Virus record (IMG/VR): IMGVR_UViG_3300031853_000001
Coordinates: 1 to 64,000 of that record
Source: a virus
Taxonomy: Duplodnaviria; Caudoviricetes
DNA length: 64,000 nucleotides
Strand: one strand, 5' to 3'
Of this stretch, positions 1 to 64,000 are shown piece by piece (the first letter of the stretch is position 1; each line of letters begins with the position of its first letter). The notes beneath the pieces are model-generated. The model was not told where the DNA came from. It saw only the letters and a program-made list of their open reading frames with translations, and ran no database searches. A program made the translations under genes and the position numbers.

Positions 1-1
1 T

Positions 2-3000
2 ATTACTTCCAATATTTAATTCTCCACCAGTTTTAATTTCTATTCCTGTGCTATCTATAACTACAGCAGAGGCTGTTTTTTGAGCATTTACAATAACAAT
101 TCCACCATTAGAACCAATTAACATTGGCAATGTTTGATTATTACCAAGTATTAATCCATAAGAATCTCCCGCATAAATTGGATAACCATTCGCATCATAT
201 GTAATACCATCAACAGTTTTATTTTTATTATTTTCATTATAACCAATTAATCCATAAACAGTAATTGGAGTAATTTGCGTAATCAGTCTTTCTGCTTTGG
301 TATCAGTTTGACTAATATCAGTTTTTATTTTACTTAAATCATTTTCTAATCCTTCAATATCACTTTTAGGTATTGTAGCGCCATCTAACAAGAAACTTGT
401 TGCAGTAATTGAGCCTCTAATTGTAGCATTAGTAGCAGTCATTGCTCCATTACCGTATACTTTAAAAGACGCATTAGCTGGTTTTTTATTTGTTGTACCA
501 GCCCAAAACATTATATCGTTTGCTCCATTAGTAGAAGTATCAAATGTTGAACTTAATCCAACAGCGCTATTTCCAGCAATAATTTTAGTTTTATCAATAA
601 CCCATCCACCAATTTGTCCAGCGCCAGCAATAATTTTACCAGAAATATCTGCATTAAAAGCATATAAATGCCCATTAGCATCTACAACAAAATTTGGCGC
701 ATAAACTTGAAATCTAGCTCCATCATAATTACCACTAAAAGCTTCATCTGCTGTAATATAACGTGTAAAATCCGCAGCTTTTCCTGCAGAACCAATAATA
801 ATACCTTTTTGAGAAATATCAACAAGAGCACCATTACCTTCTCTATCTGCATTGGCTAAGTGAATTTTCCCACCCGTCATACTAATATACGAACGACTTC
901 CTTCATCTTGTACGTTGCCAACTGCCATTTCAATACTATTTTTAGTAATTTTTACGCCAGCAGCGCCATCTTTAGTACCAACATTAGTATTAACAGAATC
1001 TTTTTCGTCAACAATTGCTGAACCAAAAATTATATAATCTTTAGTAATATCAACTGCGCTACCAGTTTTTCCACCAGTAACACCAAGCAGTAATCTAGAA
1101 CTGCTTAATTCAACTGCTGCACCAGTACCAATATCATCTACTGCACCACTATAAAGTTTTAACGGTTTATTTGTTCCTAAATAAATTCCTTCATCTTTAT
1201 TAATTCGAATAGCAGAAGTATTTGAAGAATCAGAAGAATAAATATTTATCCCATCTGCGCCCTTCATGGTAATTCCACCAGCAGTAGCCATATCTATCCC
1301 GCTAGGCTTAATGTCTACATAAGAAGTTGCCGCATTTGCGCCAGAAGCGGTCGAAGACACAATTTTAATACCCTTATTATCACTTGGGCTCACAGAACCT
1401 ATATTAATTTGAGAACCAGTAATATCTACTTTGTTATTCGCTTGCACTAATACATTAGCATTAGCTTGAATAGCAACGTCTTTTCCACTTCTCAAACTAA
1501 TATTAGTTTCTGCTTCTAAATCAATTTTCCCATGCTCTGCGTCTACATTTAACGCGGCGCCTTTAATTTGAGCTAATGAACCATCTTTTATCAAAGACCA
1601 ACCATTTAAACTAATTAATTTATTAGCGTTAGACATATTTCCGTAATTAACCTGAGAACTATTTTCTGTAGCTAAATAAATATTACCATCTGCGCGCGTC
1701 CAAATGTCTCCAACTTTAAAAGATAAAGCAGTTGAATTTATTTTTGGATTATACCTTCTACCATTGCTATCATCTATAAAATCTGTTGGCGTCAAATTTG
1801 CTTTAATATTCTCTTTAAAACCGGCTAAAATATCGGCATTATTAATTACTAAATTATGAACATCTTGAACAGAAGATGTAGCCGCCGCAAGTAATTTCCC
1901 CGCTTCTTCCCAGCTTGCTTTTAACTCTTGTCTAATAAAAGGTTCATATTGAGCGTAGGCTTCTGGTGGAGAAACAACTCTTTCTAACTCAACTGGTAAT
2001 TTATTTGCAATATCATCAATTAAATTATCATTTAAAAATCCATAAGGATTCAACATGGAAGCAAGAGAATTAAATAATCCAGAATTCTTTTTCATTTCTT
2101 CTGTTTCAGCCACAATAGTTGAAAACAAATCTTCAAACTTTGTTTTATAATTTTTTATAACAATTTTATCTTGCCAAGGATGATCTAAATCTAAATCAAC
2201 TTCAGAAATATATCCTAAAGTATTTTGAAATTTAAATTCCGCATCGTTAATATGAGCAATTTGTCCTAAGCGTTGATAATCGTTATGAATTAATTCGGTA
2301 TTTAAACTCATCAAATCAATTTCATAAGAAACTTTTGGATATGCATTTTCTTTTAGCACTTGAAGCGCATCTAAATAAATTGCTAAAGCCGCGGTAGAAA
2401 CTACAAAATTAATTGAATATATTGCATTAAAATTTTTAGGAATTTTAAAAAAGATTTCTGGCTTTAAAGTAATATATAATTTACTATCTCTATTTAAAAC
2501 TGAAAAATCTTTATAATTTTCTAATAATACATTTTCACGCTTTAAATATAATTGTGTTTGAGGACTTTTTACACAATTAGAATTAATTTGAATACGTGGA
2601 TAAGCCATTTTATAAGAAAATTTCTTTGCAATATCTGTAGGAGAAATAATCCAATTAAGACCCGAAGCATTTTCTACTAAAGTTTCTACATATTCTCCAG
2701 AGCTATTAATATTAATAACAGATAAATGTCCATTTTCTTTCATAGCGTTTAATTGCACATCTAGTACATTATCTGCGCCAATTAATAATAATACTGGAAT
2801 AATATAATTGTTATTGTTTATAAAACAAGGAGTCATTTTAGACCCCAAAGTTAAATATTCTTTATCACCCTGATTTGAAGTTCCATTTAATGTATAAATG
2901 AATGATAATTTTGAAAAATCATCATAGGTATTAAAATTACTTAAAATCTTTTTAGTTAATCTTATACATGGATAATAATGTTTATCCCCTTGTATCCCAA

Positions 3001-4999
3001 AATAATAAAACAAGTCTTGTTCTTCATCAAATAATTCTGTATCCCAACCAAAAGATACTATTTTATTCTTATCATACTTACTATCTACATTTACTTGTAA
3101 AGCTTCATTATAAACAGTACCATAACCAGAATACTCATCTTCTGGTTGCCAATTGCCTTCTCGTAAAGCAGGGCCCATAAAACATTCAAAATCTTTAATA
3201 ATATTTTCTTCCTGACTAACTAATTCATTAAGCTCATTCTTTTTTTGCTCTAATTGATTATTAATATTATCCAATTTTTCCTGATTTACTTCTGCTGCAT
3301 TTTTTTCTTGTTGCATTTTTTTAGCATAATACTGTCCTACTTTTTTATAATAATCTTCTAAAGAATAATCAAAAATAGCCCAGATAATCGTTGTATTTTC
3401 TAATGATACTTTAATATTCGTTAATTTATTAATATTACCAGTTTCATCTGTCTCAACATTAAATTGAGAAATTAAATCTGATAAAGTATTCGTTAAAGAA
3501 TCATAAGTTTTATATAATTTTATAGTCTCTCTTTTTATGCCATTGGTTCTTAATTTAGCATAATAATTATTACCATTATTTTCTTTTACTAATACCAAAG
3601 ACTGTGGATTAAGATTTGTTATGGAAACAACACCATCTCCACCTGTAATTGAATTATTAACTAAATTTATATTATCTAAATTTTCAGTAGCCATTTGCAT
3701 ACTATCTTTGGCAGTTTGCACTTTTGCTTCTACTTTAGAGCGGTCATTTTCTAATTCAATTATTTTTTCTTGTAAAGGAATAATGGAAGCGTTAAGTTGA
3801 TGTAATTTAGCTTGATAAATTTCTACTTCATCATACTGCTCTTGAGAAATTGCTCCGATGTTATATAAATAATCAAAATTTAAAACATAATCATCTAAGC
3901 TTTTATTCGCGGCAGTATCTGCTATAGTTATTTGGCCACTAGGCATATCTTCATCATCTAACGGCCTTACAAACATCTTTGTAATAGTATCTGTTCCATC
4001 CATGTTTCTAACTAATTGCTGAGTATCATAATTATAAGTTAAATCAATAATACCTTCAGATTCCTTTAAAAAATTATTATAAAAAATAACTTCTCTATCT
4101 ATTATATGATAATTCTCATCATAATAATATTTATATTTACAGAAAACTTGAAACATTTCTGCCACAGTTTGACTTAAATTATAACGATTACTTTCGGAGG
4201 CTTCAATCATACGATATTTTTCAATAAACTTTTCTTTTGCCGTCGCTATTAATTGGTCATTAGATACCTTCCAATTAGAAATATATTCATCTTCGTAAAT
4301 AGTATCTCTTCTTCTTAACCCAGCTTTTTCACGGCCAGAATTAAATTTGTTCTTTTCTTCTGTTGTAAAAGAAGCATAATCAATTCCATGTAAACCACTA
4401 TAAGTATCGTTCAAAATTCCATCATATGAGCTCCAATCCATTTGGACAGAATAACGCCAATTAGTATTTTTAAAAATTTTATCAGCCCAATAGATTATAT
4501 TGCCTTGAGGAATGGGAGTGTCTTGAGAACCTTCAAACCATTCTTTCTGCGCGAGGGAAATTTCATCGACCCCTTCTAGCGCAATTTTGTACCCTTGTTT
4601 ACCAAGCTCATGAAAGGCTAATCCTTCACAAGAAACACTACAATATTTTTCATAACCTTCATGAGACTCTTCAACATTTGTAATAATAAATTCATAGATG
4701 CCTTCTTCTTTGGTATTTTTATTAAAAATAACCTTAATTTTTCTTAAACTTGAGATAATATTTCCATTAATAGTATTATACCAAATAGGATTCTCTACAA
4801 AAATATTATTTGAGCTATGTAGGTACATTGGAATTTTAAAAGTTAATGTATTTTCCCCATCATCTTTTAAAATCATTTGTGGTTCTTCTATGTCTCCTCT
4901 TTTTTCAGAATTAGAAGACAGCTTCAAGACAGTAATAAAACTGTCTTGAAGTGTCCAAACAGAGATTTCATAATCTCTTATATCTTTTTTCCCAATCAT
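2..4999 (-). CDS. Minor tail / tail-tip protein (Tal/endopeptidase-type position), 3'-truncated by the window edge, >1,660 aa
   Basis: Not in the ORF track. AAGGAGG RBS then ATG at 4999 (MIGKKDIRDYEISVWTLQDSF...). The same frame still reads as Gly/Ser/Thr-rich beta-type protein at the left edge (...STGIEIKTGGELNIGSN). Lies directly downstream of the Dit-like gene and TMP. Confidence 0.8.
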   Translation of the reverse strand, partial: MIGKKDIRDYEISVWTLQDSFITVLKLSSNSEKRGDIEEPQMILKDDGENTLTFKIPMYLHSSNNIFVENPIWYNTINGNIISSLRKIKVIFNKNTKEEGIYEFIITNVEESHEGYEKYCSVSCEGLAFHELGKQGYKIALEGVDEISLAQKEWFEGSQDTPIPQGNIIYWADKIFKNTNWRYSVQMDWSSYDGILNDTYSGLHGIDYASFTTEEKNKFNSGREKAGLRRRDTIYEDEYISNWKVSNDQLIATAKEKFIEKYRMIEASESNRYNLSQTVAEMFQVFCKYKYYYDENYHIIDREVIFYNNFLKESEGIIDLTYNYDTQQLVRNMDGTDTITKMFVRPLDDEDMPSGQITIADTAANKSLDDYVLNFDYLYNIGAISQEQYDEVEIYQAKLHQLNASIIPLQEKIIELENDRSKVEAKVQTAKDSMQMATENLDNINLVNNSITGGDGVVSITNLNPQSLVLVKENNGNNYYAKLRTNGIKRETIKLYKTYDSLTNTLSDLISQFNVETDETGNINKLTNIKVSLENTTIIWAIFDYSLEDYYKKVGQYYAKKMQQEKNAAEVNQEKLDNINNQLEQKKNELNELVSQEENIIKDFECFMGPALREGNWQPEDEYSGYGTVYNEALQVNVDSKYDKNKIVSFGWDTELFDEEQDLFYYFGIQGDKHYYPCIRLTKKILSNFNTYDDFSKLSFIYTLNGTSNQGDKEYLTLGSKMTPCFINNNNYIIPVLLLIGADNVLDVQLNAMKENGHLSVININSSGEYVETLVENASGLNWIISPTDIAKKFSYKMAYPRIQINSNCVKSPQTQLYLKRENVLLENYKDFSVLNRDSKLYITLKPEIFFKIPKNFNAIYSINFVVSTAALAIYLDALQVLKENAYPKVSYEIDLMSLNTELIHNDYQRLGQIAHINDAEFKFQNTLGYISEVDLDLDHPWQDKIVIKNYKTKFEDLFSTIVAETEEMKKNSGLFNSLASMLNPYGFLNDNLIDDIANKLPVELERVVSPPEAYAQYEPFIRQELKASWEEAGKLLAAATSSVQDVHNLVINNADILAGFKENIKANLTPTDFIDDSNGRRYNPKINSTALSFKVGDIWTRADGNIYLATENSSQVNYGNMSNANKLISLNGWSLIKDGSLAQIKGAALNVDAEHGKIDLEAETNISLRSGKDVAIQANANVLVQANNKVDITGSQINIGSVSPSDNKGIKIVSSTASGANAATSYVDIKPSGIDMATAGGITMKGADGINIYSSDSSNTSAIRINKDEGIYLGTNKPLKLYSGAVDDIGTGAAVELSSSRLLLGVTGGKTGSAVDITKDYIIFGSAIVDEKDSVNTNVGTKDGAAGVKITKNSIEMAVGNVQDEGSRSYISMTGGKIHLANADREGNGALVDISQKGIIIGSAGKAADFTRYITADEAFSGNYDGARFQVYAPNFVVDANGHLYAFNADISGKIIAGAGQIGGWVIDKTKIIAGNSAVGLSSTFDTSTNGANDIMFWAGTTNKKPANASFKVYGNGAMTATNATIRGSITATSFLLDGATIPKSDIEGLENDLSKIKTDISQTDTKAERLITQITPITVYGLIGYNENNKNKTVDGITYDANGYPIYAGDSYGLILGNNQTLPMLIGSNGGIVIVNAQKTASAVVIDSTGIEIKTGGELNIGSN

Positions 5000-5020
5000 T
5001 ACAACAACCTCCTTTAACTC

Positions 5021-6565
5021 TTACCAATACATAACATCAAAAGAAATTGAAAAATCGGTTAAATTTTCATTACTGCTAATTTTTTTATAACCAGATTTCG
5101 ATTCTAAAACTATTCCTCCATTTGAATCAAGATAATTTCTTCCTTCTATAACCAAGTAATCAGAACGAATCATATCTCCTACATTTTGTTTTATATTGCT
5201 AAAAGTAGTTTTATTAATTGTATCAGTAGCAGAGTTAAGAATTTTTATTGAAAAAGTTGCTGTAGCTTCTCCAGTTTTAGAATTTACTGAAAAAACTATT
5301 GGAGCATTAAAATTTACAAATTTTTTCATATTATTTTTTAAAGTAATTAAATTTTGTGAAGTCAAAAGAGAAGAAATATTTAAAGCATTTAAGCAAGCTA
5401 CAGCCCAAGCCCTAGAATACTGCTCGTTTATTTGTTCTCTAATTAAATTTAAGACTTCTGTAGGTGTTTTATTTAAGGAATTAGAAAAAATTTTAATAGC
5501 TTGATTATAACCAGTTAAAATACCTGGAGTTGTAAATTGAAAAATTTTATCTCCAAAATTTTCATCCTCGATTGTAATAGTCGAAAATTCTTCTAATTCA
5601 GGATTTTGAATTTTATTTTTAGGGCTAGAAATATAATCATTCGCATCCATAATAGGCTTCATAGAAAATTTAATTATTGGCTGTGAAGAAGCTGTACCAC
5701 TATAAAATAAATATTGCGGAGTAGTATTATTCAATAATACCCCTGCAGATGATGTTGTTACACTAATACCTAAGCTGCTTTGATTTGTAATAGCAGAATC
5801 TGTTCTTGTCTCTGTTGTAAGTAAAGTTTTATTATCTCCTAAAAAAATATTATTTATTAATCCATACTGATGAGGAATACCATCTTCTAAAATAATTTTT
5901 AACATATCTTTATCTTTCAAAGTTTCTACTTTATTAGAATTTGTTGAACTTGCACTTAACCTAGCTAGACTAACTTTATTTACATAAGATGGCATATATC
6001 TTAATTTCGCGTGCCAACGAGGTTCATCCATTACAAAAGATAATTTTACTTCACCTTTATATAACGTAGTACTTGTTTCAAAAGTACTGCCAGCTATTTT
6101 TAAAGTAGTTTTCTTTTCAAATGGCAAAAATGATAAAACTGGAACGGATTCTACTCGCGCAAGAATAGCTCTATTTGGGTGTTCAGATAAAATTAATTCT
6201 CGTTCTTTTCCTGGAGAAAACCATTCTCTAAAATCGTCTATTTGTCGTTCAGTTATTCCATCAGTAGCTAAATCTAATTCTAAGTTATTAGCAGATAAAT
6301 TACTCCCCCAATAAAGCTGGCCATTTAAAACGTCATATGTCGAAGTCAAATCAGAAAATTCTGTATAAGCTTTTCTTTCCATCCTATCATTTAAATTTAC
6401 AACTATTAAACCAAAATCTTCTATAACCTTTTCACCAAAAGTAAAACTAATAAAAGACCGGCTCATGTAGGGCAGGCGTTTACCTGCCCCATCATGAGTT
6501 GCTTGATAAACTTGTGAAGTAATTTCTTTATTACTCCAAGTTTCATTACCAATTAATTTTGCCAT
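5021..6565 (-). CDS. Distal tail (Dit-like) protein, 514 aa
   Basis: Immediately after TMP. N-terminal pattern (FTFGEKVIEDFGL ... ELILSEHPNRAILARV ... YKGEVKLSFVMDEP) is typical of siphophage Dit proteins. Confidence 0.65.
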   Translation of the reverse strand: MAKLIGNETWSNKEITSQVYQATHDGAGKRLPYMSRSFISFTFGEKVIEDFGLIVVNLNDRMERKAYTEFSDLTSTYDVLNGQLYWGSNLSANNLELDLATDGITERQIDDFREWFSPGKERELILSEHPNRAILARVESVPVLSFLPFEKKTTLKIAGSTFETSTTLYKGEVKLSFVMDEPRWHAKLRYMPSYVNKVSLARLSASSTNSNKVETLKDKDMLKIILEDGIPHQYGLINNIFLGDNKTLLTTETRTDSAITNQSSLGISVTTSSAGVLLNNTTPQYLFYSGTASSQPIIKFSMKPIMDANDYISSPKNKIQNPELEEFSTITIEDENFGDKIFQFTTPGILTGYNQAIKIFSNSLNKTPTEVLNLIREQINEQYSRAWAVACLNALNISSLLTSQNLITLKNNMKKFVNFNAPIVFSVNSKTGEATATFSIKILNSATDTINKTTFSNIKQNVGDMIRSDYLVIEGRNYLDSNGGIVLESKSGYKKISSNENLTDFSISFDVMYW

Positions 6566-6571
6566 ACTCCA

Positions 6572-9500
6572 TTACCTCCTTGAAACGGAATGATTACCGG
6601 CTTTTCTAGCAATACGAACCATTTCTTCAAATGCTTGTTGTCCTGCGCGTCTTGCATCATAATCATTATTAATAGAATCTACTTTCATTACAAAATCTAG
6701 TCGTTCAATATTAATACCAGAATTTTCTCCCAAATTATTTAATACACCGCTATTAAAGAAATTATTGTTGAATTTATTAATAGACAAACTAAAGTTTTCT
6801 AAACTATCTAATAACTGTTCGCGCAAAAATTCCGTCTGGGCAGCATTTAAAACACTTTCTGGTTTTTGTTTAGAACCATCAACCCAAGCGGGACCAGTAT
6901 AATCAATTAAACCGCCTGCTTTAAAAGCTTGTCCTCGAACACCAACAAATTTTCCAACTATTTTCCCATCATCTGTAATTGCCAATTCAGACTGTAAAGA
7001 AGATTGGCTTTGACGTTCTTTTAGATTTTCATTAATAAAAGATAAAATTGCATTAGAGTCTTGTTTCATAATTTCTCTAACTTCATTCCAAAGTAAACCA
7101 TTTTCTTTATTATAAGCTAAAGTTTCCTCTGCAATTTCAATCTGTTTATCTAATTTTTCAATCTGTCTATCAGATGCTTCTTTTACTGCATCAATTTGAT
7201 CTTGACGTTCTTGGAAATAAGTATCTTGTTGTTTAGACCTAATTTGTTCTTGTAGGCTATTTATTTGAGAAGCAGAACCGCCAGAACGTTGTAAAATAGC
7301 TAACTGACGTTGCAGTTTATTTAATTCATCTTGATTTTCTTGTCTTTCATACATTTTCTTTTCTTTATCTAATTGCTCATTTAATCCATCTAAGAAATTA
7401 TTCGCGGCTTCAGATAACATATCTTTTTGTTCTTTTAATTCATCAATGCGCTTTTGTTCTCTATCTTCGATAGCTTGTAAAATTTTATTTTCTAATTCTA
7501 CTTCATTATCTTGAATTTGATTTTTAATATCAATAACATTACTTTTTAGATCAAGCTCTGTATTTTTTAAATCTTGAATATCATCTTCGGTTTTTTCTAT
7601 TTTTTCTTGTATGCCTTTTGAGTTATCAAAGAGGGCTTTAACCGCAGCTTCTCTCTCTTCTTTTGTTGCATTTTCAATACCATTTGCAAAAATTTTCTGG
7701 CCAGATGTGTCAAATTGCATTAAATCTTCAAAATTAAATGCTCTTAATATTTCAAATTGTTGATCTATATTATATTTCATGCTGTTATCAGCATTTTGTT
7801 TAGTTAGTTCTTTAAAAAGTTCTTCTGTATTTTTTACTGAAATACTAATATTCTCATTAATATCTTTAAAACTATAAGCTCCATTTTCTTCTGTGCCAGT
7901 TAAAATAATTCCATTTGTATTTTTTATTCGTTCTTTAAACTCGTCATCATTATACTGGAATCTACCATTTTCAACTTTAAAAAGTTTTTTCTGGGCTTCT
8001 GTCCAATTAGCTTGATCTAATAATTCGGCCTGAGCTTTTTCACGCGCGACTAAATATTCTCTATTAGTTTTTTCTTGTTGTTGTAAACTATCTAATTGTT
8101 CAAGCAAATTATTTGCAATACTTTCTCCATTATTTTTACGAGTCTTATCTAAAATATTATATTCTTTAGTTAATGTGTTTAATTCATCTTGTTCAAGTTT
8201 AATTTTTCTTAACCAACTATGCCATTCTTCAAAAGGATTTTGTAATCCAGCAGCAATATCAGAAAGCTCTTTAATTGAGTTATTAATATCCAATAAAGAA
8301 TTTTCATCTTTTTTAAGTTCGTCTCTGGTATCTTCTAACCCATCTTTTTCTTGGTTTGTTTTTTCAATAACTTGATCTTGACTTTCTAACCATTTTCTAG
8401 TAGCATCTTCTATAGTCTTTTGGTCAAGACCTTCGAAACTTCTAAAACCGATAGACCCAGCAATTTCTTTTTCAAGACCTAATCCACGAACAATTTGCAC
8501 TAAAGAATTATCAGAATATTTTGCTCTACCAAAGGCGTCTGTGTCCATTAAATCAGCCAATATTTCACTTGGAGTACCAGAAGCTTCAAAAATATCATAT
8601 AAAATATTTCCATTAACATCTTTTCGACCAGTATCATATTTAATAGTCTTTGCGCCATTACCAACTTTTCCAGAAGTAGCTCTTACTAAATCACCATTAC
8701 TATTAACAGCAAGGAAACCGCCGCTATTTTCAACAGCGTTTTTCCTATTTTGCTTATACTGCTCTTCACGCATTTTAAGCTCTTCTTTAGAAGTTTCTAT
8801 ATTTTGTTTAGTTAAATTATATTGATCTTTTAAATTTTTTGCTTGCTCTTTAGTATGGTCACCAATAGATTTAGTAAGACCATCATACTCAGTAGCTAAC
8901 TGATTCAATCTTCTTTGTTCTTCATTAATTTGTCGAGTAGTTTCGTACCAAGCTGTAATAGTGCTATTTAACGCTTCTCCCTTTTGAATTGCGTCTAGTA
9001 ATTGCCTATTAACTTTTTGTAGTTCAGTATTCTCTTTAGCAACATTTAAATCAGCTTGCTCATAAGTATCTAATTTAGCATTAACGTCAGGAATTATTTT
9101 ATCAATTACTTGCCAAATATCGTTACCAACTTTTTCACGTTCTTCTTTTGTTAAATCTTCTAAAGAATTTTTACCTAAATTATTTTTAACATAATCTGTA
9201 ACAGCATTTACACCAAGTATTGATTCTGCAAAAGAATATAAATCTCCAGCTTTATAATAAGAACTTCCATCTAAATTTTGTTTTCCAAATTCATCACGAA
9301 GTTCTTTAAAGGACATTCCTCTAAGTTTCGCTAAAGTTCCTTTTTCATATTTATTATCTATACTAGTTTCTTCAATTGAATATTTTATAACACCTTGATC
9401 ATATTTTTCATCGCCATATCTTACTTCTCTTTGTTGTTTATTTTCATCTGTGTAAATTCTAATTTCTCGACCGTTTTCATCATATTCTTGTTTATAATTC

Positions 9501-12500
9501 TTTAATTTGGTATTATTTAATTTTTCACCAACATTATTCGTATTATTATAGAATAATCTTCCATCTTCATCTATAGTAATATTTTGTCTAATCGCCGCGG
9601 CAAAAGCATCGGTTTGATCATTTAATTTTTCTATACTTTTATTATAAGCTTCTTGTTTTTCATCCCTGTCTTTTGTTGCCAAAGCGATTCTTTTTTCTGT
9701 TTCCGCGCGCTGTTCTTCTAACTTCTCTAAAGATTCTCCTTGAGTATAACTTCTATTTAATAACTGATTATATTCTTCAGTAATTTTATTTAGTCTATAC
9801 TGAGATTCGGCTATTTTTTGAGTCCATTCATACCAATTTTCTAAATGATCAGTCACCGCAGCAGTTTCTTTAAGAGATTCCCTTATTTCATTATTTGCGT
9901 CTAGAATTTTTCCTTTTATTTCTTCAAGAGTTTTTTCTTGTTCTTTTAACTCATCGGCGTCTTGATTAATAGTGTCTCCTTTACTTATAGAAGATAGATA
10001 ATCTCGGTAAAGCGATAATACCTCATCTTTTGTTAATCCTTCTAAAGTTAGATACCCACCAGCTTTCGCAACTTCCGCATCTAAACCAAGTTGTTTTAAT
10101 ATCTGGCCTATTTCTTCAATAGAAAAATTATCTGAGGATAGTTCTTGAACTAACTTGGCTGGGTCTAGGTCAAGAGTAATATTTTGTTGATACTTCTCAG
10201 TCTCAAATCCATTTTCCCCTTGAATAAGATTTCCATTTGCATCTAACCGTGCCCTTTGCCTTGTTAAACTAATTAAAGCTTGGTTATTATTAACTTGGGT
10301 TCCAGCCGCGCGAGCACGATTGACTAAACCAGCACTATCAGCATATTTAATACCATTTGCGCCATTATCAACAAAGAATAAACTATTTTCAGATAAAAGT
10401 TTATTTTTATCCTTTTCAAATTGAGCTTGCTTTTTAATTAATTCATTTTCAGTATTTATTAACTCTTTATTTAAAATACCTACTTGATCGCGCAAATTGT
10501 CTGTTAAAGCTTTTGAATTATCACCAAGTTTTTTAGTTAAATTATCATATTGAGCAGTTTTTAAATTTAACTCATTTTGAGCATCTGCAATATCACGAGA
10601 AATATTATACCATTCATCTAAATGGTCTATAATTTCTGTTTGGTATCTAGTTTGCTCTAATATCTGATGATTAAGCTCTTTTTGATGATTTATTTCTTCT
10701 TGAGTTTTAGTTCTTCCTTCTTCAACAGTATTTACTTTTTGATTATATTCTTCTGGATGTTGATTAAAATATTCTAATGCTGCTTTTACCGCTTCTTCTG
10801 CGCCTTCTTCTGTGCTTATATCATAAGTAGTACCATTTATTTTTTCTACGTCTGCTAAAAGACCAGCTTGCCAAAACGCTTCTGCTTGTTGTAATTTATT
10901 ATATTTAGAATTACCATAAGCATCAGTAGCAGTTAATTGCTTTATAAAATTATCGAAGCTAGAAACGTCAAAAGATTCTGTAAACCATTCTTCAAAAGGT
11001 TGCTCAACTCCTTTCTCATCTTTTCGTGTTCCTCTTCTCATTAATTGTAAATTAACTGCATTTGCATTTAAAGCATCCCACAAACTTGCATCAAAATTCT
11101 GCTTAAATGAGCCAGGAGCGTCATTTTGAATTAATCTTCCATTTTCATCAAAAGTCCATAAACCTTTTTGCACTAAGCTAGATTGTTCTAATTTAGCTCT
11201 ATCTTCTGCTAAATCTTGCTCTTGTTCTGCTTGTTTTTCTCTTGTTGCTTCTAAGGTTTTTTGACTTTCTGCATATTGCTCATGTAAATTGTTAATTAAA
11301 TCTGAAGTAGTTGTTGTACCATCTTGTTGTAATCCATTATATTCAGCAGTTAATAAATTCAAACGATTTTGCGCAGAAGCAATCTTTTGGTCTAAATCAT
11401 ACCATTCATCTAAATTTTCAACAACACCTTGAACAGAAGCAGTTAAATCTCGTACTGTTTGATTATAATCTTCTACAGCATTTTCATCGTCTAAAACTTC
11501 TTCTTCCAATTTTTCAGCAGAATCTCCAAGGCCATTAATCGAATCTTTTAGAGTATCAAATTTTTCATAAAAATTCTGAACTGCATTTTCTTGCCAATTT
11601 TCTGCTGTTGTATCAATTGATTTTCCTGATGCATCTTTTAAAGCAAAATCACTAAAGCCTAATTTTTCTATAACTTGCCAGGCTGTTGCAGCATTATAAG
11701 CCGGATTTCCAGCAGCGTCAATTTTCTGCAACTCAGTAAGTAATGCCAATCCGCCCGCAGGAAACTCAACAGGTACATCTACTGTTTTACCATTTTCTTT
11801 TGACTGACCCGCTGAAACAGCTGCGAGTTTACCTTTTTGAATTTTCTTCGCATTCTTTTTATTATATTCCTCAGCTTCTTCTGGCGAATAAGTTTCCTCT
11901 AAAGTAATTGGAACAGAAATTTTTCCAGTAGATTTAAATTGTTCAGCAAATACTGGGTTATATTGAGACATATAATTCATGAAAGTCTCGTCGTCACCAA
12001 GAAGTAATCTATTATTTTCTCCTAATTTAAAGAATGCACCTAATGGGGTATTTTCAATAGCATTTTTTGCTTTCGTTGCTTGTTCTGTTCTCTGCTCTTG
12101 AGCTAATTGTCTTTTTGTGTTTATATTTTCTAAAGTTTTTGCGCGTTGTTGTTCTAAATTAGCAAGTTTTTCAGAAGTAGAAGCACCTCGTTTTTCTAAT
12201 AAAGTATATTCTTTACTTAATTTGTTAATTTCATTTTGAGTTTCTTCTATTTGTTCTAGCCAATTATACCATTTTTCAACTTCTTTAACAACAGCACCCA
12301 TTTCTTCAGCGGATTTTCCACCGCCGTCTCCACCTCCGCCACCAGCGCCAGCAAGCGCGCCAAGGTCTTTAAGTGAAGATTTTGATAACGACTGCCACAT
12401 GGCTCTTAATTGTTTTAATACAGCAAGCGCGTCAGAAGCGCTAGCCATTGCAGGGCCAACATTACCTGTAGCTAATGAGGTAGCTTTGCGTTCATTTGTC

Positions 12501-15500
12501 ACTGGAGTAGCGTGAGTAGAAGTCCTACCTTTAGACAATAATTGACGAGTTTGAATATGATTAAATACAATAGCATCTTCTGCCAAATTGACCATTTCAG
12601 GACCATTTTGACCAACTATAAAATAACGACCATGAGACACTACTAATTCAGGGCCAAGTTCGCCCATTAAAGTATCTCGCCCAGCAGCTAAAGCAACATT
12701 ACCAGTTTTAGCAATTTGAATACGACGTTTAGAATTATTTAAAGCAATTCCATCTCCTGTTACTTTAGTTAATTGACCACCATTTGCTGTAACGGTAATA
12801 GTAGCTCCAATACTAATATTTTTGTTAGAAGGAATAGCATTAATAGCATCTTTTGCAGCTTGCGCTTTAGAAGGATCGATATTATCTGCATAATCTTTAA
12901 GATTAGAAATATTACTTGTACTAATATTATTTTGCTCTGTTTGAATAGCGGTAACTTTATCTGCACTAATTTTTTCGGCTTCTTTGGAAATATCTCCAAC
13001 TTTTGTAACTACGCTATTTATTGCAGTATCAAAAGCTGAAGTAATAGAAGAAGTATCTACTGAATCATCAGAAGTTTCTCCGCCCTCTGAAACTCCTGTG
13101 CTAATATTTGGAGTAATTGGCTTACCATTTAATGCAGTTTGTATTGCATCAGCAATTGTTTGAGCAACCGGCTCAGCATCAAATTTTGTAACATCAACAT
13201 TCACAGTAGCAGGCTTCAAAGTAACCTCTGCAATAGGAATATCTTGCGTTTCTTCTTCTGCACCTTTTAGAGTTGGTTCACCTGCACTGGAAAGATCAAT
13301 TGTTAAGCCTTGTGGAGAAAGAGTTATGCTGGAAATTGAAACACCATTATTTTTATCATCTGCCCCAGTTTGTTGCCCAATTCCTAAAGCGGTTCTAATT
13401 GCAGTAGAAATAGCTTCTTGAACTGCATTTCCACCTTTTTCATTTGTAACAGTAAAAGCTCTTGTAATAGCTGTAGAAATTGAAGTAGTAAGAGGATCTA
13501 AAGCGTCTTGAATTTTTTGTAATGCTTGTTCTTCATTTTTTGCTTTTACTTGTATTTTACTTCCATCGTATAAAGTGATTTCATAATTACCACTTTCTCC
13601 TTCTAATTCTGTAATTTTACTTCTAATTTCTTCGTCACTATGATTGAAAAATTCTACTAATTCTGTACGTATTGCTGGGTCATTTGCCGGATCTACTTCA
13701 TTACCTTCTTTATTTGTAAAAATAACTTCAGGAGTTACTGTAATACCTAATTTACGTTTTAATTGAATTTGTTCTGATTCACTTAAATCATCAAAATTTT
13801 TACCATTTCCATCATCATCTTCATAAGTATTTTGAGAAACATGATTTAATAAATTATCAATCATTTCTTGATAAGTTTTACCAGAAATAGGAGCTCCATC
13901 TGGGGCAGTAGTTTCATATTTTTCTGAGCCATCCACTCCAACAGTTAAATCATAAGTAAAACCAGATTCTATTTTAAAACTTTGTTTATATCCTTTTAAA
14001 TTATCGCGCGGACCACCTATAATTTCTTGACGATCTCCTTCTGCTTCTCCTCGCTGTTTAGCGAAAACATTGCCTATAACTGCTTCTTCTTTACTGTTAT
14101 AAGTATTTCCATAAGAATCTTTCCATACAGTTATTTCATTTCCTTCATCATCTTTAACAGTATATTCTTTAATAATTCCATAAGTAATTTCATATGCAAT
14201 TAAAGCTTCTCCAGTTAATTCTCCCGCATGACCTTTATCAAGAATTGCTCTAATTTTTTCGTCAGTTGGAACCTCTTTATATCCTGCTTCTGTAAATGCA
14301 TCGTAAATTCGTTGTTTATCTTTCTCATCGTCCCAATTAACGGTATAAGTTCTACCACTTACAGCATTAATAACCGTTTCTACACCAGTTTCTTCATCGT
14401 AATAAGAATAAACTTGTCCCGAACCAGACAATACATTCATTACAGAAGAAATTAAATTATCTAAATCATAATTATCACTGGAAGCTGCCTGATAGAAAGC
14501 AGTCATAATCTGGGCGTATTGTTGCTCTGAAATACCGGCTTCTCGCCAAGTTGTTTGATCTTGATTAAATAAATCTCTTAATTTAATTCCACTAACTTTT
14601 AAATTGTCCAATAATGGTGCTAATTCTTCTGATTGCTCAAAAGTATTTAATAAATATTCTCTTACTTGATCAAATTCATCACTATATTGATGCCAATCAG
14701 TATCACCAATTAAACCATCACCAAAAATTTCATCAACATTTAGAATACCATTATTATCAACATCAACCTGTCCTAATTGTTCCATAGCTACAATGGTTTC
14801 CATTAACTTAATCATACCATCTAGCATGTGAACCTGAGAATCAGCCATTTCTTTAATTGCAGTATCAAATCCTTTACCCATATCTGTGGCGCCAGTTTGT
14901 AAATTAGCAGCAAGTTTACCCATATCAACTTGAACACCCTTACCATCAACATTAGACAAAGAACCAAATCCAGCTTCAATTAAATTAGCAGCATTAGTTA
15001 AATCTCCATTAAGACTTTGTCCCATAAATTCAATAGAAGTGCCTGTTGCTGCAGCAAGATTATTCATTTCAGTTACAATATTATAAAAATCTTGTATCTC
15101 CATTTTGCCAGTGCTACCAGCTTCTCGCATAGCTCCAAAAGCTTCTCCTACAGAATTCCAGTAATTAATTGGTCCTTGAGTTACATTTGGTAAATCACGA
15201 TTCATAAAATTATATGAATCAGGATTATCCATATTAGACCAAGCCATTTCTTGAGCAAGTTGATTATAAGTATTAAGTTGATCTCTTAAAGATGCAGACT
15301 GTCGTTGTAAAACAGCCAATCTATCTTTTTCAGATTTTGTTAATTTTGAAGTATCCCCACTCACTCTAGCTGTAATTTGACCCATTTTCGCAGCAGTATC
15401 ATTAATTTGTTGCTGAACTCGTGCAGTAGCAGCCATTGTGGCTGTAGCGCTAGAAAAATCTCCACCTTTATCCGCACGCAAAGATTCTACCAAATTATCA

Positions 15501-18500
15501 AACACTACACGGCCTTGTAAATCATCAATTTTAGAAATTTCTTGGTATAATTTATAAGCCTGATCTGTGGCTAACTTTAATCCTTGTGTAGTCTCTTGGA
15601 AATTTAATTTACCCAATCCTAAACTTTCAGACCATTGAGATAATTGTTGAGCTCCTTCGTTACTTAAAGAACCTTTAATTGCTCCGCTAATTAAATCGGC
15701 ATAAGATTTTAATACTTCTTTTAAAGTATCTGCTAATTGAGCCAATTCTAATTCAGAAAGATTACCATATTGTTGGACATTATTAGCAATCTCTTGAATA
15801 ATCGAAGGAATATTTGCCCCATTTACTGTTTTAAGAATACCATTTTCTAAGTAAGCTCCATACTGATTTAAATTAATATTTAATTTATCTAAAATTGTAG
15901 TATTTAATTTAAAACCTTTATCATCATATAAATTGATATTATTTAATTTATCACTTAATTGAGTTAAATCAATCCAATCGCCAGCTTTCATATCTTTAAG
16001 ACCTTGAGCTTCTTCAAGAATATTTTTTTCAGCCTTGCGATTCATTTCAATTAATGAATCATTATAAGTCTTAAAAGCACTAATATATTCAGGGCTACCA
16101 GTATCAAAGCCCATTAAATCGGCAAATTTAGCAAAATCAGTAATTTGGATTTTGTTACCACCAAGGGATTTAATTAGTTTTTTATCAGTCCAATCTTGAA
16201 TAAGCTCTTCTGTCATTAACTTACCCGCGCTAGTAAATATTTCTCCAAGACGAGAATAAGTTAAATTCGCAGCGTCACCTAAAGCATCAATAGCTATCTG
16301 CTGACCATCTTTATTATCTAGCATTAATCCAGCAACTTTATTTAAATCAGCTAAAGTAGCTTCACCAGTTTCACGCATTTTATCTAATAGATATTTATAT
16401 GCTTTATACAAATCTGCTGCTTTTTGAACTAAATAAGTACCTGAATTACCTAATTCAGCAGCAAAACCACCAGCTTCGTTTATTATTTCTGCGGTAGCAG
16501 AATCTACAATTTCTCCACGTTTTGCAACTAAAGTGTCAATAGCATTAACATATCTACCTACTTCACTTCTCCAAACTGCTTCAGCTTGCTCAGCAGTCAT
16601 TTGTTTGCCTTGAGCTTCAGCAATTTGACGCATAGCTTCAATAGCTTGCATTCCACCTTGTTCAAGATTAGAAATTAATTTTTCAGCATCAAAACCTTGA
16701 ACCGTTTTCAAAGGTGAAGCCATAGCTTGTAAAACAGCATTATAATCTTCAACAGTTTTAATAAATGAATTTTTAATATTTTCATATTCATTAGTACCTA
16801 TTGCAGAAATTAAAGAATCAGCATCAATTAAATCAGCAAATTGATGCTTTGTTTCTTGCATTAATTTTTGTTTCGCAGCAAATTGTTCATCACTTATAAA
16901 ATTAATTTGATTTTTTAATCCAGAAATTTGAGCAATTATACCTTCGGTGCTTAATTGATACGCGCGTAAACTATCATTATATTCAAATAATTCATTAAAT
17001 GTAAAAGCTTCTCCAGTTTTTCCATTAATAATATTCATTTGATTTAATGATTTTATATATGCTTGCATACTTGCTAAATCAGTATACCCTTTAGATTGCG
17101 AACCAGCAAGCCCGGTCATTGAAGAAATAACAGAATCAATTTCAGAAGCAACATAATCGCGTAAGGTATCATTCATCTGTTTTTGAAAATTATTCCAAAG
17201 ATTAACAATATTTAATCGATATGTTCCATCATCATTTTGTTGTAAATTAAGATCTTGAATTACCCTACCATAAGTTTTATTAAGAGCATTAGCTAATTGC
17301 CCAATATTTTCTTCCGTAATTTTATCTCGATTACTAATTATATTACGAATAATATTACTAGTATCAATATCAGTTTTATGTTGACTTAATTTAGCACTTA
17401 ATTCATTAAATTGTTTATTATCAATTAATCCTCTAACCCATGCTTCATTTAATTTAGAATATATTTCAGCATATTCAATTGATAAATTACCTGCTTTATC
17501 TACTTTAAAAGTTGTATCTGTAATTAAATTTTCTACAGAAGTTCCTAATGAGTTAGCCAACTTTTGACCAGCTTCATAACTAAATTTATCAAAGTTATCA
17601 ACAACACCAGATAATCCTTCATAAATGTTATCTTCATATTTTTCAGTATGAATAGACGCTAGCATCTTATCTTTATCTGCTTTAATAAGATTACTATTTG
17701 CAATTGTTTGAGCAAATAAATCTAATTGCTCACTTGTCATCTTATCTAAAGTTTTATAAATTGCTGTAGAGCCTTCACCAGAAATTTTCTCTACCAAACC
17801 AGCAATTTCTAATGATTGTAGAGTTTCAGCACTAAATTCATCCGCATTAATATATTGTTGACTATCAAGCCCAGAAATTAATTTATTATAAACATTTTTA
17901 TTTATATCTTGATAATACTTTAAAATATCAGAAGCATATTCTGGGAAAGATGCCAAAACGCTATCTATATTTCCAGATGTTAAAGACAACTGTAATTGAG
18001 CACGTTTTTCAGCATTTTCTCGACTATTACTTGGAAGAACTTGATTTAAGAAATTAGTAAAATTTCCTGTAGATAATGCTGCACGAGCAATTTGATCATT
18101 AGTATAATTTTCAATTACTTCAATATTTGATTCTAAATTTTCCCCCATTTCATTTTGAACATATTCAACAAATGTTTGGGTCTCTTTTTCTGCAGAATTT
18201 AAATATTGTGAATAATACGTTAATAATTGGCTTATATTAAAACCTTGTTCCATTAAAGCGTTTTTTGTATCAATATTATTTAATTTTTTCTTTACTTCTT
18301 CAAAACTTCCTGCAAAAAATTTAGAAGAACCTTGTCCTCCTGTTTTAATAGTAATTTTACTAATATCAGAAAGTTTTGCAATTTGCTCATTAGTTTTATT
18401 TGTTAAATCAGCAATATATTGCTCATTTTCTCCTAAATAAGTGTCTCTAATCGCAGCGAAATCATCAAAGAAAAATTTTCCATCTTTAAAATCAAAATCG

Positions 18501-21500
18501 CTTAAAGATTTCCCTAATTTTTGAGCCATTTCCGTAGCTGTTTTTAAATCCATACCTTTCGTTGCATTAGACAGAGCTTTTTCAAAATCTGCTATTTTTG
18601 TAGTAATCGTTTGAGAAAAAGAATCTAATTCAGTAGTTAAATTTGGTATAATTTTTTCAATTAAAAAGGATAAATCAATTTTCTCTTTTAAAGCGGGTAA
18701 TTTTGTTAATGCCTTTTTTAACTCATTAATTCCAAAAATAGAGGTTAAATCAGCAGAAGATAAAACTTGATCAAGTTCATTAATTTGTTCATCATTTAAA
18801 TTATTATCTAAAATTAAAGTATCTCGTAAATCAAGTATATCATTAATTAAATTTGGAACATCATTTAAATTATAATTTCCAGTATTTATCATTGACTGTA
18901 AAATATTTAAATATTGTTCCTGGTATTTAAACGCTACATCATTAAAATAAGTATTTAATCTATCTTTTAAAAAATCAAATTCAGCTGCTCTTTCAAATGT
19001 AAAATCTTCAGAAGAAATATCGTTAATTATAGCAGAAATTCTGTTTTTTACTCTTTCAATTTGTTTTTGAACTCTAGTATTTAAATCTGCAATTTGATCT
19101 AAAGACATAAAATCTGCTAGTTGCAAAATATTCTCATTTAAATAATTATAGGAGACGTTTGTAAAATCTTCAAAAATTTTATTTACCGTGATTAAATCCT
19201 TATTATTATCACTAATATTAATATCAGCAAACAAATCATTTTGAATTCCTTCAATCATAATATCTAAATTTGTAACAAAATTTTCATAAATTTCTTGAAG
19301 AGATTTTCCTTGCTGTGTTCCAAGTGCCTTTTCCTCTTCCCATCTTACCTGTAATTCTTTCCCCACACGATCATTTAAAACAGAATATTTTGTATAATCA
19401 AAATTCTGCTTATTACCAAAATAATAGGCTAAATCTGTTAATTGAGAAGTTATAAAATTATCTAATTGAGAAGTATAATAGTCCCAATTTGACTCAATTT
19501 GAGACATATAGCTACCAATAGCTAAACTTGCTTGATTAGAGTAAACAAAATCTTCTACCTGAAATTCATTTCCTTGATTAAAAAAATCTTTTGTTGCAGA
19601 AAAATCTTGCCCATAAGTTTCTTGATATAAACGCTTAAATGTTTCAAAATTTCCATTTGCTTGTGCCATTAATTTATCAATTTTTAAAATTTGATTTGCA
19701 ACATAATCAAATTCAGTTTTTTCATTAGCTATAAATAAACCATCAGAACGTTTTTCTTTCGCGCCCGGCTCTAAATCTGTAAACCAAGCTTGATAAAACA
19801 TTTCAAAAACATCTGGAATAGCAGTCGCTAATGTTGGTTCGGTAAAAACTCCTCTATCGCCTTTTAAGCCTTTTAGAGAATTTTGTCGAACATTATTTAA
19901 AACATAATCTAAATCAGAAAGAGCCGAAATTTGTTCTTTACTTTCATTTAATAAATCTGCTTCATAAGCTTTTTGTTTTTCTTCGGCTAATTTAGAATAA
20001 TTATCAGTTAAATTAACAATTTTATTTCCTTCTTCATCTATATAAGAAATTAAAGATGGATAAGCATTAGCTATCTTATTGTTAATATCCAACCATTCTT
20101 GTTGACTATCCGCATCTATATATCTATTTTTACTCAATTCATCATATCGCTTTTTTAAATCTTCTAAATCTTGTAATTCATTTTTAGAGACTAATGTTTT
20201 ATTATGCGCTTCTTCAAGATTATTTTTAAAATTCTCAATTTTTTTACTAGTAGATTCAGCTGCGATGCTTACTGCTTCTAAAGCACCTATTATTCCACCA
20301 ATCGCCATTCCCCAAGGGCCAAATAATGATCCTATTCCAACCCCTTGTAACGCCGAACCAGCTCCAGCCATCCATGCTTTAGTTTTTCTATCATTAGAAG
20401 TTTTTTCTCCAATACTCGCTGCACCCAATGATAAAGCAGAACCAGCTAAACTTGCTGCTATGCCTACATGAGCCATATTCTTTGAAATACCTTTACGAGC
20501 GTTTTTAGAACCAGGAGCACCAATTGGTGTATTAGCAATTTTTTGCTTTGTAGCCAATTCTTCTTCCCAAACTCTAATTCTTTCTTGTGATTCAATTCGA
20601 TCTTTTTTTGTTTCATATTCTGTCGATTTTTCTTTAGCAATTTGTTCTTGAAGCATCAATATTTCTTTTTGAGCAACTTCTTGTTGAGCAAATGTTATTC
20701 TTTCCAAAACAGCATTTTTTTCTTGACCATTTAATGCTGCAATTTGAGCTTGTGTCTTAGCTTTAATTAACCCAAAAACAGTAGTAACAATATTAGCTAA
20801 ACTTGTAAATTGTAAACCAAATTTTGCTACTGCCGCAATAGGAGTTCCCATTGCTTGAGCAAAATCTGTAAATGTTTTTATAATAGTTGCCCCAAAATCT
20901 AATAATCCTTTATATAACTTTTCAATACCTGCATCTACATATAAACTTTGTAAACTAGTTTTCAATTGCTGCGTTTTAGCTTCAATACTATCCATAGTTT
21001 TTAAAACTTGTAAAGTTGCGGTATCTTCACTATTAGCAGCTATATCGCTTAATTCTTCTAAACGTTCTCCGCTACTTACTAACGCCAAAAAACGAGATTG
21101 CTGTCTATTACCAGCCATTACAGTAGCAATATAACGCTGCGTATTTTTATCTAAAGTATCCCATTTACCAGCTAATTCAGTAATAACATCATCAAAATCT
21201 CTAAATTGATGATTTGTGTCTTGAATAGTAATACCAACACTCTGTAAAGCCTTATCAACTTTGTTAAGGCTCATTTCTTGGCCTTCACTATCAACTAATT
21301 TACTTGGATCAGCTGTCATTTCACCATAACGAGAAATAATGGACTTCATAGCAGAACCAATATTTTCTGGTGATTCACGAGTAGCTTCAATCATAACTGC
21401 CATCATAGCAGTAGTATTTTCAAAGCTGGCGCCAACTGCTTGCGCGGAAGAAGCTGTCTTACTCATAGCACTAGCTAATTCAGAAGTACTTGTGGCAGAG

Positions 21501-23410
21501 CTTGCAGCAATGGCAGAATAAACATCAACAACATTTTGCGCGTCTGTCATTTCCATTTTGAAAGAACGAACTGCGTTTGTCATATAGTCAGTTGCTTGTG
21601 CATAATCTAATCCAGAAATACGAGCCATTTTCAAGGTTTCTTCTGTTAATGCCATAACATCCGCTGTTTGTAGGCCTTGTTGATAGTATAATTGAGAAAC
21701 TTGATACACACCAGAAATAGAAGCCGCGTACTGACGAGCCATATCTGTATAACTTTTCATTTGGCCCCATAAATCATCCTGGGTCATATTAGTAACAATT
21801 GCAATCTCCGTAATTGTTTTATCTAACTCCTTAATAGTAGAAATAACAGAACGAATTGCATTGCCAACCATACGAACAGCTGCATAGATACTGAACCAAC
21901 GTTGTACAACACCCTCAATTTTACCAATTAATTTTTCTTTAGCTTGGACTTGCTCTAATTCAGTACGATAAATTTTCGCACCCTTGATATTTTCATTAAA
22001 ACCTACTTTACCTTTATTTTCTACTTGTCGCCCACTACCATGAATTCGAGATAAAGCTTCTGCTCGTTTCTCTTCGCGTGTTTTTTCTAATGCTTCAACC
22101 CTTTGTTTTAAATTAGCGTTTTCAACTTGTAATTGTTTAATTATATTATTATAATCTGTTTGCGCGGCCTTAACTGTTCTTTTTGTATACTCATCTTTAG
22201 CTTTTTCTGACCTTAAAGTTTTCTGCTCAGCTCCTAATTGCTCTAATTGATTATTAATATCTGTTATTAATTTTTCAGTATCTTTTTTAGTATCTGTTAA
22301 ATTTTTTTTAATAATATCTTGCACGCCTTTTAAATTATTTTCTAATAAATTAGTTTTAATACTAGGAATCATTTTTTCAATATCAGCTTCACTAATGCCA
22401 TCTTCAGCCATTCGTTGCCGAATTTTAGCAAGAGCTTCATCTAGTTTAGATTCATTGAAAATATCAGAAAACATCTTCTCCGCTAATTGGCTACCAGTTT
22501 TACCACCGCCTAAACCAGTTATGCTGAGCATTTTTACTTCACGGATTTTAGCTATTAACTCATCTAAATGTTTAGCAACTTCTTCTTTAGTTCCTGAACC
22601 ACCAATTGATTTTAAAATATTATTTATTTCATTCTTTTTTTCTTCTGCTATTGGCTTAGCAGTATTAAATGCGTTATTAATTCTATCACTCAATTGTTTA
22701 ACAGCATCTTGATTAATTTGAGTACTAAAACCTAATTCATCTTTAGAACCCAAAATTTTATCAACTTCTTTACTAATATCTCCAATTTGTAAAATTGGTT
22801 TATTAGACAAATCATTTTGCTGTTGTTTTAAATTTCCAATATCTTGATTAATTTCTTTTAATCTTCCACGAGCTTCTTCTATCTTGGTTGTTAAATTTTC
22901 TAAACTTTTAGATAATGTTGTACCAATTTCTGAAGAAGAAAGTGTAGACATATCTATTCCTAGACGATTAAAAGCTTTAGCCAAAGCTTTTGAATCTTCT
23001 ACAGCTGTTTTAAAACCGCTTTCTGTTTTTTCTGCTAATGCAGCTTTTGCTGCCTCAATATCGTTAACTAATTCTTTAAATTCTCCGTCAATTTTAGATA
23101 AATCTAAATCATTAAAAGAAGTATTAGACATTAATTGGCCTATTCGAATAAAAGTTTCTTCTACTTGATTTAATTTATCTGTAAAATTAGTAATTTGAGT
23201 GTCAGAACTCAATCTTTGATTCATATGCTTAGATAAATTATCAACTTCTTTTTCCACCATTTGTAAAGATTTAGATAAATCTTTACCAATTGAAGTATCT
23301 ACACGCATATTTTTTAAAGCTGCTTTAATAGTTTCAATTTCTTGCTGATAACCAACTATTTTGGCTTGAATATCAACAGTGACACTCGCTTGATTACCCA
23401 TTCTTCTCAC
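6572..23410 (-). CDS. Giant tape measure protein, ~5,610 aa (start 23410 GTG or 23401 ATG)
   Basis: Long helical/coiled-coil protein. Has a TP901-type TMP core (KELDKTITEIAIVT...QQG...ALTEETLKMA...NIGSAMKSIISR), a hydrophobic Gly/Ala segment and a C-terminal GGLIDYTGPAWVDG..PE motif. Located between tail tube and Dit-like genes. Confidence 0.93.
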   Translation of the reverse strand: MRRMGNQASVTVDIQAKIVGYQQEIETIKAALKNMRVDTSIGKDLSKSLQMVEKEVDNLSKHMNQRLSSDTQITNFTDKLNQVEETFIRIGQLMSNTSFNDLDLSKIDGEFKELVNDIEAAKAALAEKTESGFKTAVEDSKALAKAFNRLGIDMSTLSSSEIGTTLSKSLENLTTKIEEARGRLKEINQDIGNLKQQQNDLSNKPILQIGDISKEVDKILGSKDELGFSTQINQDAVKQLSDRINNAFNTAKPIAEEKKNEINNILKSIGGSGTKEEVAKHLDELIAKIREVKMLSITGLGGGKTGSQLAEKMFSDIFNESKLDEALAKIRQRMAEDGISEADIEKMIPSIKTNLLENNLKGVQDIIKKNLTDTKKDTEKLITDINNQLEQLGAEQKTLRSEKAKDEYTKRTVKAAQTDYNNIIKQLQVENANLKQRVEALEKTREEKRAEALSRIHGSGRQVENKGKVGFNENIKGAKIYRTELEQVQAKEKLIGKIEGVVQRWFSIYAAVRMVGNAIRSVISTIKELDKTITEIAIVTNMTQDDLWGQMKSYTDMARQYAASISGVYQVSQLYYQQGLQTADVMALTEETLKMARISGLDYAQATDYMTNAVRSFKMEMTDAQNVVDVYSAIAASSATSTSELASAMSKTASSAQAVGASFENTTAMMAVMIEATRESPENIGSAMKSIISRYGEMTADPSKLVDSEGQEMSLNKVDKALQSVGITIQDTNHQFRDFDDVITELAGKWDTLDKNTQRYIATVMAGNRQQSRFLALVSSGERLEELSDIAANSEDTATLQVLKTMDSIEAKTQQLKTSLQSLYVDAGIEKLYKGLLDFGATIIKTFTDFAQAMGTPIAAVAKFGLQFTSLANIVTTVFGLIKAKTQAQIAALNGQEKNAVLERITFAQQEVAQKEILMLQEQIAKEKSTEYETKKDRIESQERIRVWEEELATKQKIANTPIGAPGSKNARKGISKNMAHVGIAASLAGSALSLGAASIGEKTSNDRKTKAWMAGAGSALQGVGIGSLFGPWGMAIGGIIGALEAVSIAAESTSKKIENFKNNLEEAHNKTLVSKNELQDLEDLKKRYDELSKNRYIDADSQQEWLDINNKIANAYPSLISYIDEEGNKIVNLTDNYSKLAEEKQKAYEADLLNESKEQISALSDLDYVLNNVRQNSLKGLKGDRGVFTEPTLATAIPDVFEMFYQAWFTDLEPGAKEKRSDGLFIANEKTEFDYVANQILKIDKLMAQANGNFETFKRLYQETYGQDFSATKDFFNQGNEFQVEDFVYSNQASLAIGSYMSQIESNWDYYTSQLDNFITSQLTDLAYYFGNKQNFDYTKYSVLNDRVGKELQVRWEEEKALGTQQGKSLQEIYENFVTNLDIMIEGIQNDLFADINISDNNKDLITVNKIFEDFTNVSYNYLNENILQLADFMSLDQIADLNTRVQKQIERVKNRISAIINDISSEDFTFERAAEFDFLKDRLNTYFNDVAFKYQEQYLNILQSMINTGNYNLNDVPNLINDILDLRDTLILDNNLNDEQINELDQVLSSADLTSIFGINELKKALTKLPALKEKIDLSFLIEKIIPNLTTELDSFSQTITTKIADFEKALSNATKGMDLKTATEMAQKLGKSLSDFDFKDGKFFFDDFAAIRDTYLGENEQYIADLTNKTNEQIAKLSDISKITIKTGGQGSSKFFAGSFEEVKKKLNNIDTKNALMEQGFNISQLLTYYSQYLNSAEKETQTFVEYVQNEMGENLESNIEVIENYTNDQIARAALSTGNFTNFLNQVLPSNSRENAEKRAQLQLSLTSGNIDSVLASFPEYASDILKYYQDINKNVYNKLISGLDSQQYINADEFSAETLQSLEIAGLVEKISGEGSTAIYKTLDKMTSEQLDLFAQTIANSNLIKADKDKMLASIHTEKYEDNIYEGLSGVVDNFDKFSYEAGQKLANSLGTSVENLITDTTFKVDKAGNLSIEYAEIYSKLNEAWVRGLIDNKQFNELSAKLSQHKTDIDTSNIIRNIISNRDKITEENIGQLANALNKTYGRVIQDLNLQQNDDGTYRLNIVNLWNNFQKQMNDTLRDYVASEIDSVISSMTGLAGSQSKGYTDLASMQAYIKSLNQMNIINGKTGEAFTFNELFEYNDSLRAYQLSTEGIIAQISGLKNQINFISDEQFAAKQKLMQETKHQFADLIDADSLISAIGTNEYENIKNSFIKTVEDYNAVLQAMASPLKTVQGFDAEKLISNLEQGGMQAIEAMRQIAEAQGKQMTAEQAEAVWRSEVGRYVNAIDTLVAKRGEIVDSATAEIINEAGGFAAELGNSGTYLVQKAADLYKAYKYLLDKMRETGEATLADLNKVAGLMLDNKDGQQIAIDALGDAANLTYSRLGEIFTSAGKLMTEELIQDWTDKKLIKSLGGNKIQITDFAKFADLMGFDTGSPEYISAFKTYNDSLIEMNRKAEKNILEEAQGLKDMKAGDWIDLTQLSDKLNNINLYDDKGFKLNTTILDKLNINLNQYGAYLENGILKTVNGANIPSIIQEIANNVQQYGNLSELELAQLADTLKEVLKSYADLISGAIKGSLSNEGAQQLSQWSESLGLGKLNFQETTQGLKLATDQAYKLYQEISKIDDLQGRVVFDNLVESLRADKGGDFSSATATMAATARVQQQINDTAAKMGQITARVSGDTSKLTKSEKDRLAVLQRQSASLRDQLNTYNQLAQEMAWSNMDNPDSYNFMNRDLPNVTQGPINYWNSVGEAFGAMREAGSTGKMEIQDFYNIVTEMNNLAAATGTSIEFMGQSLNGDLTNAANLIEAGFGSLSNVDGKGVQVDMGKLAANLQTGATDMGKGFDTAIKEMADSQVHMLDGMIKLMETIVAMEQLGQVDVDNNGILNVDEIFGDGLIGDTDWHQYSDEFDQVREYLLNTFEQSEELAPLLDNLKVSGIKLRDLFNQDQTTWREAGISEQQYAQIMTAFYQAASSDNYDLDNLISSVMNVLSGSGQVYSYYDEETGVETVINAVSGRTYTVNWDDEKDKQRIYDAFTEAGYKEVPTDEKIRAILDKGHAGELTGEALIAYEITYGIIKEYTVKDDEGNEITVWKDSYGNTYNSKEEAVIGNVFAKQRGEAEGDRQEIIGGPRDNLKGYKQSFKIESGFTYDLTVGVDGSEKYETTAPDGAPISGKTYQEMIDNLLNHVSQNTYEDDDGNGKNFDDLSESEQIQLKRKLGITVTPEVIFTNKEGNEVDPANDPAIRTELVEFFNHSDEEIRSKITELEGESGNYEITLYDGSKIQVKAKNEEQALQKIQDALDPLTTSISTAITRAFTVTNEKGGNAVQEAISTAIRTALGIGQQTGADDKNNGVSISSITLSPQGLTIDLSSAGEPTLKGAEEETQDIPIAEVTLKPATVNVDVTKFDAEPVAQTIADAIQTALNGKPITPNISTGVSEGGETSDDSVDTSSITSAFDTAINSVVTKVGDISKEAEKISADKVTAIQTEQNNISTSNISNLKDYADNIDPSKAQAAKDAINAIPSNKNISIGATITVTANGGQLTKVTGDGIALNNSKRRIQIAKTGNVALAAGRDTLMGELGPELVVSHGRYFIVGQNGPEMVNLAEDAIVFNHIQTRQLLSKGRTSTHATPVTNERKATSLATGNVGPAMASASDALAVLKQLRAMWQSLSKSSLKDLGALAGAGGGGGDGGGKSAEEMGAVVKEVEKWYNWLEQIEETQNEINKLSKEYTLLEKRGASTSEKLANLEQQRAKTLENINTKRQLAQEQRTEQATKAKNAIENTPLGAFFKLGENNRLLLGDDETFMNYMSQYNPVFAEQFKSTGKISVPITLEETYSPEEAEEYNKKNAKKIQKGKLAAVSAGQSKENGKTVDVPVEFPAGGLALLTELQKIDAAGNPAYNAATAWQVIEKLGFSDFALKDASGKSIDTTAENWQENAVQNFYEKFDTLKDSINGLGDSAEKLEEEVLDDENAVEDYNQTVRDLTASVQGVVENLDEWYDLDQKIASAQNRLNLLTAEYNGLQQDGTTTTSDLINNLHEQYAESQKTLEATREKQAEQEQDLAEDRAKLEQSSLVQKGLWTFDENGRLIQNDAPGSFKQNFDASLWDALNANAVNLQLMRRGTRKDEKGVEQPFEEWFTESFDVSSFDNFIKQLTATDAYGNSKYNKLQQAEAFWQAGLLADVEKINGTTYDISTEEGAEEAVKAALEYFNQHPEEYNQKVNTVEEGRTKTQEEINHQKELNHQILEQTRYQTEIIDHLDEWYNISRDIADAQNELNLKTAQYDNLTKKLGDNSKALTDNLRDQVGILNKELINTENELIKKQAQFEKDKNKLLSENSLFFVDNGANGIKYADSAGLVNRARAAGTQVNNNQALISLTRQRARLDANGNLIQGENGFETEKYQQNITLDLDPAKLVQELSSDNFSIEEIGQILKQLGLDAEVAKAGGYLTLEGLTKDEVLSLYRDYLSSISKGDTINQDADELKEQEKTLEEIKGKILDANNEIRESLKETAAVTDHLENWYEWTQKIAESQYRLNKITEEYNQLLNRSYTQGESLEKLEEQRAETEKRIALATKDRDEKQEAYNKSIEKLNDQTDAFAAAIRQNITIDEDGRLFYNNTNNVGEKLNNTKLKNYKQEYDENGREIRIYTDENKQQREVRYGDEKYDQGVIKYSIEETSIDNKYEKGTLAKLRGMSFKELRDEFGKQNLDGSSYYKAGDLYSFAESILGVNAVTDYVKNNLGKNSLEDLTKEEREKVGNDIWQVIDKIIPDVNAKLDTYEQADLNVAKENTELQKVNRQLLDAIQKGEALNSTITAWYETTRQINEEQRRLNQLATEYDGLTKSIGDHTKEQAKNLKDQYNLTKQNIETSKEELKMREEQYKQNRKNAVENSGGFLAVNSNGDLVRATSGKVGNGAKTIKYDTGRKDVNGNILYDIFEASGTPSEILADLMDTDAFGRAKYSDNSLVQIVRGLGLEKEIAGSIGFRSFEGLDQKTIEDATRKWLESQDQVIEKTNQEKDGLEDTRDELKKDENSLLDINNSIKELSDIAAGLQNPFEEWHSWLRKIKLEQDELNTLTKEYNILDKTRKNNGESIANNLLEQLDSLQQQEKTNREYLVAREKAQAELLDQANWTEAQKKLFKVENGRFQYNDDEFKERIKNTNGIILTGTEENGAYSFKDINENISISVKNTEELFKELTKQNADNSMKYNIDQQFEILRAFNFEDLMQFDTSGQKIFANGIENATKEEREAAVKALFDNSKGIQEKIEKTEDDIQDLKNTELDLKSNVIDIKNQIQDNEVELENKILQAIEDREQKRIDELKEQKDMLSEAANNFLDGLNEQLDKEKKMYERQENQDELNKLQRQLAILQRSGGSASQINSLQEQIRSKQQDTYFQERQDQIDAVKEASDRQIEKLDKQIEIAEETLAYNKENGLLWNEVREIMKQDSNAILSFINENLKERQSQSSLQSELAITDDGKIVGKFVGVRGQAFKAGGLIDYTGPAWVDGSKQKPESVLNAAQTEFLREQLLDSLENFSLSINKFNNNFFNSGVLNNLGENSGINIERLDFVMKVDSINNDYDARRAGQQAFEEMVRIARKAGNHSVSRR

Positions 23411-23428
23411 TCTCCTTTTTCACCAAAT

Positions 23429-23466
23429 AAAAAAAGAGCCACTTCCTTACACTCAGGAAGTGGCTC
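23429..23466 (-). terminator. Intrinsic terminator upstream of the TMP gene
   Basis: Minus strand GAGCCACTTCC-loop-GGAAGTGGCTC followed by T7. Confidence 0.8.
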
Positions 23467-24346
23467 ATTCTATCGCGTCTATATCTTCGCTTAAACGCGT
23501 AATCTCCAAAATCATACTTTTTCTATTACCGCCTACATTTTCCGGTAATCCAATAATATTAAACACGGACGTAGTTGGATCAGCCCTTTCTCCCAAGCGT
23601 AAGTTTATATCACTCACGACTCTTACTTTTGGCATATAAATTAAATTTGTATAATTTAAGCCATCGTTTTCATCCTTGGAGTAAAACTTACCTTCAAGGG
23701 TGAATAATCCATTAAACCTTTCTTTCTGTATGGTATAAACTAAAGCTTCATCTTTATACTCATAATAATAGTCCACAATATAAGTTTTTGTGGCGTCCGC
23801 TTCTATTTTCTTTTCTTTATCTGCAAAAACTTTGATACAAATTTCTGTTTGATCTAAAAAAGAATTATATTTGTTATTATCTGGGTCTAATTCCCCATAA
23901 ACTTTCTTTTGAGCGACTCCTCGCTCGTATTCATAAATAAAGACCTTTTTTGTAGGATATAACACAGGTTGATGGGTTATATAAATACAACCATCTTCTA
24001 ATTCAAAAGGTCCTTCCCTTTTAGGAATTAAAAGTGATTCTTCTAACTGATTTTGATCAACAATAGTAGAACTTAATAAAATTCCCATACCAATTGAAGA
24101 CATAACGCCTTCAGTAAGGGAGAACTGTACTTCTGAGCGGTCTTCCCAAATAACACGCGGCATATTGGACCAACCTCCGCGCGCCATTATAGTGGATTGA
24201 CGCTCATTAAGTACAGCCATATTAACTTTCTCAAAGTATAATACAGGTTCTCCCGCTTCTAGGCGTCTTGAACCAAATTGCATAGGATCATGAGCTTTCA
24301 AAACTACTTCTGAAAGTTCTTTAGTACCAAAATATTGATCAAGCAT
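23465..24346 (-). CDS. Tail-tube-like protein, paralog of the major tail protein, 293 aa
   Basis: Aligns by eye with 24410-25357: FGTKE/YGIKE, LYFEKVN/LFLDTLK, ARGGWSN..VIW/ATGGWGN..ISW, ADPTT..FNI/GDPST..FEM. Confidence 0.7.
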   Translation of the reverse strand: MLDQYFGTKELSEVVLKAHDPMQFGSRRLEAGEPVLYFEKVNMAVLNERQSTIMARGGWSNMPRVIWEDRSEVQFSLTEGVMSSIGMGILLSSTIVDQNQLEESLLIPKREGPFELEDGCIYITHQPVLYPTKKVFIYEYERGVAQKKVYGELDPDNNKYNSFLDQTEICIKVFADKEKKIEADATKTYIVDYYYEYKDEALVYTIQKERFNGLFTLEGKFYSKDENDGLNYTNLIYMPKVRVVSDINLRLGERADPTTSVFNIIGLPENVGGNRKSMILEITRLSEDIDAIE

Positions 24347-24361
24347 TTTGATTCACCACCT

Positions 24362-24402
24362 AAAATAAAAAACTAGGGGCAAAAGCCCCTAGTTTTTATT
24401 TA
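24362..24402. terminator. Bidirectional intrinsic terminator after the major tail gene
   Basis: AAAAAACTAGGGGC-AAAA-GCCCCTAGTTTTT, with A/T tracts on both sides. Confidence 0.85.
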
Positions 24403-24409
24403 GTATCTA

Positions 24410-25357
24410 TTAGCCTCCCTGACCAGGAGTGACAGGAGCAGCATCGACAGAGCCAATGTCGTCGCCAGCATTAGTAGCATCAGCCGCAGCAGTACCGTAA
24501 CGAATTAGCTTCATCATTTCCTTCTCGCCACGCTCATTATCAGAACGTAGTACGTTTAGAGTCATTTCGAAAGTGGAAGGATCGCCTTCGGCTTCTAGGG
24601 TGATGGTTACTTCGGACTGAACCTTGGCCTTACCAATTACAAACTGGAAAGCTTCATCCTTACCGGTGTCCTGAGAACGCATGAAGGTATCGCCAACTAC
24701 ACGATAAGTACCTGGGAAAGTATCAGGAGAAATAGTTACTTCAACAGCCTTATCAGCATCATTTGCAGACTGGAAGGTCTCAGTCCAGAAAATACGTAGA
24801 CGATCGCCCTGCTTGGTAGCAACATCATCAACACCCATTGCTTCATTTACGAAAGTAATAATCTTAGTACCATCAATTGTGCCCTCAGTTAACTGAGTAC
24901 GAGCACCAGTGGTTAGATTGATTACACGAACTGGAGCAGCTACAGTAGCAGTAACAGTATACTCTGCATCAGTAATATGATCCTTTGGCTTTGGCACAAC
25001 GCCATTAGCACCGCAAACAACTTCTTCAGTATGACGTACAGTTACAGGGTCATTAGCTCCGCCACGGTGAATAGCACCACCTAGCATGAAACGTAGAGAT
25101 TCTAGAGAAATTAGAGCGTCCTCTAGGGTAATGGTGATTTCCTTACCATAGTCCCAAGAAATTAGCTTAGGATTGCCCCAACCACCAGTAGCGTCAGTAG
25201 TCTCAGCAGTAGTCTCAATAGTAGAAACCTTTAGGGTATCTAGGAATAGAACAATGTCGCCCTTATAAACGTTAGACTTAGGATCGTCTTCTAGAGCTTC
25301 AAAATAAACATTGGCAACTTCCTTAATACCATACTTGTCAAAAATATTAACAGCCAT
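24410..25357 (-). CDS. Major tail (tube) protein, 315 aa
   Basis: Position, strong codon bias shared with the capsid gene, own terminator, beta-rich sequence with a GGxGNPKL..W motif. Confidence 0.8.
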   Translation of the reverse strand: MAVNIFDKYGIKEVANVYFEALEDDPKSNVYKGDIVLFLDTLKVSTIETTAETTDATGGWGNPKLISWDYGKEITITLEDALISLESLRFMLGGAIHRGGANDPVTVRHTEEVVCGANGVVPKPKDHITDAEYTVTATVAAPVRVINLTTGARTQLTEGTIDGTKIITFVNEAMGVDDVATKQGDRLRIFWTETFQSANDADKAVEVTISPDTFPGTYRVVGDTFMRSQDTGKDEAFQFVIGKAKVQSEVTITLEAEGDPSTFEMTLNVLRSDNERGEKEMMKLIRYGTAAADATNAGDDIGSVDAAPVTPGQGG

Positions 25358-25374
25358 GTGAGTTACCTCCTAAA

Positions 25375-26154
25375 TCATGATTTATCAGAACTCGCAATGG
25401 AACGCATCCAATGCTTGAGTTGTGATTTCTTTAATTTTGCACCAGCTAACGCGGCGCGATTATTTATATTAAACTGATCGCGCCAACCCATTCTTTTCAG
25501 CTGGTCGTGAAAAGCATAATATGTAATATTCCATATATTATCCATATTTAGGCCGCAGCCATTAATTGTAATGCTTGCAATTAAATCAGAAAATTTTAAA
25601 TCAGTTTTTTCTTGCGCGGCTTTTTTAGCCTTTGCTTTTCTAACTTTTTCTCTGTTTTGCCGCATTTGCATTTTAATCTTCTTGGTTGCGGGAGGGTCGT
25701 CTGGATAAATAATAATTTCTTCACCCTCTTGTTCTATAAAATACATTCTTCGCAATAAGCGTTGTAAATCATAGAATTTTTCCTCTGTTAATAGGTGCTT
25801 TTCTTCAATCGGCCCTATAATAATTTGTGCGGGGTCGAGAGAAAAAATAACTTCTTCGTGCGTGAAAAAATAAAATGCTCGCTTTAATAAACTATTAGCT
25901 TCAGCATCTACAGATACCATCATAAGTAAATATTGAAAATCCGTTAGATTATTTAATAATTGTTTTAATTCTGGGTCATCAGATGCTTTTGGTATTGGTT
26001 TTTCAGAAATTAAAATACTTAAATATCTTTGAAAGTTGTCATAACCTTCATCAACAATTTCCCCAATCGTTGCAGGATAAACCGCGCAAATATCATCTAA
26101 CAAGACTGGAGAACCCTTTAGGAATTTTAAAGTTTCATTATCAGTTAAATTCAT
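25375..26154 (-). CDS. Virion morphogenesis protein, possibly tail assembly chaperone-like, 259 aa
   Basis: Coupled to its neighbours. C-terminal IWNITYYAFHDQL resembles chaperone-type segments (weak). Confidence 0.5.
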   Translation of the reverse strand: MNLTDNETLKFLKGSPVLLDDICAVYPATIGEIVDEGYDNFQRYLSILISEKPIPKASDDPELKQLLNNLTDFQYLLMMVSVDAEANSLLKRAFYFFTHEEVIFSLDPAQIIIGPIEEKHLLTEEKFYDLQRLLRRMYFIEQEGEEIIIYPDDPPATKKIKMQMRQNREKVRKAKAKKAAQEKTDLKFSDLIASITINGCGLNMDNIWNITYYAFHDQLKRMGWRDQFNINNRAALAGAKLKKSQLKHWMRSIASSDKS

Positions 26155-26701
26155 TGATTTTATACCTCATAGAATAACCGCCAATCCAAGGAGATAATGT
26201 TAGATTGTCTGCTCGGTAAAATTGTAAATTACCAATACCTTTTAATTTACCTTGATTAAACATTTTATCTATTTCTTCCATAATTAAATATGGCCGCAAC
26301 GACCTTTCATTTAAAAGCCACTTATCATAAGGGCAGGCTATATCGAATCTAAGAGTTGTTAATTTAAAATCTGGATTCAAAACATTAACAGTAAAATCAT
26401 CAAATACTGTTACGATATATGACATTTCTTCATTTGAATCATCAAAGATTTTTGGAACAATTAATATTTGTTTATTAATTAAATCCAACCCATCTACATC
26501 TGGCTGATCTTTACCAGTAATAGGGTCTTTATCTAAAAATGGGGCTTTAGAAGGATACTTTAATAAGCGACAAATCCTTGGATTTTGCATTAGTTTATTA
26601 GCAATTAAAAAAGTATTTTCGCCCATTACGGCAAATCGTCTTTGACCAGGAATTTCTTTTATAATCTTTTGATTTAATTCATCCATAAAATCACCTACCA
26701 T
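26141..26701 (-). CDS. Putative tail completion/terminator protein (start probably 26686)
   Basis: Position in the neck block and size; RPYLIMEEIDKMFN...GIG.L motif. Confidence 0.5.
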   Translation of the reverse strand: MVGDFMDELNQKIIKEIPGQRRFAVMGENTFLIANKLMQNPRICRLLKYPSKAPFLDKDPITGKDQPDVDGLDLINKQILIVPKIFDDSNEEMSYIVTVFDDFTVNVLNPDFKLTTLRFDIACPYDKWLLNERSLRPYLIMEEIDKMFNQGKLKGIGNLQFYRADNLTLSPWIGGYSMRYKINEFN

Positions 26702-27894
26702 AATGGAACGATAGAAATTTGCTTTATGTAAGTGTTATTATTATATACAGCACTTATTGTAATTGTGCCAAGTTTATTTTTAGCGTTCGCCCGCACACTA
26801 CAATTATTATCTTTTACTTCAGTAATTTTTGCTAAAGTATTATCACTGATTGAATAAATAACTTCTCCAGTAATTTCTTCCGTGCCTTTTAATGTATAAA
26901 CACCAATTCTATCTAATCGTAAAGTATCGCTTCCTTCTATATAAGCAGAAAACTCATTCTTTTCTTCCCCAACTTGAATGGTAATTGTTTTTTGAACTGA
27001 GGGATATTGTTTTAGTTGAACTATAATATCTACTTCTCCTTCTGCAACAGCCTTCAATTCATTATCAATCATTTTAACAATTTTCTTATTAGTTGAAATA
27101 AACTCTACTTCTTCGTCAGAAGGTTCACCATTCTTCATTAAAGTGAAAGTTAATTCAATTGGCTCACCAACTGTAAATATTTGAGTTACTTCTGGAACAG
27201 AAAGGTCATATATTGCTAATTTATCTAAATCAGCGATATCATTGTCAAGATCATCGTATATCATATTAACCTTAGATTCGGTAAGAGAAAGATAAATAAC
27301 TCCAGGAACACTAGAACGGTCATATTCAACTACCGTCCAAGATTCATCTTCCACAATGAAATTTGTTGCTCTATCTATAGGATAACGCGGCATTAATAAC
27401 TCCGCGTATTTATTAGGTTGTGGAGTAATTAAATTGTTCCAAGTTCTAAAATTACCTTTAATTTTAGAATCCAAAGAACTTACAAAATAAGCCCAAGAAG
27501 CTTGTAAATGCCCTTGACTATCAATCCATTTAACATAGTAATTACAACGAATAATCCAAAAACTTCTAAAAGTCCCATTAACTTTCTTTTCCTCTTGAAT
27601 TAAAATCCATTTTTCAATAGACCCATCATCAAGCGTCCAATTCATAATATCTCCAACTTGAATTGGAATATCTAATGCTACTTCTAAAAACATAATCTTT
27701 TCATATTCTTTATCTTTACTTGTTAAAATAATTCCATCAAAATAAATCCCTCGTTCTACTGAAAGATTTCTAATAGTATGAGGAGATTCTGCGAGCCACT
27801 TCTCAAAAGAACGTTTCCCGCCATTACGGATTCTTTCAGCAGTTGTTTCTCCCAAATGATTAATTCTTGAAAAATAAACATCAAGGTAATTCAT
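26695..27894 (-). CDS. Head closure/neck protein with C-terminal Ig-like domains, 399 aa
   Basis: Position in the neck block; C-terminal Big_2-like patterns (VEFISTNKKIV...LKAVAEGEVDI; YSISDNTLA...GTITISA). Confidence 0.6.
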   Translation of the reverse strand: MNYLDVYFSRINHLGETTAERIRNGGKRSFEKWLAESPHTIRNLSVERGIYFDGIILTSKDKEYEKIMFLEVALDIPIQVGDIMNWTLDDGSIEKWILIQEEKKVNGTFRSFWIIRCNYYVKWIDSQGHLQASWAYFVSSLDSKIKGNFRTWNNLITPQPNKYAELLMPRYPIDRATNFIVEDESWTVVEYDRSSVPGVIYLSLTESKVNMIYDDLDNDIADLDKLAIYDLSVPEVTQIFTVGEPIELTFTLMKNGEPSDEEVEFISTNKKIVKMIDNELKAVAEGEVDIIVQLKQYPSVQKTITIQVGEEKNEFSAYIEGSDTLRLDRIGVYTLKGTEEITGEVIYSISDNTLAKITEVKDNNCSVRANAKNKLGTITISAVYNNNTYIKQISIVPLW

Positions 27895-28159
27895 TTGGAA
27901 CCTCTAAGCCACCAATTAAATTCATACATTCAAAAATAGTTTTTCTAAAATATTCATAATTTAAGAAACGCAATGAATTTAATTTACCAATTAGCGGCCA
28001 GTAGTTAATTGAACTTGGTTCTAAACCTTTAAGTTCAATTAATATAGAATTTAAAAACTTTTCCCAATCTCCGCCTTCTTTTTCTTTTTCGCAAAGCACA
28101 CCATAAAGCCGACCTTTTAGTTTATTTTTATAACCTTCAAAAGTCTCGTCGTAAAGCAT
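27881..28159 (-). CDS. Hypothetical neck-region protein, 92 aa
   Basis: ORF overlapping both neighbours in the operon. Confidence 0.6.
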   Translation of the reverse strand: MLYDETFEGYKNKLKGRLYGVLCEKEKEGGDWEKFLNSILIELKGLEPSSINYWPLIGKLNSLRFLNYEYFRKTIFECMNLIGGLEVPNELP

Positions 28160-28640
28160 TTTTCTTGCCTGCTAAACGCCTAAACAATTCAGCGGGAGTT
28201 TTCTCGCGAGAACGGTCATAAATACCTTCTGCACGCTGTACTTCTACTTGAATTGCGGCTTCTAATTTATTTAATTTATCTAAGTGGTTTGCTTGCGAAA
28301 AATCTTTGTCGGCGTACAACTGCCGAATATTTTCCCAACTTGCGATACATCTCTTAACCCATTCGTGTTTCATATATAAAGCTAAAAGCTGTATTTCATC
28401 ATTAGTTAGGTCATCTGTGAATTGATAAGTTTCTAACTTATGAGGATTTGTTTCATTTTCTTCAATATCAATTTGTTCTATATCTAAACTTACTCGCGGA
28501 TATTTAAATCTAAAAATGGCAATCTTTAGAAGCTCTTGCCAATCCCGCTCAACGATTGCTAATTCTTCCTCAAGAGTCCATTCATCCGCGGTAATCCGAG
28601 CCAAAAAGGCATCATATACCTTGAGAAAGGGAGTCGCCAT
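28137..28640 (-). CDS. Putative head-tail adaptor, 167 aa
   Basis: Position after the capsid genes; helical protein starting MATPFLKVYDAFL. Confidence 0.55.
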   Translation of the reverse strand: MATPFLKVYDAFLARITADEWTLEEELAIVERDWQELLKIAIFRFKYPRVSLDIEQIDIEENETNPHKLETYQFTDDLTNDEIQLLALYMKHEWVKRCIASWENIRQLYADKDFSQANHLDKLNKLEAAIQVEVQRAEGIYDRSREKTPAELFRRLAGKKNALRRDF

Positions 28641-28643
28641 AAA

Positions 28644-29096
28644 TTACTTCTCTTCAGCCTGATGTTTTACAGCAATAGCCTGAATTACATCAACGCCGCA
28701 ATATTTCTTAATAAGAGCGGTAAAAGCGTTATCGGTGATATTGTGATCTACTACATACTGCACAATAGTATCCTTTGCCGCAGATGGAGCAATCTGAATA
28801 TACTTTGCAAAAGCAGTAATATCCTTACTCTCAATCATCTTAATAATATCGTCTTTCTCCATTACATTAGTTGGAGTTTCAATAACAGCACGATCTTCTT
28901 GTACACCATCAATCTTAATATAGCCACCGCGAATCATATTTTGAACGCCAGGCTCATACATTAGGTCTTCATACTCAGAAGGAGTTAGAGTAATAACGCG
29001 ATTGGGAGCAAGACTGCGAGAACGGAGAACGCCTCCATTTGTAGAACCAATAACAACTGTAGCAGAACTAATGTTCTTTAATGTAATTTTTGCCAT
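28644..29096 (-). CDS. Hypothetical structural-region protein (start MAKITL at 29096)
   Basis: AAGGAGG RBS upstream of 29096. The longer ORF start lies inside the terminator. Confidence 0.65.
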   Translation of the reverse strand: MAKITLKNISSATVVIGSTNGGVLRSRSLAPNRVITLTPSEYEDLMYEPGVQNMIRGGYIKIDGVQEDRAVIETPTNVMEKDDIIKMIESKDITAFAKYIQIAPSAAKDTIVQYVVDHNITDNAFTALIKKYCGVDVIQAIAVKHQAEEK

Positions 29097-29119
29097 AATA
29101 ATTTCCTCCTTTAACTCTA

Positions 29120-29159
29120 AAAGAAAAATGGGGCGGGCGAGATTCTCACCCACCCCATT
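29120..29159 (-). terminator. Intrinsic terminator after the major capsid gene
   Basis: ATGGGGTGGGTGAGAATCTCGCCCGCCCCAT followed by TTTTCTTTT on the minus strand. Confidence 0.8.
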
Positions 29160-29180
29160 GAAGTGATTTATTTATATTAA

Positions 29181-30296
29181 TTAGCCATTTGGATGCGCGG
29201 CAGTATAAGCAGCAGCAATAGCAGAATCTAGATTATCATTGTAATCCTTCCAGCCATCAGCTTCGATACCAGCATTGTAATAGATGCCCCAATAATTAGG
29301 AGTACCAATCATACCAATACCAACCTTTAGATAGCCCTGTAGGACGATAGAATTGTCGCCCTCGTGGTCATCCCACTCACGGAAATAAGGAGAGCCCTCA
29401 AAGCCTAGCTTGATTAGCTTTTCCTTACCAGCAGGAATTACATAAGCGAAAGAAGGATTCATAACTAGCTTCTCATTCTTTTCATCAGTGTAAGACTGTG
29501 GCATTACTACTACTGGGAAACCACGGAAGCGGCCAATATAGCCACGCTCACGAACTTCAATCATATCCTGATCAGAAATCTTAGTAGTGCTATTATAAAC
29601 AATAGCATTTACCATCTCAGCGGCGAACTCTGGAGTGCAGTAAATTACTGGAGAGCCATAAGCAGCAACAACGTTGCAAAGCTTAACCATAGCAGCTGGA
29701 TCAAAAGTAGAAGCAATAACCTTATTATTAGCTGGGAAACCAGTGTTCTTCCAAGCACTTAGTAAGCATTCCTGAACCATTTCAAAGATACGATCAACAA
29801 TACCTTGCTGGATAATCTCATAAATGTCAGTCATATTCTCTACGCCATCAAGATAACGCTCGAAATCAACATAACCGGCTCCACCAATAGCCTGTGGATA
29901 TACGTCAAAACGATCATGGTCTAGACGGAAGGTCTCATAGTTACCAGACTCGGTAGCACGGGTAACAAATTGACGACCACGCTGCTTGCCGCGAGTTACA
30001 CGGAACTCTAAGCGAGAACCCTGTGGTACACGGATAACTTCGCAGAACATATCTAGAGCGCTCTGGATATTCTGTGGGAGAACCTCTTCTAGGTTTCTCT
30101 CAAGTAGCTCAAATAGCTCAATCTTATTACGACGATACTTAGTGCGGCTAAAACGACCCTTATCGTCGCATAGTAACTTAACTAGCTCATCGTGTAGAGC
30201 AGCTTCATAGTCATAATTCTCGGCAGCGAACTCAGCAGGAACCTTGCGGCCGAAAACGCCATTCATTAACATTTCTAGAGTATTCATAGTTCGCAC
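29181..30296 (-). CDS. Major capsid protein, 371 aa
   Basis: Follows scaffold and decoration genes; strong codon bias; own terminator; HK97-like late segment (GYIGRFRGFPVVVM). Confidence 0.85.
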   Translation of the reverse strand: MRTMNTLEMLMNGVFGRKVPAEFAAENYDYEAALHDELVKLLCDDKGRFSRTKYRRNKIELFELLERNLEEVLPQNIQSALDMFCEVIRVPQGSRLEFRVTRGKQRGRQFVTRATESGNYETFRLDHDRFDVYPQAIGGAGYVDFERYLDGVENMTDIYEIIQQGIVDRIFEMVQECLLSAWKNTGFPANNKVIASTFDPAAMVKLCNVVAAYGSPVIYCTPEFAAEMVNAIVYNSTTKISDQDMIEVRERGYIGRFRGFPVVVMPQSYTDEKNEKLVMNPSFAYVIPAGKEKLIKLGFEGSPYFREWDDHEGDNSIVLQGYLKVGIGMIGTPNYWGIYYNAGIEADGWKDYNDNLDSAIAAAYTAAHPNG

Positions 30297-30302
30297 CTCC
30301 TA

Positions 30303-30911
30303 TTATAGACTGATAATCTGATACTTAACGCCAGGTTCGCCGTTAGGTACAGTATAGAATTTTACAACCTTAGCATAAATGCCAGAGTTTGGCTTTGTCT
30401 TAGTTAGCTGTGGAACAGCAGAACCAGCTACTGGAGCAACATAAAGAGCATTAGCAGCAACGCTTAGATCCTTTTCTAGATCAGCAATTAAAGCAGCTTC
30501 GGTGCTCCAAGTTTGGTCATTATACTGTAAGCAATTAGTAGTTACAGTATCACCAATACCTAGTAAACCAACACGAGGATAATCGCCAGCAATCTTGCGA
30601 CCAAAGGTCTGTAGACCATAGTGGAAAATGTCATATTCCTTTTCAGTAGTATAAACAATACCAATAGGCTTGTCAGTAGCAGCGGCTGGAGCCTTAATTA
30701 CGCTAGCGGCCTTGTCAGCTACGACCCACATACCATTCTCGCAAGGAGCTTCTAGAGTGAAAGACTCATCTAGTGGGGTCTGAGAAACTACCATACCAGT
30801 CTTTGGGAAAGCTACCTGATTTAGCTCTAGGGTAGCATATAGCTTCTCGCCTGGGCGATACTTGCTAGAATAGCTATTGGCACTTGTTAGTGGAAATCTT
30901 TTCATAGCCAT
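30303..30911 (-). CDS. Capsid decoration/cement protein, 202 aa
   Basis: Between scaffold and MCP, same high-expression codon bias, ENGM motif. Confidence 0.65.
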   Translation of the reverse strand: MAMKRFPLTSANSYSSKYRPGEKLYATLELNQVAFPKTGMVVSQTPLDESFTLEAPCENGMWVVADKAASVIKAPAAATDKPIGIVYTTEKEYDIFHYGLQTFGRKIAGDYPRVGLLGIGDTVTTNCLQYNDQTWSTEAALIADLEKDLSVAANALYVAPVAGSAVPQLTKTKPNSGIYAKVVKFYTVPNGEPGVKYQIISL

Positions 30912-30925
30912 AATAATTTCCCTCC

Positions 30926-32236
30926 TTAATTTTTACGATACTTTTTCATAAGTAAAGCGAATTGAGATTCTTGAGGTTCTGGTAGTGGTACTTTCTTCAC
31001 GTCATTACCAGCCATTTGTTTGTTAGCATAAGCAATTGCTAACTTGCTCTCTAATTCATCATAAGAAAAGTCATTAGCCTTCTCTTTAATATCGCTAATT
31101 TCCTCTTCTTTCATTACTTTTTCGTATTTCTTTACAAGCTCATTTTTACGATTATTTTCGGCTTCTAGCGCTTGAGTTGAGTAAGCTTGTAGAGAAGTCT
31201 GTAATTCTTCATTTTGAGTGCGAAGAGTTTCAAGCTCTGTATTTGCTGAGGTCTGGAACTGTTCAAGTTCTGTGATACGAGCCTGGGCTGCTTCGTAATT
31301 AGTTTGTAGTTCATTGTAGGATTCTTGTAGTTCATTGAATTGAGTCTGTAGGGCTTCAAATTCAGAAGGTTCCTCTGATACGGATTCTTGAACTTCTGGT
31401 TCAGATTCTGCGGGCTGCTCTTCAAAATTGGCTTCCGCGGCTGAAGCTTCCTCAACTGCTTCAGTCTCAACAACTTCTTCTTCAGTAGCAGCTTGCTGAA
31501 ACGTATCTTGTACTTCTTCCTGTACCTGAGGATTTTCAACCTGTTCTACAACTTCCTGGTTTTCAAACTCGTTCATTGGTTGTTCTCCTCCTTCATTATT
31601 TTTTTCTGCCTCTTCAACTTGTGCTTTGAGGTTAAACAGAAGTGAAGAGAACTTTTCATATTGTGATTTATATATGTCATCATTCTTGGAAAAGAATGAG
31701 GATACCGAAAAACAAGGTTCGTGCTCTCCAATTACGCAAAAGCCCAACATCTTTGCTTTAGTATAAACAAAGTATTCTTGATTCTCAATCATAGTCCAAT
31801 CGCCATCAATTGAGGCAGGGTCAAGTTCCATAGACTGATTTTGACCAAAAATCTTTTTGGCTTCTTCGTAATAATCTGTGAAGAGAACGACTGAAAAAAC
31901 TGCGTATTCTCTTGTTACACCATCTGTATCTTCAAATGGCTCCCATCCAAGGAAACTTTCTACATAGCCATAACCATTTGCGAGGGTAGGGCCGCTATGG
32001 GAAGCCCAGCTTTGAGTTTCTGGGTCAAAAAAGCCAACAACAGGTGTGTTGCCTTGTGTAGCAGATTCAATAAGCTGATTCGCTACGGCTTCGGTTATAT
32101 AAGAGCCATTTCTATTACCATACTTGGTAAAGACACGCACCTTTAAGCGACCGATATTTGGGTTACTTTCAGATATTCCTTGAAAGGGAGAATCAACTAT
32201 TACGCTATCAAAGTAAATAGGTATTTGCTTTTCCAT
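30926..32236 (-). CDS. Prohead protease/scaffold, 436 aa
   Basis: Globular N-terminus (NRNGS, QSMEL, LGFCVIG...EPCF) followed by a Glu-rich coiled-coil scaffold; located after portal. Confidence 0.8.
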   Translation of the reverse strand: MEKQIPIYFDSVIVDSPFQGISESNPNIGRLKVRVFTKYGNRNGSYITEAVANQLIESATQGNTPVVGFFDPETQSWASHSGPTLANGYGYVESFLGWEPFEDTDGVTREYAVFSVVLFTDYYEEAKKIFGQNQSMELDPASIDGDWTMIENQEYFVYTKAKMLGFCVIGEHEPCFSVSSFFSKNDDIYKSQYEKFSSLLFNLKAQVEEAEKNNEGGEQPMNEFENQEVVEQVENPQVQEEVQDTFQQAATEEEVVETEAVEEASAAEANFEEQPAESEPEVQESVSEEPSEFEALQTQFNELQESYNELQTNYEAAQARITELEQFQTSANTELETLRTQNEELQTSLQAYSTQALEAENNRKNELVKKYEKVMKEEEISDIKEKANDFSYDELESKLAIAYANKQMAGNDVKKVPLPEPQESQFALLMKKYRKN

Positions 32237-32247
32237 AATTATTCTCC

Positions 32248-33813
32248 TTATCCTGCGGCCGCGATATTGGCCTGAGTTTTTTCAGATTTCTGTTCGTCAG
32301 GGAGTTCTGGACGACCTCCCTTATTATTTAAGTCATCGCTCTTTTTAGTTATACTAGTTTTTTGTCCCGAAGAATTATTTTTTTCTTCATTAGCTACTTC
32401 ACCGCCAGGAGTAGTGTATGAAGATTGTAATGGAATCATTTTCTCTGACATTTTTAAGAAATCATTTTCAAAGTCCATTAAACTAATTTGGTCGCGTTGT
32501 TTAATACCCATTACGACACCCGCGAACATTTTAGAATAACCATACTGAGCAGCGCGGAAATAGTTTTGTTGAATATCTTGTCTATTAAATACAGTAGTTG
32601 GTAGAATCTCAAAATCAAAAGATAAACCAGTGCGGGAAAAACGGTCATTTAGATGGAATTTAATCCAAGTTTCATACTGGTTTAGGTATGAAATCATTAA
32701 AGCTTCGTCCTTTTTAATTGTGTATGCCAAAGCAGAACTACCATCAGCATTAAATAATAAAGAACTGCGGCCTAAGAAATCATAAGCATTATCTCTATAT
32801 TTTTTAATTCTATCATTAGATTGAGTAGCGGCTGAATTTTCTTGTAAGCTCTCTAAATCAGTATCTCCAAAAGTAGTAAGAACATCAACTGTGTCAATAT
32901 CTCCTAACATAGAAGCAACAGAAGCGTGAATTTCCGCAACTTCATCTAATTGGAATACTAATTCACCCTTGCTATCAATTGGCATTTTTTGAATTAATAA
33001 TTTATATAACTCATTTTCATCACGCTTTTCTTCGCGGCCAACTGCGTCTTCTAATTTCTTTAATTGCGGAATACTTGCAATTAGAAGGGGTGCTTGGTCG
33101 TCTATAAAGGTGAAACAAGCTCCGCCTGCCGCCGCGGGTATCATCACCCAAGGATCAATTTTTCTTTCAGCCTTTACCCAAGCAGCCCAAGCTTCTTGAA
33201 CAATTTCTGGAAAACTTTCAACTGCTTCAAGCTGCAATTCTTTATCGGGGATACTTTCAAAATAATGGAGGTTAAACTCTAATATAGGAAGATTATTAAA
33301 ATCCTTAAAACGAGTTCTACAATAGGTAAGAGGTAAATCTTGAATAACTACATCTTCCCCATTAGTTCGTAAAATACCATTATATATTCCCGTCTTTAAC
33401 CATTCTTTGGTAATATGAGTAAAGGTATTAGGAACATCTAATTTTTCTACAAAGGAACAAGCCTTGTCAAAGTCTTTTAAAATTTGAGCTTGGGAACCTT
33501 TACTAGTGAGAACTGGAATTACAACTGTATCATATAGTGGTAAAACCGCGAGAAAATCTATATTGTTTCTATAATCGCCATTAGTGCGATAATAGTAATT
33601 AGATAATTCGCGGTAGGCTTCTAATTCGCCAGAACGAATAATCGCATTAATTTCTTCTAGTGTAAAATCTTCACGAACACTACTTCTATTATTACGATAG
33701 CCCCAGCGGGAATATGCTCCATCAGTTATTGGCGCACGAGAAGCACTTCTAGCTACTTGTAGCCTAAATTTAGAAAAATCATATTTCTTTTTTGTATTGT
33801 CCAAAGTAATCAT
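32248..33813 (-). CDS. Portal protein, 521 aa
   Basis: Directly downstream of TerL; size; low-complexity C-terminal GGRP tail typical of portals. Confidence 0.82.
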   Translation of the reverse strand: MITLDNTKKKYDFSKFRLQVARSASRAPITDGAYSRWGYRNNRSSVREDFTLEEINAIIRSGELEAYRELSNYYYRTNGDYRNNIDFLAVLPLYDTVVIPVLTSKGSQAQILKDFDKACSFVEKLDVPNTFTHITKEWLKTGIYNGILRTNGEDVVIQDLPLTYCRTRFKDFNNLPILEFNLHYFESIPDKELQLEAVESFPEIVQEAWAAWVKAERKIDPWVMIPAAAGGACFTFIDDQAPLLIASIPQLKKLEDAVGREEKRDENELYKLLIQKMPIDSKGELVFQLDEVAEIHASVASMLGDIDTVDVLTTFGDTDLESLQENSAATQSNDRIKKYRDNAYDFLGRSSLLFNADGSSALAYTIKKDEALMISYLNQYETWIKFHLNDRFSRTGLSFDFEILPTTVFNRQDIQQNYFRAAQYGYSKMFAGVVMGIKQRDQISLMDFENDFLKMSEKMIPLQSSYTTPGGEVANEEKNNSSGQKTSITKKSDDLNNKGGRPELPDEQKSEKTQANIAAAG

Positions 33814-34572
33814 CCCCTTTTTCTAGGGCTAAAAAATGCATATTGTCCAAAATTTTTTTTCTTCGCGTTTTTAATTGCTTTATCTTCATAATACTTAACT
33901 CGGTATAAGCCATATTCAAGCGCGGAGAAACGGTCTTTATTTACCGAACGACTAATTTGTTCTATTTTAAATTGATTTTGGACACCAGTTGGTTTTAATT
34001 TTAAGTTATTTAATTCATCAACTAAACGAGAAGTCATTTCATATGGAAGTAAATAAACACGTCTATCATACAACGACATCTTCTTACCTTTTTTAGTTTG
34101 TAGTAACTTATCTTTTACAATGCGCTCATGCGCGAGTAAGGATAAAGTTCCGTTATTAAGCTGGGCAAAAAAATTTGAATGAATTGCATCATCATTAGAA
34201 GAACCTGCTTTTATATCATATATAATTGCACGATATTCAGGAATAGGTTCTTCTGATTCACTTTTCTTTTCAGGAGGTAAGTGATGATCGTTATTAAAGG
34301 CGAAGTATGCTGGAAATTGTTCTCCGGTTTTTACATCAAAAGAAGGTAAAGCCATTGCATCTAATAAACCGATACCAGGACCATTACCGTCAATAACAAT
34401 TTCTCTTGGTTCATACAATTCAATTAACTTTTTTAAACGGGGTGCTTGGTCTGAAATATAATTAGCACCGTGAATAACTTCTGTATAAACAACTTTCTTT
34501 CTAAAACCATTCAAATTAGGAATTACTTTAATTACCATAATAGCCGTGTTGGCTTCATATCTGGCAACATCA
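33810..34572 (-). CDS. terL: Terminase large subunit exon 3 (RNase H-like nuclease domain)
   Basis: Starts T|GAT GTT GCC AGA (DVAR), completing IGVDVAR. Contains IVIDGNGPG and KDRFSA nuclease motifs. Confidence 0.9.
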
Positions 34573-35844
34573 CAATTATCTTCCATACAATTCGCTAGAT
34601 TGTATGCGTTTATTAAACTGCTATATGTTTCCATATAGTTGAGACTATATTTTTATCTCATAGAGATAACTCTTCTTTCGGGAATCAATCGCTTATTCCC
34701 TACTCCTTATCAGGATAGTCGTTGAACCAATCTTTCAAAATTATTTCTATATTTTTAAATTCTGTGTAAGGAATAATTAAATAATTTAATCCATGTTCTT
34801 TTGCTTCTTTTTCTTTTATTTTATCATGTTCTTGTCTTTCTTGTAAAGTATCGTGAAAAAAAGTTACTTCTTGGTAATGTTGCGCGCCCATATACTCAAT
34901 AATTAATTGATATTTTGGCAAATAAAAATCATATCTAAATTTTGAGTTTGAAGACCAAGAAAAAATCTGCTCTTCGATAAAAATTATCTTGTTATTTTTT
35001 AACCAATTAGCGATTTTTAATTCACCCTTACTTCTTTTATGGTTACATTGCGGGCAACCACAGTATCCATTATTTATTTTTTGAATAAAATTATGAGGTT
35101 TAATATTCCATATAAAACCACATTCATGTTGAATTAAGACTTTATTTTCTGTGCCGGTATAGTCATTTATTAATTTGTATTCATCTGGCAAAATAGCTTT
35201 AAAACCTAAAGTGTTTAAATTATGCTTTGAATTGCAATAAGGGCAAGTTTGATTTTTTAAGAAAGATTGTAAAGTTTTATTAAAAACTTGTTGGCATTTT
35301 TTACAAAAGATATTAACACTATATTTTTTAACTTTTTCTCGATAATCAAAACTTAAAAAATCAATCTCATTATTATTGTTACATAACTGTAAAACTTTTT
35401 CTTTATTTTCTTTATGTTTAGTTAAATTATTATTGCTATTATAACAATGACATAAAAAATTACGAGTATTAGAGCCGGCATTTAAAAAATTCTTACAACT
35501 AGAATAAGTTTTTTCTTCTCCACACATTAAACAACGAATACTAAAGGGTTTTGTCATTTGCGTATAATTTAAAATTTCAAATGGTTGATTTGGAAATCTA
35601 TTATTAATTCGTTGTTTAACTTCTTTAATAGAAATAATTTTCATAATATCACCTCAAATAGATTGGTGCTGATTGCCCTTTAATAGTACTTAGAATCACT
35701 TCATATACCTTCTTATTTTTTGTTTCTACTTTCGTAACTTAATAAATGAGGATTTTATTTATTAAGTAAAATAAGACTTTCGGGTTTCCCAGCTTTTAAA
35801 GAGTTTATTGCCCTACTATTACTAGCAGGCGGGGCAAATGTTTC
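34573..35844 (-). ncRNA. Group I self-splicing intron 2 in terL (1,272 nt)
   Basis: P1 GGGGU|GAAACAUUUGCCCC with U-G wobble; Q-like GGCAAUCAGCA; R GUUCAACGACUA; S AAAAUAUAGUC; P9 CUAUAUG-GAAA-CAUAUAG; terminal G at 34573. Removal restores the frame. Confidence 0.9.
34700..35644 (-). CDS. Intron-encoded putative homing endonuclease (Zn-ribbon repeats plus Vsr/EDxHD-like nuclease), 314 aa
   Basis: Several CxxC/HxCG/CPxC motifs, then SKGE...YDFY...IEYMGAQHY. The 3' end overlaps the intron R element. Confidence 0.8.
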   Translation of the reverse strand: MKIISIKEVKQRINNRFPNQPFEILNYTQMTKPFSIRCLMCGEEKTYSSCKNFLNAGSNTRNFLCHCYNSNNNLTKHKENKEKVLQLCNNNNEIDFLSFDYREKVKKYSVNIFCKKCQQVFNKTLQSFLKNQTCPYCNSKHNLNTLGFKAILPDEYKLINDYTGTENKVLIQHECGFIWNIKPHNFIQKINNGYCGCPQCNHKRSKGELKIANWLKNNKIIFIEEQIFSWSSNSKFRYDFYLPKYQLIIEYMGAQHYQEVTFFHDTLQERQEHDKIKEKEAKEHGLNYLIIPYTEFKNIEIILKDWFNDYPDKE

Positions 35845-36624
35845 ACCCCTATCATATAAAAAGTATTTGGATTACTAGGATTTTCTTGTGCTTTTCGCTC
35901 GCATTTTAATAATGTTCTTCTTTTATTAATTCGCTTAGAATCAAGCCAAGCCTCTTTACTATTACCAGTCCAAATTGATAATGATTCGCGGGCGAATGAA
36001 TCTTCGCTCATAGTATTAGAGTAGCGTTGGTCCATTAGGGTTGCTTTATCTAAAAGCCCGTAATGTAGGGGGACTTCATAGGAGAGGCCCCAAACAAAAT
36101 ATTCATTTGGCCGCAAAACAGCGTTTGCCGCGCATTCAATTAATTTACCATACATAAATACCGTTTTTTCTCGCGCGGTGGTTATAAAGATTTGAGCAGA
36201 AGTTGGTTCTTCTGGGTTTAATGTTCCATCAACTTCACGACGAGCAACGTTCATTTGAGGTAGTAGAACTTCGTTGTAATCCTCTTCCTCAATTGTCGCA
36301 CATTCTTCTAAAATACCTGCAGTCGCACGAAGTCCACGGCTTGTATCCTTAGAAACAACAGTAATCATACTGCCATTGCGGAATCTTAATTCATAGTAGT
36401 TGCCGCTCTTCTTTTCACCTTGTTGGCCGCCACTTTCACGAGTTTGTAATTCATTTTTAAGTAGAGGCCAATGTCGCCAAATTTCGTTAAACTTGGCTTC
36501 GGCAATTTTAATAACTGTTCCCTTAACATCAGAAGAAATGAAGATGTTAGAGCCTGGTAATAAGACCGCCCGCACAACAGCACTTAAATAAGCTGTGAAA
36601 GATTTAGATGTTGCACGTGTAGCA
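35845..36624 (-). CDS. terL: Terminase large subunit exon 2 (ATPase domain)
   Basis: Begins T|GCT ACA CGT (ATRATSKS, Walker A-like). Contains RGLRATAGILEE (Walker B region) and FITTA coupling motif; ends FYMIGV. Confidence 0.9.
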
Positions 36625-37841
36625 CATAATTTTTACATTAGGTCGTTAATCTAATGCCATTGGGCTATATGTTTCCATATAGATAAGACTATATCTTCAC
36701 TTTTATAAGTGAGCATCATTTCGATTCACTTGAATCTACGTTCAAAGAACTAGTCGTTGAGCTACTAAAAAGTTTATTTATGTAAGCTTTTATTTCTATA
36801 TTAGAAAAAGTATAAGGAATAATAATTAATTCAATATTATTTTTTTGGCAGTATTGCATCTTTCTTTTATCTCGTTCCTGGTATTTTTTAAATATATCTA
36901 TGTCGCGTCCGTGAAAAAAAGGATTATATTGATAATGCTGTTCTCCATTATATTCAATCGCATATTTTTTATTATTAAATTCTAGATAAAAATCAAAGCG
37001 TTGTAAAGAATTATTTAAGAATTTTTCTTTTTCAAATTGAAGATTTAAATTTTGTAATTGTTGTTCAATAATTTTGCTACCTTTGCTTTGCTTTTTACAA
37101 CATTTTGGGCAACCTGTTTTATTATAAAGAATGTGTGCAGGAGTAGTACTCCAAATAAAACCGCAACTATGTTTAAATAATGATTTATCATTAACAGTTT
37201 TAAACGGTGTTAATAAAGTATACTCATTACCGTATTCTTGTAATATTTTTTCTTTGAATTCTTTTTCAGTCCAACGATTACCATTTCCTTCACAACGGCA
37301 AGTGTTTTCTAAAAAAGAAACTAATAAATGTTTAGAAATTCTAGCGCATTTTTTGCATTTACAGGTATACCAAATTTTTCCTGTGGAATCTATATCTTTA
37401 TCTAAAATTTCATATTTTTCTTGTAATAAAATTAAATTATGTGTATTTTTTGCTCGTAGTCCATTACAATCTGAACAGCCAACTTTTTTATTTTTAGCTA
37501 AAAAATTTTTCGCTTGTGGATATAATAAAATTTTATTACAATTAAGGCATTGAATTTTTAATGGTTTACTACTAGTAGTATATTCAATAATTTTAAAATT
37601 TTCATTTGGGTAACGCTCTTTAATTCGTTTTTCAAATTCTGATTGTGAAATAGCTTTCATATAAATAAACCTCCTAATAGTTGCTGATTGCCCATTATGT
37701 AAAGTTTAGGATTTAACCTTGCTTCATCCAGACACTTATTTCTACTTTCGTTCCAAGGAGTTTGGCAGTCTGGCTTTAGGGGTTCCCAGCAGTTAAATGC
37801 TTTTTCTATACTCTTTACGAATATAGGGATTACTTTTATTA
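36625..37841 (-). ncRNA. Group I self-splicing intron 1 in terL (1,217 nt)
   Basis: P2 CUAUAUUC/GAGUAUAG; Q GGCAAUCAGCA; R GCUCAACGACUA; S GAAGAUAUAGUC; P9 CUAUAUG-GAAA-CAUAUAG; terminal G at 36625. Removal gives YHYWT-ATRATSKS in frame. Confidence 0.88.
36716..37660 (-). CDS. Intron-encoded putative homing endonuclease, paralog of 34700-35644, 314 aa
   Basis: Same architecture (CxxC repeats, HSCGFIW, CPKC, SKGS, RFDFY, IEYNGEQHY); AGGAGG RBS. Confidence 0.8.
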   Translation of the reverse strand: MKAISQSEFEKRIKERYPNENFKIIEYTTSSKPLKIQCLNCNKILLYPQAKNFLAKNKKVGCSDCNGLRAKNTHNLILLQEKYEILDKDIDSTGKIWYTCKCKKCARISKHLLVSFLENTCRCEGNGNRWTEKEFKEKILQEYGNEYTLLTPFKTVNDKSLFKHSCGFIWSTTPAHILYNKTGCPKCCKKQSKGSKIIEQQLQNLNLQFEKEKFLNNSLQRFDFYLEFNNKKYAIEYNGEQHYQYNPFFHGRDIDIFKKYQERDKRKMQYCQKNNIELIIIPYTFSNIEIKAYINKLFSSSTTSSLNVDSSESK

Positions 37842-38092
37842 GTCCAATAGTGATAACGATAGCGCATTGAAGCACGCAAAGCAATTCGCTGATAAAAGAA
37901 TAAGTGAAAATTTTTTGCGTCATCTCGCGGCTGAATAGCATCTAGAAATAGGTCTGGATACAATAGCCAATAATTTAAATAATTAGTAAACAATTCTTGA
38001 TTCGCATCAAGATATTCCTTGGTAAGAACAACTCCTTTCTCAATTGGGATGCCATCGCGCATTTCCACTTCTTGAGTAACAAAATCAATCAT
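37842..38092 (-). CDS. terL: Terminase large subunit exon 1 (spliced product 597 aa)
   Basis: YPDLFLD...LFFYQRIALR (Q-motif region) up to YHYW-T. Exons of 251+780+763 nt sum to 1,794 nt, in frame. Confidence 0.88.
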
Positions 38093-39018
38093 ATTAAATC
38101 TTGAACCAATTCTGATTCATCCTCATACTCAATATCAGCGGTTTCGTCAAACTCAACTGCTTCGTTCTCAATGGTTTCAAGCCGCTCAGTTAAGTTATAG
38201 CGTTCTCGCCTATCTTCAACTTGCTCTGCAAAATTCCCCTCATTCACAACTAAACGTTTTAAATAGTTTTGAATGTTTTGCATACAGAAATCAACGTCAT
38301 CTTTTGGCTCTGAATGCCATTTTGGATGCCAACCTTTTTTGCCATAATAAACCATTAATTCACCTACGCTTTCAAAGTCTGCGGCGTTCTTAGCATTAGT
38401 TGCTTCAAAGTGCGCGATTTTTATTATGTTGTCGCGGGCATCCATATCCTTTTTAATATCTCCTCCATCACGGAGTCCCTTTTTAATACGCAATTCAATT
38501 TCACATAAGTCGCGGGCGTAATGTTGGAGAATTGGGGTTGAAACATTTTGAGTAGCAAGTATTTGATTATAGTAATCTTCAAGAAAAAGTAATTCTTCTG
38601 CGGAATATGAAGACGACCAAATTCTTTTCAATTTGCGAACTTTCGCTTCGGAAAGGGCTTCAATTTCTTCGTCAATGGTACCTTCGTTTCGGGCAAGCCG
38701 CCATCGTTCATTTTCATCGGCCCATTGAAGAGCTTGGTAGTGCTCGTCAAGTAGGGTATTAAAGTAAGCGGTTAATGTATGGTCTTTGTGTATAGAGTAT
38801 AATTGCGTCCATTTGTTTAGGTCAAAAGGCACATCAAGCCAGCGGCAAAGTCTATCAACTTCACCCATATTATCCTGATGAACCATTAGTTCTAAACAAG
38901 ATGTACAAATTTGAGAGCGATGAGAAGGAAAGAAATTGGATGGAGTGTATTGAAACTCATGAATTGGTTTCTCCTGCTTGCACTTCAAGCATTTTCGCAT
39001 CTTTATTTCGTCTGTCAT
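38089..39018 (-). CDS. Putative terminase small subunit with N-terminal Zn finger, 309 aa
   Basis: Overlaps the terL start; CxxC...CxxC then a helical body; GAGGAGG RBS. Confidence 0.55.
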   Translation of the reverse strand: MTDEIKMRKCLKCKQEKPIHEFQYTPSNFFPSHRSQICTSCLELMVHQDNMGEVDRLCRWLDVPFDLNKWTQLYSIHKDHTLTAYFNTLLDEHYQALQWADENERWRLARNEGTIDEEIEALSEAKVRKLKRIWSSSYSAEELLFLEDYYNQILATQNVSTPILQHYARDLCEIELRIKKGLRDGGDIKKDMDARDNIIKIAHFEATNAKNAADFESVGELMVYYGKKGWHPKWHSEPKDDVDFCMQNIQNYLKRLVVNEGNFAEQVEDRRERYNLTERLETIENEAVEFDETADIEYEDESELVQDLI

Positions 39019-40291
39019 ATGCGGACTGACCTCCTCTTGTTATTCTTTTTTGTTTTTCGCATTCTTTACAATTAGAAGCAAATTTATCTTTGCGGCTGTT
39101 ATTGGTGGCGAAAAAATAGTTGTTTCGCGGCAACCATTTTTTGCAAGTGAAACAACGTTTGCGTTCGCCCATTGGTGTGGTAAGAAGCATACGATGTTTG
39201 GTTGCAGCCGCCGCCATCTTTTCAGGTATTTCTTTGGCAAGAATGGTGCATATATGGTTCTCGTTATACTTTAAACCATATTTTTCTTGTAGTTCTTCTC
39301 GAATTTCGGTATAGGAAGCACGGTCAATTTTTCGAGTTAAAATGTATTCGCGCACTGGGGTAAAGCCGGCCATATCAAAGTAGCGGTCAAAATCGTAGAT
39401 AAGGGTGCGGCCCCAACTATCCAATTTTTCACCTAGCTCCATATAAATTGCTGAATAATTGTTTATTAATGCCTTAATGTGGGATGGGTTTTCCCAATCA
39501 AAGGTATGTTGCCTTACCACCCATTTTACTTCAATTTGTTTCGTGTTTGGATTTTCACGGGTTTCATAGTCTTCTAAATTTTTACTAATGGTGTGTAAGA
39601 GGGCATTATTTACACGTTCTTGCCATTTATCTAGCGGCATCCAATAAAAAGAATCTTCGTCCCAGTTATAGGTTTGGGCTTTTGGTGGAGTGAGGGCAAG
39701 AAAGTGCAAGGTGGGCTTGTAGGCATCTTTAAGGTAGTATTGATGGCGGCGAATATCTATAAGGGAATGCTTTAGTTGGTAAAGACGATACGAGTCATTG
39801 AAAATTTGGGTATTTTCGTCGGGTGGCAATTTGCCTTCATTTACCGCTACAATGTGGTCTAATCGGTCAATACAGTTCCAAAGGTCTTGCATTCCAGGTA
39901 TTTCGGAATCACCAGGGTCTATAAGTTCACCAGTTTTTTTGTCATATTTAGGGCGATGTATGGTGGGCTTTTTTTTGGTGTAAATGTATCTAGATTCCAG
40001 TGATTGAAGAGCTTGTTGGTCACTTAATGGATTTTCTAAAATTTCATCAAGCGATTGAACCTTATCAGCCGCGCGCTGAAAGCTATTATAGCGTTTATTA
40101 GAGTCGGTAGTTTCGCCACGTTGTATAGCGTTTTTCCCATCTTCATCTTTCCCATATAGGATGTAAGATGCCATTTGCTCCAATTCGGCATTGGTTGGTC
40201 TAGAATCCAATGTGTCTAAAATGTCTTCAACGGCGTGAAGACGGTCCCAGTCACGTTCAATAGAGTAGTCGAGTGAGTATTTCTTTTTCAT
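38957..40291 (-). CDS. Hypothetical protein with possible HTH and C-terminal Zn finger (first gene of the late operon)
   Basis: Long ORF with GGAG RBS before MKKKYSL; SYTEIREEL...ENHICTI helix pair; CFTC...CKEC. Confidence 0.7.
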   Translation of the reverse strand: MKKKYSLDYSIERDWDRLHAVEDILDTLDSRPTNAELEQMASYILYGKDEDGKNAIQRGETTDSNKRYNSFQRAADKVQSLDEILENPLSDQQALQSLESRYIYTKKKPTIHRPKYDKKTGELIDPGDSEIPGMQDLWNCIDRLDHIVAVNEGKLPPDENTQIFNDSYRLYQLKHSLIDIRRHQYYLKDAYKPTLHFLALTPPKAQTYNWDEDSFYWMPLDKWQERVNNALLHTISKNLEDYETRENPNTKQIEVKWVVRQHTFDWENPSHIKALINNYSAIYMELGEKLDSWGRTLIYDFDRYFDMAGFTPVREYILTRKIDRASYTEIREELQEKYGLKYNENHICTILAKEIPEKMAAAATKHRMLLTTPMGERKRCFTCKKWLPRNNYFFATNNSRKDKFASNCKECEKQKRITRGGQSAYDRRNKDAKMLEVQAGETNS

Positions 40292-40329
40292 ATATTGCAT
40301 CTCCGTTTGAAGATACAACTCCCTTCATT

Positions 40330-40362
40330 TTGTATTTTATCATATTTTGGAAGGAAAGTCAA
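40330..40362 (-). promoter_or_regulatory. Candidate sigma70-type promoter of the morphogenesis operon
   Basis: TTGACT at 40362-40357 on the minus strand, with an AT-rich TGATAAAATA -10-like region at the expected distance. Confidence 0.45.
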
Positions 40363-40559
40363 GTATTTGATTTAATTTTTTGGCGGTTGGTGGAATTTGG
40401 GTTATAAAATAAAAAGGTTGGTGGAATTTGGGGAGGGGAGGGAGTTGTGTTGGCGAATGGGCGCAAAAATCCTGCATATAACCCCCGGTTGCGTTAAGAA
40501 ACGGTAAACTTGTGAAATAGGGCTTGTGTTTTTGCGCGCCACGTGCTATTATATTCACG

Positions 40560-40732
40560 TCGGGAGGGCAAGCGGACAGCCCATCCGGGCAAGCAAGAGT
40601 TCGAGAGTCCGCAGGGCATGGCCACGCATGAAGGTAACGTGGATGTACCTTGAAAATTTTACACAAGGAAAACCACTCCCGGATGGGTAGATAACAACGC
40701 GCATTAAGGACACGGCGCGTGGCCGACATGGG
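40560..40732 (+). ncRNA. Candidate structured RNA / 5' leader with pseudoknot
   Basis: Complementary segments 40572-77/40607-12, 40580-89/40678-87, 40620-27/40717-24 and 40631-36/40646-51, downstream of a TTGTGT-N17-TATTAT promoter. Confidence 0.5.
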
Positions 40733-40792
40733 AATGGTAAGTACTGGAGGAAGCACACAAGACCGACAGAATATTAAGAGGAGGTTATTTCC

Positions 40793-41314
40793 ATGTTAAA
40801 TGAGAATGTTCGCATTGAGGTTAAGGGCCTCAAAGGTCGCTTTGTCCCGTTCGGTAAGACTATGCCGGACATGTTGCCTGTTGACGGCGCGCGCTATTAC
40901 TTGACTGAAATTAGCCGCGCGGACTTTGTCGCCGTTCCTGCTATTCGCAAGGGCGGGCGCGGCATGGCTACAAACGCCGGGCAGGTTTTCGTGTACATGT
41001 ACACGAAAAACGCGGTTATGTCCGCGCTTGATAAGCTTGAAGCGGGCACGCTTACTGCGTTGCGCGTTGTCGAAGGACAGGTCAAGCTTGTGAACATTGC
41101 GCTTGACAAAATCCGTCAAACGTTCGGCACTCCGGTTGCAATCTATGCAACCGACTTGCATAAGTGGGACGACATCGAGCCCGATGCAGGTTGTCCGAAC
41201 GCGCCCAAAGCCCGTGCATGGGAAAAGATTTGCGCGAATGCTTGCAATGGCCATTGGGTCGGCGCGTTGCGCGGTGTGCAGGTTGACATCATCATCAACC
41301 CGCTGGATGACTAA
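40793..41314 (+). CDS. Hypothetical early protein, 173 aa
   Basis: GAGGAGG RBS, GC-rich codons, followed by a GCAA hairpin. Confidence 0.85.
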   Translation: MLNENVRIEVKGLKGRFVPFGKTMPDMLPVDGARYYLTEISRADFVAVPAIRKGGRGMATNAGQVFVYMYTKNAVMSALDKLEAGTLTALRVVEGQVKLVNIALDKIRQTFGTPVAIYATDLHKWDDIEPDAGCPNAPKARAWEKICANACNGHWVGALRGVQVDIIINPLDD

Positions 41315-41378
41315 ACCAACAGGGCCGGGGCGCAAGCCCCGGCCAACCAAATCAATCAATATAAGGGAGGATAAAACC

Positions 41379-41681
41379 ATGTTCAATACCATCATCATCT
41401 ATGCCCAGCTCGCACAGGACGCCGAGCAGATTCTCAAGTACGCCGAGCGCGTACTGCGCTACAACTGGAACCTTTATGGTTTCCAGCGCCTTGGCTCCGG
41501 TTATGAAGTAGTAACGACCGACGGTTTTGGCAATCCCTACGGCAGCGAGCGCGAGCTCAAATTGTTCGGAATTGCTATCAAGGTGCCGGAGCACATGGAC
41601 TACCGCACGGCAATGACCTTCTTGCGTTGCGGTGACCGCAAAGTGAACTGCTACGCTGAGTACCACTACACGAACATCTGA
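41379..41681 (+). CDS. Hypothetical early protein, 100 aa (MFNTII...)
   Basis: GGGAGG RBS before ATG 41379. Confidence 0.8.
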   Translation: MFNTIIIYAQLAQDAEQILKYAERVLRYNWNLYGFQRLGSGYEVVTTDGFGNPYGSERELKLFGIAIKVPEHMDYRTAMTFLRCGDRKVNCYAEYHYTNI

Positions 41682-41745
41682 CCGACAACGGGAGGGCGCA
41701 AGCCCTCCCACTCTCACCGACAGCAAAATTGAGGAGGTTTTAACA

Positions 41746-42105
41746 ATGATGCATATCTGCAATTACAACGTCACCAAGGAAAATTCCGGAGCCCTGTTTT
41801 TCGACGAAAATTTCTGCATGGCCGAGTTTTCCATGCACTTTGATGTTGACCCTGACAATTGGGACGGCGAGTTCGGTCACCTTGACATTGAGCCCATGAA
41901 GCGCAGCGCGACGCTGTACTTCTACGGCCATCCCGAGGACCTGAGCGCGAGCATTGAGACCTTCGACCTGTACGACTTCGACGGTCCGGGCAGCGAGTTG
42001 CTCGAGGCGTTCCACCGCTACAATCTGAGCGCTTTGTATCACGCCGCTGAGCGGTTTACGCTCAAGACGGTCACCAACTACCTTGAAAAAATGGAGCGGG
42101 CATAA
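41746..42105 (+). CDS. Acidic hypothetical early protein, 119 aa
   Basis: GAGGAGG RBS; D/E/F-rich. Confidence 0.8.
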   Translation: MMHICNYNVTKENSGALFFDENFCMAEFSMHFDVDPDNWDGEFGHLDIEPMKRSATLYFYGHPEDLSASIETFDLYDFDGPGSELLEAFHRYNLSALYHAAERFTLKTVTNYLEKMERA

Positions 42106-42142
42106 GCCCGCTCCATGGTCTAATGAAAAGGAGGATTTTACA

Positions 42143-42412
42143 ATGAAGGTTATTAACTGCGGACGCGTTATCTACGTCCTGACCGCCCATCACATCGCCA
42201 CTATCGTATATGACTATAACAACGGCCAACCTTCAGCGCACATCTACTATGATGGGCAGAACGGTGAGATTGTTGAAGCAATGAACGGGCAAACTTTGCG
42301 ATATGCAATACGCCTTGCCAAATGGCATGTCAAGCGCGACGAATACATCGACAAGAACCACGACCAGTGGATTGCAACCTTATTAAAACACAGCGGGCTT
42401 GCTTATCACTAA
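42143..42412 (+). CDS. Hypothetical early protein, 89 aa
   Basis: AAGGAGG RBS before ATG 42143; terminator hairpin at 42417-42449. Confidence 0.8.
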   Translation: MKVINCGRVIYVLTAHHIATIVYDYNNGQPSAHIYYDGQNGEIVEAMNGQTLRYAIRLAKWHVKRDEYIDKNHDQWIATLLKHSGLAYH

Positions 42413-43102
42413 CATAAAATTAACACGGCGAAAGCCGTGTTAATTTTTTAAACATAGTAGTTAGTCGCCACTAACATTAAGACTGTGTAAATTAGACTAT
42501 CCGGGCAGTCTAATTTACCTTCATTTAACAAAATCAAATTAACAAATAATTTATTTTAACTACGTTGATTTTTAACTTGACTTATGATACAATAAAGATG
42601 ATGGGAGGATGTTAAGATTTTGTTAAGAAGAAGGTGAAATTTATGTTAAAAATAGGTAAAAATATCTCTGGGACACGTCTGCCTTTGCGCTGCCTGCCTC
42701 GGCTTCGGTCAGCCAGTGTTGGTGGGCAGCTGGAAGTTCCTCGGCTTCGGCCGCGAGTGGGAGCTGGGAGCTGGATGGAGCTGAGAGCTGAATAAAGCTG
42801 AAGCTGGGAGCTGAAACACAAAAATGGGAGCTGGATTTTAATTAACATAAAATTAACATTGGAGCTGCAAATTTAACATAAAATTAACATTTAAATGAAG
42901 CTGAAATTAATAAAAATTAATAACTAGAAATACAACAAATATAGACAGATTAGCGCTTATAAACACTTTAAAAAGCAAAACGTAGACGTTAAATCTATGT
43001 TATTTATAGCATACGGATATTCAAATTAACTTATCATTAACTTGACTACTCATATAATCTATGCTATAATATATACAATAAAAGAAAGAGAGAGAACGCG
43101 CT

Positions 43103-43489
43103 ATGACTAACAACAAAATGACCTTCACCCCTCAACAGATTGATGCCGCTTACATTAACTCTCTTGTTGACCTTGTGAATGCTTGCCGTTACCGTCACAT
43201 CGAAATTGACAAGGTGCGCTACTACCAAAATGGTTGGCATGTAACCTTCGCGGAACATCCGCACGCAGATGCTGTCTGTCATGATGGAAGTTATGGTAGT
43301 CCTTGCTACATGGCGAATTATCTTAGTCAAGGGTATGACAACGACTGGTCGCGCTCTGGCTCTTGGGAGACTATTGGCTTCCCTTGGGACTATGGTGATG
43401 TTAGCGTCCATACCGCGGAAGAACTCACGTTCTATCTATGGTCTTTGAACAATGGTAAAACTCCATGGGAAGAAAACGAGGACTGTTAG
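43103..43489 (+). CDS. Hypothetical protein, 128 aa
   Basis: Own promoter; stop codon lies in a terminator hairpin. Confidence 0.85.
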   Translation: MTNNKMTFTPQQIDAAYINSLVDLVNACRYRHIEIDKVRYYQNGWHVTFAEHPHADAVCHDGSYGSPCYMANYLSQGYDNDWSRSGSWETIGFPWDYGDVSVHTAEELTFYLWSLNNGKTPWEENEDC

Positions 43490-43566
43490 TCCTCGTTCTT
43501 CTTATTTTACCTTTGTTAATTTAATTTCCCGGCTATTTTATTTTACCTTCCATTAATATTACCTTT

Positions 43567-43749
43567 TTAATAGAAAAAATGAGGGATAATGAAAATTAAA
43601 ATAAAACTTAAAATCATAATTATAATTTCAATTATGCATTTACCACAAATTTTTATAAACTTTTCAATATCCCGAAATGTCAATCTATAAAACCACATTT
43701 TAATTTTATATTGAAAACTTTTTCTTCTTTTATAATCTTGATAGCGCAT
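43567..43749 (-). CDS. Small membrane protein, 60 aa
   Basis: AAGGAGGGAGG RBS; hydrophobic C-terminus. Confidence 0.7.
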   Translation of the reverse strand: MRYQDYKRRKSFQYKIKMWFYRLTFRDIEKFIKICGKCIIEIIIMILSFILIFIIPHFFY

Positions 43750-43980
43750 CCCGAAACCTCCCTCCTTTTATACATATATTATACTATAAACTAATTTCAA
43801 AATCAAATCATTTTTAAAGTTTTTATTATGACATTTTTTAGACAATCCCAAAACTTATATAATTTAAATCTATGTAAATTATAACATACGGATATTTTAT
43901 TTTACATAAAAATAACTTGACATTTCATTTTAAATTTGCTATAATAATTCCAGAAACAAACGAAAGGGGATTTTCCTAAA

Positions 43981-44121
43981 ATGACAGTTTATGCTATTGA
44001 TTGTAATGGTTTTCAAGGTTCTTCCTATTATCGCACGCGAGAAGAGGCGCAAAATGCGGCAAATTGGCGCACGTATTGCACAGGAATGAAATGGGATGTT
44101 AAGGAAATATTAATTCCTTAA
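43981..44121 (+). CDS. Small protein, 46 aa (MTVYAIDCNGFQGSSYY...), paralog of 45849-45992
   Basis: Below the ORF-track cutoff; promoter and RBS present; clear paralog. Confidence 0.8.
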   Translation: MTVYAIDCNGFQGSSYYRTREEAQNAANWRTYCTGMKWDVKEILIP

Positions 44122-44283
44122 TTTCAATTTCAAATTGCGAAACATAAAAAGTTTCGCAATTTCATTTTAAATTCCTGTTAATTAAACCTCACGTATAATC
44201 TAATTAATAATCATTTAACTTGACATTTCATTTTAATTTTGATATAATATATCCAGAAAAAGAACAGAGGAGGAAATCCTAAA

Positions 44284-44412
44284 ATGCGCGAATGGAATGA
44301 ATTGACAGATGAGGAGCAGGTTCGGCTTTGGTGGGAATACGATGCTAATTCAGGAGAAGAAATTTCATTTTCTGAATTTGACGAAATGATGCAAGGGATT
44401 TACTTTGAGTAA
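44284..44412 (+). CDS. Very acidic small protein, 42 aa (MREWNELTDEEQVRLWWEYD...)
   Basis: GAGGAGG RBS, own promoter, terminator hairpin around the stop. Confidence 0.8.
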   Translation: MREWNELTDEEQVRLWWEYDANSGEEISFSEFDEMMQGIYFE

Positions 44413-44546
44413 ATCCCTTAATTTCATTTTTCTTTTACTTTTATTTTCCTAATTTTTAATTTAATTTTCAAATCCCAAAATTAAATCTATGTAAATTAAA
44501 TAACCCGGTTTCTGTAATTAACATAATTTCAAAATAAAACCGTATG

Positions 44547-44735
44547 TTAAACATACGGCGCGAAAATATTTTCCAAATCCCGAATCTCATGAGGATAATA
44601 CAGCACGTAGATTTCCATATAGCCAGGCGCGGGCCAATGCTCTTCACACTCATAATCAAAACCGTAATCATCCAACTGTTCAAACAGGCCGTCCAGCGCG
44701 GAGTTCAGTTCAACGGCATAGCACTTTCTTTTCAT
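44547..44735 (-). CDS. Acidic hypothetical protein, 62 aa
   Basis: Minus-strand promoter near 44795 and GAGG RBS. Confidence 0.8.
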   Translation of the reverse strand: MKRKCYAVELNSALDGLFEQLDDYGFDYECEEHWPAPGYMEIYVLYYPHEIRDLENIFAPYV

Positions 44736-44916
44736 TTCAAATTACCTCGCTCTCTTAATTTCTGTAATCATTATAGCACAGCAATCCCGAAATGTCAAGT
44801 TAAACAATTGTAAAATATAATATCCGTATTTTTTATTTTACTTCTTTTTAACTTGACATTTTAAAATAATTTTGGTATAATAATTATAGAAAAAAGAGAG
44901 AGGAGAAAATCCCAAA

Positions 44917-45180
44917 ATGAAGAAGATTATTGTTATCACTCTGATTATCGCTCTGTGCCTGACTCTTACCGCGTGCCAGGTCGGCAACCGCAAAATCGGT
45001 TTTGATACTACGCAGACTTTCCATTGGGCCATCATTCAGATGGGAAATGGTGAACTAATTGAAGGCCCAGTGGATTCGTGGCGAGATTTTAACGAATCTG
45101 ACGCAGTCCAGATTACTATTAATGGTATTACCTATCTGACGCATTACTCCAACGCCATCCTCGCAACCGAGAAGCCTTAA
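44917..45180 (+). CDS. Putative lipoprotein, 87 aa
   Basis: MKK, hydrophobic stretch and LTAC lipobox. Confidence 0.75.
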   Translation: MKKIIVITLIIALCLTLTACQVGNRKIGFDTTQTFHWAIIQMGNGELIEGPVDSWRDFNESDAVQITINGITYLTHYSNAILATEKP

Positions 45181-45304
45181 CGGTTTCTCGGTTATTTTTA
45201 TATTAATTATATAATCCGGAATTTATATTTTACTATTATTTAACTTGACTTATTAAAATATATTTGATATACTATATATAAGATAAAGAGAGGAGATTAC
45301 CACT

Positions 45305-45616
45305 ATGATGCCTATTTATGATGCCGATACTCTTCGCAAAGTTTCTTCTGATGCTCGTCTTGCCGAGTTCAATTATGTTAGAGATAACTATGTTCCAAAA
45401 GCACTTTGCAAAATAAATGAAGCTAATTTCACCGCAGCCAATGCCGGGCGGAGTTTTTCCCATGAAAAACTTAATTTGCTTGTTATGGGTCTTGCTACAG
45501 AAGAATCGCAAAACTATCTTAGAATTGGACTAAAAACAGAATTAGAAACATTAGGACTAAAAGTTGATATAGTCATGCGGCCAAATGGCATGATGGAAAT
45601 TACTTGTAGATGGTAA
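45305..45616 (+). CDS. Hypothetical protein, 103 aa
   Basis: Promoter, GAGGAG RBS, terminator. Confidence 0.8.
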   Translation: MMPIYDADTLRKVSSDARLAEFNYVRDNYVPKALCKINEANFTAANAGRSFSHEKLNLLVMGLATEESQNYLRIGLKTELETLGLKVDIVMRPNGMMEITCRW

Positions 45617-45848
45617 AATTGCGGGTAACCGCAATTTCATTTTAATTTTATGTAAATTAGATTAAACGGGAATTTTATTTTACTTTCCTTTAACTTTTGT
45701 CAATTTCATTTTGTTTTATACATCCTAAAACTAATGTTAATTTCATATTAAATCTCCTATTTCTTATTGACAATTTTATTTTCTTTTGGTATAATATAAT
45801 TGTTCCAAAGAGAACAACAATCAATCCCGAAAGAGAGGCAATTTCAAA

Positions 45849-45992
45849 ATGTATAAGTTCGCAATCTTTTGTATCACTGGTTTGCAGGGCTCTTCCTATT
45901 ATTCTACCCATGAAGAGGCGCTTAACGCCGCGCGTTTCCGTACTAATTGCACCGGATTGCCGTGGTATGTTTCCGCAATAAAGGTTAGGTAA
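45849..45992 (+). CDS. Small protein, 47 aa (MYKFAIFCITGLQGSSYY...), paralog of 43981-44121
   Basis: Shares QGSSYY.T.EEA.NAA..RT.CTG..W.V; promoter and terminator present. Confidence 0.8.
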   Translation: MYKFAIFCITGLQGSSYYSTHEEALNAARFRTNCTGLPWYVSAIKVR

Positions 45993-46124
45993 CTAACCTT
46001 TTTAATTTTATGTTAATTACATAACCCGGATAATCTAATTTCCTTACTTTTAACACTCAAACTTATTGACAATACATATTATATGTGCTATAATAAATAC
46101 ATCAAAAGCAAGGAGGTTCCAATC

Positions 46125-46310
46125 ATGAACATGCCGCTTTACTCCATTGATTACATCGTAACCGCTACCAATACCGCCACTTATCAGTATTTTTATACTA
46201 CTCACGACGCGCGCAACTTTCTTTGGAATAATCGTAACAAAATTCATGATGTAATTATTTATCTGTTTGGTTCTATGACAGAAATCAGCGAAAAAGATTT
46301 GCGGGATTAA
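46125..46310 (+). CDS. Hypothetical protein, 61 aa
   Basis: AAGGAGG RBS, promoter, terminator. Confidence 0.8.
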   Translation: MNMPLYSIDYIVTATNTATYQYFYTTHDARNFLWNNRNKIHDVIIYLFGSMTEISEKDLRD

Positions 46311-46439
46311 CCCGCATTTCTTTTTTATCGTTATGTTAATTAAATTGTCCGGGCTACCTAATTTACACAAATATAACTTGCATTTATGCCAATTCTATGC
46401 TATAATATATACAAGATAAAGAAAGGATGGTAATACACA

Positions 46440-46622
46440 ATGACGGTTAAAGAATTGATGGAAGTTTTTGAGTGCTATGAAAAACTGTGGGGCGAAAAGT
46501 TCACATCTCTGCCGATTGTGACAGTTGGCCACGATGCAAACGGTGAACGACAGTATAACATTCCAGTAACTGATTACACCTTCAATATTGAAGATAACGA
46601 CTTTACCCTTTGGGACAATTAA
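46440..46622 (+). CDS. Hypothetical protein, 60 aa (MTVKEL...)
   Basis: Promoter, RBS, terminator. Confidence 0.8.
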   Translation: MTVKELMEVFECYEKLWGEKFTSLPIVTVGHDANGERQYNIPVTDYTFNIEDNDFTLWDN

Positions 46623-46788
46623 GCGCGCAAGCGCTTAATTTTTTAATATAATGTAAATTACAATGTCCGGGTCTTTTAATTTATATATATTTTACATTCC
46701 ATAGATATTTTTTACTATTGACAACTATTAAAAAATATGATAAAATAGTCTTGTAGTTGAGGGAATAAAGCATAAAGGAGTGTATCAT

Positions 46789-46998
46789 ATGTATACTGTC
46801 TATGATTGCAAGGATGAATACCGCGCCACTTTTTACTCTAAAGAGGAAGCTTTTTCCGCCGCAATTAATCATTGCGTTACGGAAGGACTTTATGTTAATA
46901 ATGTCCTCTCCGACATTGAAGATTCCTTCACAATCATTTACCTTGACCCGGATGATAATAGCCCGCAAGAAATCGCGATTTATAAGGTGTGCGAATAG
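46789..46998 (+). CDS. Acidic hypothetical protein, 69 aa
   Basis: AAGGAG RBS, promoter, terminator. Confidence 0.8.
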   Translation: MYTVYDCKDEYRATFYSKEEAFSAAINHCVTEGLYVNNVLSDIEDSFTIIYLDPDDNSPQEIAIYKVCE

Positions 46999-47135
46999 CA
47001 CACCTTTTATTATTAAATAGATGTTAAATAAAATACCCGGCCAGTCTATTTTCCAAACCTTTAACATACATACCTATTGCAAAAAGTCTGTGCATATGCT
47101 ATAATATACTCAACAAAGCAAAGGAGGGCACCACA

Positions 47136-47276
47136 ATGAAGTACATCGTAGTGAACATGACCACCAAAGAGCAGATTATTTGCACGACTCGCCGCGAGGG
47201 CCGCGACCTTGCAGAACGTCTGAGCATTGAAACCACTTGTCTCTGGTTTCTGATGATTGTCCCCGAAGGCGCATAA
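47136..47276 (+). CDS. Small protein, 46 aa (MKYIVVNMTTKEQ...)
   Basis: AAGGAGG RBS; stop in hairpin loop. Confidence 0.78.
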   Translation: MKYIVVNMTTKEQIICTTRREGRDLAERLSIETTCLWFLMIVPEGA

Positions 47277-47662
47277 GCGCCTTTTTTATTATATCTGTGT
47301 AAATTAAATTACCCGGCACTTATAGTTTACGATTATTTAACTTGACTTCTTTTATGCTCTATGCTATAATAGACTTGTCGAAAGGAAGAAAGGAGTGTTG
47401 AGAGATGGAGCCACCCTACTAATGCAAGGGGTAATGTCTGACATGGCGGGCGTAGGACATCCCCACTTACAAAGGGAACCGACCCGCGGCAGGAGTGGCG
47501 CACTGACCGCGAACGAGCCAACCGCGCGGAGTAGCTAACCGCGCGGCTTTTATTATACTAATGTTAATTATAATTCCCGGATACTCTAATTTACCATCTT
47601 TTAACTTGACAGTTTTAGCGCCACATGCTATAATAAGGTATCAAATGAAGGAGGTAACCAAC

Positions 47663-47839
47663 ATGAACAAACCCTATTGCTTAATCTATCGCCGCTTTAA
47701 TTTCCCTGAGGTTGAACGGTATTTCTCACGCGAAATTGATATGGAAGGTTACATCAATATTTGGTTTGATGACGATGTAGATTACATCCACTTCTTTTAT
47801 TGGAATGTGGAATACACCCCGACATGGTGGGCCGAGTAA
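47663..47839 (+). CDS. Hypothetical protein, 58 aa
   Basis: AAGGAGG RBS; stop in hairpin loop. Confidence 0.8.
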   Translation: MNKPYCLIYRRFNFPEVERYFSREIDMEGYINIWFDDDVDYIHFFYWNVEYTPTWWAE

Positions 47840-47961
47840 TCGGCCTTTTATATTTATGTTAATTAAAATACCCGGAATTTCTAAATAACGAACAATTAAC
47901 TTGCTTTTTCTTAGTTCCTATGCTATAATATACTTACAAAAAGGAAAGCGAGGTCAATCTT

Positions 47962-48210
47962 ATGAAGTATTTCATGGTAATGTGCCACCGTGGGCATTGT
48001 GGAACAGGTCACAGCACTGAAATTAAGTTTGCAATTCGCGCGGATAATCTTTTAGAAGCTTGTGATAAAGCACGGAAAATGCCGAGCGTTAAACATACAA
48101 GATTGGCAATTTACGGAAAAGAAATAACCGAACAAGAATATCATGAATACAGACAAATAAGCGCTTATCAAAGATTTAATCAAACAAGCACAAAAAGAAA
48201 ATGGCATTAA
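47962..48210 (+). CDS. Basic hypothetical protein, 82 aa (HRGHCG motif)
   Basis: Promoter, RBS, terminator. Confidence 0.8.
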   Translation: MKYFMVMCHRGHCGTGHSTEIKFAIRADNLLEACDKARKMPSVKHTRLAIYGKEITEQEYHEYRQISAYQRFNQTSTKRKWH

Positions 48211-48335
48211 GCCATTTTCTTATTTTAATTATATGTAAATTAAACTATCCGGATATTCTATTTTACCAATAGTTAACTTGACAATTATCTTTCTATGTAT
48301 TATAATATATACAGAAATTGAGAGGAGGCAACCCC

Positions 48336-48554
48336 ATGAAACAGATTAACAAAGTGCAGGCCCGTAAACTCTACGAACAAAAAAAGCCGTTCATCATTGT
48401 ACCCGCGAATATGCGCCCTGATTCGCAATTCGCTGTCCACATGAAACCCGGTTGGATGTTTCGCAATTTTAACAACTTTTACAACGAATTTTGCTACTAT
48501 AATTGTAATAACCGCGAGGTCGGCCGCTACCCGCGCTTTTACGTGGAGGAATAA
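48336..48554 (+). CDS. Hypothetical protein, 72 aa
   Basis: GAGGAGG RBS before ATG 48336. Confidence 0.8.
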   Translation: MKQINKVQARKLYEQKKPFIIVPANMRPDSQFAVHMKPGWMFRNFNNFYNEFCYYNCNNREVGRYPRFYVEE

Positions 48555-48713
48555 TCCTCCACTTTTTTATTAAGTATATGTAAATTAGAATATACGGACA
48601 TTCTAATATACGTAATTTTAACATAGAAAAACTATTGACAAATCAATTTTTTGTGGTATAATAAAATAAAAAACGGTTCAACGACAACGACAACATGAAA
48701 GGAGATTTTCACA

Positions 48714-49004
48714 ATGAGGTTTTTTGAGATTCAGATTCGCCACGTTTTGGTCTATGGTTACATCTACAACAACGGCATGTTTGAAATTAACATGTGGGAT
48801 TTTGATGCCGACGACTATTGGTTCAGGGACGGACGTAAAAAGAACGTTAAGGCCGCGTGGTGTATGATTTACCACATGACGCGCGACATGGACAGGTTTA
48901 ACCACATCTTTGATGAAGATGGAGTTAAGGAAGTTAAGGAAGCTATGGAGCTTTTCTTTGACGAAGACTTGGAAATGTTAAATTTTGATGAAGACTGGGA
49001 ATAG
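48714..49004 (+). CDS. Hypothetical protein with acidic C-terminus, 96 aa
   Basis: AAGGAG RBS, promoter, terminator. Confidence 0.8.
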   Translation: MRFFEIQIRHVLVYGYIYNNGMFEINMWDFDADDYWFRDGRKKNVKAAWCMIYHMTRDMDRFNHIFDEDGVKEVKEAMELFFDEDLEMLNFDEDWE

Positions 49005-49384
49005 GCCACGGCCTATTCTTTTTTTAAGCGTATGTAAATTAGAATACCCGGACAATCTAATTTACTCAAATTTAACTTGACTTCTATCGCGTTATATGTT
49101 AAGATAGTATAGAGTAGGTAAGGGAGGTGAGTGTTATGATTCAGTTAAGGAGCGATTAAAGTATGGTTAAGCGCGTATTAAAATCGTGTAAAGTGGCCTG
49201 TGTATCAGGTCTATTAAGCGTGCGTAAAATCTATGTAAGCTTGAGTCCCATGGCTGAAGTTTATTTAACATACTCTTTAATTCCAGCTGGAAGCTGGAAG
49301 CTGGAGCTGGAATTAACATACTTTTAACTTGACATGAAGCTGGGAAGCTGGTATAATATAATCAAAAGAAAGGAGCTGTGAGCT

Positions 49385-49636
49385 GTGAAGAAGCTGAACA
49401 TTGTATACGAAATGAAGTTTACTTGTGATGAATGGTTAATTGAGCATATTAACCATGAATGGGAATATGCTCTGGATGAAACAGAAGGAACGGAAACAGA
49501 AGAAGAAATTTTTGAAATTGCTCTCTCTTACGCTCTGGAAGAGAATTATGCTCTTAGTTATAATGAACGTGAAGCAATTTTTTCTCAATCGCATGAAATT
49601 TATAAATGGTGGAAGGAGAACAAAGAAAATGAATGA
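49385..49636 (+). CDS. Glu-rich hypothetical protein, 83 aa
   Basis: AAGGAG RBS with GTG start; promoter at 49329. Confidence 0.75.
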   Translation: MKKLNIVYEMKFTCDEWLIEHINHEWEYALDETEGTETEEEIFEIALSYALEENYALSYNEREAIFSQSHEIYKWWKENKENE

Positions 49637-49787
49637 AGTTATTGAAACACTTTTCCGCGTGCAAGATTCATTGCTTTCTATCAATAATGATATTGAAGAA
49701 CAATTTTCTGACTATTCAAAAACATGTTTGCGTTGTGCATTAGAGGATATTCAAGCAATTTTAGAAGAAGCATCTAACGCGGTTTAA
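49629..49787 (+). CDS. Hypothetical protein, 52 aa
   Basis: Overlaps the upstream stop; AAGGAG RBS; terminator. Confidence 0.7.
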   Translation: MNEVIETLFRVQDSLLSINNDIEEQFSDYSKTCLRCALEDIQAILEEASNAV

Positions 49788-49911
49788 CCGCGTTTTTTTT
49801 ATAATTGTGTTAAATAAAATGCACGGTAATTGTATTTTACATACTTTTAACTTGACTTATCCTCTAAAATTTGATATACTATATTCAGAAAAGGAAAGGG
49901 GATATAAAAGA

Positions 49912-50352
49912 ATGAAAATTTGGTTTGACATGGACGGCACGATTGCGAATCTTTATGGTGTTAATGGTTGGCTTTCCGCGCTTAATGCCTATGACCCTTC
50001 ACCTTATGAGATTGCTAAACCTCTTGTTAATCTTTCCAGACTTGCGCGGTATCTTAATCGATTGCAAGCAATGGGACATGAAATCGGCATTATTTCATGG
50101 CTTTCCAAGTATTCAACCCCAGAATATGACAAACTTGTGACAGATGCTAAAAAGTATTGGCTTTCTTATCATATGCCAAGCGTCAAATGGGATGAAGTCA
50201 TAATTACTTCATATGGGATTAACAAATGGGAAACATGCGGCGCGGGAATTTTGTTTGATGATGAAGAAAAAAACCGCGATGCATGGGGCAATACAGCATA
50301 TGAGCCTAACGAAATTTTTAACGTTCTTATAGAAATGGTTAAGGCGGGCTAA
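49912..50352 (+). CDS. HAD-superfamily phosphatase (5'(3')-deoxyribonucleotidase-like), 146 aa
   Basis: FDMDGT motif I, IIS motif II, K motif III, ILFDD motif IV. Confidence 0.8.
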   Translation: MKIWFDMDGTIANLYGVNGWLSALNAYDPSPYEIAKPLVNLSRLARYLNRLQAMGHEIGIISWLSKYSTPEYDKLVTDAKKYWLSYHMPSVKWDEVIITSYGINKWETCGAGILFDDEEKNRDAWGNTAYEPNEIFNVLIEMVKAG

Positions 50353-50478
50353 CCGCCTTTTCTTTTTTTGAAATTATGTTAATTAAAATTCCCGGGTATT
50401 CAAATTAACAAAAAATTTACTTGACTTTTTATAGAAATTATGGTATTATATTTATAGAAAGTGAAGGGAGAAAGTCAA

Positions 50479-50601
50479 ATGAAAGTTACTTACACAATGA
50501 ATATAAAACTTAGTCCGTGGCTTGTAATTTTTGCTCCATTTGTCGCTTTTTTCTTTGTGTGTTGGGTTAATATAAAATTTCTTTACAAAAACTTAACTTG
50601 A
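50479..50601 (+). CDS. Small membrane peptide, 40 aa
   Basis: Promoter at 50421, GGAG RBS, one hydrophobic segment. Confidence 0.6.
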   Translation: MKVTYTMNIKLSPWLVIFAPFVAFFFVCWVNIKFLYKNLT

Positions 50602-50674
50602 CTTTCCCTCCCAAATCTGCTATAATAATTCCAGAAAGTGAAGGAAAACACTAAACCAGAAAGGACTAACACCT

Positions 50675-51076
50675 ATGAGTAAGGCATCTCTTGAAACCGA
50701 AATCCGCAACAACGTCCTCCAGACCATCATCGACGCGGTGAATCCCATTAGCGACATTCTCCCGATTAGTGCCAGCGAACTCGCCCTCCCCATTGTGGAT
50801 AGTGAGGGCAACGAAAAGTTCGCCGTTATCAAGGTGAGTATTCCTCGCGGTGAGCGCGACGGTAACGGCGGTTATATCCCCTTTGATGGCTACGCCGCCG
50901 CCGAAGATTGGAAACTTGTGCTTGCCGAGCGCGCAGATAAGGCGGCAAAGCGTAAGGAAAAGGCAGAGCGTGCCGAAAAGGAAAAGGAACGCAAGCGCGC
51001 GGCGCGCAAGGTTGTAAAAGACCTTAACACTGTAGGATTTAAGGCGCTTGTATCCCAGCCGATTGAGGGTGAGTAA
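50675..51076 (+). CDS. Hypothetical protein with K/A/E/R-rich helical tail (family B), 133 aa
   Basis: Biased codons; resembles 56688-57023 and 60539-60862. Confidence 0.85.
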   Translation: MSKASLETEIRNNVLQTIIDAVNPISDILPISASELALPIVDSEGNEKFAVIKVSIPRGERDGNGGYIPFDGYAAAEDWKLVLAERADKAAKRKEKAERAEKEKERKRAARKVVKDLNTVGFKALVSQPIEGE

Positions 51077-51200
51077 TCACCCTCTTTTTTAATTATATGT
51101 AAATTATACTAACCGGATACTTTATTTTACTCAATCTTAACTTGACTTCTGCGTATGAATAGTGTATAATATACGCAGAAAGACAGAAAGGAAGAACATT

Positions 51201-51356
51201 ATGCTGATTTTTAGTATTATTCTTTTTGTTTGGGGTTTTCTTGGTATTTGCGGATTGATAAATTGTAAAAAAGAAAGAATAATTTGGGAGCTTTTAATTT
51301 TTGGGATTACCATACCTTTTCTGCCAGTTATTGCCAAACTTTGTGGTTTAATATAA
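51201..51356 (+). CDS. Small two-helix membrane protein, 51 aa
   Basis: Promoter, RBS, two hydrophobic segments. Confidence 0.7.
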   Translation: MLIFSIILFVWGFLGICGLINCKKERIIWELLIFGITIPFLPVIAKLCGLI

Positions 51357-51422
51357 TCTTAACTTGACTTCTACGTGTAGATGGTATATACTATATATAG
51401 AAAATGAAGGGAGATTATAAAT

Positions 51423-51608
51423 ATGAAAGACGTCCGCAAAATTGCTATCAATTCTAATATTACAAAAGAATTTGTAGACAAACTATTTGCATCTAAAATT
51501 GATTATGATATTGAACGTTATAATGCCCTTCTTTTTATTACTTTCCATTGTAAAAATAACCAAGAAGCAACTTTTATCAATAAACTTTATAAGTTAATAA
51601 AACCTTAA
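51423..51608 (+). CDS. Hypothetical protein, 61 aa
   Basis: Promoter at 51364; GGAG RBS. Confidence 0.75.
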   Translation: MKDVRKIAINSNITKEFVDKLFASKIDYDIERYNALLFITFHCKNNQEATFINKLYKLIKP

Positions 51609-51664
51609 CTTGACTTCTTCTCTCCAATATGATATAATAATTTCAGAAAGTGAGGGGAAACGAA

Positions 51665-51805
51665 ATGGAAAAGAAAAACCAGAATCGTGAAACTTGGTGC
51701 GGCTATCGTCCTTCCGTGATGCCCACGAAAAAGAAAAATAAGAAGCACGAACGTAAAGAGGGCAAGCAGATTTGCCGCAACGCTATGAAAGGAGAGAAGG
51801 ATTGA
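51665..51805 (+). CDS. Small very basic protein, 46 aa (...RPSVMPTKKKNKKHERKEGK...)
   Basis: Promoter at 51610, RBS, coupled (TGATG) to the next gene. Confidence 0.7.
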   Translation: MEKKNQNRETWCGYRPSVMPTKKKNKKHERKEGKQICRNAMKGEKD

Positions 51806-51984
51806 TGTTTACCAACTATAGTTTTACAATAACTCAATTCCTTAATTATCTTGATCGATTCCATAAAGGATATTCCATTACCTTTTTATCTCAAGGAAGA
51901 ACTCGCGTTCTCTATAATGGTTGGTATTGGTACTTTAACAACAATGACATCTTTTGGTATAAAGTGCCTATGGAGGAAGTATAA
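51805..51984 (+). CDS. Hypothetical protein, 59 aa
   Basis: Translationally coupled on both sides. Confidence 0.7.
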   Translation: MFTNYSFTITQFLNYLDRFHKGYSITFLSQGRTRVLYNGWYWYFNNNDIFWYKVPMEEV

Positions 51985-52187
51985 TGCGTACTAATCTTGA
52001 AATCGCCGCCGAGCTTATCGCCGCGGATGTTCGTAATCTCAATAATATTGAGGAATATTGTGGCTATCCTGACTTTAATCGGCTTGACGCGATTGAGCGT
52101 GATAAACTCTCTAAAATGGTTGATGAACTTTTAATCATTCTCCATCGGCGGCAGGAACGTCAGCGGAGAGAATGGGAGAACAGTTAG
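51984..52187 (+). CDS. Hypothetical protein, 67 aa
   Basis: GGAGG RBS; terminator around the stop. Confidence 0.78.
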   Translation: MRTNLEIAAELIAADVRNLNNIEEYCGYPDFNRLDAIERDKLSKMVDELLIILHRRQERQRREWENS

Positions 52188-52440
52188 TTCTCCCAATTTC
52201 ATTTTAAATCAATGTAAACTAAAATACCCGTCAATTTCAATTTACAAACCTTTAACCTAACCGGGTATTGACATTTCATTTCAATTCTGATATAATAAAT
52301 ACAGTTGAGGGCGAGGAAAGAAAATCCTAAAACTGCCCAAAACTTCACAAAGAATTAACTTGACATTATAAGCACAACGTGCTATAATGAATATACAAAA
52401 AAGAGAAGGAAACTCTTAAAAACCAGAAAGGGTAATAATT

Positions 52441-52779
52441 ATGAAGAAGACCACCATCACCGCTCTGTATAACTACTTTGTGAAGAACGACGACACCATT
52501 GACCTGTCTGTTGTGGTTGAGGACATCCGCGCCGAGTATGAGAAGTCCGCTGCGAAGGTCAGCGCGAAGATGGACGCCTACGAGCAGGCAAAGCCCATTG
52601 TGTTCGCCGCAATTGCGGATGCTCCTCTGACTGTGAAGGACATCTTCACCGCTTGCGAGGACAAACTGCCCGAGGGCTTCACGCCCCACAAGATTCAGTA
52701 TGCTCTCCTGCATTACTGGATGGACGAGGTTGACAAGATTGACAATGGCAAGGGCCCTTTCACCTATAAGGTAAAGTGA
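52441..52779 (+). CDS. Putative winged-helix DNA-binding protein (family A), 112 aa
   Basis: LTVKDIF...PEGFTPHKIQYAL...EVDKIDNGKGPFTY; paralog of 53421 and 55784. Confidence 0.65.
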   Translation: MKKTTITALYNYFVKNDDTIDLSVVVEDIRAEYEKSAAKVSAKMDAYEQAKPIVFAAIADAPLTVKDIFTACEDKLPEGFTPHKIQYALLHYWMDEVDKIDNGKGPFTYKVK

Positions 52780-53062
52780 GCATAAGAAAATGGGCGAAAG
52801 CCCATTTTCTTTTAAGCTAATGTAAATTACACTGTCCGGGTTTTGTATTTTACTAACTCTTAACACGCAAAACTCTTGACTTTTTGTGGGAGTTCTGCTA
52901 TAATATATCTACAAGGTGAGGGAAACAAGAGCGCGCGGCAGATAGCAGCGTTGTGGTAAGACAAAACCAGTCACAATTGATCGGCCACCCAAATCCTTGT
53001 GACAAACTTTTAACTTGACATTATATCAAATCCATGGTATAATAAATACGTTGAAAGGACAT

Positions 53063-53138
53063 GGGAGTGTAGCTCAGTTGGAAGAGCACCAGACTTTTAA
53101 TCTGGGTGTCGCGGGTTCGATCCCCGCCACTCTCACCA
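53063..53138 (+). tRNA. tRNA-Lys (anticodon UUU) with encoded CCA
   Basis: Acceptor GGGAGTG/CACTCTC, D arm GCTC/GAGC, anticodon arm CCAGA-CTTTTAA-TCTGG, GGTTCGATCC T loop, ACCA end; own promoter at 53015. Confidence 0.95.
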
Positions 53139-53420
53139 CTTCACGAAATCTTAACTTGACAAGGTTGGGAAATCGTGATATAATAAGGATGTTGAAGGGC
53201 AGAGAAACAGGGGATAGCCGCTTCAACCACGCAGGCGCCGCGTGAGAACTCCCCGCAACTTACGACCACCTGTTCCCAAGCGCAAACGCAGGTGTTGTTA
53301 AGAGAAACGAAAAGGAATAACTCTTAACAAACTCTTAACTTGACATTATAGCCGATTGGTGCTATAATAAATACATCAAAGGGAAGGAAAACCCAACAAA
53401 CCAGAAAGGAACACAACACT

Positions 53421-53750
53421 ATGAAGAAGAACGTTTTTGAGATGGTTGTCGCTATGGTCAATGGCCGTGAGGTTGCCGATATGGATACTCTGCGCAATGA
53501 AATCAATGCCGAGTATGAGCGCATGAATGCCAAGCGGCAGGCTAATCAGGATGTTTACGCCACCGCGCATGATGTTCTGATGAATGCTCTGACGGATAAG
53601 GAACAGACATCCAAGGAACTGTTTGAGAGGAATGAGTGGCCCGATGGCTTCACGCAGGGCAAGCTCAATTACGCCCTGCGGGCTATGTGGGCGGACGAGG
53701 TTCGCAAGGTTGACAACGGCAAGAGCGCGAACACCTACACGCGTAAGTAA
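53421..53750 (+). CDS. Putative winged-helix DNA-binding protein (family A), 109 aa
   Basis: QTSKELF...PDGFTQGKLNYAL...EVRKVDNGKSANTY. Confidence 0.65.
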   Translation: MKKNVFEMVVAMVNGREVADMDTLRNEINAEYERMNAKRQANQDVYATAHDVLMNALTDKEQTSKELFERNEWPDGFTQGKLNYALRAMWADEVRKVDNGKSANTYTRK

Positions 53751-53892
53751 GAAAAGCCCTTCGGGGCTTTTCTTTTTTTATTAAGGATAAGTTAATTAAA
53801 ATGCCCGGTCAATTTAATTAATAATCATTTAACTTGACAAATAGTTTTATTAATGATATACTAAATATAACAAAAGAAAGGGGCTTACACTA

Positions 53893-54351
53893 ATGAATAA
53901 TGAAGTTATTAAAGCTATGCGGGGCAAGAGGGGCCACAAGATGCACAAGTGGTGGCGCAAGAATGGTTATAAGATTTGGCGTGTAATATTGTTTCCAATT
54001 TGGGCTTGCGTGAAAATGAAGGAAAAAATCTCCGAGTGGTTGGATAATCGACAGGCATGGGACGAAAAACGCGCGGATGAAATTCTCAATTACTACATTC
54101 CGCGTGTGTCTCACTGGCACGATGAAGAAAAATGTCTCTACTTCTTTGATAATGGTATGGGATGGAATTTGGCACTTGCTAAAAGGTATTTGAAGCGAAA
54201 AGACCGCCGCTTTTGGCAAATTCACACCGGCTTCTTCGGCGGGAAAATTCGGGAATATCTGATCGACAAATTCCAGCTTGAAGGCTTTACCAAAGAAGTC
54301 GGACCCTATGATGACTGGACTGAAATTACTTTTAATCTTAACAGAAATTAA
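53893..54351 (+). CDS. Hypothetical Trp-rich protein, 152 aa
   Basis: Promoter, RBS, terminator. Confidence 0.8.
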   Translation: MNNEVIKAMRGKRGHKMHKWWRKNGYKIWRVILFPIWACVKMKEKISEWLDNRQAWDEKRADEILNYYIPRVSHWHDEEKCLYFFDNGMGWNLALAKRYLKRKDRRFWQIHTGFFGGKIREYLIDKFQLEGFTKEVGPYDDWTEITFNLNRN

Positions 54352-54518
54352 AGTAGTGGTTCGCCGCTACTTTAATTTTATATTAATTTCATTTTCCGGG
54401 CAGTCTAATTTACGCATACTTAACATAAAAACCTATTGACAAAAACCCTAACCCCATGTTATAATATACCCACAAGGTGAAGGGAAACACCAGACAAACC
54501 AGAAAGGAACTTTGAACT

Positions 54519-55511
54519 ATGGCGAATAAAAAGATGTATTGCGTTGTTGACACCGAAACCGCAACCTTGCCTTATGCTGATGAAATTGCGCAGGGTGACC
54601 CCGAGCGCAAAAAGAAGATTGCGATTGCAAAGCCTCTTGTATATGACATTGGTTGGACTATCTGTGACCGTGCCGGAGTTATCCACGACCGCAAGCAGTT
54701 TTTGATTGCCGAAACTTTTTCAGTTCCTGCTGTGTTTAATACCGCCTATTATGCAGAAAAGCGCCCTATTTATCTTGAGATGTTGAAAAAGGGCGAAACC
54801 ACTATTAAACCTTGGAATGAAGTCATGGAAATTTTTATGGCTGACCTTGAAAAAGTTGATTCTGTCGGGGCTTTTAATGCTATGTTTGATTTTAAGAAAG
54901 CAATTCCCTTTACTGAATTGTATGTTAATATGCTCTATTCCCCCGATTATTTCAAGTGGGAAGAAATCCAGCGTAACTCTTGCCGTCGAATTGCTTTTGA
55001 AAAGCCTTCTAACGATAAGAATCCCGATTTTGATGCCGAACATTTTTTGTTCCGTGGTCGTCTGTATGACCTCTTTGATTTGTGGGGACTTGCAACCACT
55101 TATCTTTTGAATAATGTTACTTATAAGAATAACTGTTTAAAATATGGAATGCTGACTAATAGTGGCGTTTATTTTAAAACCAGTGCTGAAACCAGTTACC
55201 GCTATTTGTGCGATAAGTACGATTTTATGGAAAGTCATACCGCATTGGATGATGCAGAAATTGAATCCTATATTCTGCACAAGATTGCGCAAAAACATGC
55301 CGTGTCTAATGGAATTAAATATTTTCCTTTCCGTGAACTTGGTTATACTTATGACCATTGTATGCGGCGCAAAGTCCCTAACATTGAGGAATGCGAAACG
55401 GTTTTTAACGCTATGAAAACTTACGTTGATTCTAAAGATGAAGAATCCCGATATATTAAGGGATTGTTAAAGAAAATGGAAATGCTTTTGGAGTATATGG
55501 AAGGGCGCTAA
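54519..55511 (+). CDS. DEDDh-family 3'-5' exonuclease, 330 aa
   Basis: ExoI VVDTET, ExoII AFNAMFD, ExoIII HTALDD. Confidence 0.85.
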   Translation: MANKKMYCVVDTETATLPYADEIAQGDPERKKKIAIAKPLVYDIGWTICDRAGVIHDRKQFLIAETFSVPAVFNTAYYAEKRPIYLEMLKKGETTIKPWNEVMEIFMADLEKVDSVGAFNAMFDFKKAIPFTELYVNMLYSPDYFKWEEIQRNSCRRIAFEKPSNDKNPDFDAEHFLFRGRLYDLFDLWGLATTYLLNNVTYKNNCLKYGMLTNSGVYFKTSAETSYRYLCDKYDFMESHTALDDAEIESYILHKIAQKHAVSNGIKYFPFRELGYTYDHCMRRKVPNIEECETVFNAMKTYVDSKDEESRYIKGLLKKMEMLLEYMEGR

Positions 55512-55783
55512 GCCCTTTCTTTTTATTAAACCAACGTTAATTAAAAATCCCGGACAGTGTATTTTACTTACGTTTAACACAAAAAAGTATTGACAAAATA
55601 CGGAAATTCTGATATACTATTCTTGTCGAAAGGGGAAAGGGAAACCGCGTCGTGCGCGTCCCGTGGCGGCGGAATCCCTCCCAATCGCAACAAAATCTTA
55701 ACTTGACATTACATCACAAACGTGATATAATGAATACACAACAGAGGAAGGAAAACCTCAACAAAACCAGAAAGGGAAATACT

Positions 55784-56185
55784 ATGAAGAACACTCTGAC
55801 TCGCGTTGACGCTCTGAACTACGCTATTGCCGCCGTGACCAACTCCACCGAAGTGCTGACTAATCCCGATGAAATCGTGGACGTGCTGACCAAGATTCGC
55901 GACCAGATTGCGAAGCCCCGCAAGACCAGCGACGAAGCCAAGGCGAAGGCCAAGGACAAGCGTGCCAAGGCTCGCACCGCTCTGATGGAGCAGGTTCTGC
56001 CCATCATCCGCGAAGCCGTTGCTGATGGCGGTACCGCCAAGGAAATTTACGAGCGCTGTGCTAACGCTCTGCCCGAGGACTTCACCGTCGCCAAGGTACA
56101 GTATATTCTGCTCCATGAGATGGCGGGCGAGGTTGTAAAGACCGAAGCCAAGGGCAAGCCCAACGTCTACACGATGAAGGGTTAA
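55784..56185 (+). CDS. Putative winged-helix DNA-binding protein (family A), 133 aa
   Basis: Start MKNTLTR after RBS; GTAKEIY...PEDFTVAKVQYIL...EVVKTEAKGKPNVY. Confidence 0.65.
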   Translation: MKNTLTRVDALNYAIAAVTNSTEVLTNPDEIVDVLTKIRDQIAKPRKTSDEAKAKAKDKRAKARTALMEQVLPIIREAVADGGTAKEIYERCANALPEDFTVAKVQYILLHEMAGEVVKTEAKGKPNVYTMKG

Positions 56186-56325
56186 TAAAGAGGGCGAAAG
56201 CCCTCTTTTAATTTAATTAAATGTTAATTACAGTACCCGGCATTTTTAATTAACCAAATATTTACTTGACTTTATTCAATTTCTATGTTATAATATATAT
56301 AGAAAAAAGAAAGGGGATACCGATT

Positions 56326-56538
56326 ATGGCTATCAACATTCGTCACACCTACGCCACCCATGTCACTGTTGTTTTCTACGATGACGATGCAGGAATTTCT
56401 CTACGCTATGATGATTGTGGCTCTATGGACGACATTGCCGAGCAGGTATGTGAAGTTCTGGTTAAGCATAATTTTTCTTACGCGGATGTGTGCTCCGCTG
56501 AAACTGGTGAAGTCCTAATGACGATTGAACGAACTTAA
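56326..56538 (+). CDS. Acidic hypothetical protein, 70 aa
   Basis: RBS before MAINIRH; promoter at 56266. Confidence 0.78.
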   Translation: MAINIRHTYATHVTVVFYDDDAGISLRYDDCGSMDDIAEQVCEVLVKHNFSYADVCSAETGEVLMTIERT

Positions 56539-56687
56539 CGAGGTTAATACCTCGTTAACTATAGCATCCGGTCATTTTAATTTACTCACAATTAACAGAA
56601 AAAAGTATTGACAAAATCCCAAATTTCTGCTATACTATATACATCAAGTGAAGGAAAACACTTACAAACCAGAAAGGGAAAAACACT

Positions 56688-57023
56688 ATGAAGATTTCCA
56701 AGGCTATCGTCGATTCCAACATCCGCACCGCTATCTTTTCCGCTCTGAACGTCGCTAACATCGAAGGCTTCCACAAGATTAACGACCGTCAGTATGGTTG
56801 CATCGTCGAGGATGTAAACGGCGAACGCCGTTACGCTCGCGTCGGTGTTATCGTCGCAGAGCAGCGGGAGGATGTTACCGCGGACGAACTGATGGCGTCC
56901 GAAATCGCGGACTATGAGGACAAGCAGGCAAAGAAGGCCGAGCGTGCCGCCGCTCGTGCGGAAAAGGCCGCCAAGGATAGGGCGAAGCGTGAAGCCGCCA
57001 AGAAAGAAAAGGAAGGGGATTAA
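56688..57023 (+). CDS. Hypothetical protein with K/A/E/R-rich tail (family B), 111 aa
   Basis: Promoter, shared leader, stop in terminator loop. Confidence 0.85.
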   Translation: MKISKAIVDSNIRTAIFSALNVANIEGFHKINDRQYGCIVEDVNGERRYARVGVIVAEQREDVTADELMASEIADYEDKQAKKAERAAARAEKAAKDRAKREAAKKEKEGD

Positions 57024-57166
57024 CCCTTCCTTTTTAATTATATGTTAATTATATCGCCCGGCTATTTTTATTTACACTCTTTTAACTTGACAAATTTGCC
57101 TATATAGTATATACTATATACATGAAGTGAAGGAAAACACTTACAAACCAGAAAGGAAAAAGAAGA

Positions 57167-57844
57167 ATGTTTAAGTATGAGCAGGAGATTCAGCAGGCTA
57201 ACAAGATTTATCAGGAGCAGTATCAGATTTGCAAGGATGCTTGCAAAGACATGCTTGGAGAGGAAGATTTTATTTATTCCGAAGATGAAGCAATGTGTCG
57301 TTTTATCGCATTTGGTGATGGAGAGTGCATTATTGAAGGATATGAAAACGAAAAGGGAAGTCTTTCGTCTAACGCACGTATAGCCATTAAAAAGTATTAT
57401 GACTTTGTTGAAGGCGAAGGTTATGTTCGTGTAAAAGAGTCCAATCTCTTTTCTATTGAAAGTCTTTTCCCTGCCGCGTCGCTTCCTGTTAAGGAATTTG
57501 ATTTTGCTAATGGCGAAGCCGATTGTCCCGGCCTTTATTTCCTTGGCATGATTGGCCGCAATCCTAATGGTGAAGATTTTTATCTTGTGAAAATCGGTTG
57601 CGCTAAAAACATTAAAGAACGTGTAAATCAATATAGATCTTACAACCCTATGATTTATCATAATAATATTATTTATTGCCCTAATATTGATTTGAGAGAA
57701 GCAGAAAAACAGGCACACCGTGCGCTTGCCGACCTTGCGATTGCTCGCGCTGCTCATGCCATGGAATGGTTTTATGTTGATAAAGAAACTTATTTTGCTC
57801 TGTGTGAAAATCCTTGGCAATATATTTTTGAGGAAGAGGCGTAA
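57167..57844 (+). CDS. Protein with C-terminal GIY-YIG-like (T5orf172/MUG113-type) domain, 225 aa
   Basis: GLYFLG...VKIG...IKERVNQY...E..AH...EWF. Confidence 0.7.
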   Translation: MFKYEQEIQQANKIYQEQYQICKDACKDMLGEEDFIYSEDEAMCRFIAFGDGECIIEGYENEKGSLSSNARIAIKKYYDFVEGEGYVRVKESNLFSIESLFPAASLPVKEFDFANGEADCPGLYFLGMIGRNPNGEDFYLVKIGCAKNIKERVNQYRSYNPMIYHNNIIYCPNIDLREAEKQAHRALADLAIARAAHAMEWFYVDKETYFALCENPWQYIFEEEA

Positions 57845-57963
57845 GCCTTTTCTTTTTAAAAGAAAAGTTAATTAAAATAACCGGACAATTTAAATAACAC
57901 GCTTTTAACTTGACATTTTTCTATATTTCTGTTATACTATATCTAAAGAAAGGGGAATTGTCA

Positions 57964-58161
57964 ATGAAAGTAAAAGATATTGTCGCTCGCGCGCAACAGC
58001 ATATTTCCATTAAAAACGTATTGATTAGAAATGCAAATATGAAAACTTTGCTTTACTTCGGGCCTATCAATACTATTCCCGCTCAATTTCTTAACAAAGA
58101 AGTTACTTGTTATCTTTACAATTCTTCGCGCAAACTTTTCATTTTGAAAATCACCACTTAA
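57964..58161 (+). CDS. Hypothetical protein, 65 aa
   Basis: RBS before MKVKDI; promoter at 57910. Confidence 0.75.
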   Translation: MKVKDIVARAQQHISIKNVLIRNANMKTLLYFGPINTIPAQFLNKEVTCYLYNSSRKLFILKITT

Positions 58162-58294
58162 AAGAACGATTATTCGTTCTTTTAAATTTCTGTAAACTAT
58201 ATCGCCCGGTAATTTTAGTTAATTAAATCTTAACTTGACTTCTATTATTTTACATGATATAATAATACCATCAAGTGAAGGGAGACTAAATAAT

Positions 58295-58504
58295 ATGAGA
58301 ATTACTTGGACTGAAACACACACCATTGAAATTGATGACACTTGGATTAAGGAAATTTTTTCTGAAAATACTTCTGAAGATGCAAGAAACATTATTGAAA
58401 ATAATATGTATGAGATTATATATGAGGTTGAGCGCGCGAACATTTTCCAATACATAAATAATTGGAATGAAATTATTGATTCCATTTGCCAGAAGAATAA
58501 TTAA
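58295..58504 (+). CDS. Acidic hypothetical protein, 69 aa
   Basis: GGAG RBS; promoter at 58235. Confidence 0.75.
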   Translation: MRITWTETHTIEIDDTWIKEIFSENTSEDARNIIENNMYEIIYEVERANIFQYINNWNEIIDSICQKNN

Positions 58505-58579
58505 CCGAATCTTAACTTGACTTTTCCAGCGAACAGGATTATAATATATACAGAAAGAAACGAAAGGGGATTTCACAGT

Positions 58580-58825
58580 ATGGCAATTTACGTTGTCTTT
58601 TCCAACTACTTTAACAGCGGTGTTTTCGGCACCTATTCCAGCGTCAAGCGTGCCCGCATTGCGTTTGAGCACTTCCTCGCGGAAGATGAGGACATTGTGG
58701 CTTTTGAGGATCTCGGCGGCTATTCCTACCAGTTCACTACCAAGATCGGTGAAACCTTCGGTGCGGAAATTGACTTTGATGTTCTTGATGCCGAATTTGT
58801 TGAGGGAGTTTGTAAGGAGGGTTAA
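58580..58825 (+). CDS. Hypothetical protein, 81 aa
   Basis: RBS before MAIYVVF; promoter at 58517. Confidence 0.78.
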   Translation: MAIYVVFSNYFNSGVFGTYSSVKRARIAFEHFLAEDEDIVAFEDLGGYSYQFTTKIGETFGAEIDFDVLDAEFVEGVCKEG

Positions 58826-58831
58826 TAATTT

Positions 58832-59017
58832 ATGAATTGTCTTAAATGTGGTCATACCTTTGCCGGTCCTGATTGTTATAGCACTGAACAGGATGGCGAT
58901 TCTTATACCAACTACATAAGTGCCTATTGCCCTTGGTGCCGCAAGTGGTTTGAATGGATGGAGATTTTCACACTTTCGGAAATCACCCCACCAGAAGAAA
59001 TGGAAGGAGAAGAATAA
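58832..59017 (+). CDS. Zn-ribbon protein, 61 aa
   Basis: CLKC...CPWC..WFEW.E.FT. Confidence 0.78.
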   Translation: MNCLKCGHTFAGPDCYSTEQDGDSYTNYISAYCPWCRKWFEWMEIFTLSEITPPEEMEGEE

Positions 59018-59020
59018 ATT

Positions 59021-59221
59021 ATGAAGTGTCCGAATTGCGGAAATGACGTTTTCTTTGATGAAGTAGTAGACACCGAATATTATACTGGTACACACATTGA
59101 TATTGGTTATGGCACGTGTTCAAAGTGTCATAAAGATTGGGGATGGAGTGAGGTTTTCACTTATTCTAAAGATATTGACATCGAAGAGATGCCGCCCTTG
59201 CCTAATAACGACCATCTTTGA
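59021..59221 (+). CDS. Zn-ribbon protein, tandem paralog of 58832-59017, 66 aa
   Basis: CPNC...CSKC..WGW.E.FT. Confidence 0.78.
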   Translation: MKCPNCGNDVFFDEVVDTEYYTGTHIDIGYGTCSKCHKDWGWSEVFTYSKDIDIEEMPPLPNNDHL

Positions 59222-59303
59222 TGGTCGTTAATTTTATATTAACTACAATTCCCGGACAATTTAATTTACACAACTATAAAAAAATAAGCGCCTAAGCGCT
59301 TAT

Positions 59304-59831
59304 TCACCATCTTTCCGTAACTTCCTCAGACATAGCATAATCAATCAAGCAAGCCTTTCCGTCACGGATTCCCCAATTATAAGAATGAATATCTTTATTA
59401 AATTCTGTCACCCAATTAAATTCATCTTCGGTCAGATAATAATCAATATAATGCCCCTTATGCAACCTACCACCTACATGCTTAATTCGCGGCATAATCA
59501 TAAAATAATAACCCTGATATTCAATAAGCGTAGGTTCAGCCAATAAGTAATCATAGCCCGCTTCTTTGGCTTTCATAAAAGCCTTGTGTTCATCTGCGCA
59601 ACCACCACATTCATAAGCGCATTCTTTATCATAATCCCACTTAATAACATAATCAGAGGTAATCAACGCGATTCACGCAACACCATAATTAAAAAGAACT
59701 TTCCTATGCTTATAAGCATTATAACGCCAAACCGCCTCTTGCGCATCGTATTTATCAGTCAAACAATTACAAATATAAGGGAAAATGTCCTTCAAAAACT
59801 TTGCGGCGCGAATACGATAATCAGACTTCAT
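59304..59831 (-). pseudogene. Minimal protein-kinase-like gene interrupted by one in-frame TGA at 59675-59673
   Basis: Promoter and RBS lead to ATG 59831, in frame with the tracked ORF. Reads YGVA*IALITSDYVIKW...DIHSYNWG...LIDYA. Confidence 0.65.
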
Positions 59832-59958
59832 ATTGATTAACCCCTTTCGTTTTTCTAATATAATTATACAGATAATCCGCTATTTTGTCAAGTTAAAATT
59901 ATGTAAACTACATAATACGTGTACTTTAATTTACACAACTTTAAAATAAAATCCTAAC

Positions 59959-60192
59959 TCAAAGAGTTAGGAAATAAATATTCATTACTATTAAAGCCAA
60001 CCGCATAACCACATTATTAATATGCGGCTTTGTGTGCAAATCCCATATCAAGCCCACCACATTAACAGGCAAGCCAACCCACGCGCCACGATTCCATGCG
60101 ATTATTGCGATTGTGTTAAGTATGGCAAAAATTGCCACTAAATCCATTCGCTCAAACTGATAAGGCGTGGTGATACTGAAAAACTTTTTCAT
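59959..60192 (-). CDS. Small membrane protein, 77 aa
   Basis: Hydrophobic segments; ATGA overlap with the upstream gene. Confidence 0.75.
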   Translation of the reverse strand: MKKFFSITTPYQFERMDLVAIFAILNTIAIIAWNRGAWVGLPVNVVGLIWDLHTKPHINNVVMRLALIVMNIYFLTL

Positions 60193-60413
60193 TCTTCATA
60201 CCTCGTTAAATCATTTTGTGAACGTTGAAAATCAGCATATCCATTCATATAAAAACTTTTATATACTCTAACTGTATAGAATACATAATTAGTTTTTTCA
60301 AACCTAACATCAACTTCTTCAAGTGGGTCAATCTCAATTTTGACGATATAACCATAAATCGGTTTTCCATCTACATTACTAATAAAAGATACCTTATCGC
60401 CAATATTAAACAT
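60189..60413 (-). CDS. Small SH3/KOW-like protein, 74 aa
   Basis: MFNIGDKVSF...GYIVKI start; promoter near 60470. Confidence 0.7.
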   Translation of the reverse strand: MFNIGDKVSFISNVDGKPIYGYIVKIEIDPLEEVDVRFEKTNYVFYTVRVYKSFYMNGYADFQRSQNDLTRYEE

Positions 60414-60538
60414 ATTTTATTTACTCCCTTCATTTGATACTCTAATTATATACTATCCGCGCGCGATTGTCAAGTTAAATAATAATAAATTAAATTACCC
60501 GGGCATTTTAATTAACATACAATTAAAAAAAAGAAGGC

Positions 60539-60862
60539 TTACGCCTTCTTCTCCTTGGCCTTGGCTACCTTAGCAGCCTTCTCAGCTTCCTTGGCCGCCT
60601 TGTTATCAGCCTTGACCCTCTTCTCGGCTTCCCACTCCTGCGCGGCCTCAAAGGGGTCAAACGCCTTGGATACCTTGGTGTCCTTGTAAGCCTTGGACTT
60701 AACAGAAACTTCCGTCCAAACTTCCTGACCGTCAACGACTTGTAGGATAGCAAAGGAACCGTCCGCGAACTTCACGGCCTCATTCTCCATCAGAGAAGGC
60801 ATGATCGCGGCAATAGTCATCTGGCGAGCGGTGGACTTGATTTCGTTAGCATTCATAGACAT
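60539..60862 (-). CDS. Hypothetical protein with K/A/E-rich tail (family B), 107 aa
   Basis: FDPFEAAQEW matches FDGYAAAEDW in 50675-51076. Confidence 0.85.
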   Translation of the reverse strand: MSMNANEIKSTARQMTIAAIMPSLMENEAVKFADGSFAILQVVDGQEVWTEVSVKSKAYKDTKVSKAFDPFEAAQEWEAEKRVKADNKAAKEAEKAAKVAKAKEKKA

Positions 60863-61093
60863 AGTGTAAACCCTTTCTCGTTTTTAGGAGTTTCGTTCTC
60901 CTCTTGATGTATCCATTATAGCAGAGTTTCAGCGGAATGTCAAGTTAAAACTTTGTTAAGTCTTGCTTATCCGTCCTTGCCACTCTTGCCCCTTGGATTG
61001 ATTTAATTATACATCCAAATCCAAGAAAAGTCAAGTTAAACATATGTGAATTAGAAAGACCGGGTAGTTTAAATAACATAAAATTAAAGTGGG

Positions 61094-61447
61094 CTATTCG
61101 CCCACTTTAACCCATTCCATTTCTTTCCAATCATATTCATACAAGCCCACTTCATCCCACGGCAATTCATAGCCAAAATAAGAATAAATCAGTTTTCTAA
61201 CTTCGTGAGAAACAATTTTCTTTACACGAATCTTTTCGCATCTCTCGAAAGCATATTTAATAGCGTATAGACCCTGTTCTACTTCATTCAAGAAAATCCA
61301 AATATACGCACCATTTTTCCCAAAAAAATCATAAGCATTAAAAAATTCGTTCAACAAATCAAAGGCTTTGCTCTCATATTCTTCACATTCTTCCAAATTA
61401 TCAAACTCGGTATCATCATAAGCAACATAAGTAATAATTTCACGCAT
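61094..61447 (-). CDS. Hypothetical protein, 117 aa
   Basis: Promoter near 61505, GGGAG RBS; YVAYDDTEF...EC..YE start. Confidence 0.8.
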   Translation of the reverse strand: MREIITYVAYDDTEFDNLEECEEYESKAFDLLNEFFNAYDFFGKNGAYIWIFLNEVEQGLYAIKYAFERCEKIRVKKIVSHEVRKLIYSYFGYELPWDEVGLYEYDWKEMEWVKVGE

Positions 61448-61622
61448 AACTCATATCTCCCTTGCTTTTCTACATATATAATATCATAAACCCAACCCAA
61501 AGTCAAGTTAAATAATTATAAATTAAAATATCCGGGCACCCTAATTAACACACAATTAACTTGCTTTTTCTTTATTGATATGCTATACTATATACATCAA
61601 ATGAAAGAGAGGTAACACTTCT

Positions 61623-62339
61623 ATGATTGACAAACGCAAGCATTATTATTTGGTTCTTGACACCGAAACCGCGAACGGTTTAGACGATGCTCTTGTATAT
61701 GATTTGGGCGGTTGTGTCGTTGATAAGTCCGGCATAATCTATGCACAATTTTCTTTCACTATTCGCGACATTTTTGTCTATGAGCGCGAAATGATGCGTA
61801 CCGCCTACTATGCGGATAAAATTCCTTCTTATGTGAAGGAACACCATGAGGGCACGCGCAAGATGGTAAGTTTTTACGATGCCCGGCAATATGTTCTCGC
61901 GTTGATGCACGAATACAACATTACAGATGTTTGCGCATATAATGTCAACTTTGACAGGAACGCGCTAAACACAACTCAAAGATGGCTCACCAAGTCCAAG
62001 TATAGGTATTTCTTCCCGCGCAATACTAACTTTATCTGTATTTGGAATATGGCTTGCCAAACCCTTTGCCAGCGCAAAACTTATAAAGAGTTTTGTGAAG
62101 CTAACAACTTTACAAGCAATCGCAAAGGCGCGCCCGATGCCCGCAATTATAGCACAAGTGCGGAAACGGTTTATAGGTATTTGATACTCAATGCCGAATA
62201 TGAAGAGGAACACAAAGGCATTGATGATGTAAAAATTGAAACTTACATTTTTGCCCGTTGTATCGCCGCGCATAAGGCTTTCCCGTATGGCAAAGGAATA
62301 AGACGGAATTGTTGGATGGACGTTAAGAGAACGGTTTAA
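61623..62339 (+). CDS. DEDDh-family 3'-5' exonuclease, paralog of 54519-55511, 238 aa
   Basis: VLDTET, AYNVNFD, HKGIDD; shared SAET.YRYL. Confidence 0.85.
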   Translation: MIDKRKHYYLVLDTETANGLDDALVYDLGGCVVDKSGIIYAQFSFTIRDIFVYEREMMRTAYYADKIPSYVKEHHEGTRKMVSFYDARQYVLALMHEYNITDVCAYNVNFDRNALNTTQRWLTKSKYRYFFPRNTNFICIWNMACQTLCQRKTYKEFCEANNFTSNRKGAPDARNYSTSAETVYRYLILNAEYEEEHKGIDDVKIETYIFARCIAAHKAFPYGKGIRRNCWMDVKRTV

Positions 62340-62428
62340 CCGTTCTCTTTTTTATTAAACATATGTAAACTATAATGCCCGGATATTTTAATTTACATAT
62401 AATTAAAATTAAAGAGGAAAACTCCTCT

Positions 62429-63112
62429 TTAAATAATATTTAATGCCATTAATATTTTTTTCCACAAAGGTGCTAAATGAAAACGCACACTATAATTATA
62501 ATGCTGTTGTATAAGTTTCTTTTCCTCTTCATAGCTTTGAACAAGTTGCAAATAAGATTGATTTATCTTTTTTAATTCTTCAATTTCCTTTTCTTGTTTT
62601 TTATTAATAGTTGCATAATTAATAACTTGTTCAGTCATTGTTTTATCATGCTTATATATTTTATCATATTCATTTTTATTTATATAAAAACGATTATCAT
62701 TTTTTGTATTTTGAGCTAATTTAATAAGTTCATCCATTCTATTAACATCAAAAATTTGCCAAGGATTTTTACACAATTCAAAATATATAGGTTCACTAAC
62801 ATAATACCATTCGCGGCTATAAGAAGGAAGCCCTATTGCAAGCAACTCCAACATTAAATGAGCATAAGTTTCCATGTCATAACCTTTGGGAATAGGTAAT
62901 TTTTTAGTTAAGATATGATGCTCTTGATGAAATAGTTGGCAACTATGGGTTTTATATTGTTTAATACGTCTTGACAAATCTCCGCCCCAGCCAATTTTAA
63001 CAGAACATAACAATTCTCCATCCGGAGTAAGACCACGCTCTCCGAAAAAATATATACCACTATCATGATTATCACATGTAATATTATTGTTACTTAAAAC
63101 TTTCAATGCCAT
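62429..63112 (-). CDS. GIY-YIG-like (T5orf172-type) domain plus coiled coil, 227 aa
   Basis: GIYFFG...VKIG...LSRRIKQY...E..AH...EWY...LCKNPWQ; related to 57167-57844. Confidence 0.7.
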   Translation of the reverse strand: MALKVLSNNNITCDNHDSGIYFFGERGLTPDGELLCSVKIGWGGDLSRRIKQYKTHSCQLFHQEHHILTKKLPIPKGYDMETYAHLMLELLAIGLPSYSREWYYVSEPIYFELCKNPWQIFDVNRMDELIKLAQNTKNDNRFYINKNEYDKIYKHDKTMTEQVINYATINKKQEKEIEELKKINQSYLQLVQSYEEEKKLIQQHYNYSVRFHLAPLWKKILMALNII

Positions 63113-63821
63113 ATTTTTTATTTCCTTTCTTTTGATACCTCAATTATAATACATAAATCATGTTATGTCAAGTTAAATCATTGTAAATCAAACTGTCCGG
63201 GCACTTTATTTTACAAAAAGTCAACAATTAGAAATCACTTTACCATGCTACTATGCTACCATAGCAGTATATTATCACTTTACTATGCTAAAGTGGTAGC
63301 ACTTTACTATACTACTATAGAAAACCTACTATTTGACTTTACTATAAAATTATGTTATACTATTATTAGAGAGGGAGAGGAGGAGCCCTCCTCAGTATAT
63401 TATTAGACAGATAAGCTGGACCGTAGGAGCTGGAATTTTATAGAAGCTGGAAAAGCTGGAACTTCTAATCAGACAACGAGCTGGAAATGTCAAGTATTTG
63501 ACAAGTGAAATTCCAGTTAGCTGGATATCAAGTATTAAACAAGATAAATTTAATTTTGTTAGCGAGTGATGTCAAATATTTGACAAGTTGGAAATCTGAT
63601 CAGTTGAAGCAGGAGCTGGAGAAGTTGGGCGTCTGGCCAAATTATATCAGTTAGACAAATTTTTTATATATATAAAAATATCCCATTTTATTATACTATA
63701 AATTATTTATTTTGTCAAATAAATAATTATTTTTTTTAATTTAAAAAATAAATTAAAATAATTTTAAAATAATAAAAATACTTTTTATTTGAGAAAATAA
63801 AAATAAAAGGAGTTTGAGAAA

Positions 63822-64000
63822 ATGAAAGAAGGGTTACATTTATCAGATGCATTGGAGCTGGAACAACCACGATACGAAAGAGGCCGTTTAAATTTAATAA
63901 ACGCACAAACGGGCCAGGGAAAGACAACCGCCGCAATTCATACAATCCCAGAACAATTGGGTATTGAGCCGCAACGTTGCTTAATTCTAATAGACACAAC
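63822..64000 (+). CDS. SF2 helicase-like / P-loop NTPase, truncated by the window edge
   Basis: AAGGAG RBS, ATG 63822; MKEGLHLSDAL...LNLINAQTGQGKTT (Walker A)...CLILID. Confidence 0.7.
   Translation, partial: MKEGLHLSDALELEQPRYERGRLNLINAQTGQGKTTAAIHTIPEQLGIEPQRCLILIDT

Follow-up and report, generated by a model that had tools for sequence, protein, structure and literature searches.

The closest described counterparts of the array analyzed here are the PeSL (promoter-early stem-loop) cassettes of the T4-type phages RB49/phi1, T4/PST, and KVP40/nt-1 (Arbiol et al. 2010, PMC2839356; Comeau et al. 2014, PMC4122927). In both systems, composite modules that join a terminator to a strong sigma-70-type early promoter are repeated, are concentrated in a hyperplastic region before small ORFans, and recombine homologously within ~100 bp of conserved sequence, such that a cassette lying between two modules in one phage corresponds to a single chimeric module in a close relative. 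In a PeSL, however, the terminator is itself the conserved stem-loop and may sit at different positions with respect to the promoter (five subclasses), whereas the terminators of the present array are separate, variable hairpins. The array adds a 52-bp sequence palindrome (here, the dyad) with an invariant CG center, held in helical register upstream of the −35 box; this dyad is conserved even where no promoter adjoins it, and it makes inversions possible. A further difference is the host, a ruminant-gut bacterium of Gram-positive type; the phage itself has no relationship to T4.

Among regulators, protein p4 of phage phi29 binds upstream DNA as well as the alpha-CTD and represses strong early promoters by blocking clearance, while the upstream position from which class I activators work is variable (PMC6524683). 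The dyad resembles p4 and class I (CRP-type) sites in being symmetric, upstream of −35, and on a fixed helical face, but it is much longer (52 bp, with four TTAAC-type boxes plus a core), is present in ~40 copies, occurs without a promoter too, and has candidate binders only. CRP class I sites lie at −61.5, −72.5, and −82.5, to be compared with dyad centers at −62.5, −73.5, and −84.5 here. The attC/attI and lox/FRT sites share with the dyad an imperfect palindrome at cassette boundaries and gain, loss, and inversion between relatives; the array differs in having no recombinase, no fixed crossover point, heterologous centers, cassettes with their own promoters and terminators, and conservation of sequence rather than structure. 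Finally, UP elements and the curved DNA upstream of Bacillus phage early promoters match the AT-rich proximal half of the dyad (−54 to −36) and its 11-bp steps, whereas the conserved G/C positions, the distal half, and a lineage-specific core are not explained by UP function.

Anatomy and distribution of the dyad

The array (42477..63224) lies in the window, a 64,000-nucleotide stretch of the 180,932-bp (181-kb) genome of an uncultured ruminant-gut phage. It forms a hyperplastic early region flanked by a conserved sigma-like gene (38957-40318, minus strand) and by a gene at 63822-65063. A single type of 52-bp symmetric site marks the boundaries of its ~40 small early-gene units, with 39 sites bounding ~38 promoter-gene(s)-terminator units. 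Each dyad typically sits between a terminator and a consensus promoter (TTAAC-TTGACA-N17-TATAAT), and this terminator-dyad-promoter joint amounts to ~100 bp of near-identical DNA repeated ~40 times. The unit layout proposed in an earlier, sequence-only reading was borne out by 21 perfect (12/12) promoters and by 46 terminator-like hairpins, compared to 15.6 ± 3.2 in shuffles; every cassette carries its own promoter and includes a good intrinsic terminator.

A search with the pattern GTWAATTA-N6-CCGG-N6-TAATTWAC, allowing ≤3 mismatches, returned exactly 39 matches, each where the sequence-only reading had placed one, compared to 0.03 in dinucleotide shuffles; these are the sole matches in the complete genome. 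With a symmetrised 52-bp PWM, the 39 sites scored 38.6 to 57.8 bits, the next best genome position scored 6.1, and the maximum in Markov-1 genomes was 3.5. The site set is therefore all-or-none and confined to 21 kb of the genome. The outer TTAA boxes are real (36 to 39 of 39 sites), as are the perfect 12-bp arms of copy 1 (42477..42528; core 42487), which enclose the center ATCCGGGC. The stretches previously written as N6 are constrained: A10 is found in 39/39 sites and T23 in 37/39, and T12/A21 are favored.

At least 542 further copies were retrieved from related metagenomic phages. Neither in the 39 nor in the 542 sites did the variable positions covary; their complementarity equals the column-frequency prediction, with the lone exception of positions 15/18 (CCGG versus ACGT) around the central CG, itself present in 540/542 sites. 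Since covariation is absent, the dyad is a conserved sequence palindrome rather than a selected hairpin. Bacterial chromosomes contained no copies, and the sole exact match in 185,579 bacterial genomes was a phage-like fragment, which argues that the dyad is not a host operator.

High copy number and intergenic location would also be expected of a selfish or neutral palindromic repeat (MITE/REP-like) or of a restriction-related sequence spreading through intergenic DNA, and CCGG is otherwise under-represented (observed/expected, 0.54), with site centers accounting for 32 of the 42 CCGG in the array. We consider this origin exceedingly improbable. Copies of a repeat that spread would agree at their variable positions as well, whereas only defined positions are conserved here; in addition, the site keeps a fixed register with promoters, occupies a single region in each of the relatives, and has been maintained across lineages at 65 to 75% gene identity.

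Promoter coupling and helical phasing

The sequence-only reading held that the site tracks unit boundaries rather than promoters. The boundaries stand, but promoters adjoin 33 of the 39 sites at quantised offsets, which couples the site tightly to both features. Most commonly, the −35 box of a rightward promoter starts at offset 1, as at sites 2 (42989..43040), 5 (44167..44218), 8 (45192..45243), 14 (47289..47340), 15 (47553..47604), 17 (48225..48276), 19 (49024..49075, the top-scoring copy at 57.8 bits), 20 (49799..49850), 21 (50368..50419), 22 (51089..51140), 25 (53781..53832), 28 (56213..56264), 30 (57034..57085), 31 (57857..57908), and 32 (58182..58233), at site 4 (43864..43915), which also has a leftward promoter at 57 bp, and, with weak −35 boxes, at sites 11 (46325..46376; TTGCAT) and 16 (47848..47899; TTGCTT). 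The rightward offset is 12 at sites 10 (46002..46053), 13 (47013..47064), 23 (52204..52255), 24 (52812..52863), 26 (54372..54423), 27 (55526..55577), and 29 (56544..56595), 13 at site 18 (48570..48621), and 23 at site 12 (46643..46694). Leftward promoters at offset 1 adjoin sites 34 (59893..59944), 35 (60475..60526), 36 (61036..61087), and 39 (63173..63224), the last being the array end. For sites 1 and 9 (45642..45693), the nearest promoter lies 36 bp and 73 bp (45767) rightward, respectively.

Both divergent-promoter sites noted earlier (44810 and 61518) were recovered as site 7 (44800..44851), with offset 1 on each side, and site 37 (61508..61559), with offset 1 leftward and offset 1 rightward (weak −35, TTGCTT). 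The four convergent junctions without a promoter (43515, 44491, 59238, and 62365) likewise hold, as sites 3 (43505..43556), 6 (44481..44532), 33 (59228..59279), and 38 (62355..62406; 57.3 bits).

Overall, the −35 box starts after the dyad at offset 1 (141 cases), 11 to 13 (29 cases), or 22 to 24 (4 cases), with further offsets of 36, 45 to 46, and 57 to 59, giving a repeat of ~11.2 bp. Offsets of 1, 12, and 23 bp therefore represent steps of ~11 bp, with the dyad center near −62.5 or −73.5. Each half comprises two TTAAC-type boxes 11 bp apart (~−52 and ~−41), and the dyad as a whole consists of two promoter-type upstream elements face to face across the core. Internal promoters, several of which had been described as lacking the site, have no full dyad but in 11 of 12 cases keep its proximal half (TTWACA-N5-TTAAC adjoining −35). 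Such half-elements are found at 53320..53368 (plus strand; TTAACA-N5-TTAAC-TTGACA-N17-TATAAT) and at promoters with −35 boxes at 49329, 50598, 51364, 51610, 52360, 53015, 53156, 55703, 58517, and 60943 (minus strand). Approximately 32 other near-consensus host-type promoters, on the plus strand at 65 to 174 kb, belong to a different class (TTGACTTTT...AAAATT..TATAAT), in which neither the dyad nor the TTAAC box was found. The dyad thus defines a regulon.

Several of these features could be accommodated without a dedicated factor, if the dyad were a bidirectional, promoter-intrinsic upstream element (UP-like or curved DNA) contacted solely by the alpha-CTDs of host RNA polymerase, its symmetry serving a promoter on either side after inversions. 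The proximal half occupies the location of UP subsites and is all that internal promoters retain, 55 of 519 classified family sites serve two promoters, and 11-bp phasing is typical of UP and curved-DNA elements; McAllister and Achberger are said to have described such phasing of curved DNA at SP82 promoters in 1989. Host alpha-CTD could explain part of the conservation, given that the proximal half falls within the zone of UP elements. As a full account, we nonetheless regard this explanation as unlikely. Oriented by their promoter, 299 single-promoter sites have 24.1 bits in the distal half versus 23.2 in the proximal half, such that the distal half, G1/C32, and the central CG (~−62) are equally conserved without a second promoter. 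The distal half and G/C positions are also conserved in 72 promoter-less sites, which score like promoter-bearing ones (median, 43.2 versus 44.2 and 42.7). Moreover, lineages differ in the entire core while sharing the same promoters, and the phage has ~32 other strong host-type promoters that lack the site.

The full conservation of the promoter-less sites also agrees with insulation, in which a dyad-bound protein would act as a roadblock or topological barrier backing the terminator, with promoter control secondary. The full dyad is found solely at unit boundaries after terminators, including the convergent junctions, whereas internal promoters, where read-through is wanted, have the half-element only. 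A roadblock, however, requires no helical phasing with a downstream promoter, and the intrinsic terminators are already good; as the main function, insulation is therefore quite unlikely in our estimation.

Unit shuffling among relatives

The sequence-only reading offered two options, an integron-analogous system acting on cassettes at symmetric sites or a lattice of binding sites for a phage protein. One element of the first option stands: whole units are gained, lost, relocated, or turned around between relatives, and the joints fall within the site or next to it. A collinear relative (G001; 75 to 90% identity) has a syntenic array in which whole units differ from this one and which shows two translocations and two inversions. 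Each leftward block in G000 and G001 starts at a promoter-less site and ends at a divergent-promoter site, exactly the edges that inversion between two palindromes gives; here, sites 33 and 37 form the left and right edges of a four-unit leftward block. Indels that leave one site in place of two have chimeric joints, as at site 18, where L108 has 967 bp (three units) extra and the crossover falls between core positions 3 and 14. Breakpoints of homology lie ≤40 bp from a site center in 43% of 282 cases versus 17% at random, an enrichment that is partly built in, because breakpoints from close pairs are non-independent events and array intergenic DNA nearly always includes a site.

A recombinase, perhaps of an unrecognised family, that cuts and rejoins at the dyad in integron-, lox-, or shufflon-like fashion would account for this whole-unit traffic, and both the lox-like geometry of copy 1 and the capacity of a palindromic site for excision as well as inversion agree with it. 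The details argue otherwise. Neither Phage_integrase nor Resolvase gave a match across the whole genome, while controls matched; no tyrosine or serine recombinase is encoded. Breakpoints had been predicted at the CCGG center (core positions 15 to 18); the five mapped unit-indel crossover intervals (core positions 3 to 14, 22 to 29, 20 to 33, 36 to 37, and −51 to −40) are scattered over ~90 bp, none includes that center, and a sixth event was an illegitimate deletion outside the site. Recombining partners differ in their centers (CCGTAT versus ACGGTT), which would block lox-type exchange, and the structure-preserving covariation of attC is missing. Integron cassettes, unlike these, do not carry their own promoters. 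On these grounds an integron- or lox-like system is not supported; site-specific recombination is largely refuted and, in our judgment, very unlikely. Ordinary homologous recombination, with the site as the seam, moves the units. The suggestion that the array is not a described element accordingly needs qualifying, because this shuffling is published PeSL behavior, although the dyad itself differs from the PeSL stem-loop.

Candidate binders and a proposed early switch

The second option, the binding-site lattice, is favored by position-specific conservation that lacks covariation and is equal in both halves, by helical phasing, by absence from bacterial genomes, and by the distant relatives L112 and L114, which keep the TTAA/GTTAA...TTAAC-N6-TTAAC-TTGAC frame around a different core, GGGCCGGCCC. 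Such lineage-specific cores are as would be expected of a co-evolving protein-DNA pair. We infer that a protein binds the dyad, which is most likely a docking site for a regulator.

The binder is probably phage encoded, with winged-helix proteins as the leading candidate. This family (AF2 pLDDT, 92; nearest Foldseek neighbors, SmtB, Fur/PerR, and forkhead wHTH domains) is present in the array of every large related record and belongs to a small set of core genes in a region that otherwise varies. It comprises two short-type paralogs, of 112 aa (52441..52779, plus strand; an array core gene in 14/18 related records) and 109 aa (53421..53750, plus strand), and a long type of 133 aa (55784..56185, plus strand; 11/18 related records). 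The recognition helix in L112 is nearly the same as in relatives with AT-rich cores, so the target of a winged-helix protein, if it binds, is probably the shared TTAAC boxes rather than the core. The second candidate is a core array protein of 133 aa with a Lys/Ala/Glu-rich tail (50675..51076, plus strand), which has paralogs of 111 aa (56688..57023, plus strand) and 107 aa (60539..60862, minus strand).

In the mechanism that we propose, the dyad would be a protein-recognition site marking the start or boundary of immediate-early transcription units. A symmetric oligomer may occupy both halves of the dyad, bound to the helical face that RNA polymerase also uses. It would probably switch the regulon as a whole, most plausibly by shutting off the very strong early promoters through retention or obstruction of polymerase. 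The direction of this effect is a guess, since a promoter of consensus sequence works without an activator and repressors seldom act from −62. The bound dyad may also be a barrier between units. With slightly better than even confidence, we therefore favor an operator or boundary site for a symmetric DNA-binding factor within a joint that also drives PeSL-like shuffling. That joint is near-identical from copy to copy and many times repeated, and its dyad has the same sequence on either strand; general homologous recombination from joint to joint therefore deletes, inserts, moves, and inverts self-sufficient units as a whole.

The Dyad and Its Distribution

The 39 dyads listed from sequence alone were reproduced exactly by a search with the core pattern GTWAATTA-N6-CCGG-N6-TAATTWAC at ≤3 mismatches (42487-63214; 0.03 expected from shuffles). 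These copies are also the only matches across the complete source genome, G000 (180,932 bp; an IMG/VR virus record whose completeness is rated at 100%), the first 64 kb of which make up the window. In the weight-matrix scan proposed for this purpose (symmetrised, 52 bp), the 39 sites scored 38.6 to 57.8 bits, whereas nothing else in the genome exceeded 6.1 and the maximum in Markov-simulated genomes was 3.5. The resulting logo, TTAA-N5-T-GTWAATTA-N-A-N-T-N-Y-CCGG-N-N-A-N-T-N-TAWTTWAC-N6-TTAAC, is fuller than the formula originally written down.

Among IMG/VR contigs, 24 stretches contain the exact pattern, and a further 69 stretches do so among metagenome contigs. The family comprises at least 542 nonredundant sites, always clustered in arrays, and the central CG is invariant in 540 of 542. 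Wherever record names are informative, they suggest ruminant gut samples as the origin. None of 50,697 deposited phage genomes was matched when 10 kb of the array was used as a megablast query. If the dyad were an operator of the bacterial host, it should be encountered in bacterial genomes; a scan of 185,579 bacterial and archaeal genomes returned a single match, on a 3.9-kb phage-like fragment that had been binned into a MAG and that shows the same site-promoter layout as the array, and this reading was therefore ruled out. More distant relatives, reached via the winged-helix protein described below, carry arrays (L112:540-7760 and L114:1000-14500) with the frame TTAA...GTTAA-N5-core-N5-TTAAC-N6-TTAAC-TTGAC. 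Their core, GGGCCGGCCC, is 2 bp shorter and includes the FseI word GGCCGGCC. A lineage-specific core inside a constant frame is what a coevolving protein-DNA pair would look like.

Short palindromes are otherwise strongly avoided, both in the whole genome and in the array (42400-63300). CTAG occurs once in the array against 19 expected, and observed/expected ratios are 0.18 to 0.30 for GATC and 0.36 for CATG. For CCGG, the ratio is 0.54 outside the array, and 32 of the 42 array copies are dyad centres.

Unit Boundaries, Promoter Phasing, and Sequence Constraint

Unit boundaries follow a fixed order: a terminator hairpin with its T-tail, the dyad, TTAAC, and, directly after, the -35 element. 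The array shows strong enrichment of promoter-like signals, with 21 perfect TTGACA-N17-TATAAT promoters, and of terminator-like hairpins, with 46 compared to 15.6 ± 3.2 in shuffles. A consensus promoter abuts 33 of the 39 sites, its -35 starting 1, 12-13, or 23 bp past the outer TTAA, and at 2 further sites the promoter lies farther off. Two arrangements described in the sequence-only reading held on reanalysis, namely, the promoter-less convergent junctions at four sites (43515, 44491, 59238, and 62365; sites are named by core start) and the single copy shared by divergent promoters at two (44810 and 61518). Among 206 nonredundant family sites, the -35 offsets are 1 (n = 141), 11-13 (n = 29), 22-24 (n = 4), 36, 45-46, and 57-59. 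Their period is ∼11.2 bp, with the dyad centre at -62.5, -73.5, or -84.5, and the dyad therefore always lies on the same helix face relative to the promoter. Such a fixed helical phase to the core promoter is expected of a class I or p4-like operator.

Internal promoters, i.e., those with no terminator before them, were also confirmed to lack the full dyad. Eleven of 12 nevertheless retain its proximal half, TTWACA-N5-TTAAC-TTGACA, so that the dyad amounts to the promoters' own upstream element present twice, in mirror image, around a core. A second promoter class, with ∼32 near-consensus members on the plus strand of G000 at 65164-174089 (loci L029 to L034), follows the motif TTGACTTTT-N4-AAAATT-N-TG-N-TATAAT-A-N2-TAT, with a conserved spacer and an extended -10. 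Because these promoters have neither dyad nor TTAAC box, the dyad marks one regulon rather than host-type promoters at large. The TTGACTTTT class may represent delayed-early or middle promoters.

Several other features were noted within the units. Those at sites 52822, 54382, 56554, 57044, 58192, and 61518, which are unrelated to one another, have a common 5' leader, CA-AAGTGAAGGRAAAC, just after the -10. Within one winged-helix unit (52905-53010, 53063-53138, and 53190-53330), a tRNA-Lys(UUU) and gene-less stretches are driven by extra strong promoters; the latter may be small RNAs, and the tRNA was the only match in an Rfam search of the array. Runs of a short GCTGGR-type repeat (GCTGGAAGCTGGGAGCTG...) lie within two units (42650-42900 and 49250-49350), partly over a small ORF.

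Palindromic symmetry may reflect selection on a folded structure or on the bases themselves. Where dyad positions vary, complementary pairs are no more and no less frequent than expected from the column frequencies, both for the 39 sites and for the 542 family sites. The sole covarying pair is 15/18 in core numbering (CCGG or ACGT), which flanks the central CG. As covariation is missing beyond this pair, the symmetry stems from conserved bases, and a selected hairpin, cruciform, or attC-like fold was rejected. In 299 single-promoter sites, oriented with the promoter rightward, information content is 24.1 bits in the distal and 23.2 bits in the proximal half, and 72 promoter-less family sites score as high as the others. 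The dyad thus combines symmetry with selection on both halves, as an operator does. For an UP element, an AT-rich stretch between -38 and -59 suffices, and nothing further upstream is required. Here, conservation reaches -88, an invariant CG lies at approximately -62, and promoter-less copies are conserved. The far half, the G/C positions, and the orphan copies are all kept, which a symmetric, sequence-specific binder would explain and a UP-type element alone would not.

Recombination at the Dyad-Bearing Joints

The collinear relative G001 (137 kb; core genes 75 to 90% identical to those of G000) has 34 sites at the syntenic place and differs from G000 through indels of whole units, two unit translocations, and the inversion of two units. 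In pairs of genomes with ≥90% identity, 43% of 282 homology breakpoints lie ≤40 bp from a site centre, compared with 17% at random positions, an enrichment that is partly built in, as almost every intergenic space holds a site. Fine mapping used cases in which one genome has two sites flanking a unit and the partner genome has a single chimeric site. In the five two-module versus chimeric-module indels among the related records, the crossover interval spans core positions 3-14 (G000 site 48580 versus L108), 22-29 (L078 versus G001), 20-33 (L013 versus L019), 36-37 (L078 versus L108), and -51 to -40, in the adjoining promoter (L070 versus L084). A sixth mapped event is an illegitimate deletion running from a -35 to a terminator tail.

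The sequence-only reading had offered an integron-analogous or lox-like system as one explanation, to be checked by looking for breakpoints at the CCGG centre and for a recombinase gene elsewhere in the genome. None of the five mapped crossover intervals includes core positions 15-18. In addition, the complete 180,932-bp genome gave no match to PF00589 (Phage_integrase) or PF00239 (Resolvase); the PF00589 profile matched 14 of 14 control genomes, and recombinases of unrecognised families would escape such profiles. Recombination by lox/FRT or invertase systems has a fixed crossover point in the central spacer, and the spacers of the two partners must match. The crossovers mapped here fall at differing places off the centre, and the two L013/L019 partners have unlike centres (CCGTAT versus ACGGTT). 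Integrons depend on an IntI-type tyrosine recombinase, their attC sites conserve folded structure rather than sequence, and their cassettes are promoter-less, with expression driven by a common Pc. In the array, fixed bases rather than pairing are conserved, 33 of the 39 sites have their own promoter, and units are terminator-ended. Scattered, off-centre crossovers together with the missing Phage_integrase and Resolvase domains thus rule out an integron- or lox-like mechanism for the mapped events.

Instead, the mapped events fit homologous recombination inside a conserved joint of ∼100 bp, as in PeSLs, the closest described system, in which exchange proceeds by homologous recombination (PMC2839356 and PMC4122927). 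The array resembles PeSLs in its repeated module, a sigma-70-type early promoter preceded by AT-rich DNA and combined with a terminator hairpin. It likewise forms a hyperplastic region before small genes of unknown function, syntenic but of differing content in G001, and shows two modules around an indel in one genome against a single chimeric module in the other. Unlike PeSLs, the array has a palindrome that lets exchange invert units: dyad copies are both inverted and direct repeats of one another, so exchange can flip what lies between them. Every leftward block in G000 and G001 is bounded by a promoter-less site on one side and a divergent-promoter site on the other, which is the scar predicted for inversion between palindromes. 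Among close pairs (≥80% identity), no recent inversion was simple enough to map, and the case for inversion therefore rests on this junction pattern and on the more distant G000/G001 comparison, where shared units are just 66 to 91% identical, terminators have been replaced, and crossovers are consequently not finely mappable. Literature searches turned up no PeSL-like joint with a palindrome that is both conserved and phased. On this evidence, we consider it quite probable that the shuffling is a by-product of a ∼100-bp joint repeated 40 times.

Array Proteins, Candidate Binders, and a Proposed Role for the Dyad

Array ORFs are mostly ORFans, and most are without Pfam or PHROG function; approximately 8 of 49 are widely shared across 18 related records. 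Two of the core families could supply the DNA binder. The first consists of three winged-helix paralogs of 110 to 133 aa (starts 52441, 53421, and 55784), conserved in all arrays. An AlphaFold model (pLDDT 92) places a winged helix after a long helix, and the solved folds nearest to it, at weak E-values, are wHTH domains from SmtB, Fur/PerR, and forkhead proteins. The family has 1,034 database members, metagenomic and unnamed, on contigs of up to 184 kb. Its recognition helix is almost unchanged across lineages whose cores differ and does not track the core variant, so that the protein, if a binder, probably reads the common TTAAC boxes. A homodimer prediction (score of 0.18 versus a mark of 0.42) weighs neither way. 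The second family comprises three paralogs with Lys/Ala/Glu-rich tails (starts 50675, 56688, and 60539); an Atlas search with the lysine-tailed protein retrieved solely viral hypothetical clusters. An HU/TF1-like binder was also considered and rejected: the sole PF00216 match is sub-threshold (E value of 0.0086) and falls on an acidic 89-aa ORF unlike HU. Three small HTH_3 proteins are encoded at 73733-73930, 142055-142249, and 144534-144749 of the genome, and nothing ties them to the array.

Among the remaining array genes, two paralogous core proteins of 330 and 238 aa (54519-55511 and 61623-62339, both plus strand) match phrog_20187 and, weakly, a "DNA polymerase exonuclease subunit" family. 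Two T5orf172 (GIY-YIG-like) proteins (57167-57844, plus strand; 62429-63112, minus strand) each occupy their own unit, are present in 5 to 6 of 18 relatives, and resemble mobile nuclease-type cassettes; in G001, one of them is inverted. The whole genome also encodes 5 GIY-YIG, 2 HNH, and 2 NUMOD1 proteins. Adjoining the array in all relatives is a conserved gene (38957-40318, minus strand) for a 453-aa protein that matches a PHROG "sigma factor" family (E value of 9e-23), has no Pfam match, and contains a C-terminal zinc-ribbon/endonuclease-VII-like stretch. Small genes just left of the array coincide with a local G+C peak of 50% at 40001-42000 (genome, ∼34%), and the structural module includes a single ORF of 5,612 codons (6572-23410, minus strand).

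For the dyad itself, we lean slightly toward an operator or boundary site for a symmetric factor that contacts RNA polymerase or blocks it at immediate-early promoters. The most plausible direction, by analogy, is that such a factor would shut off the consensus early promoters in the manner of phi29 p4, for which promoter shut-off has a precedent (PMC6524683). Insulation between units would be a close variant of this role. A more ambitious model, which we regard as improbable, is a boundary-element system in which a symmetric complex of the winged-helix and/or lysine-tailed proteins would bind the ∼40 dyads, coordinate the immediate-early regulon, insulate units, pair dyads, and promote cassette excision, insertion, and inversion without a canonical recombinase. 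If true, it would amount to a protein-guided, homology-assisted gene-shuffling device across a large group of uncultured 180-kb gut/rumen phages.

These results extend the PeSL idea, in which modular exchange uses regulatory repeats as seams, beyond T4-type phages of Gram-negative hosts to an unrelated lineage, and add to it a palindromic seam that permits inversions. The array presents the host-takeover genes of a large uncultured phage as standard, self-sufficient, and orientation-neutral parts, and it points to a putative regulator of ∼40 very strong promoters acting via one 52-bp site. The binder, if found, would be of use as a compact, orthogonal switch or insulator of Gram-positive-type promoters and would give access to the immediate-early programme of a widespread group of ruminant-gut phages.
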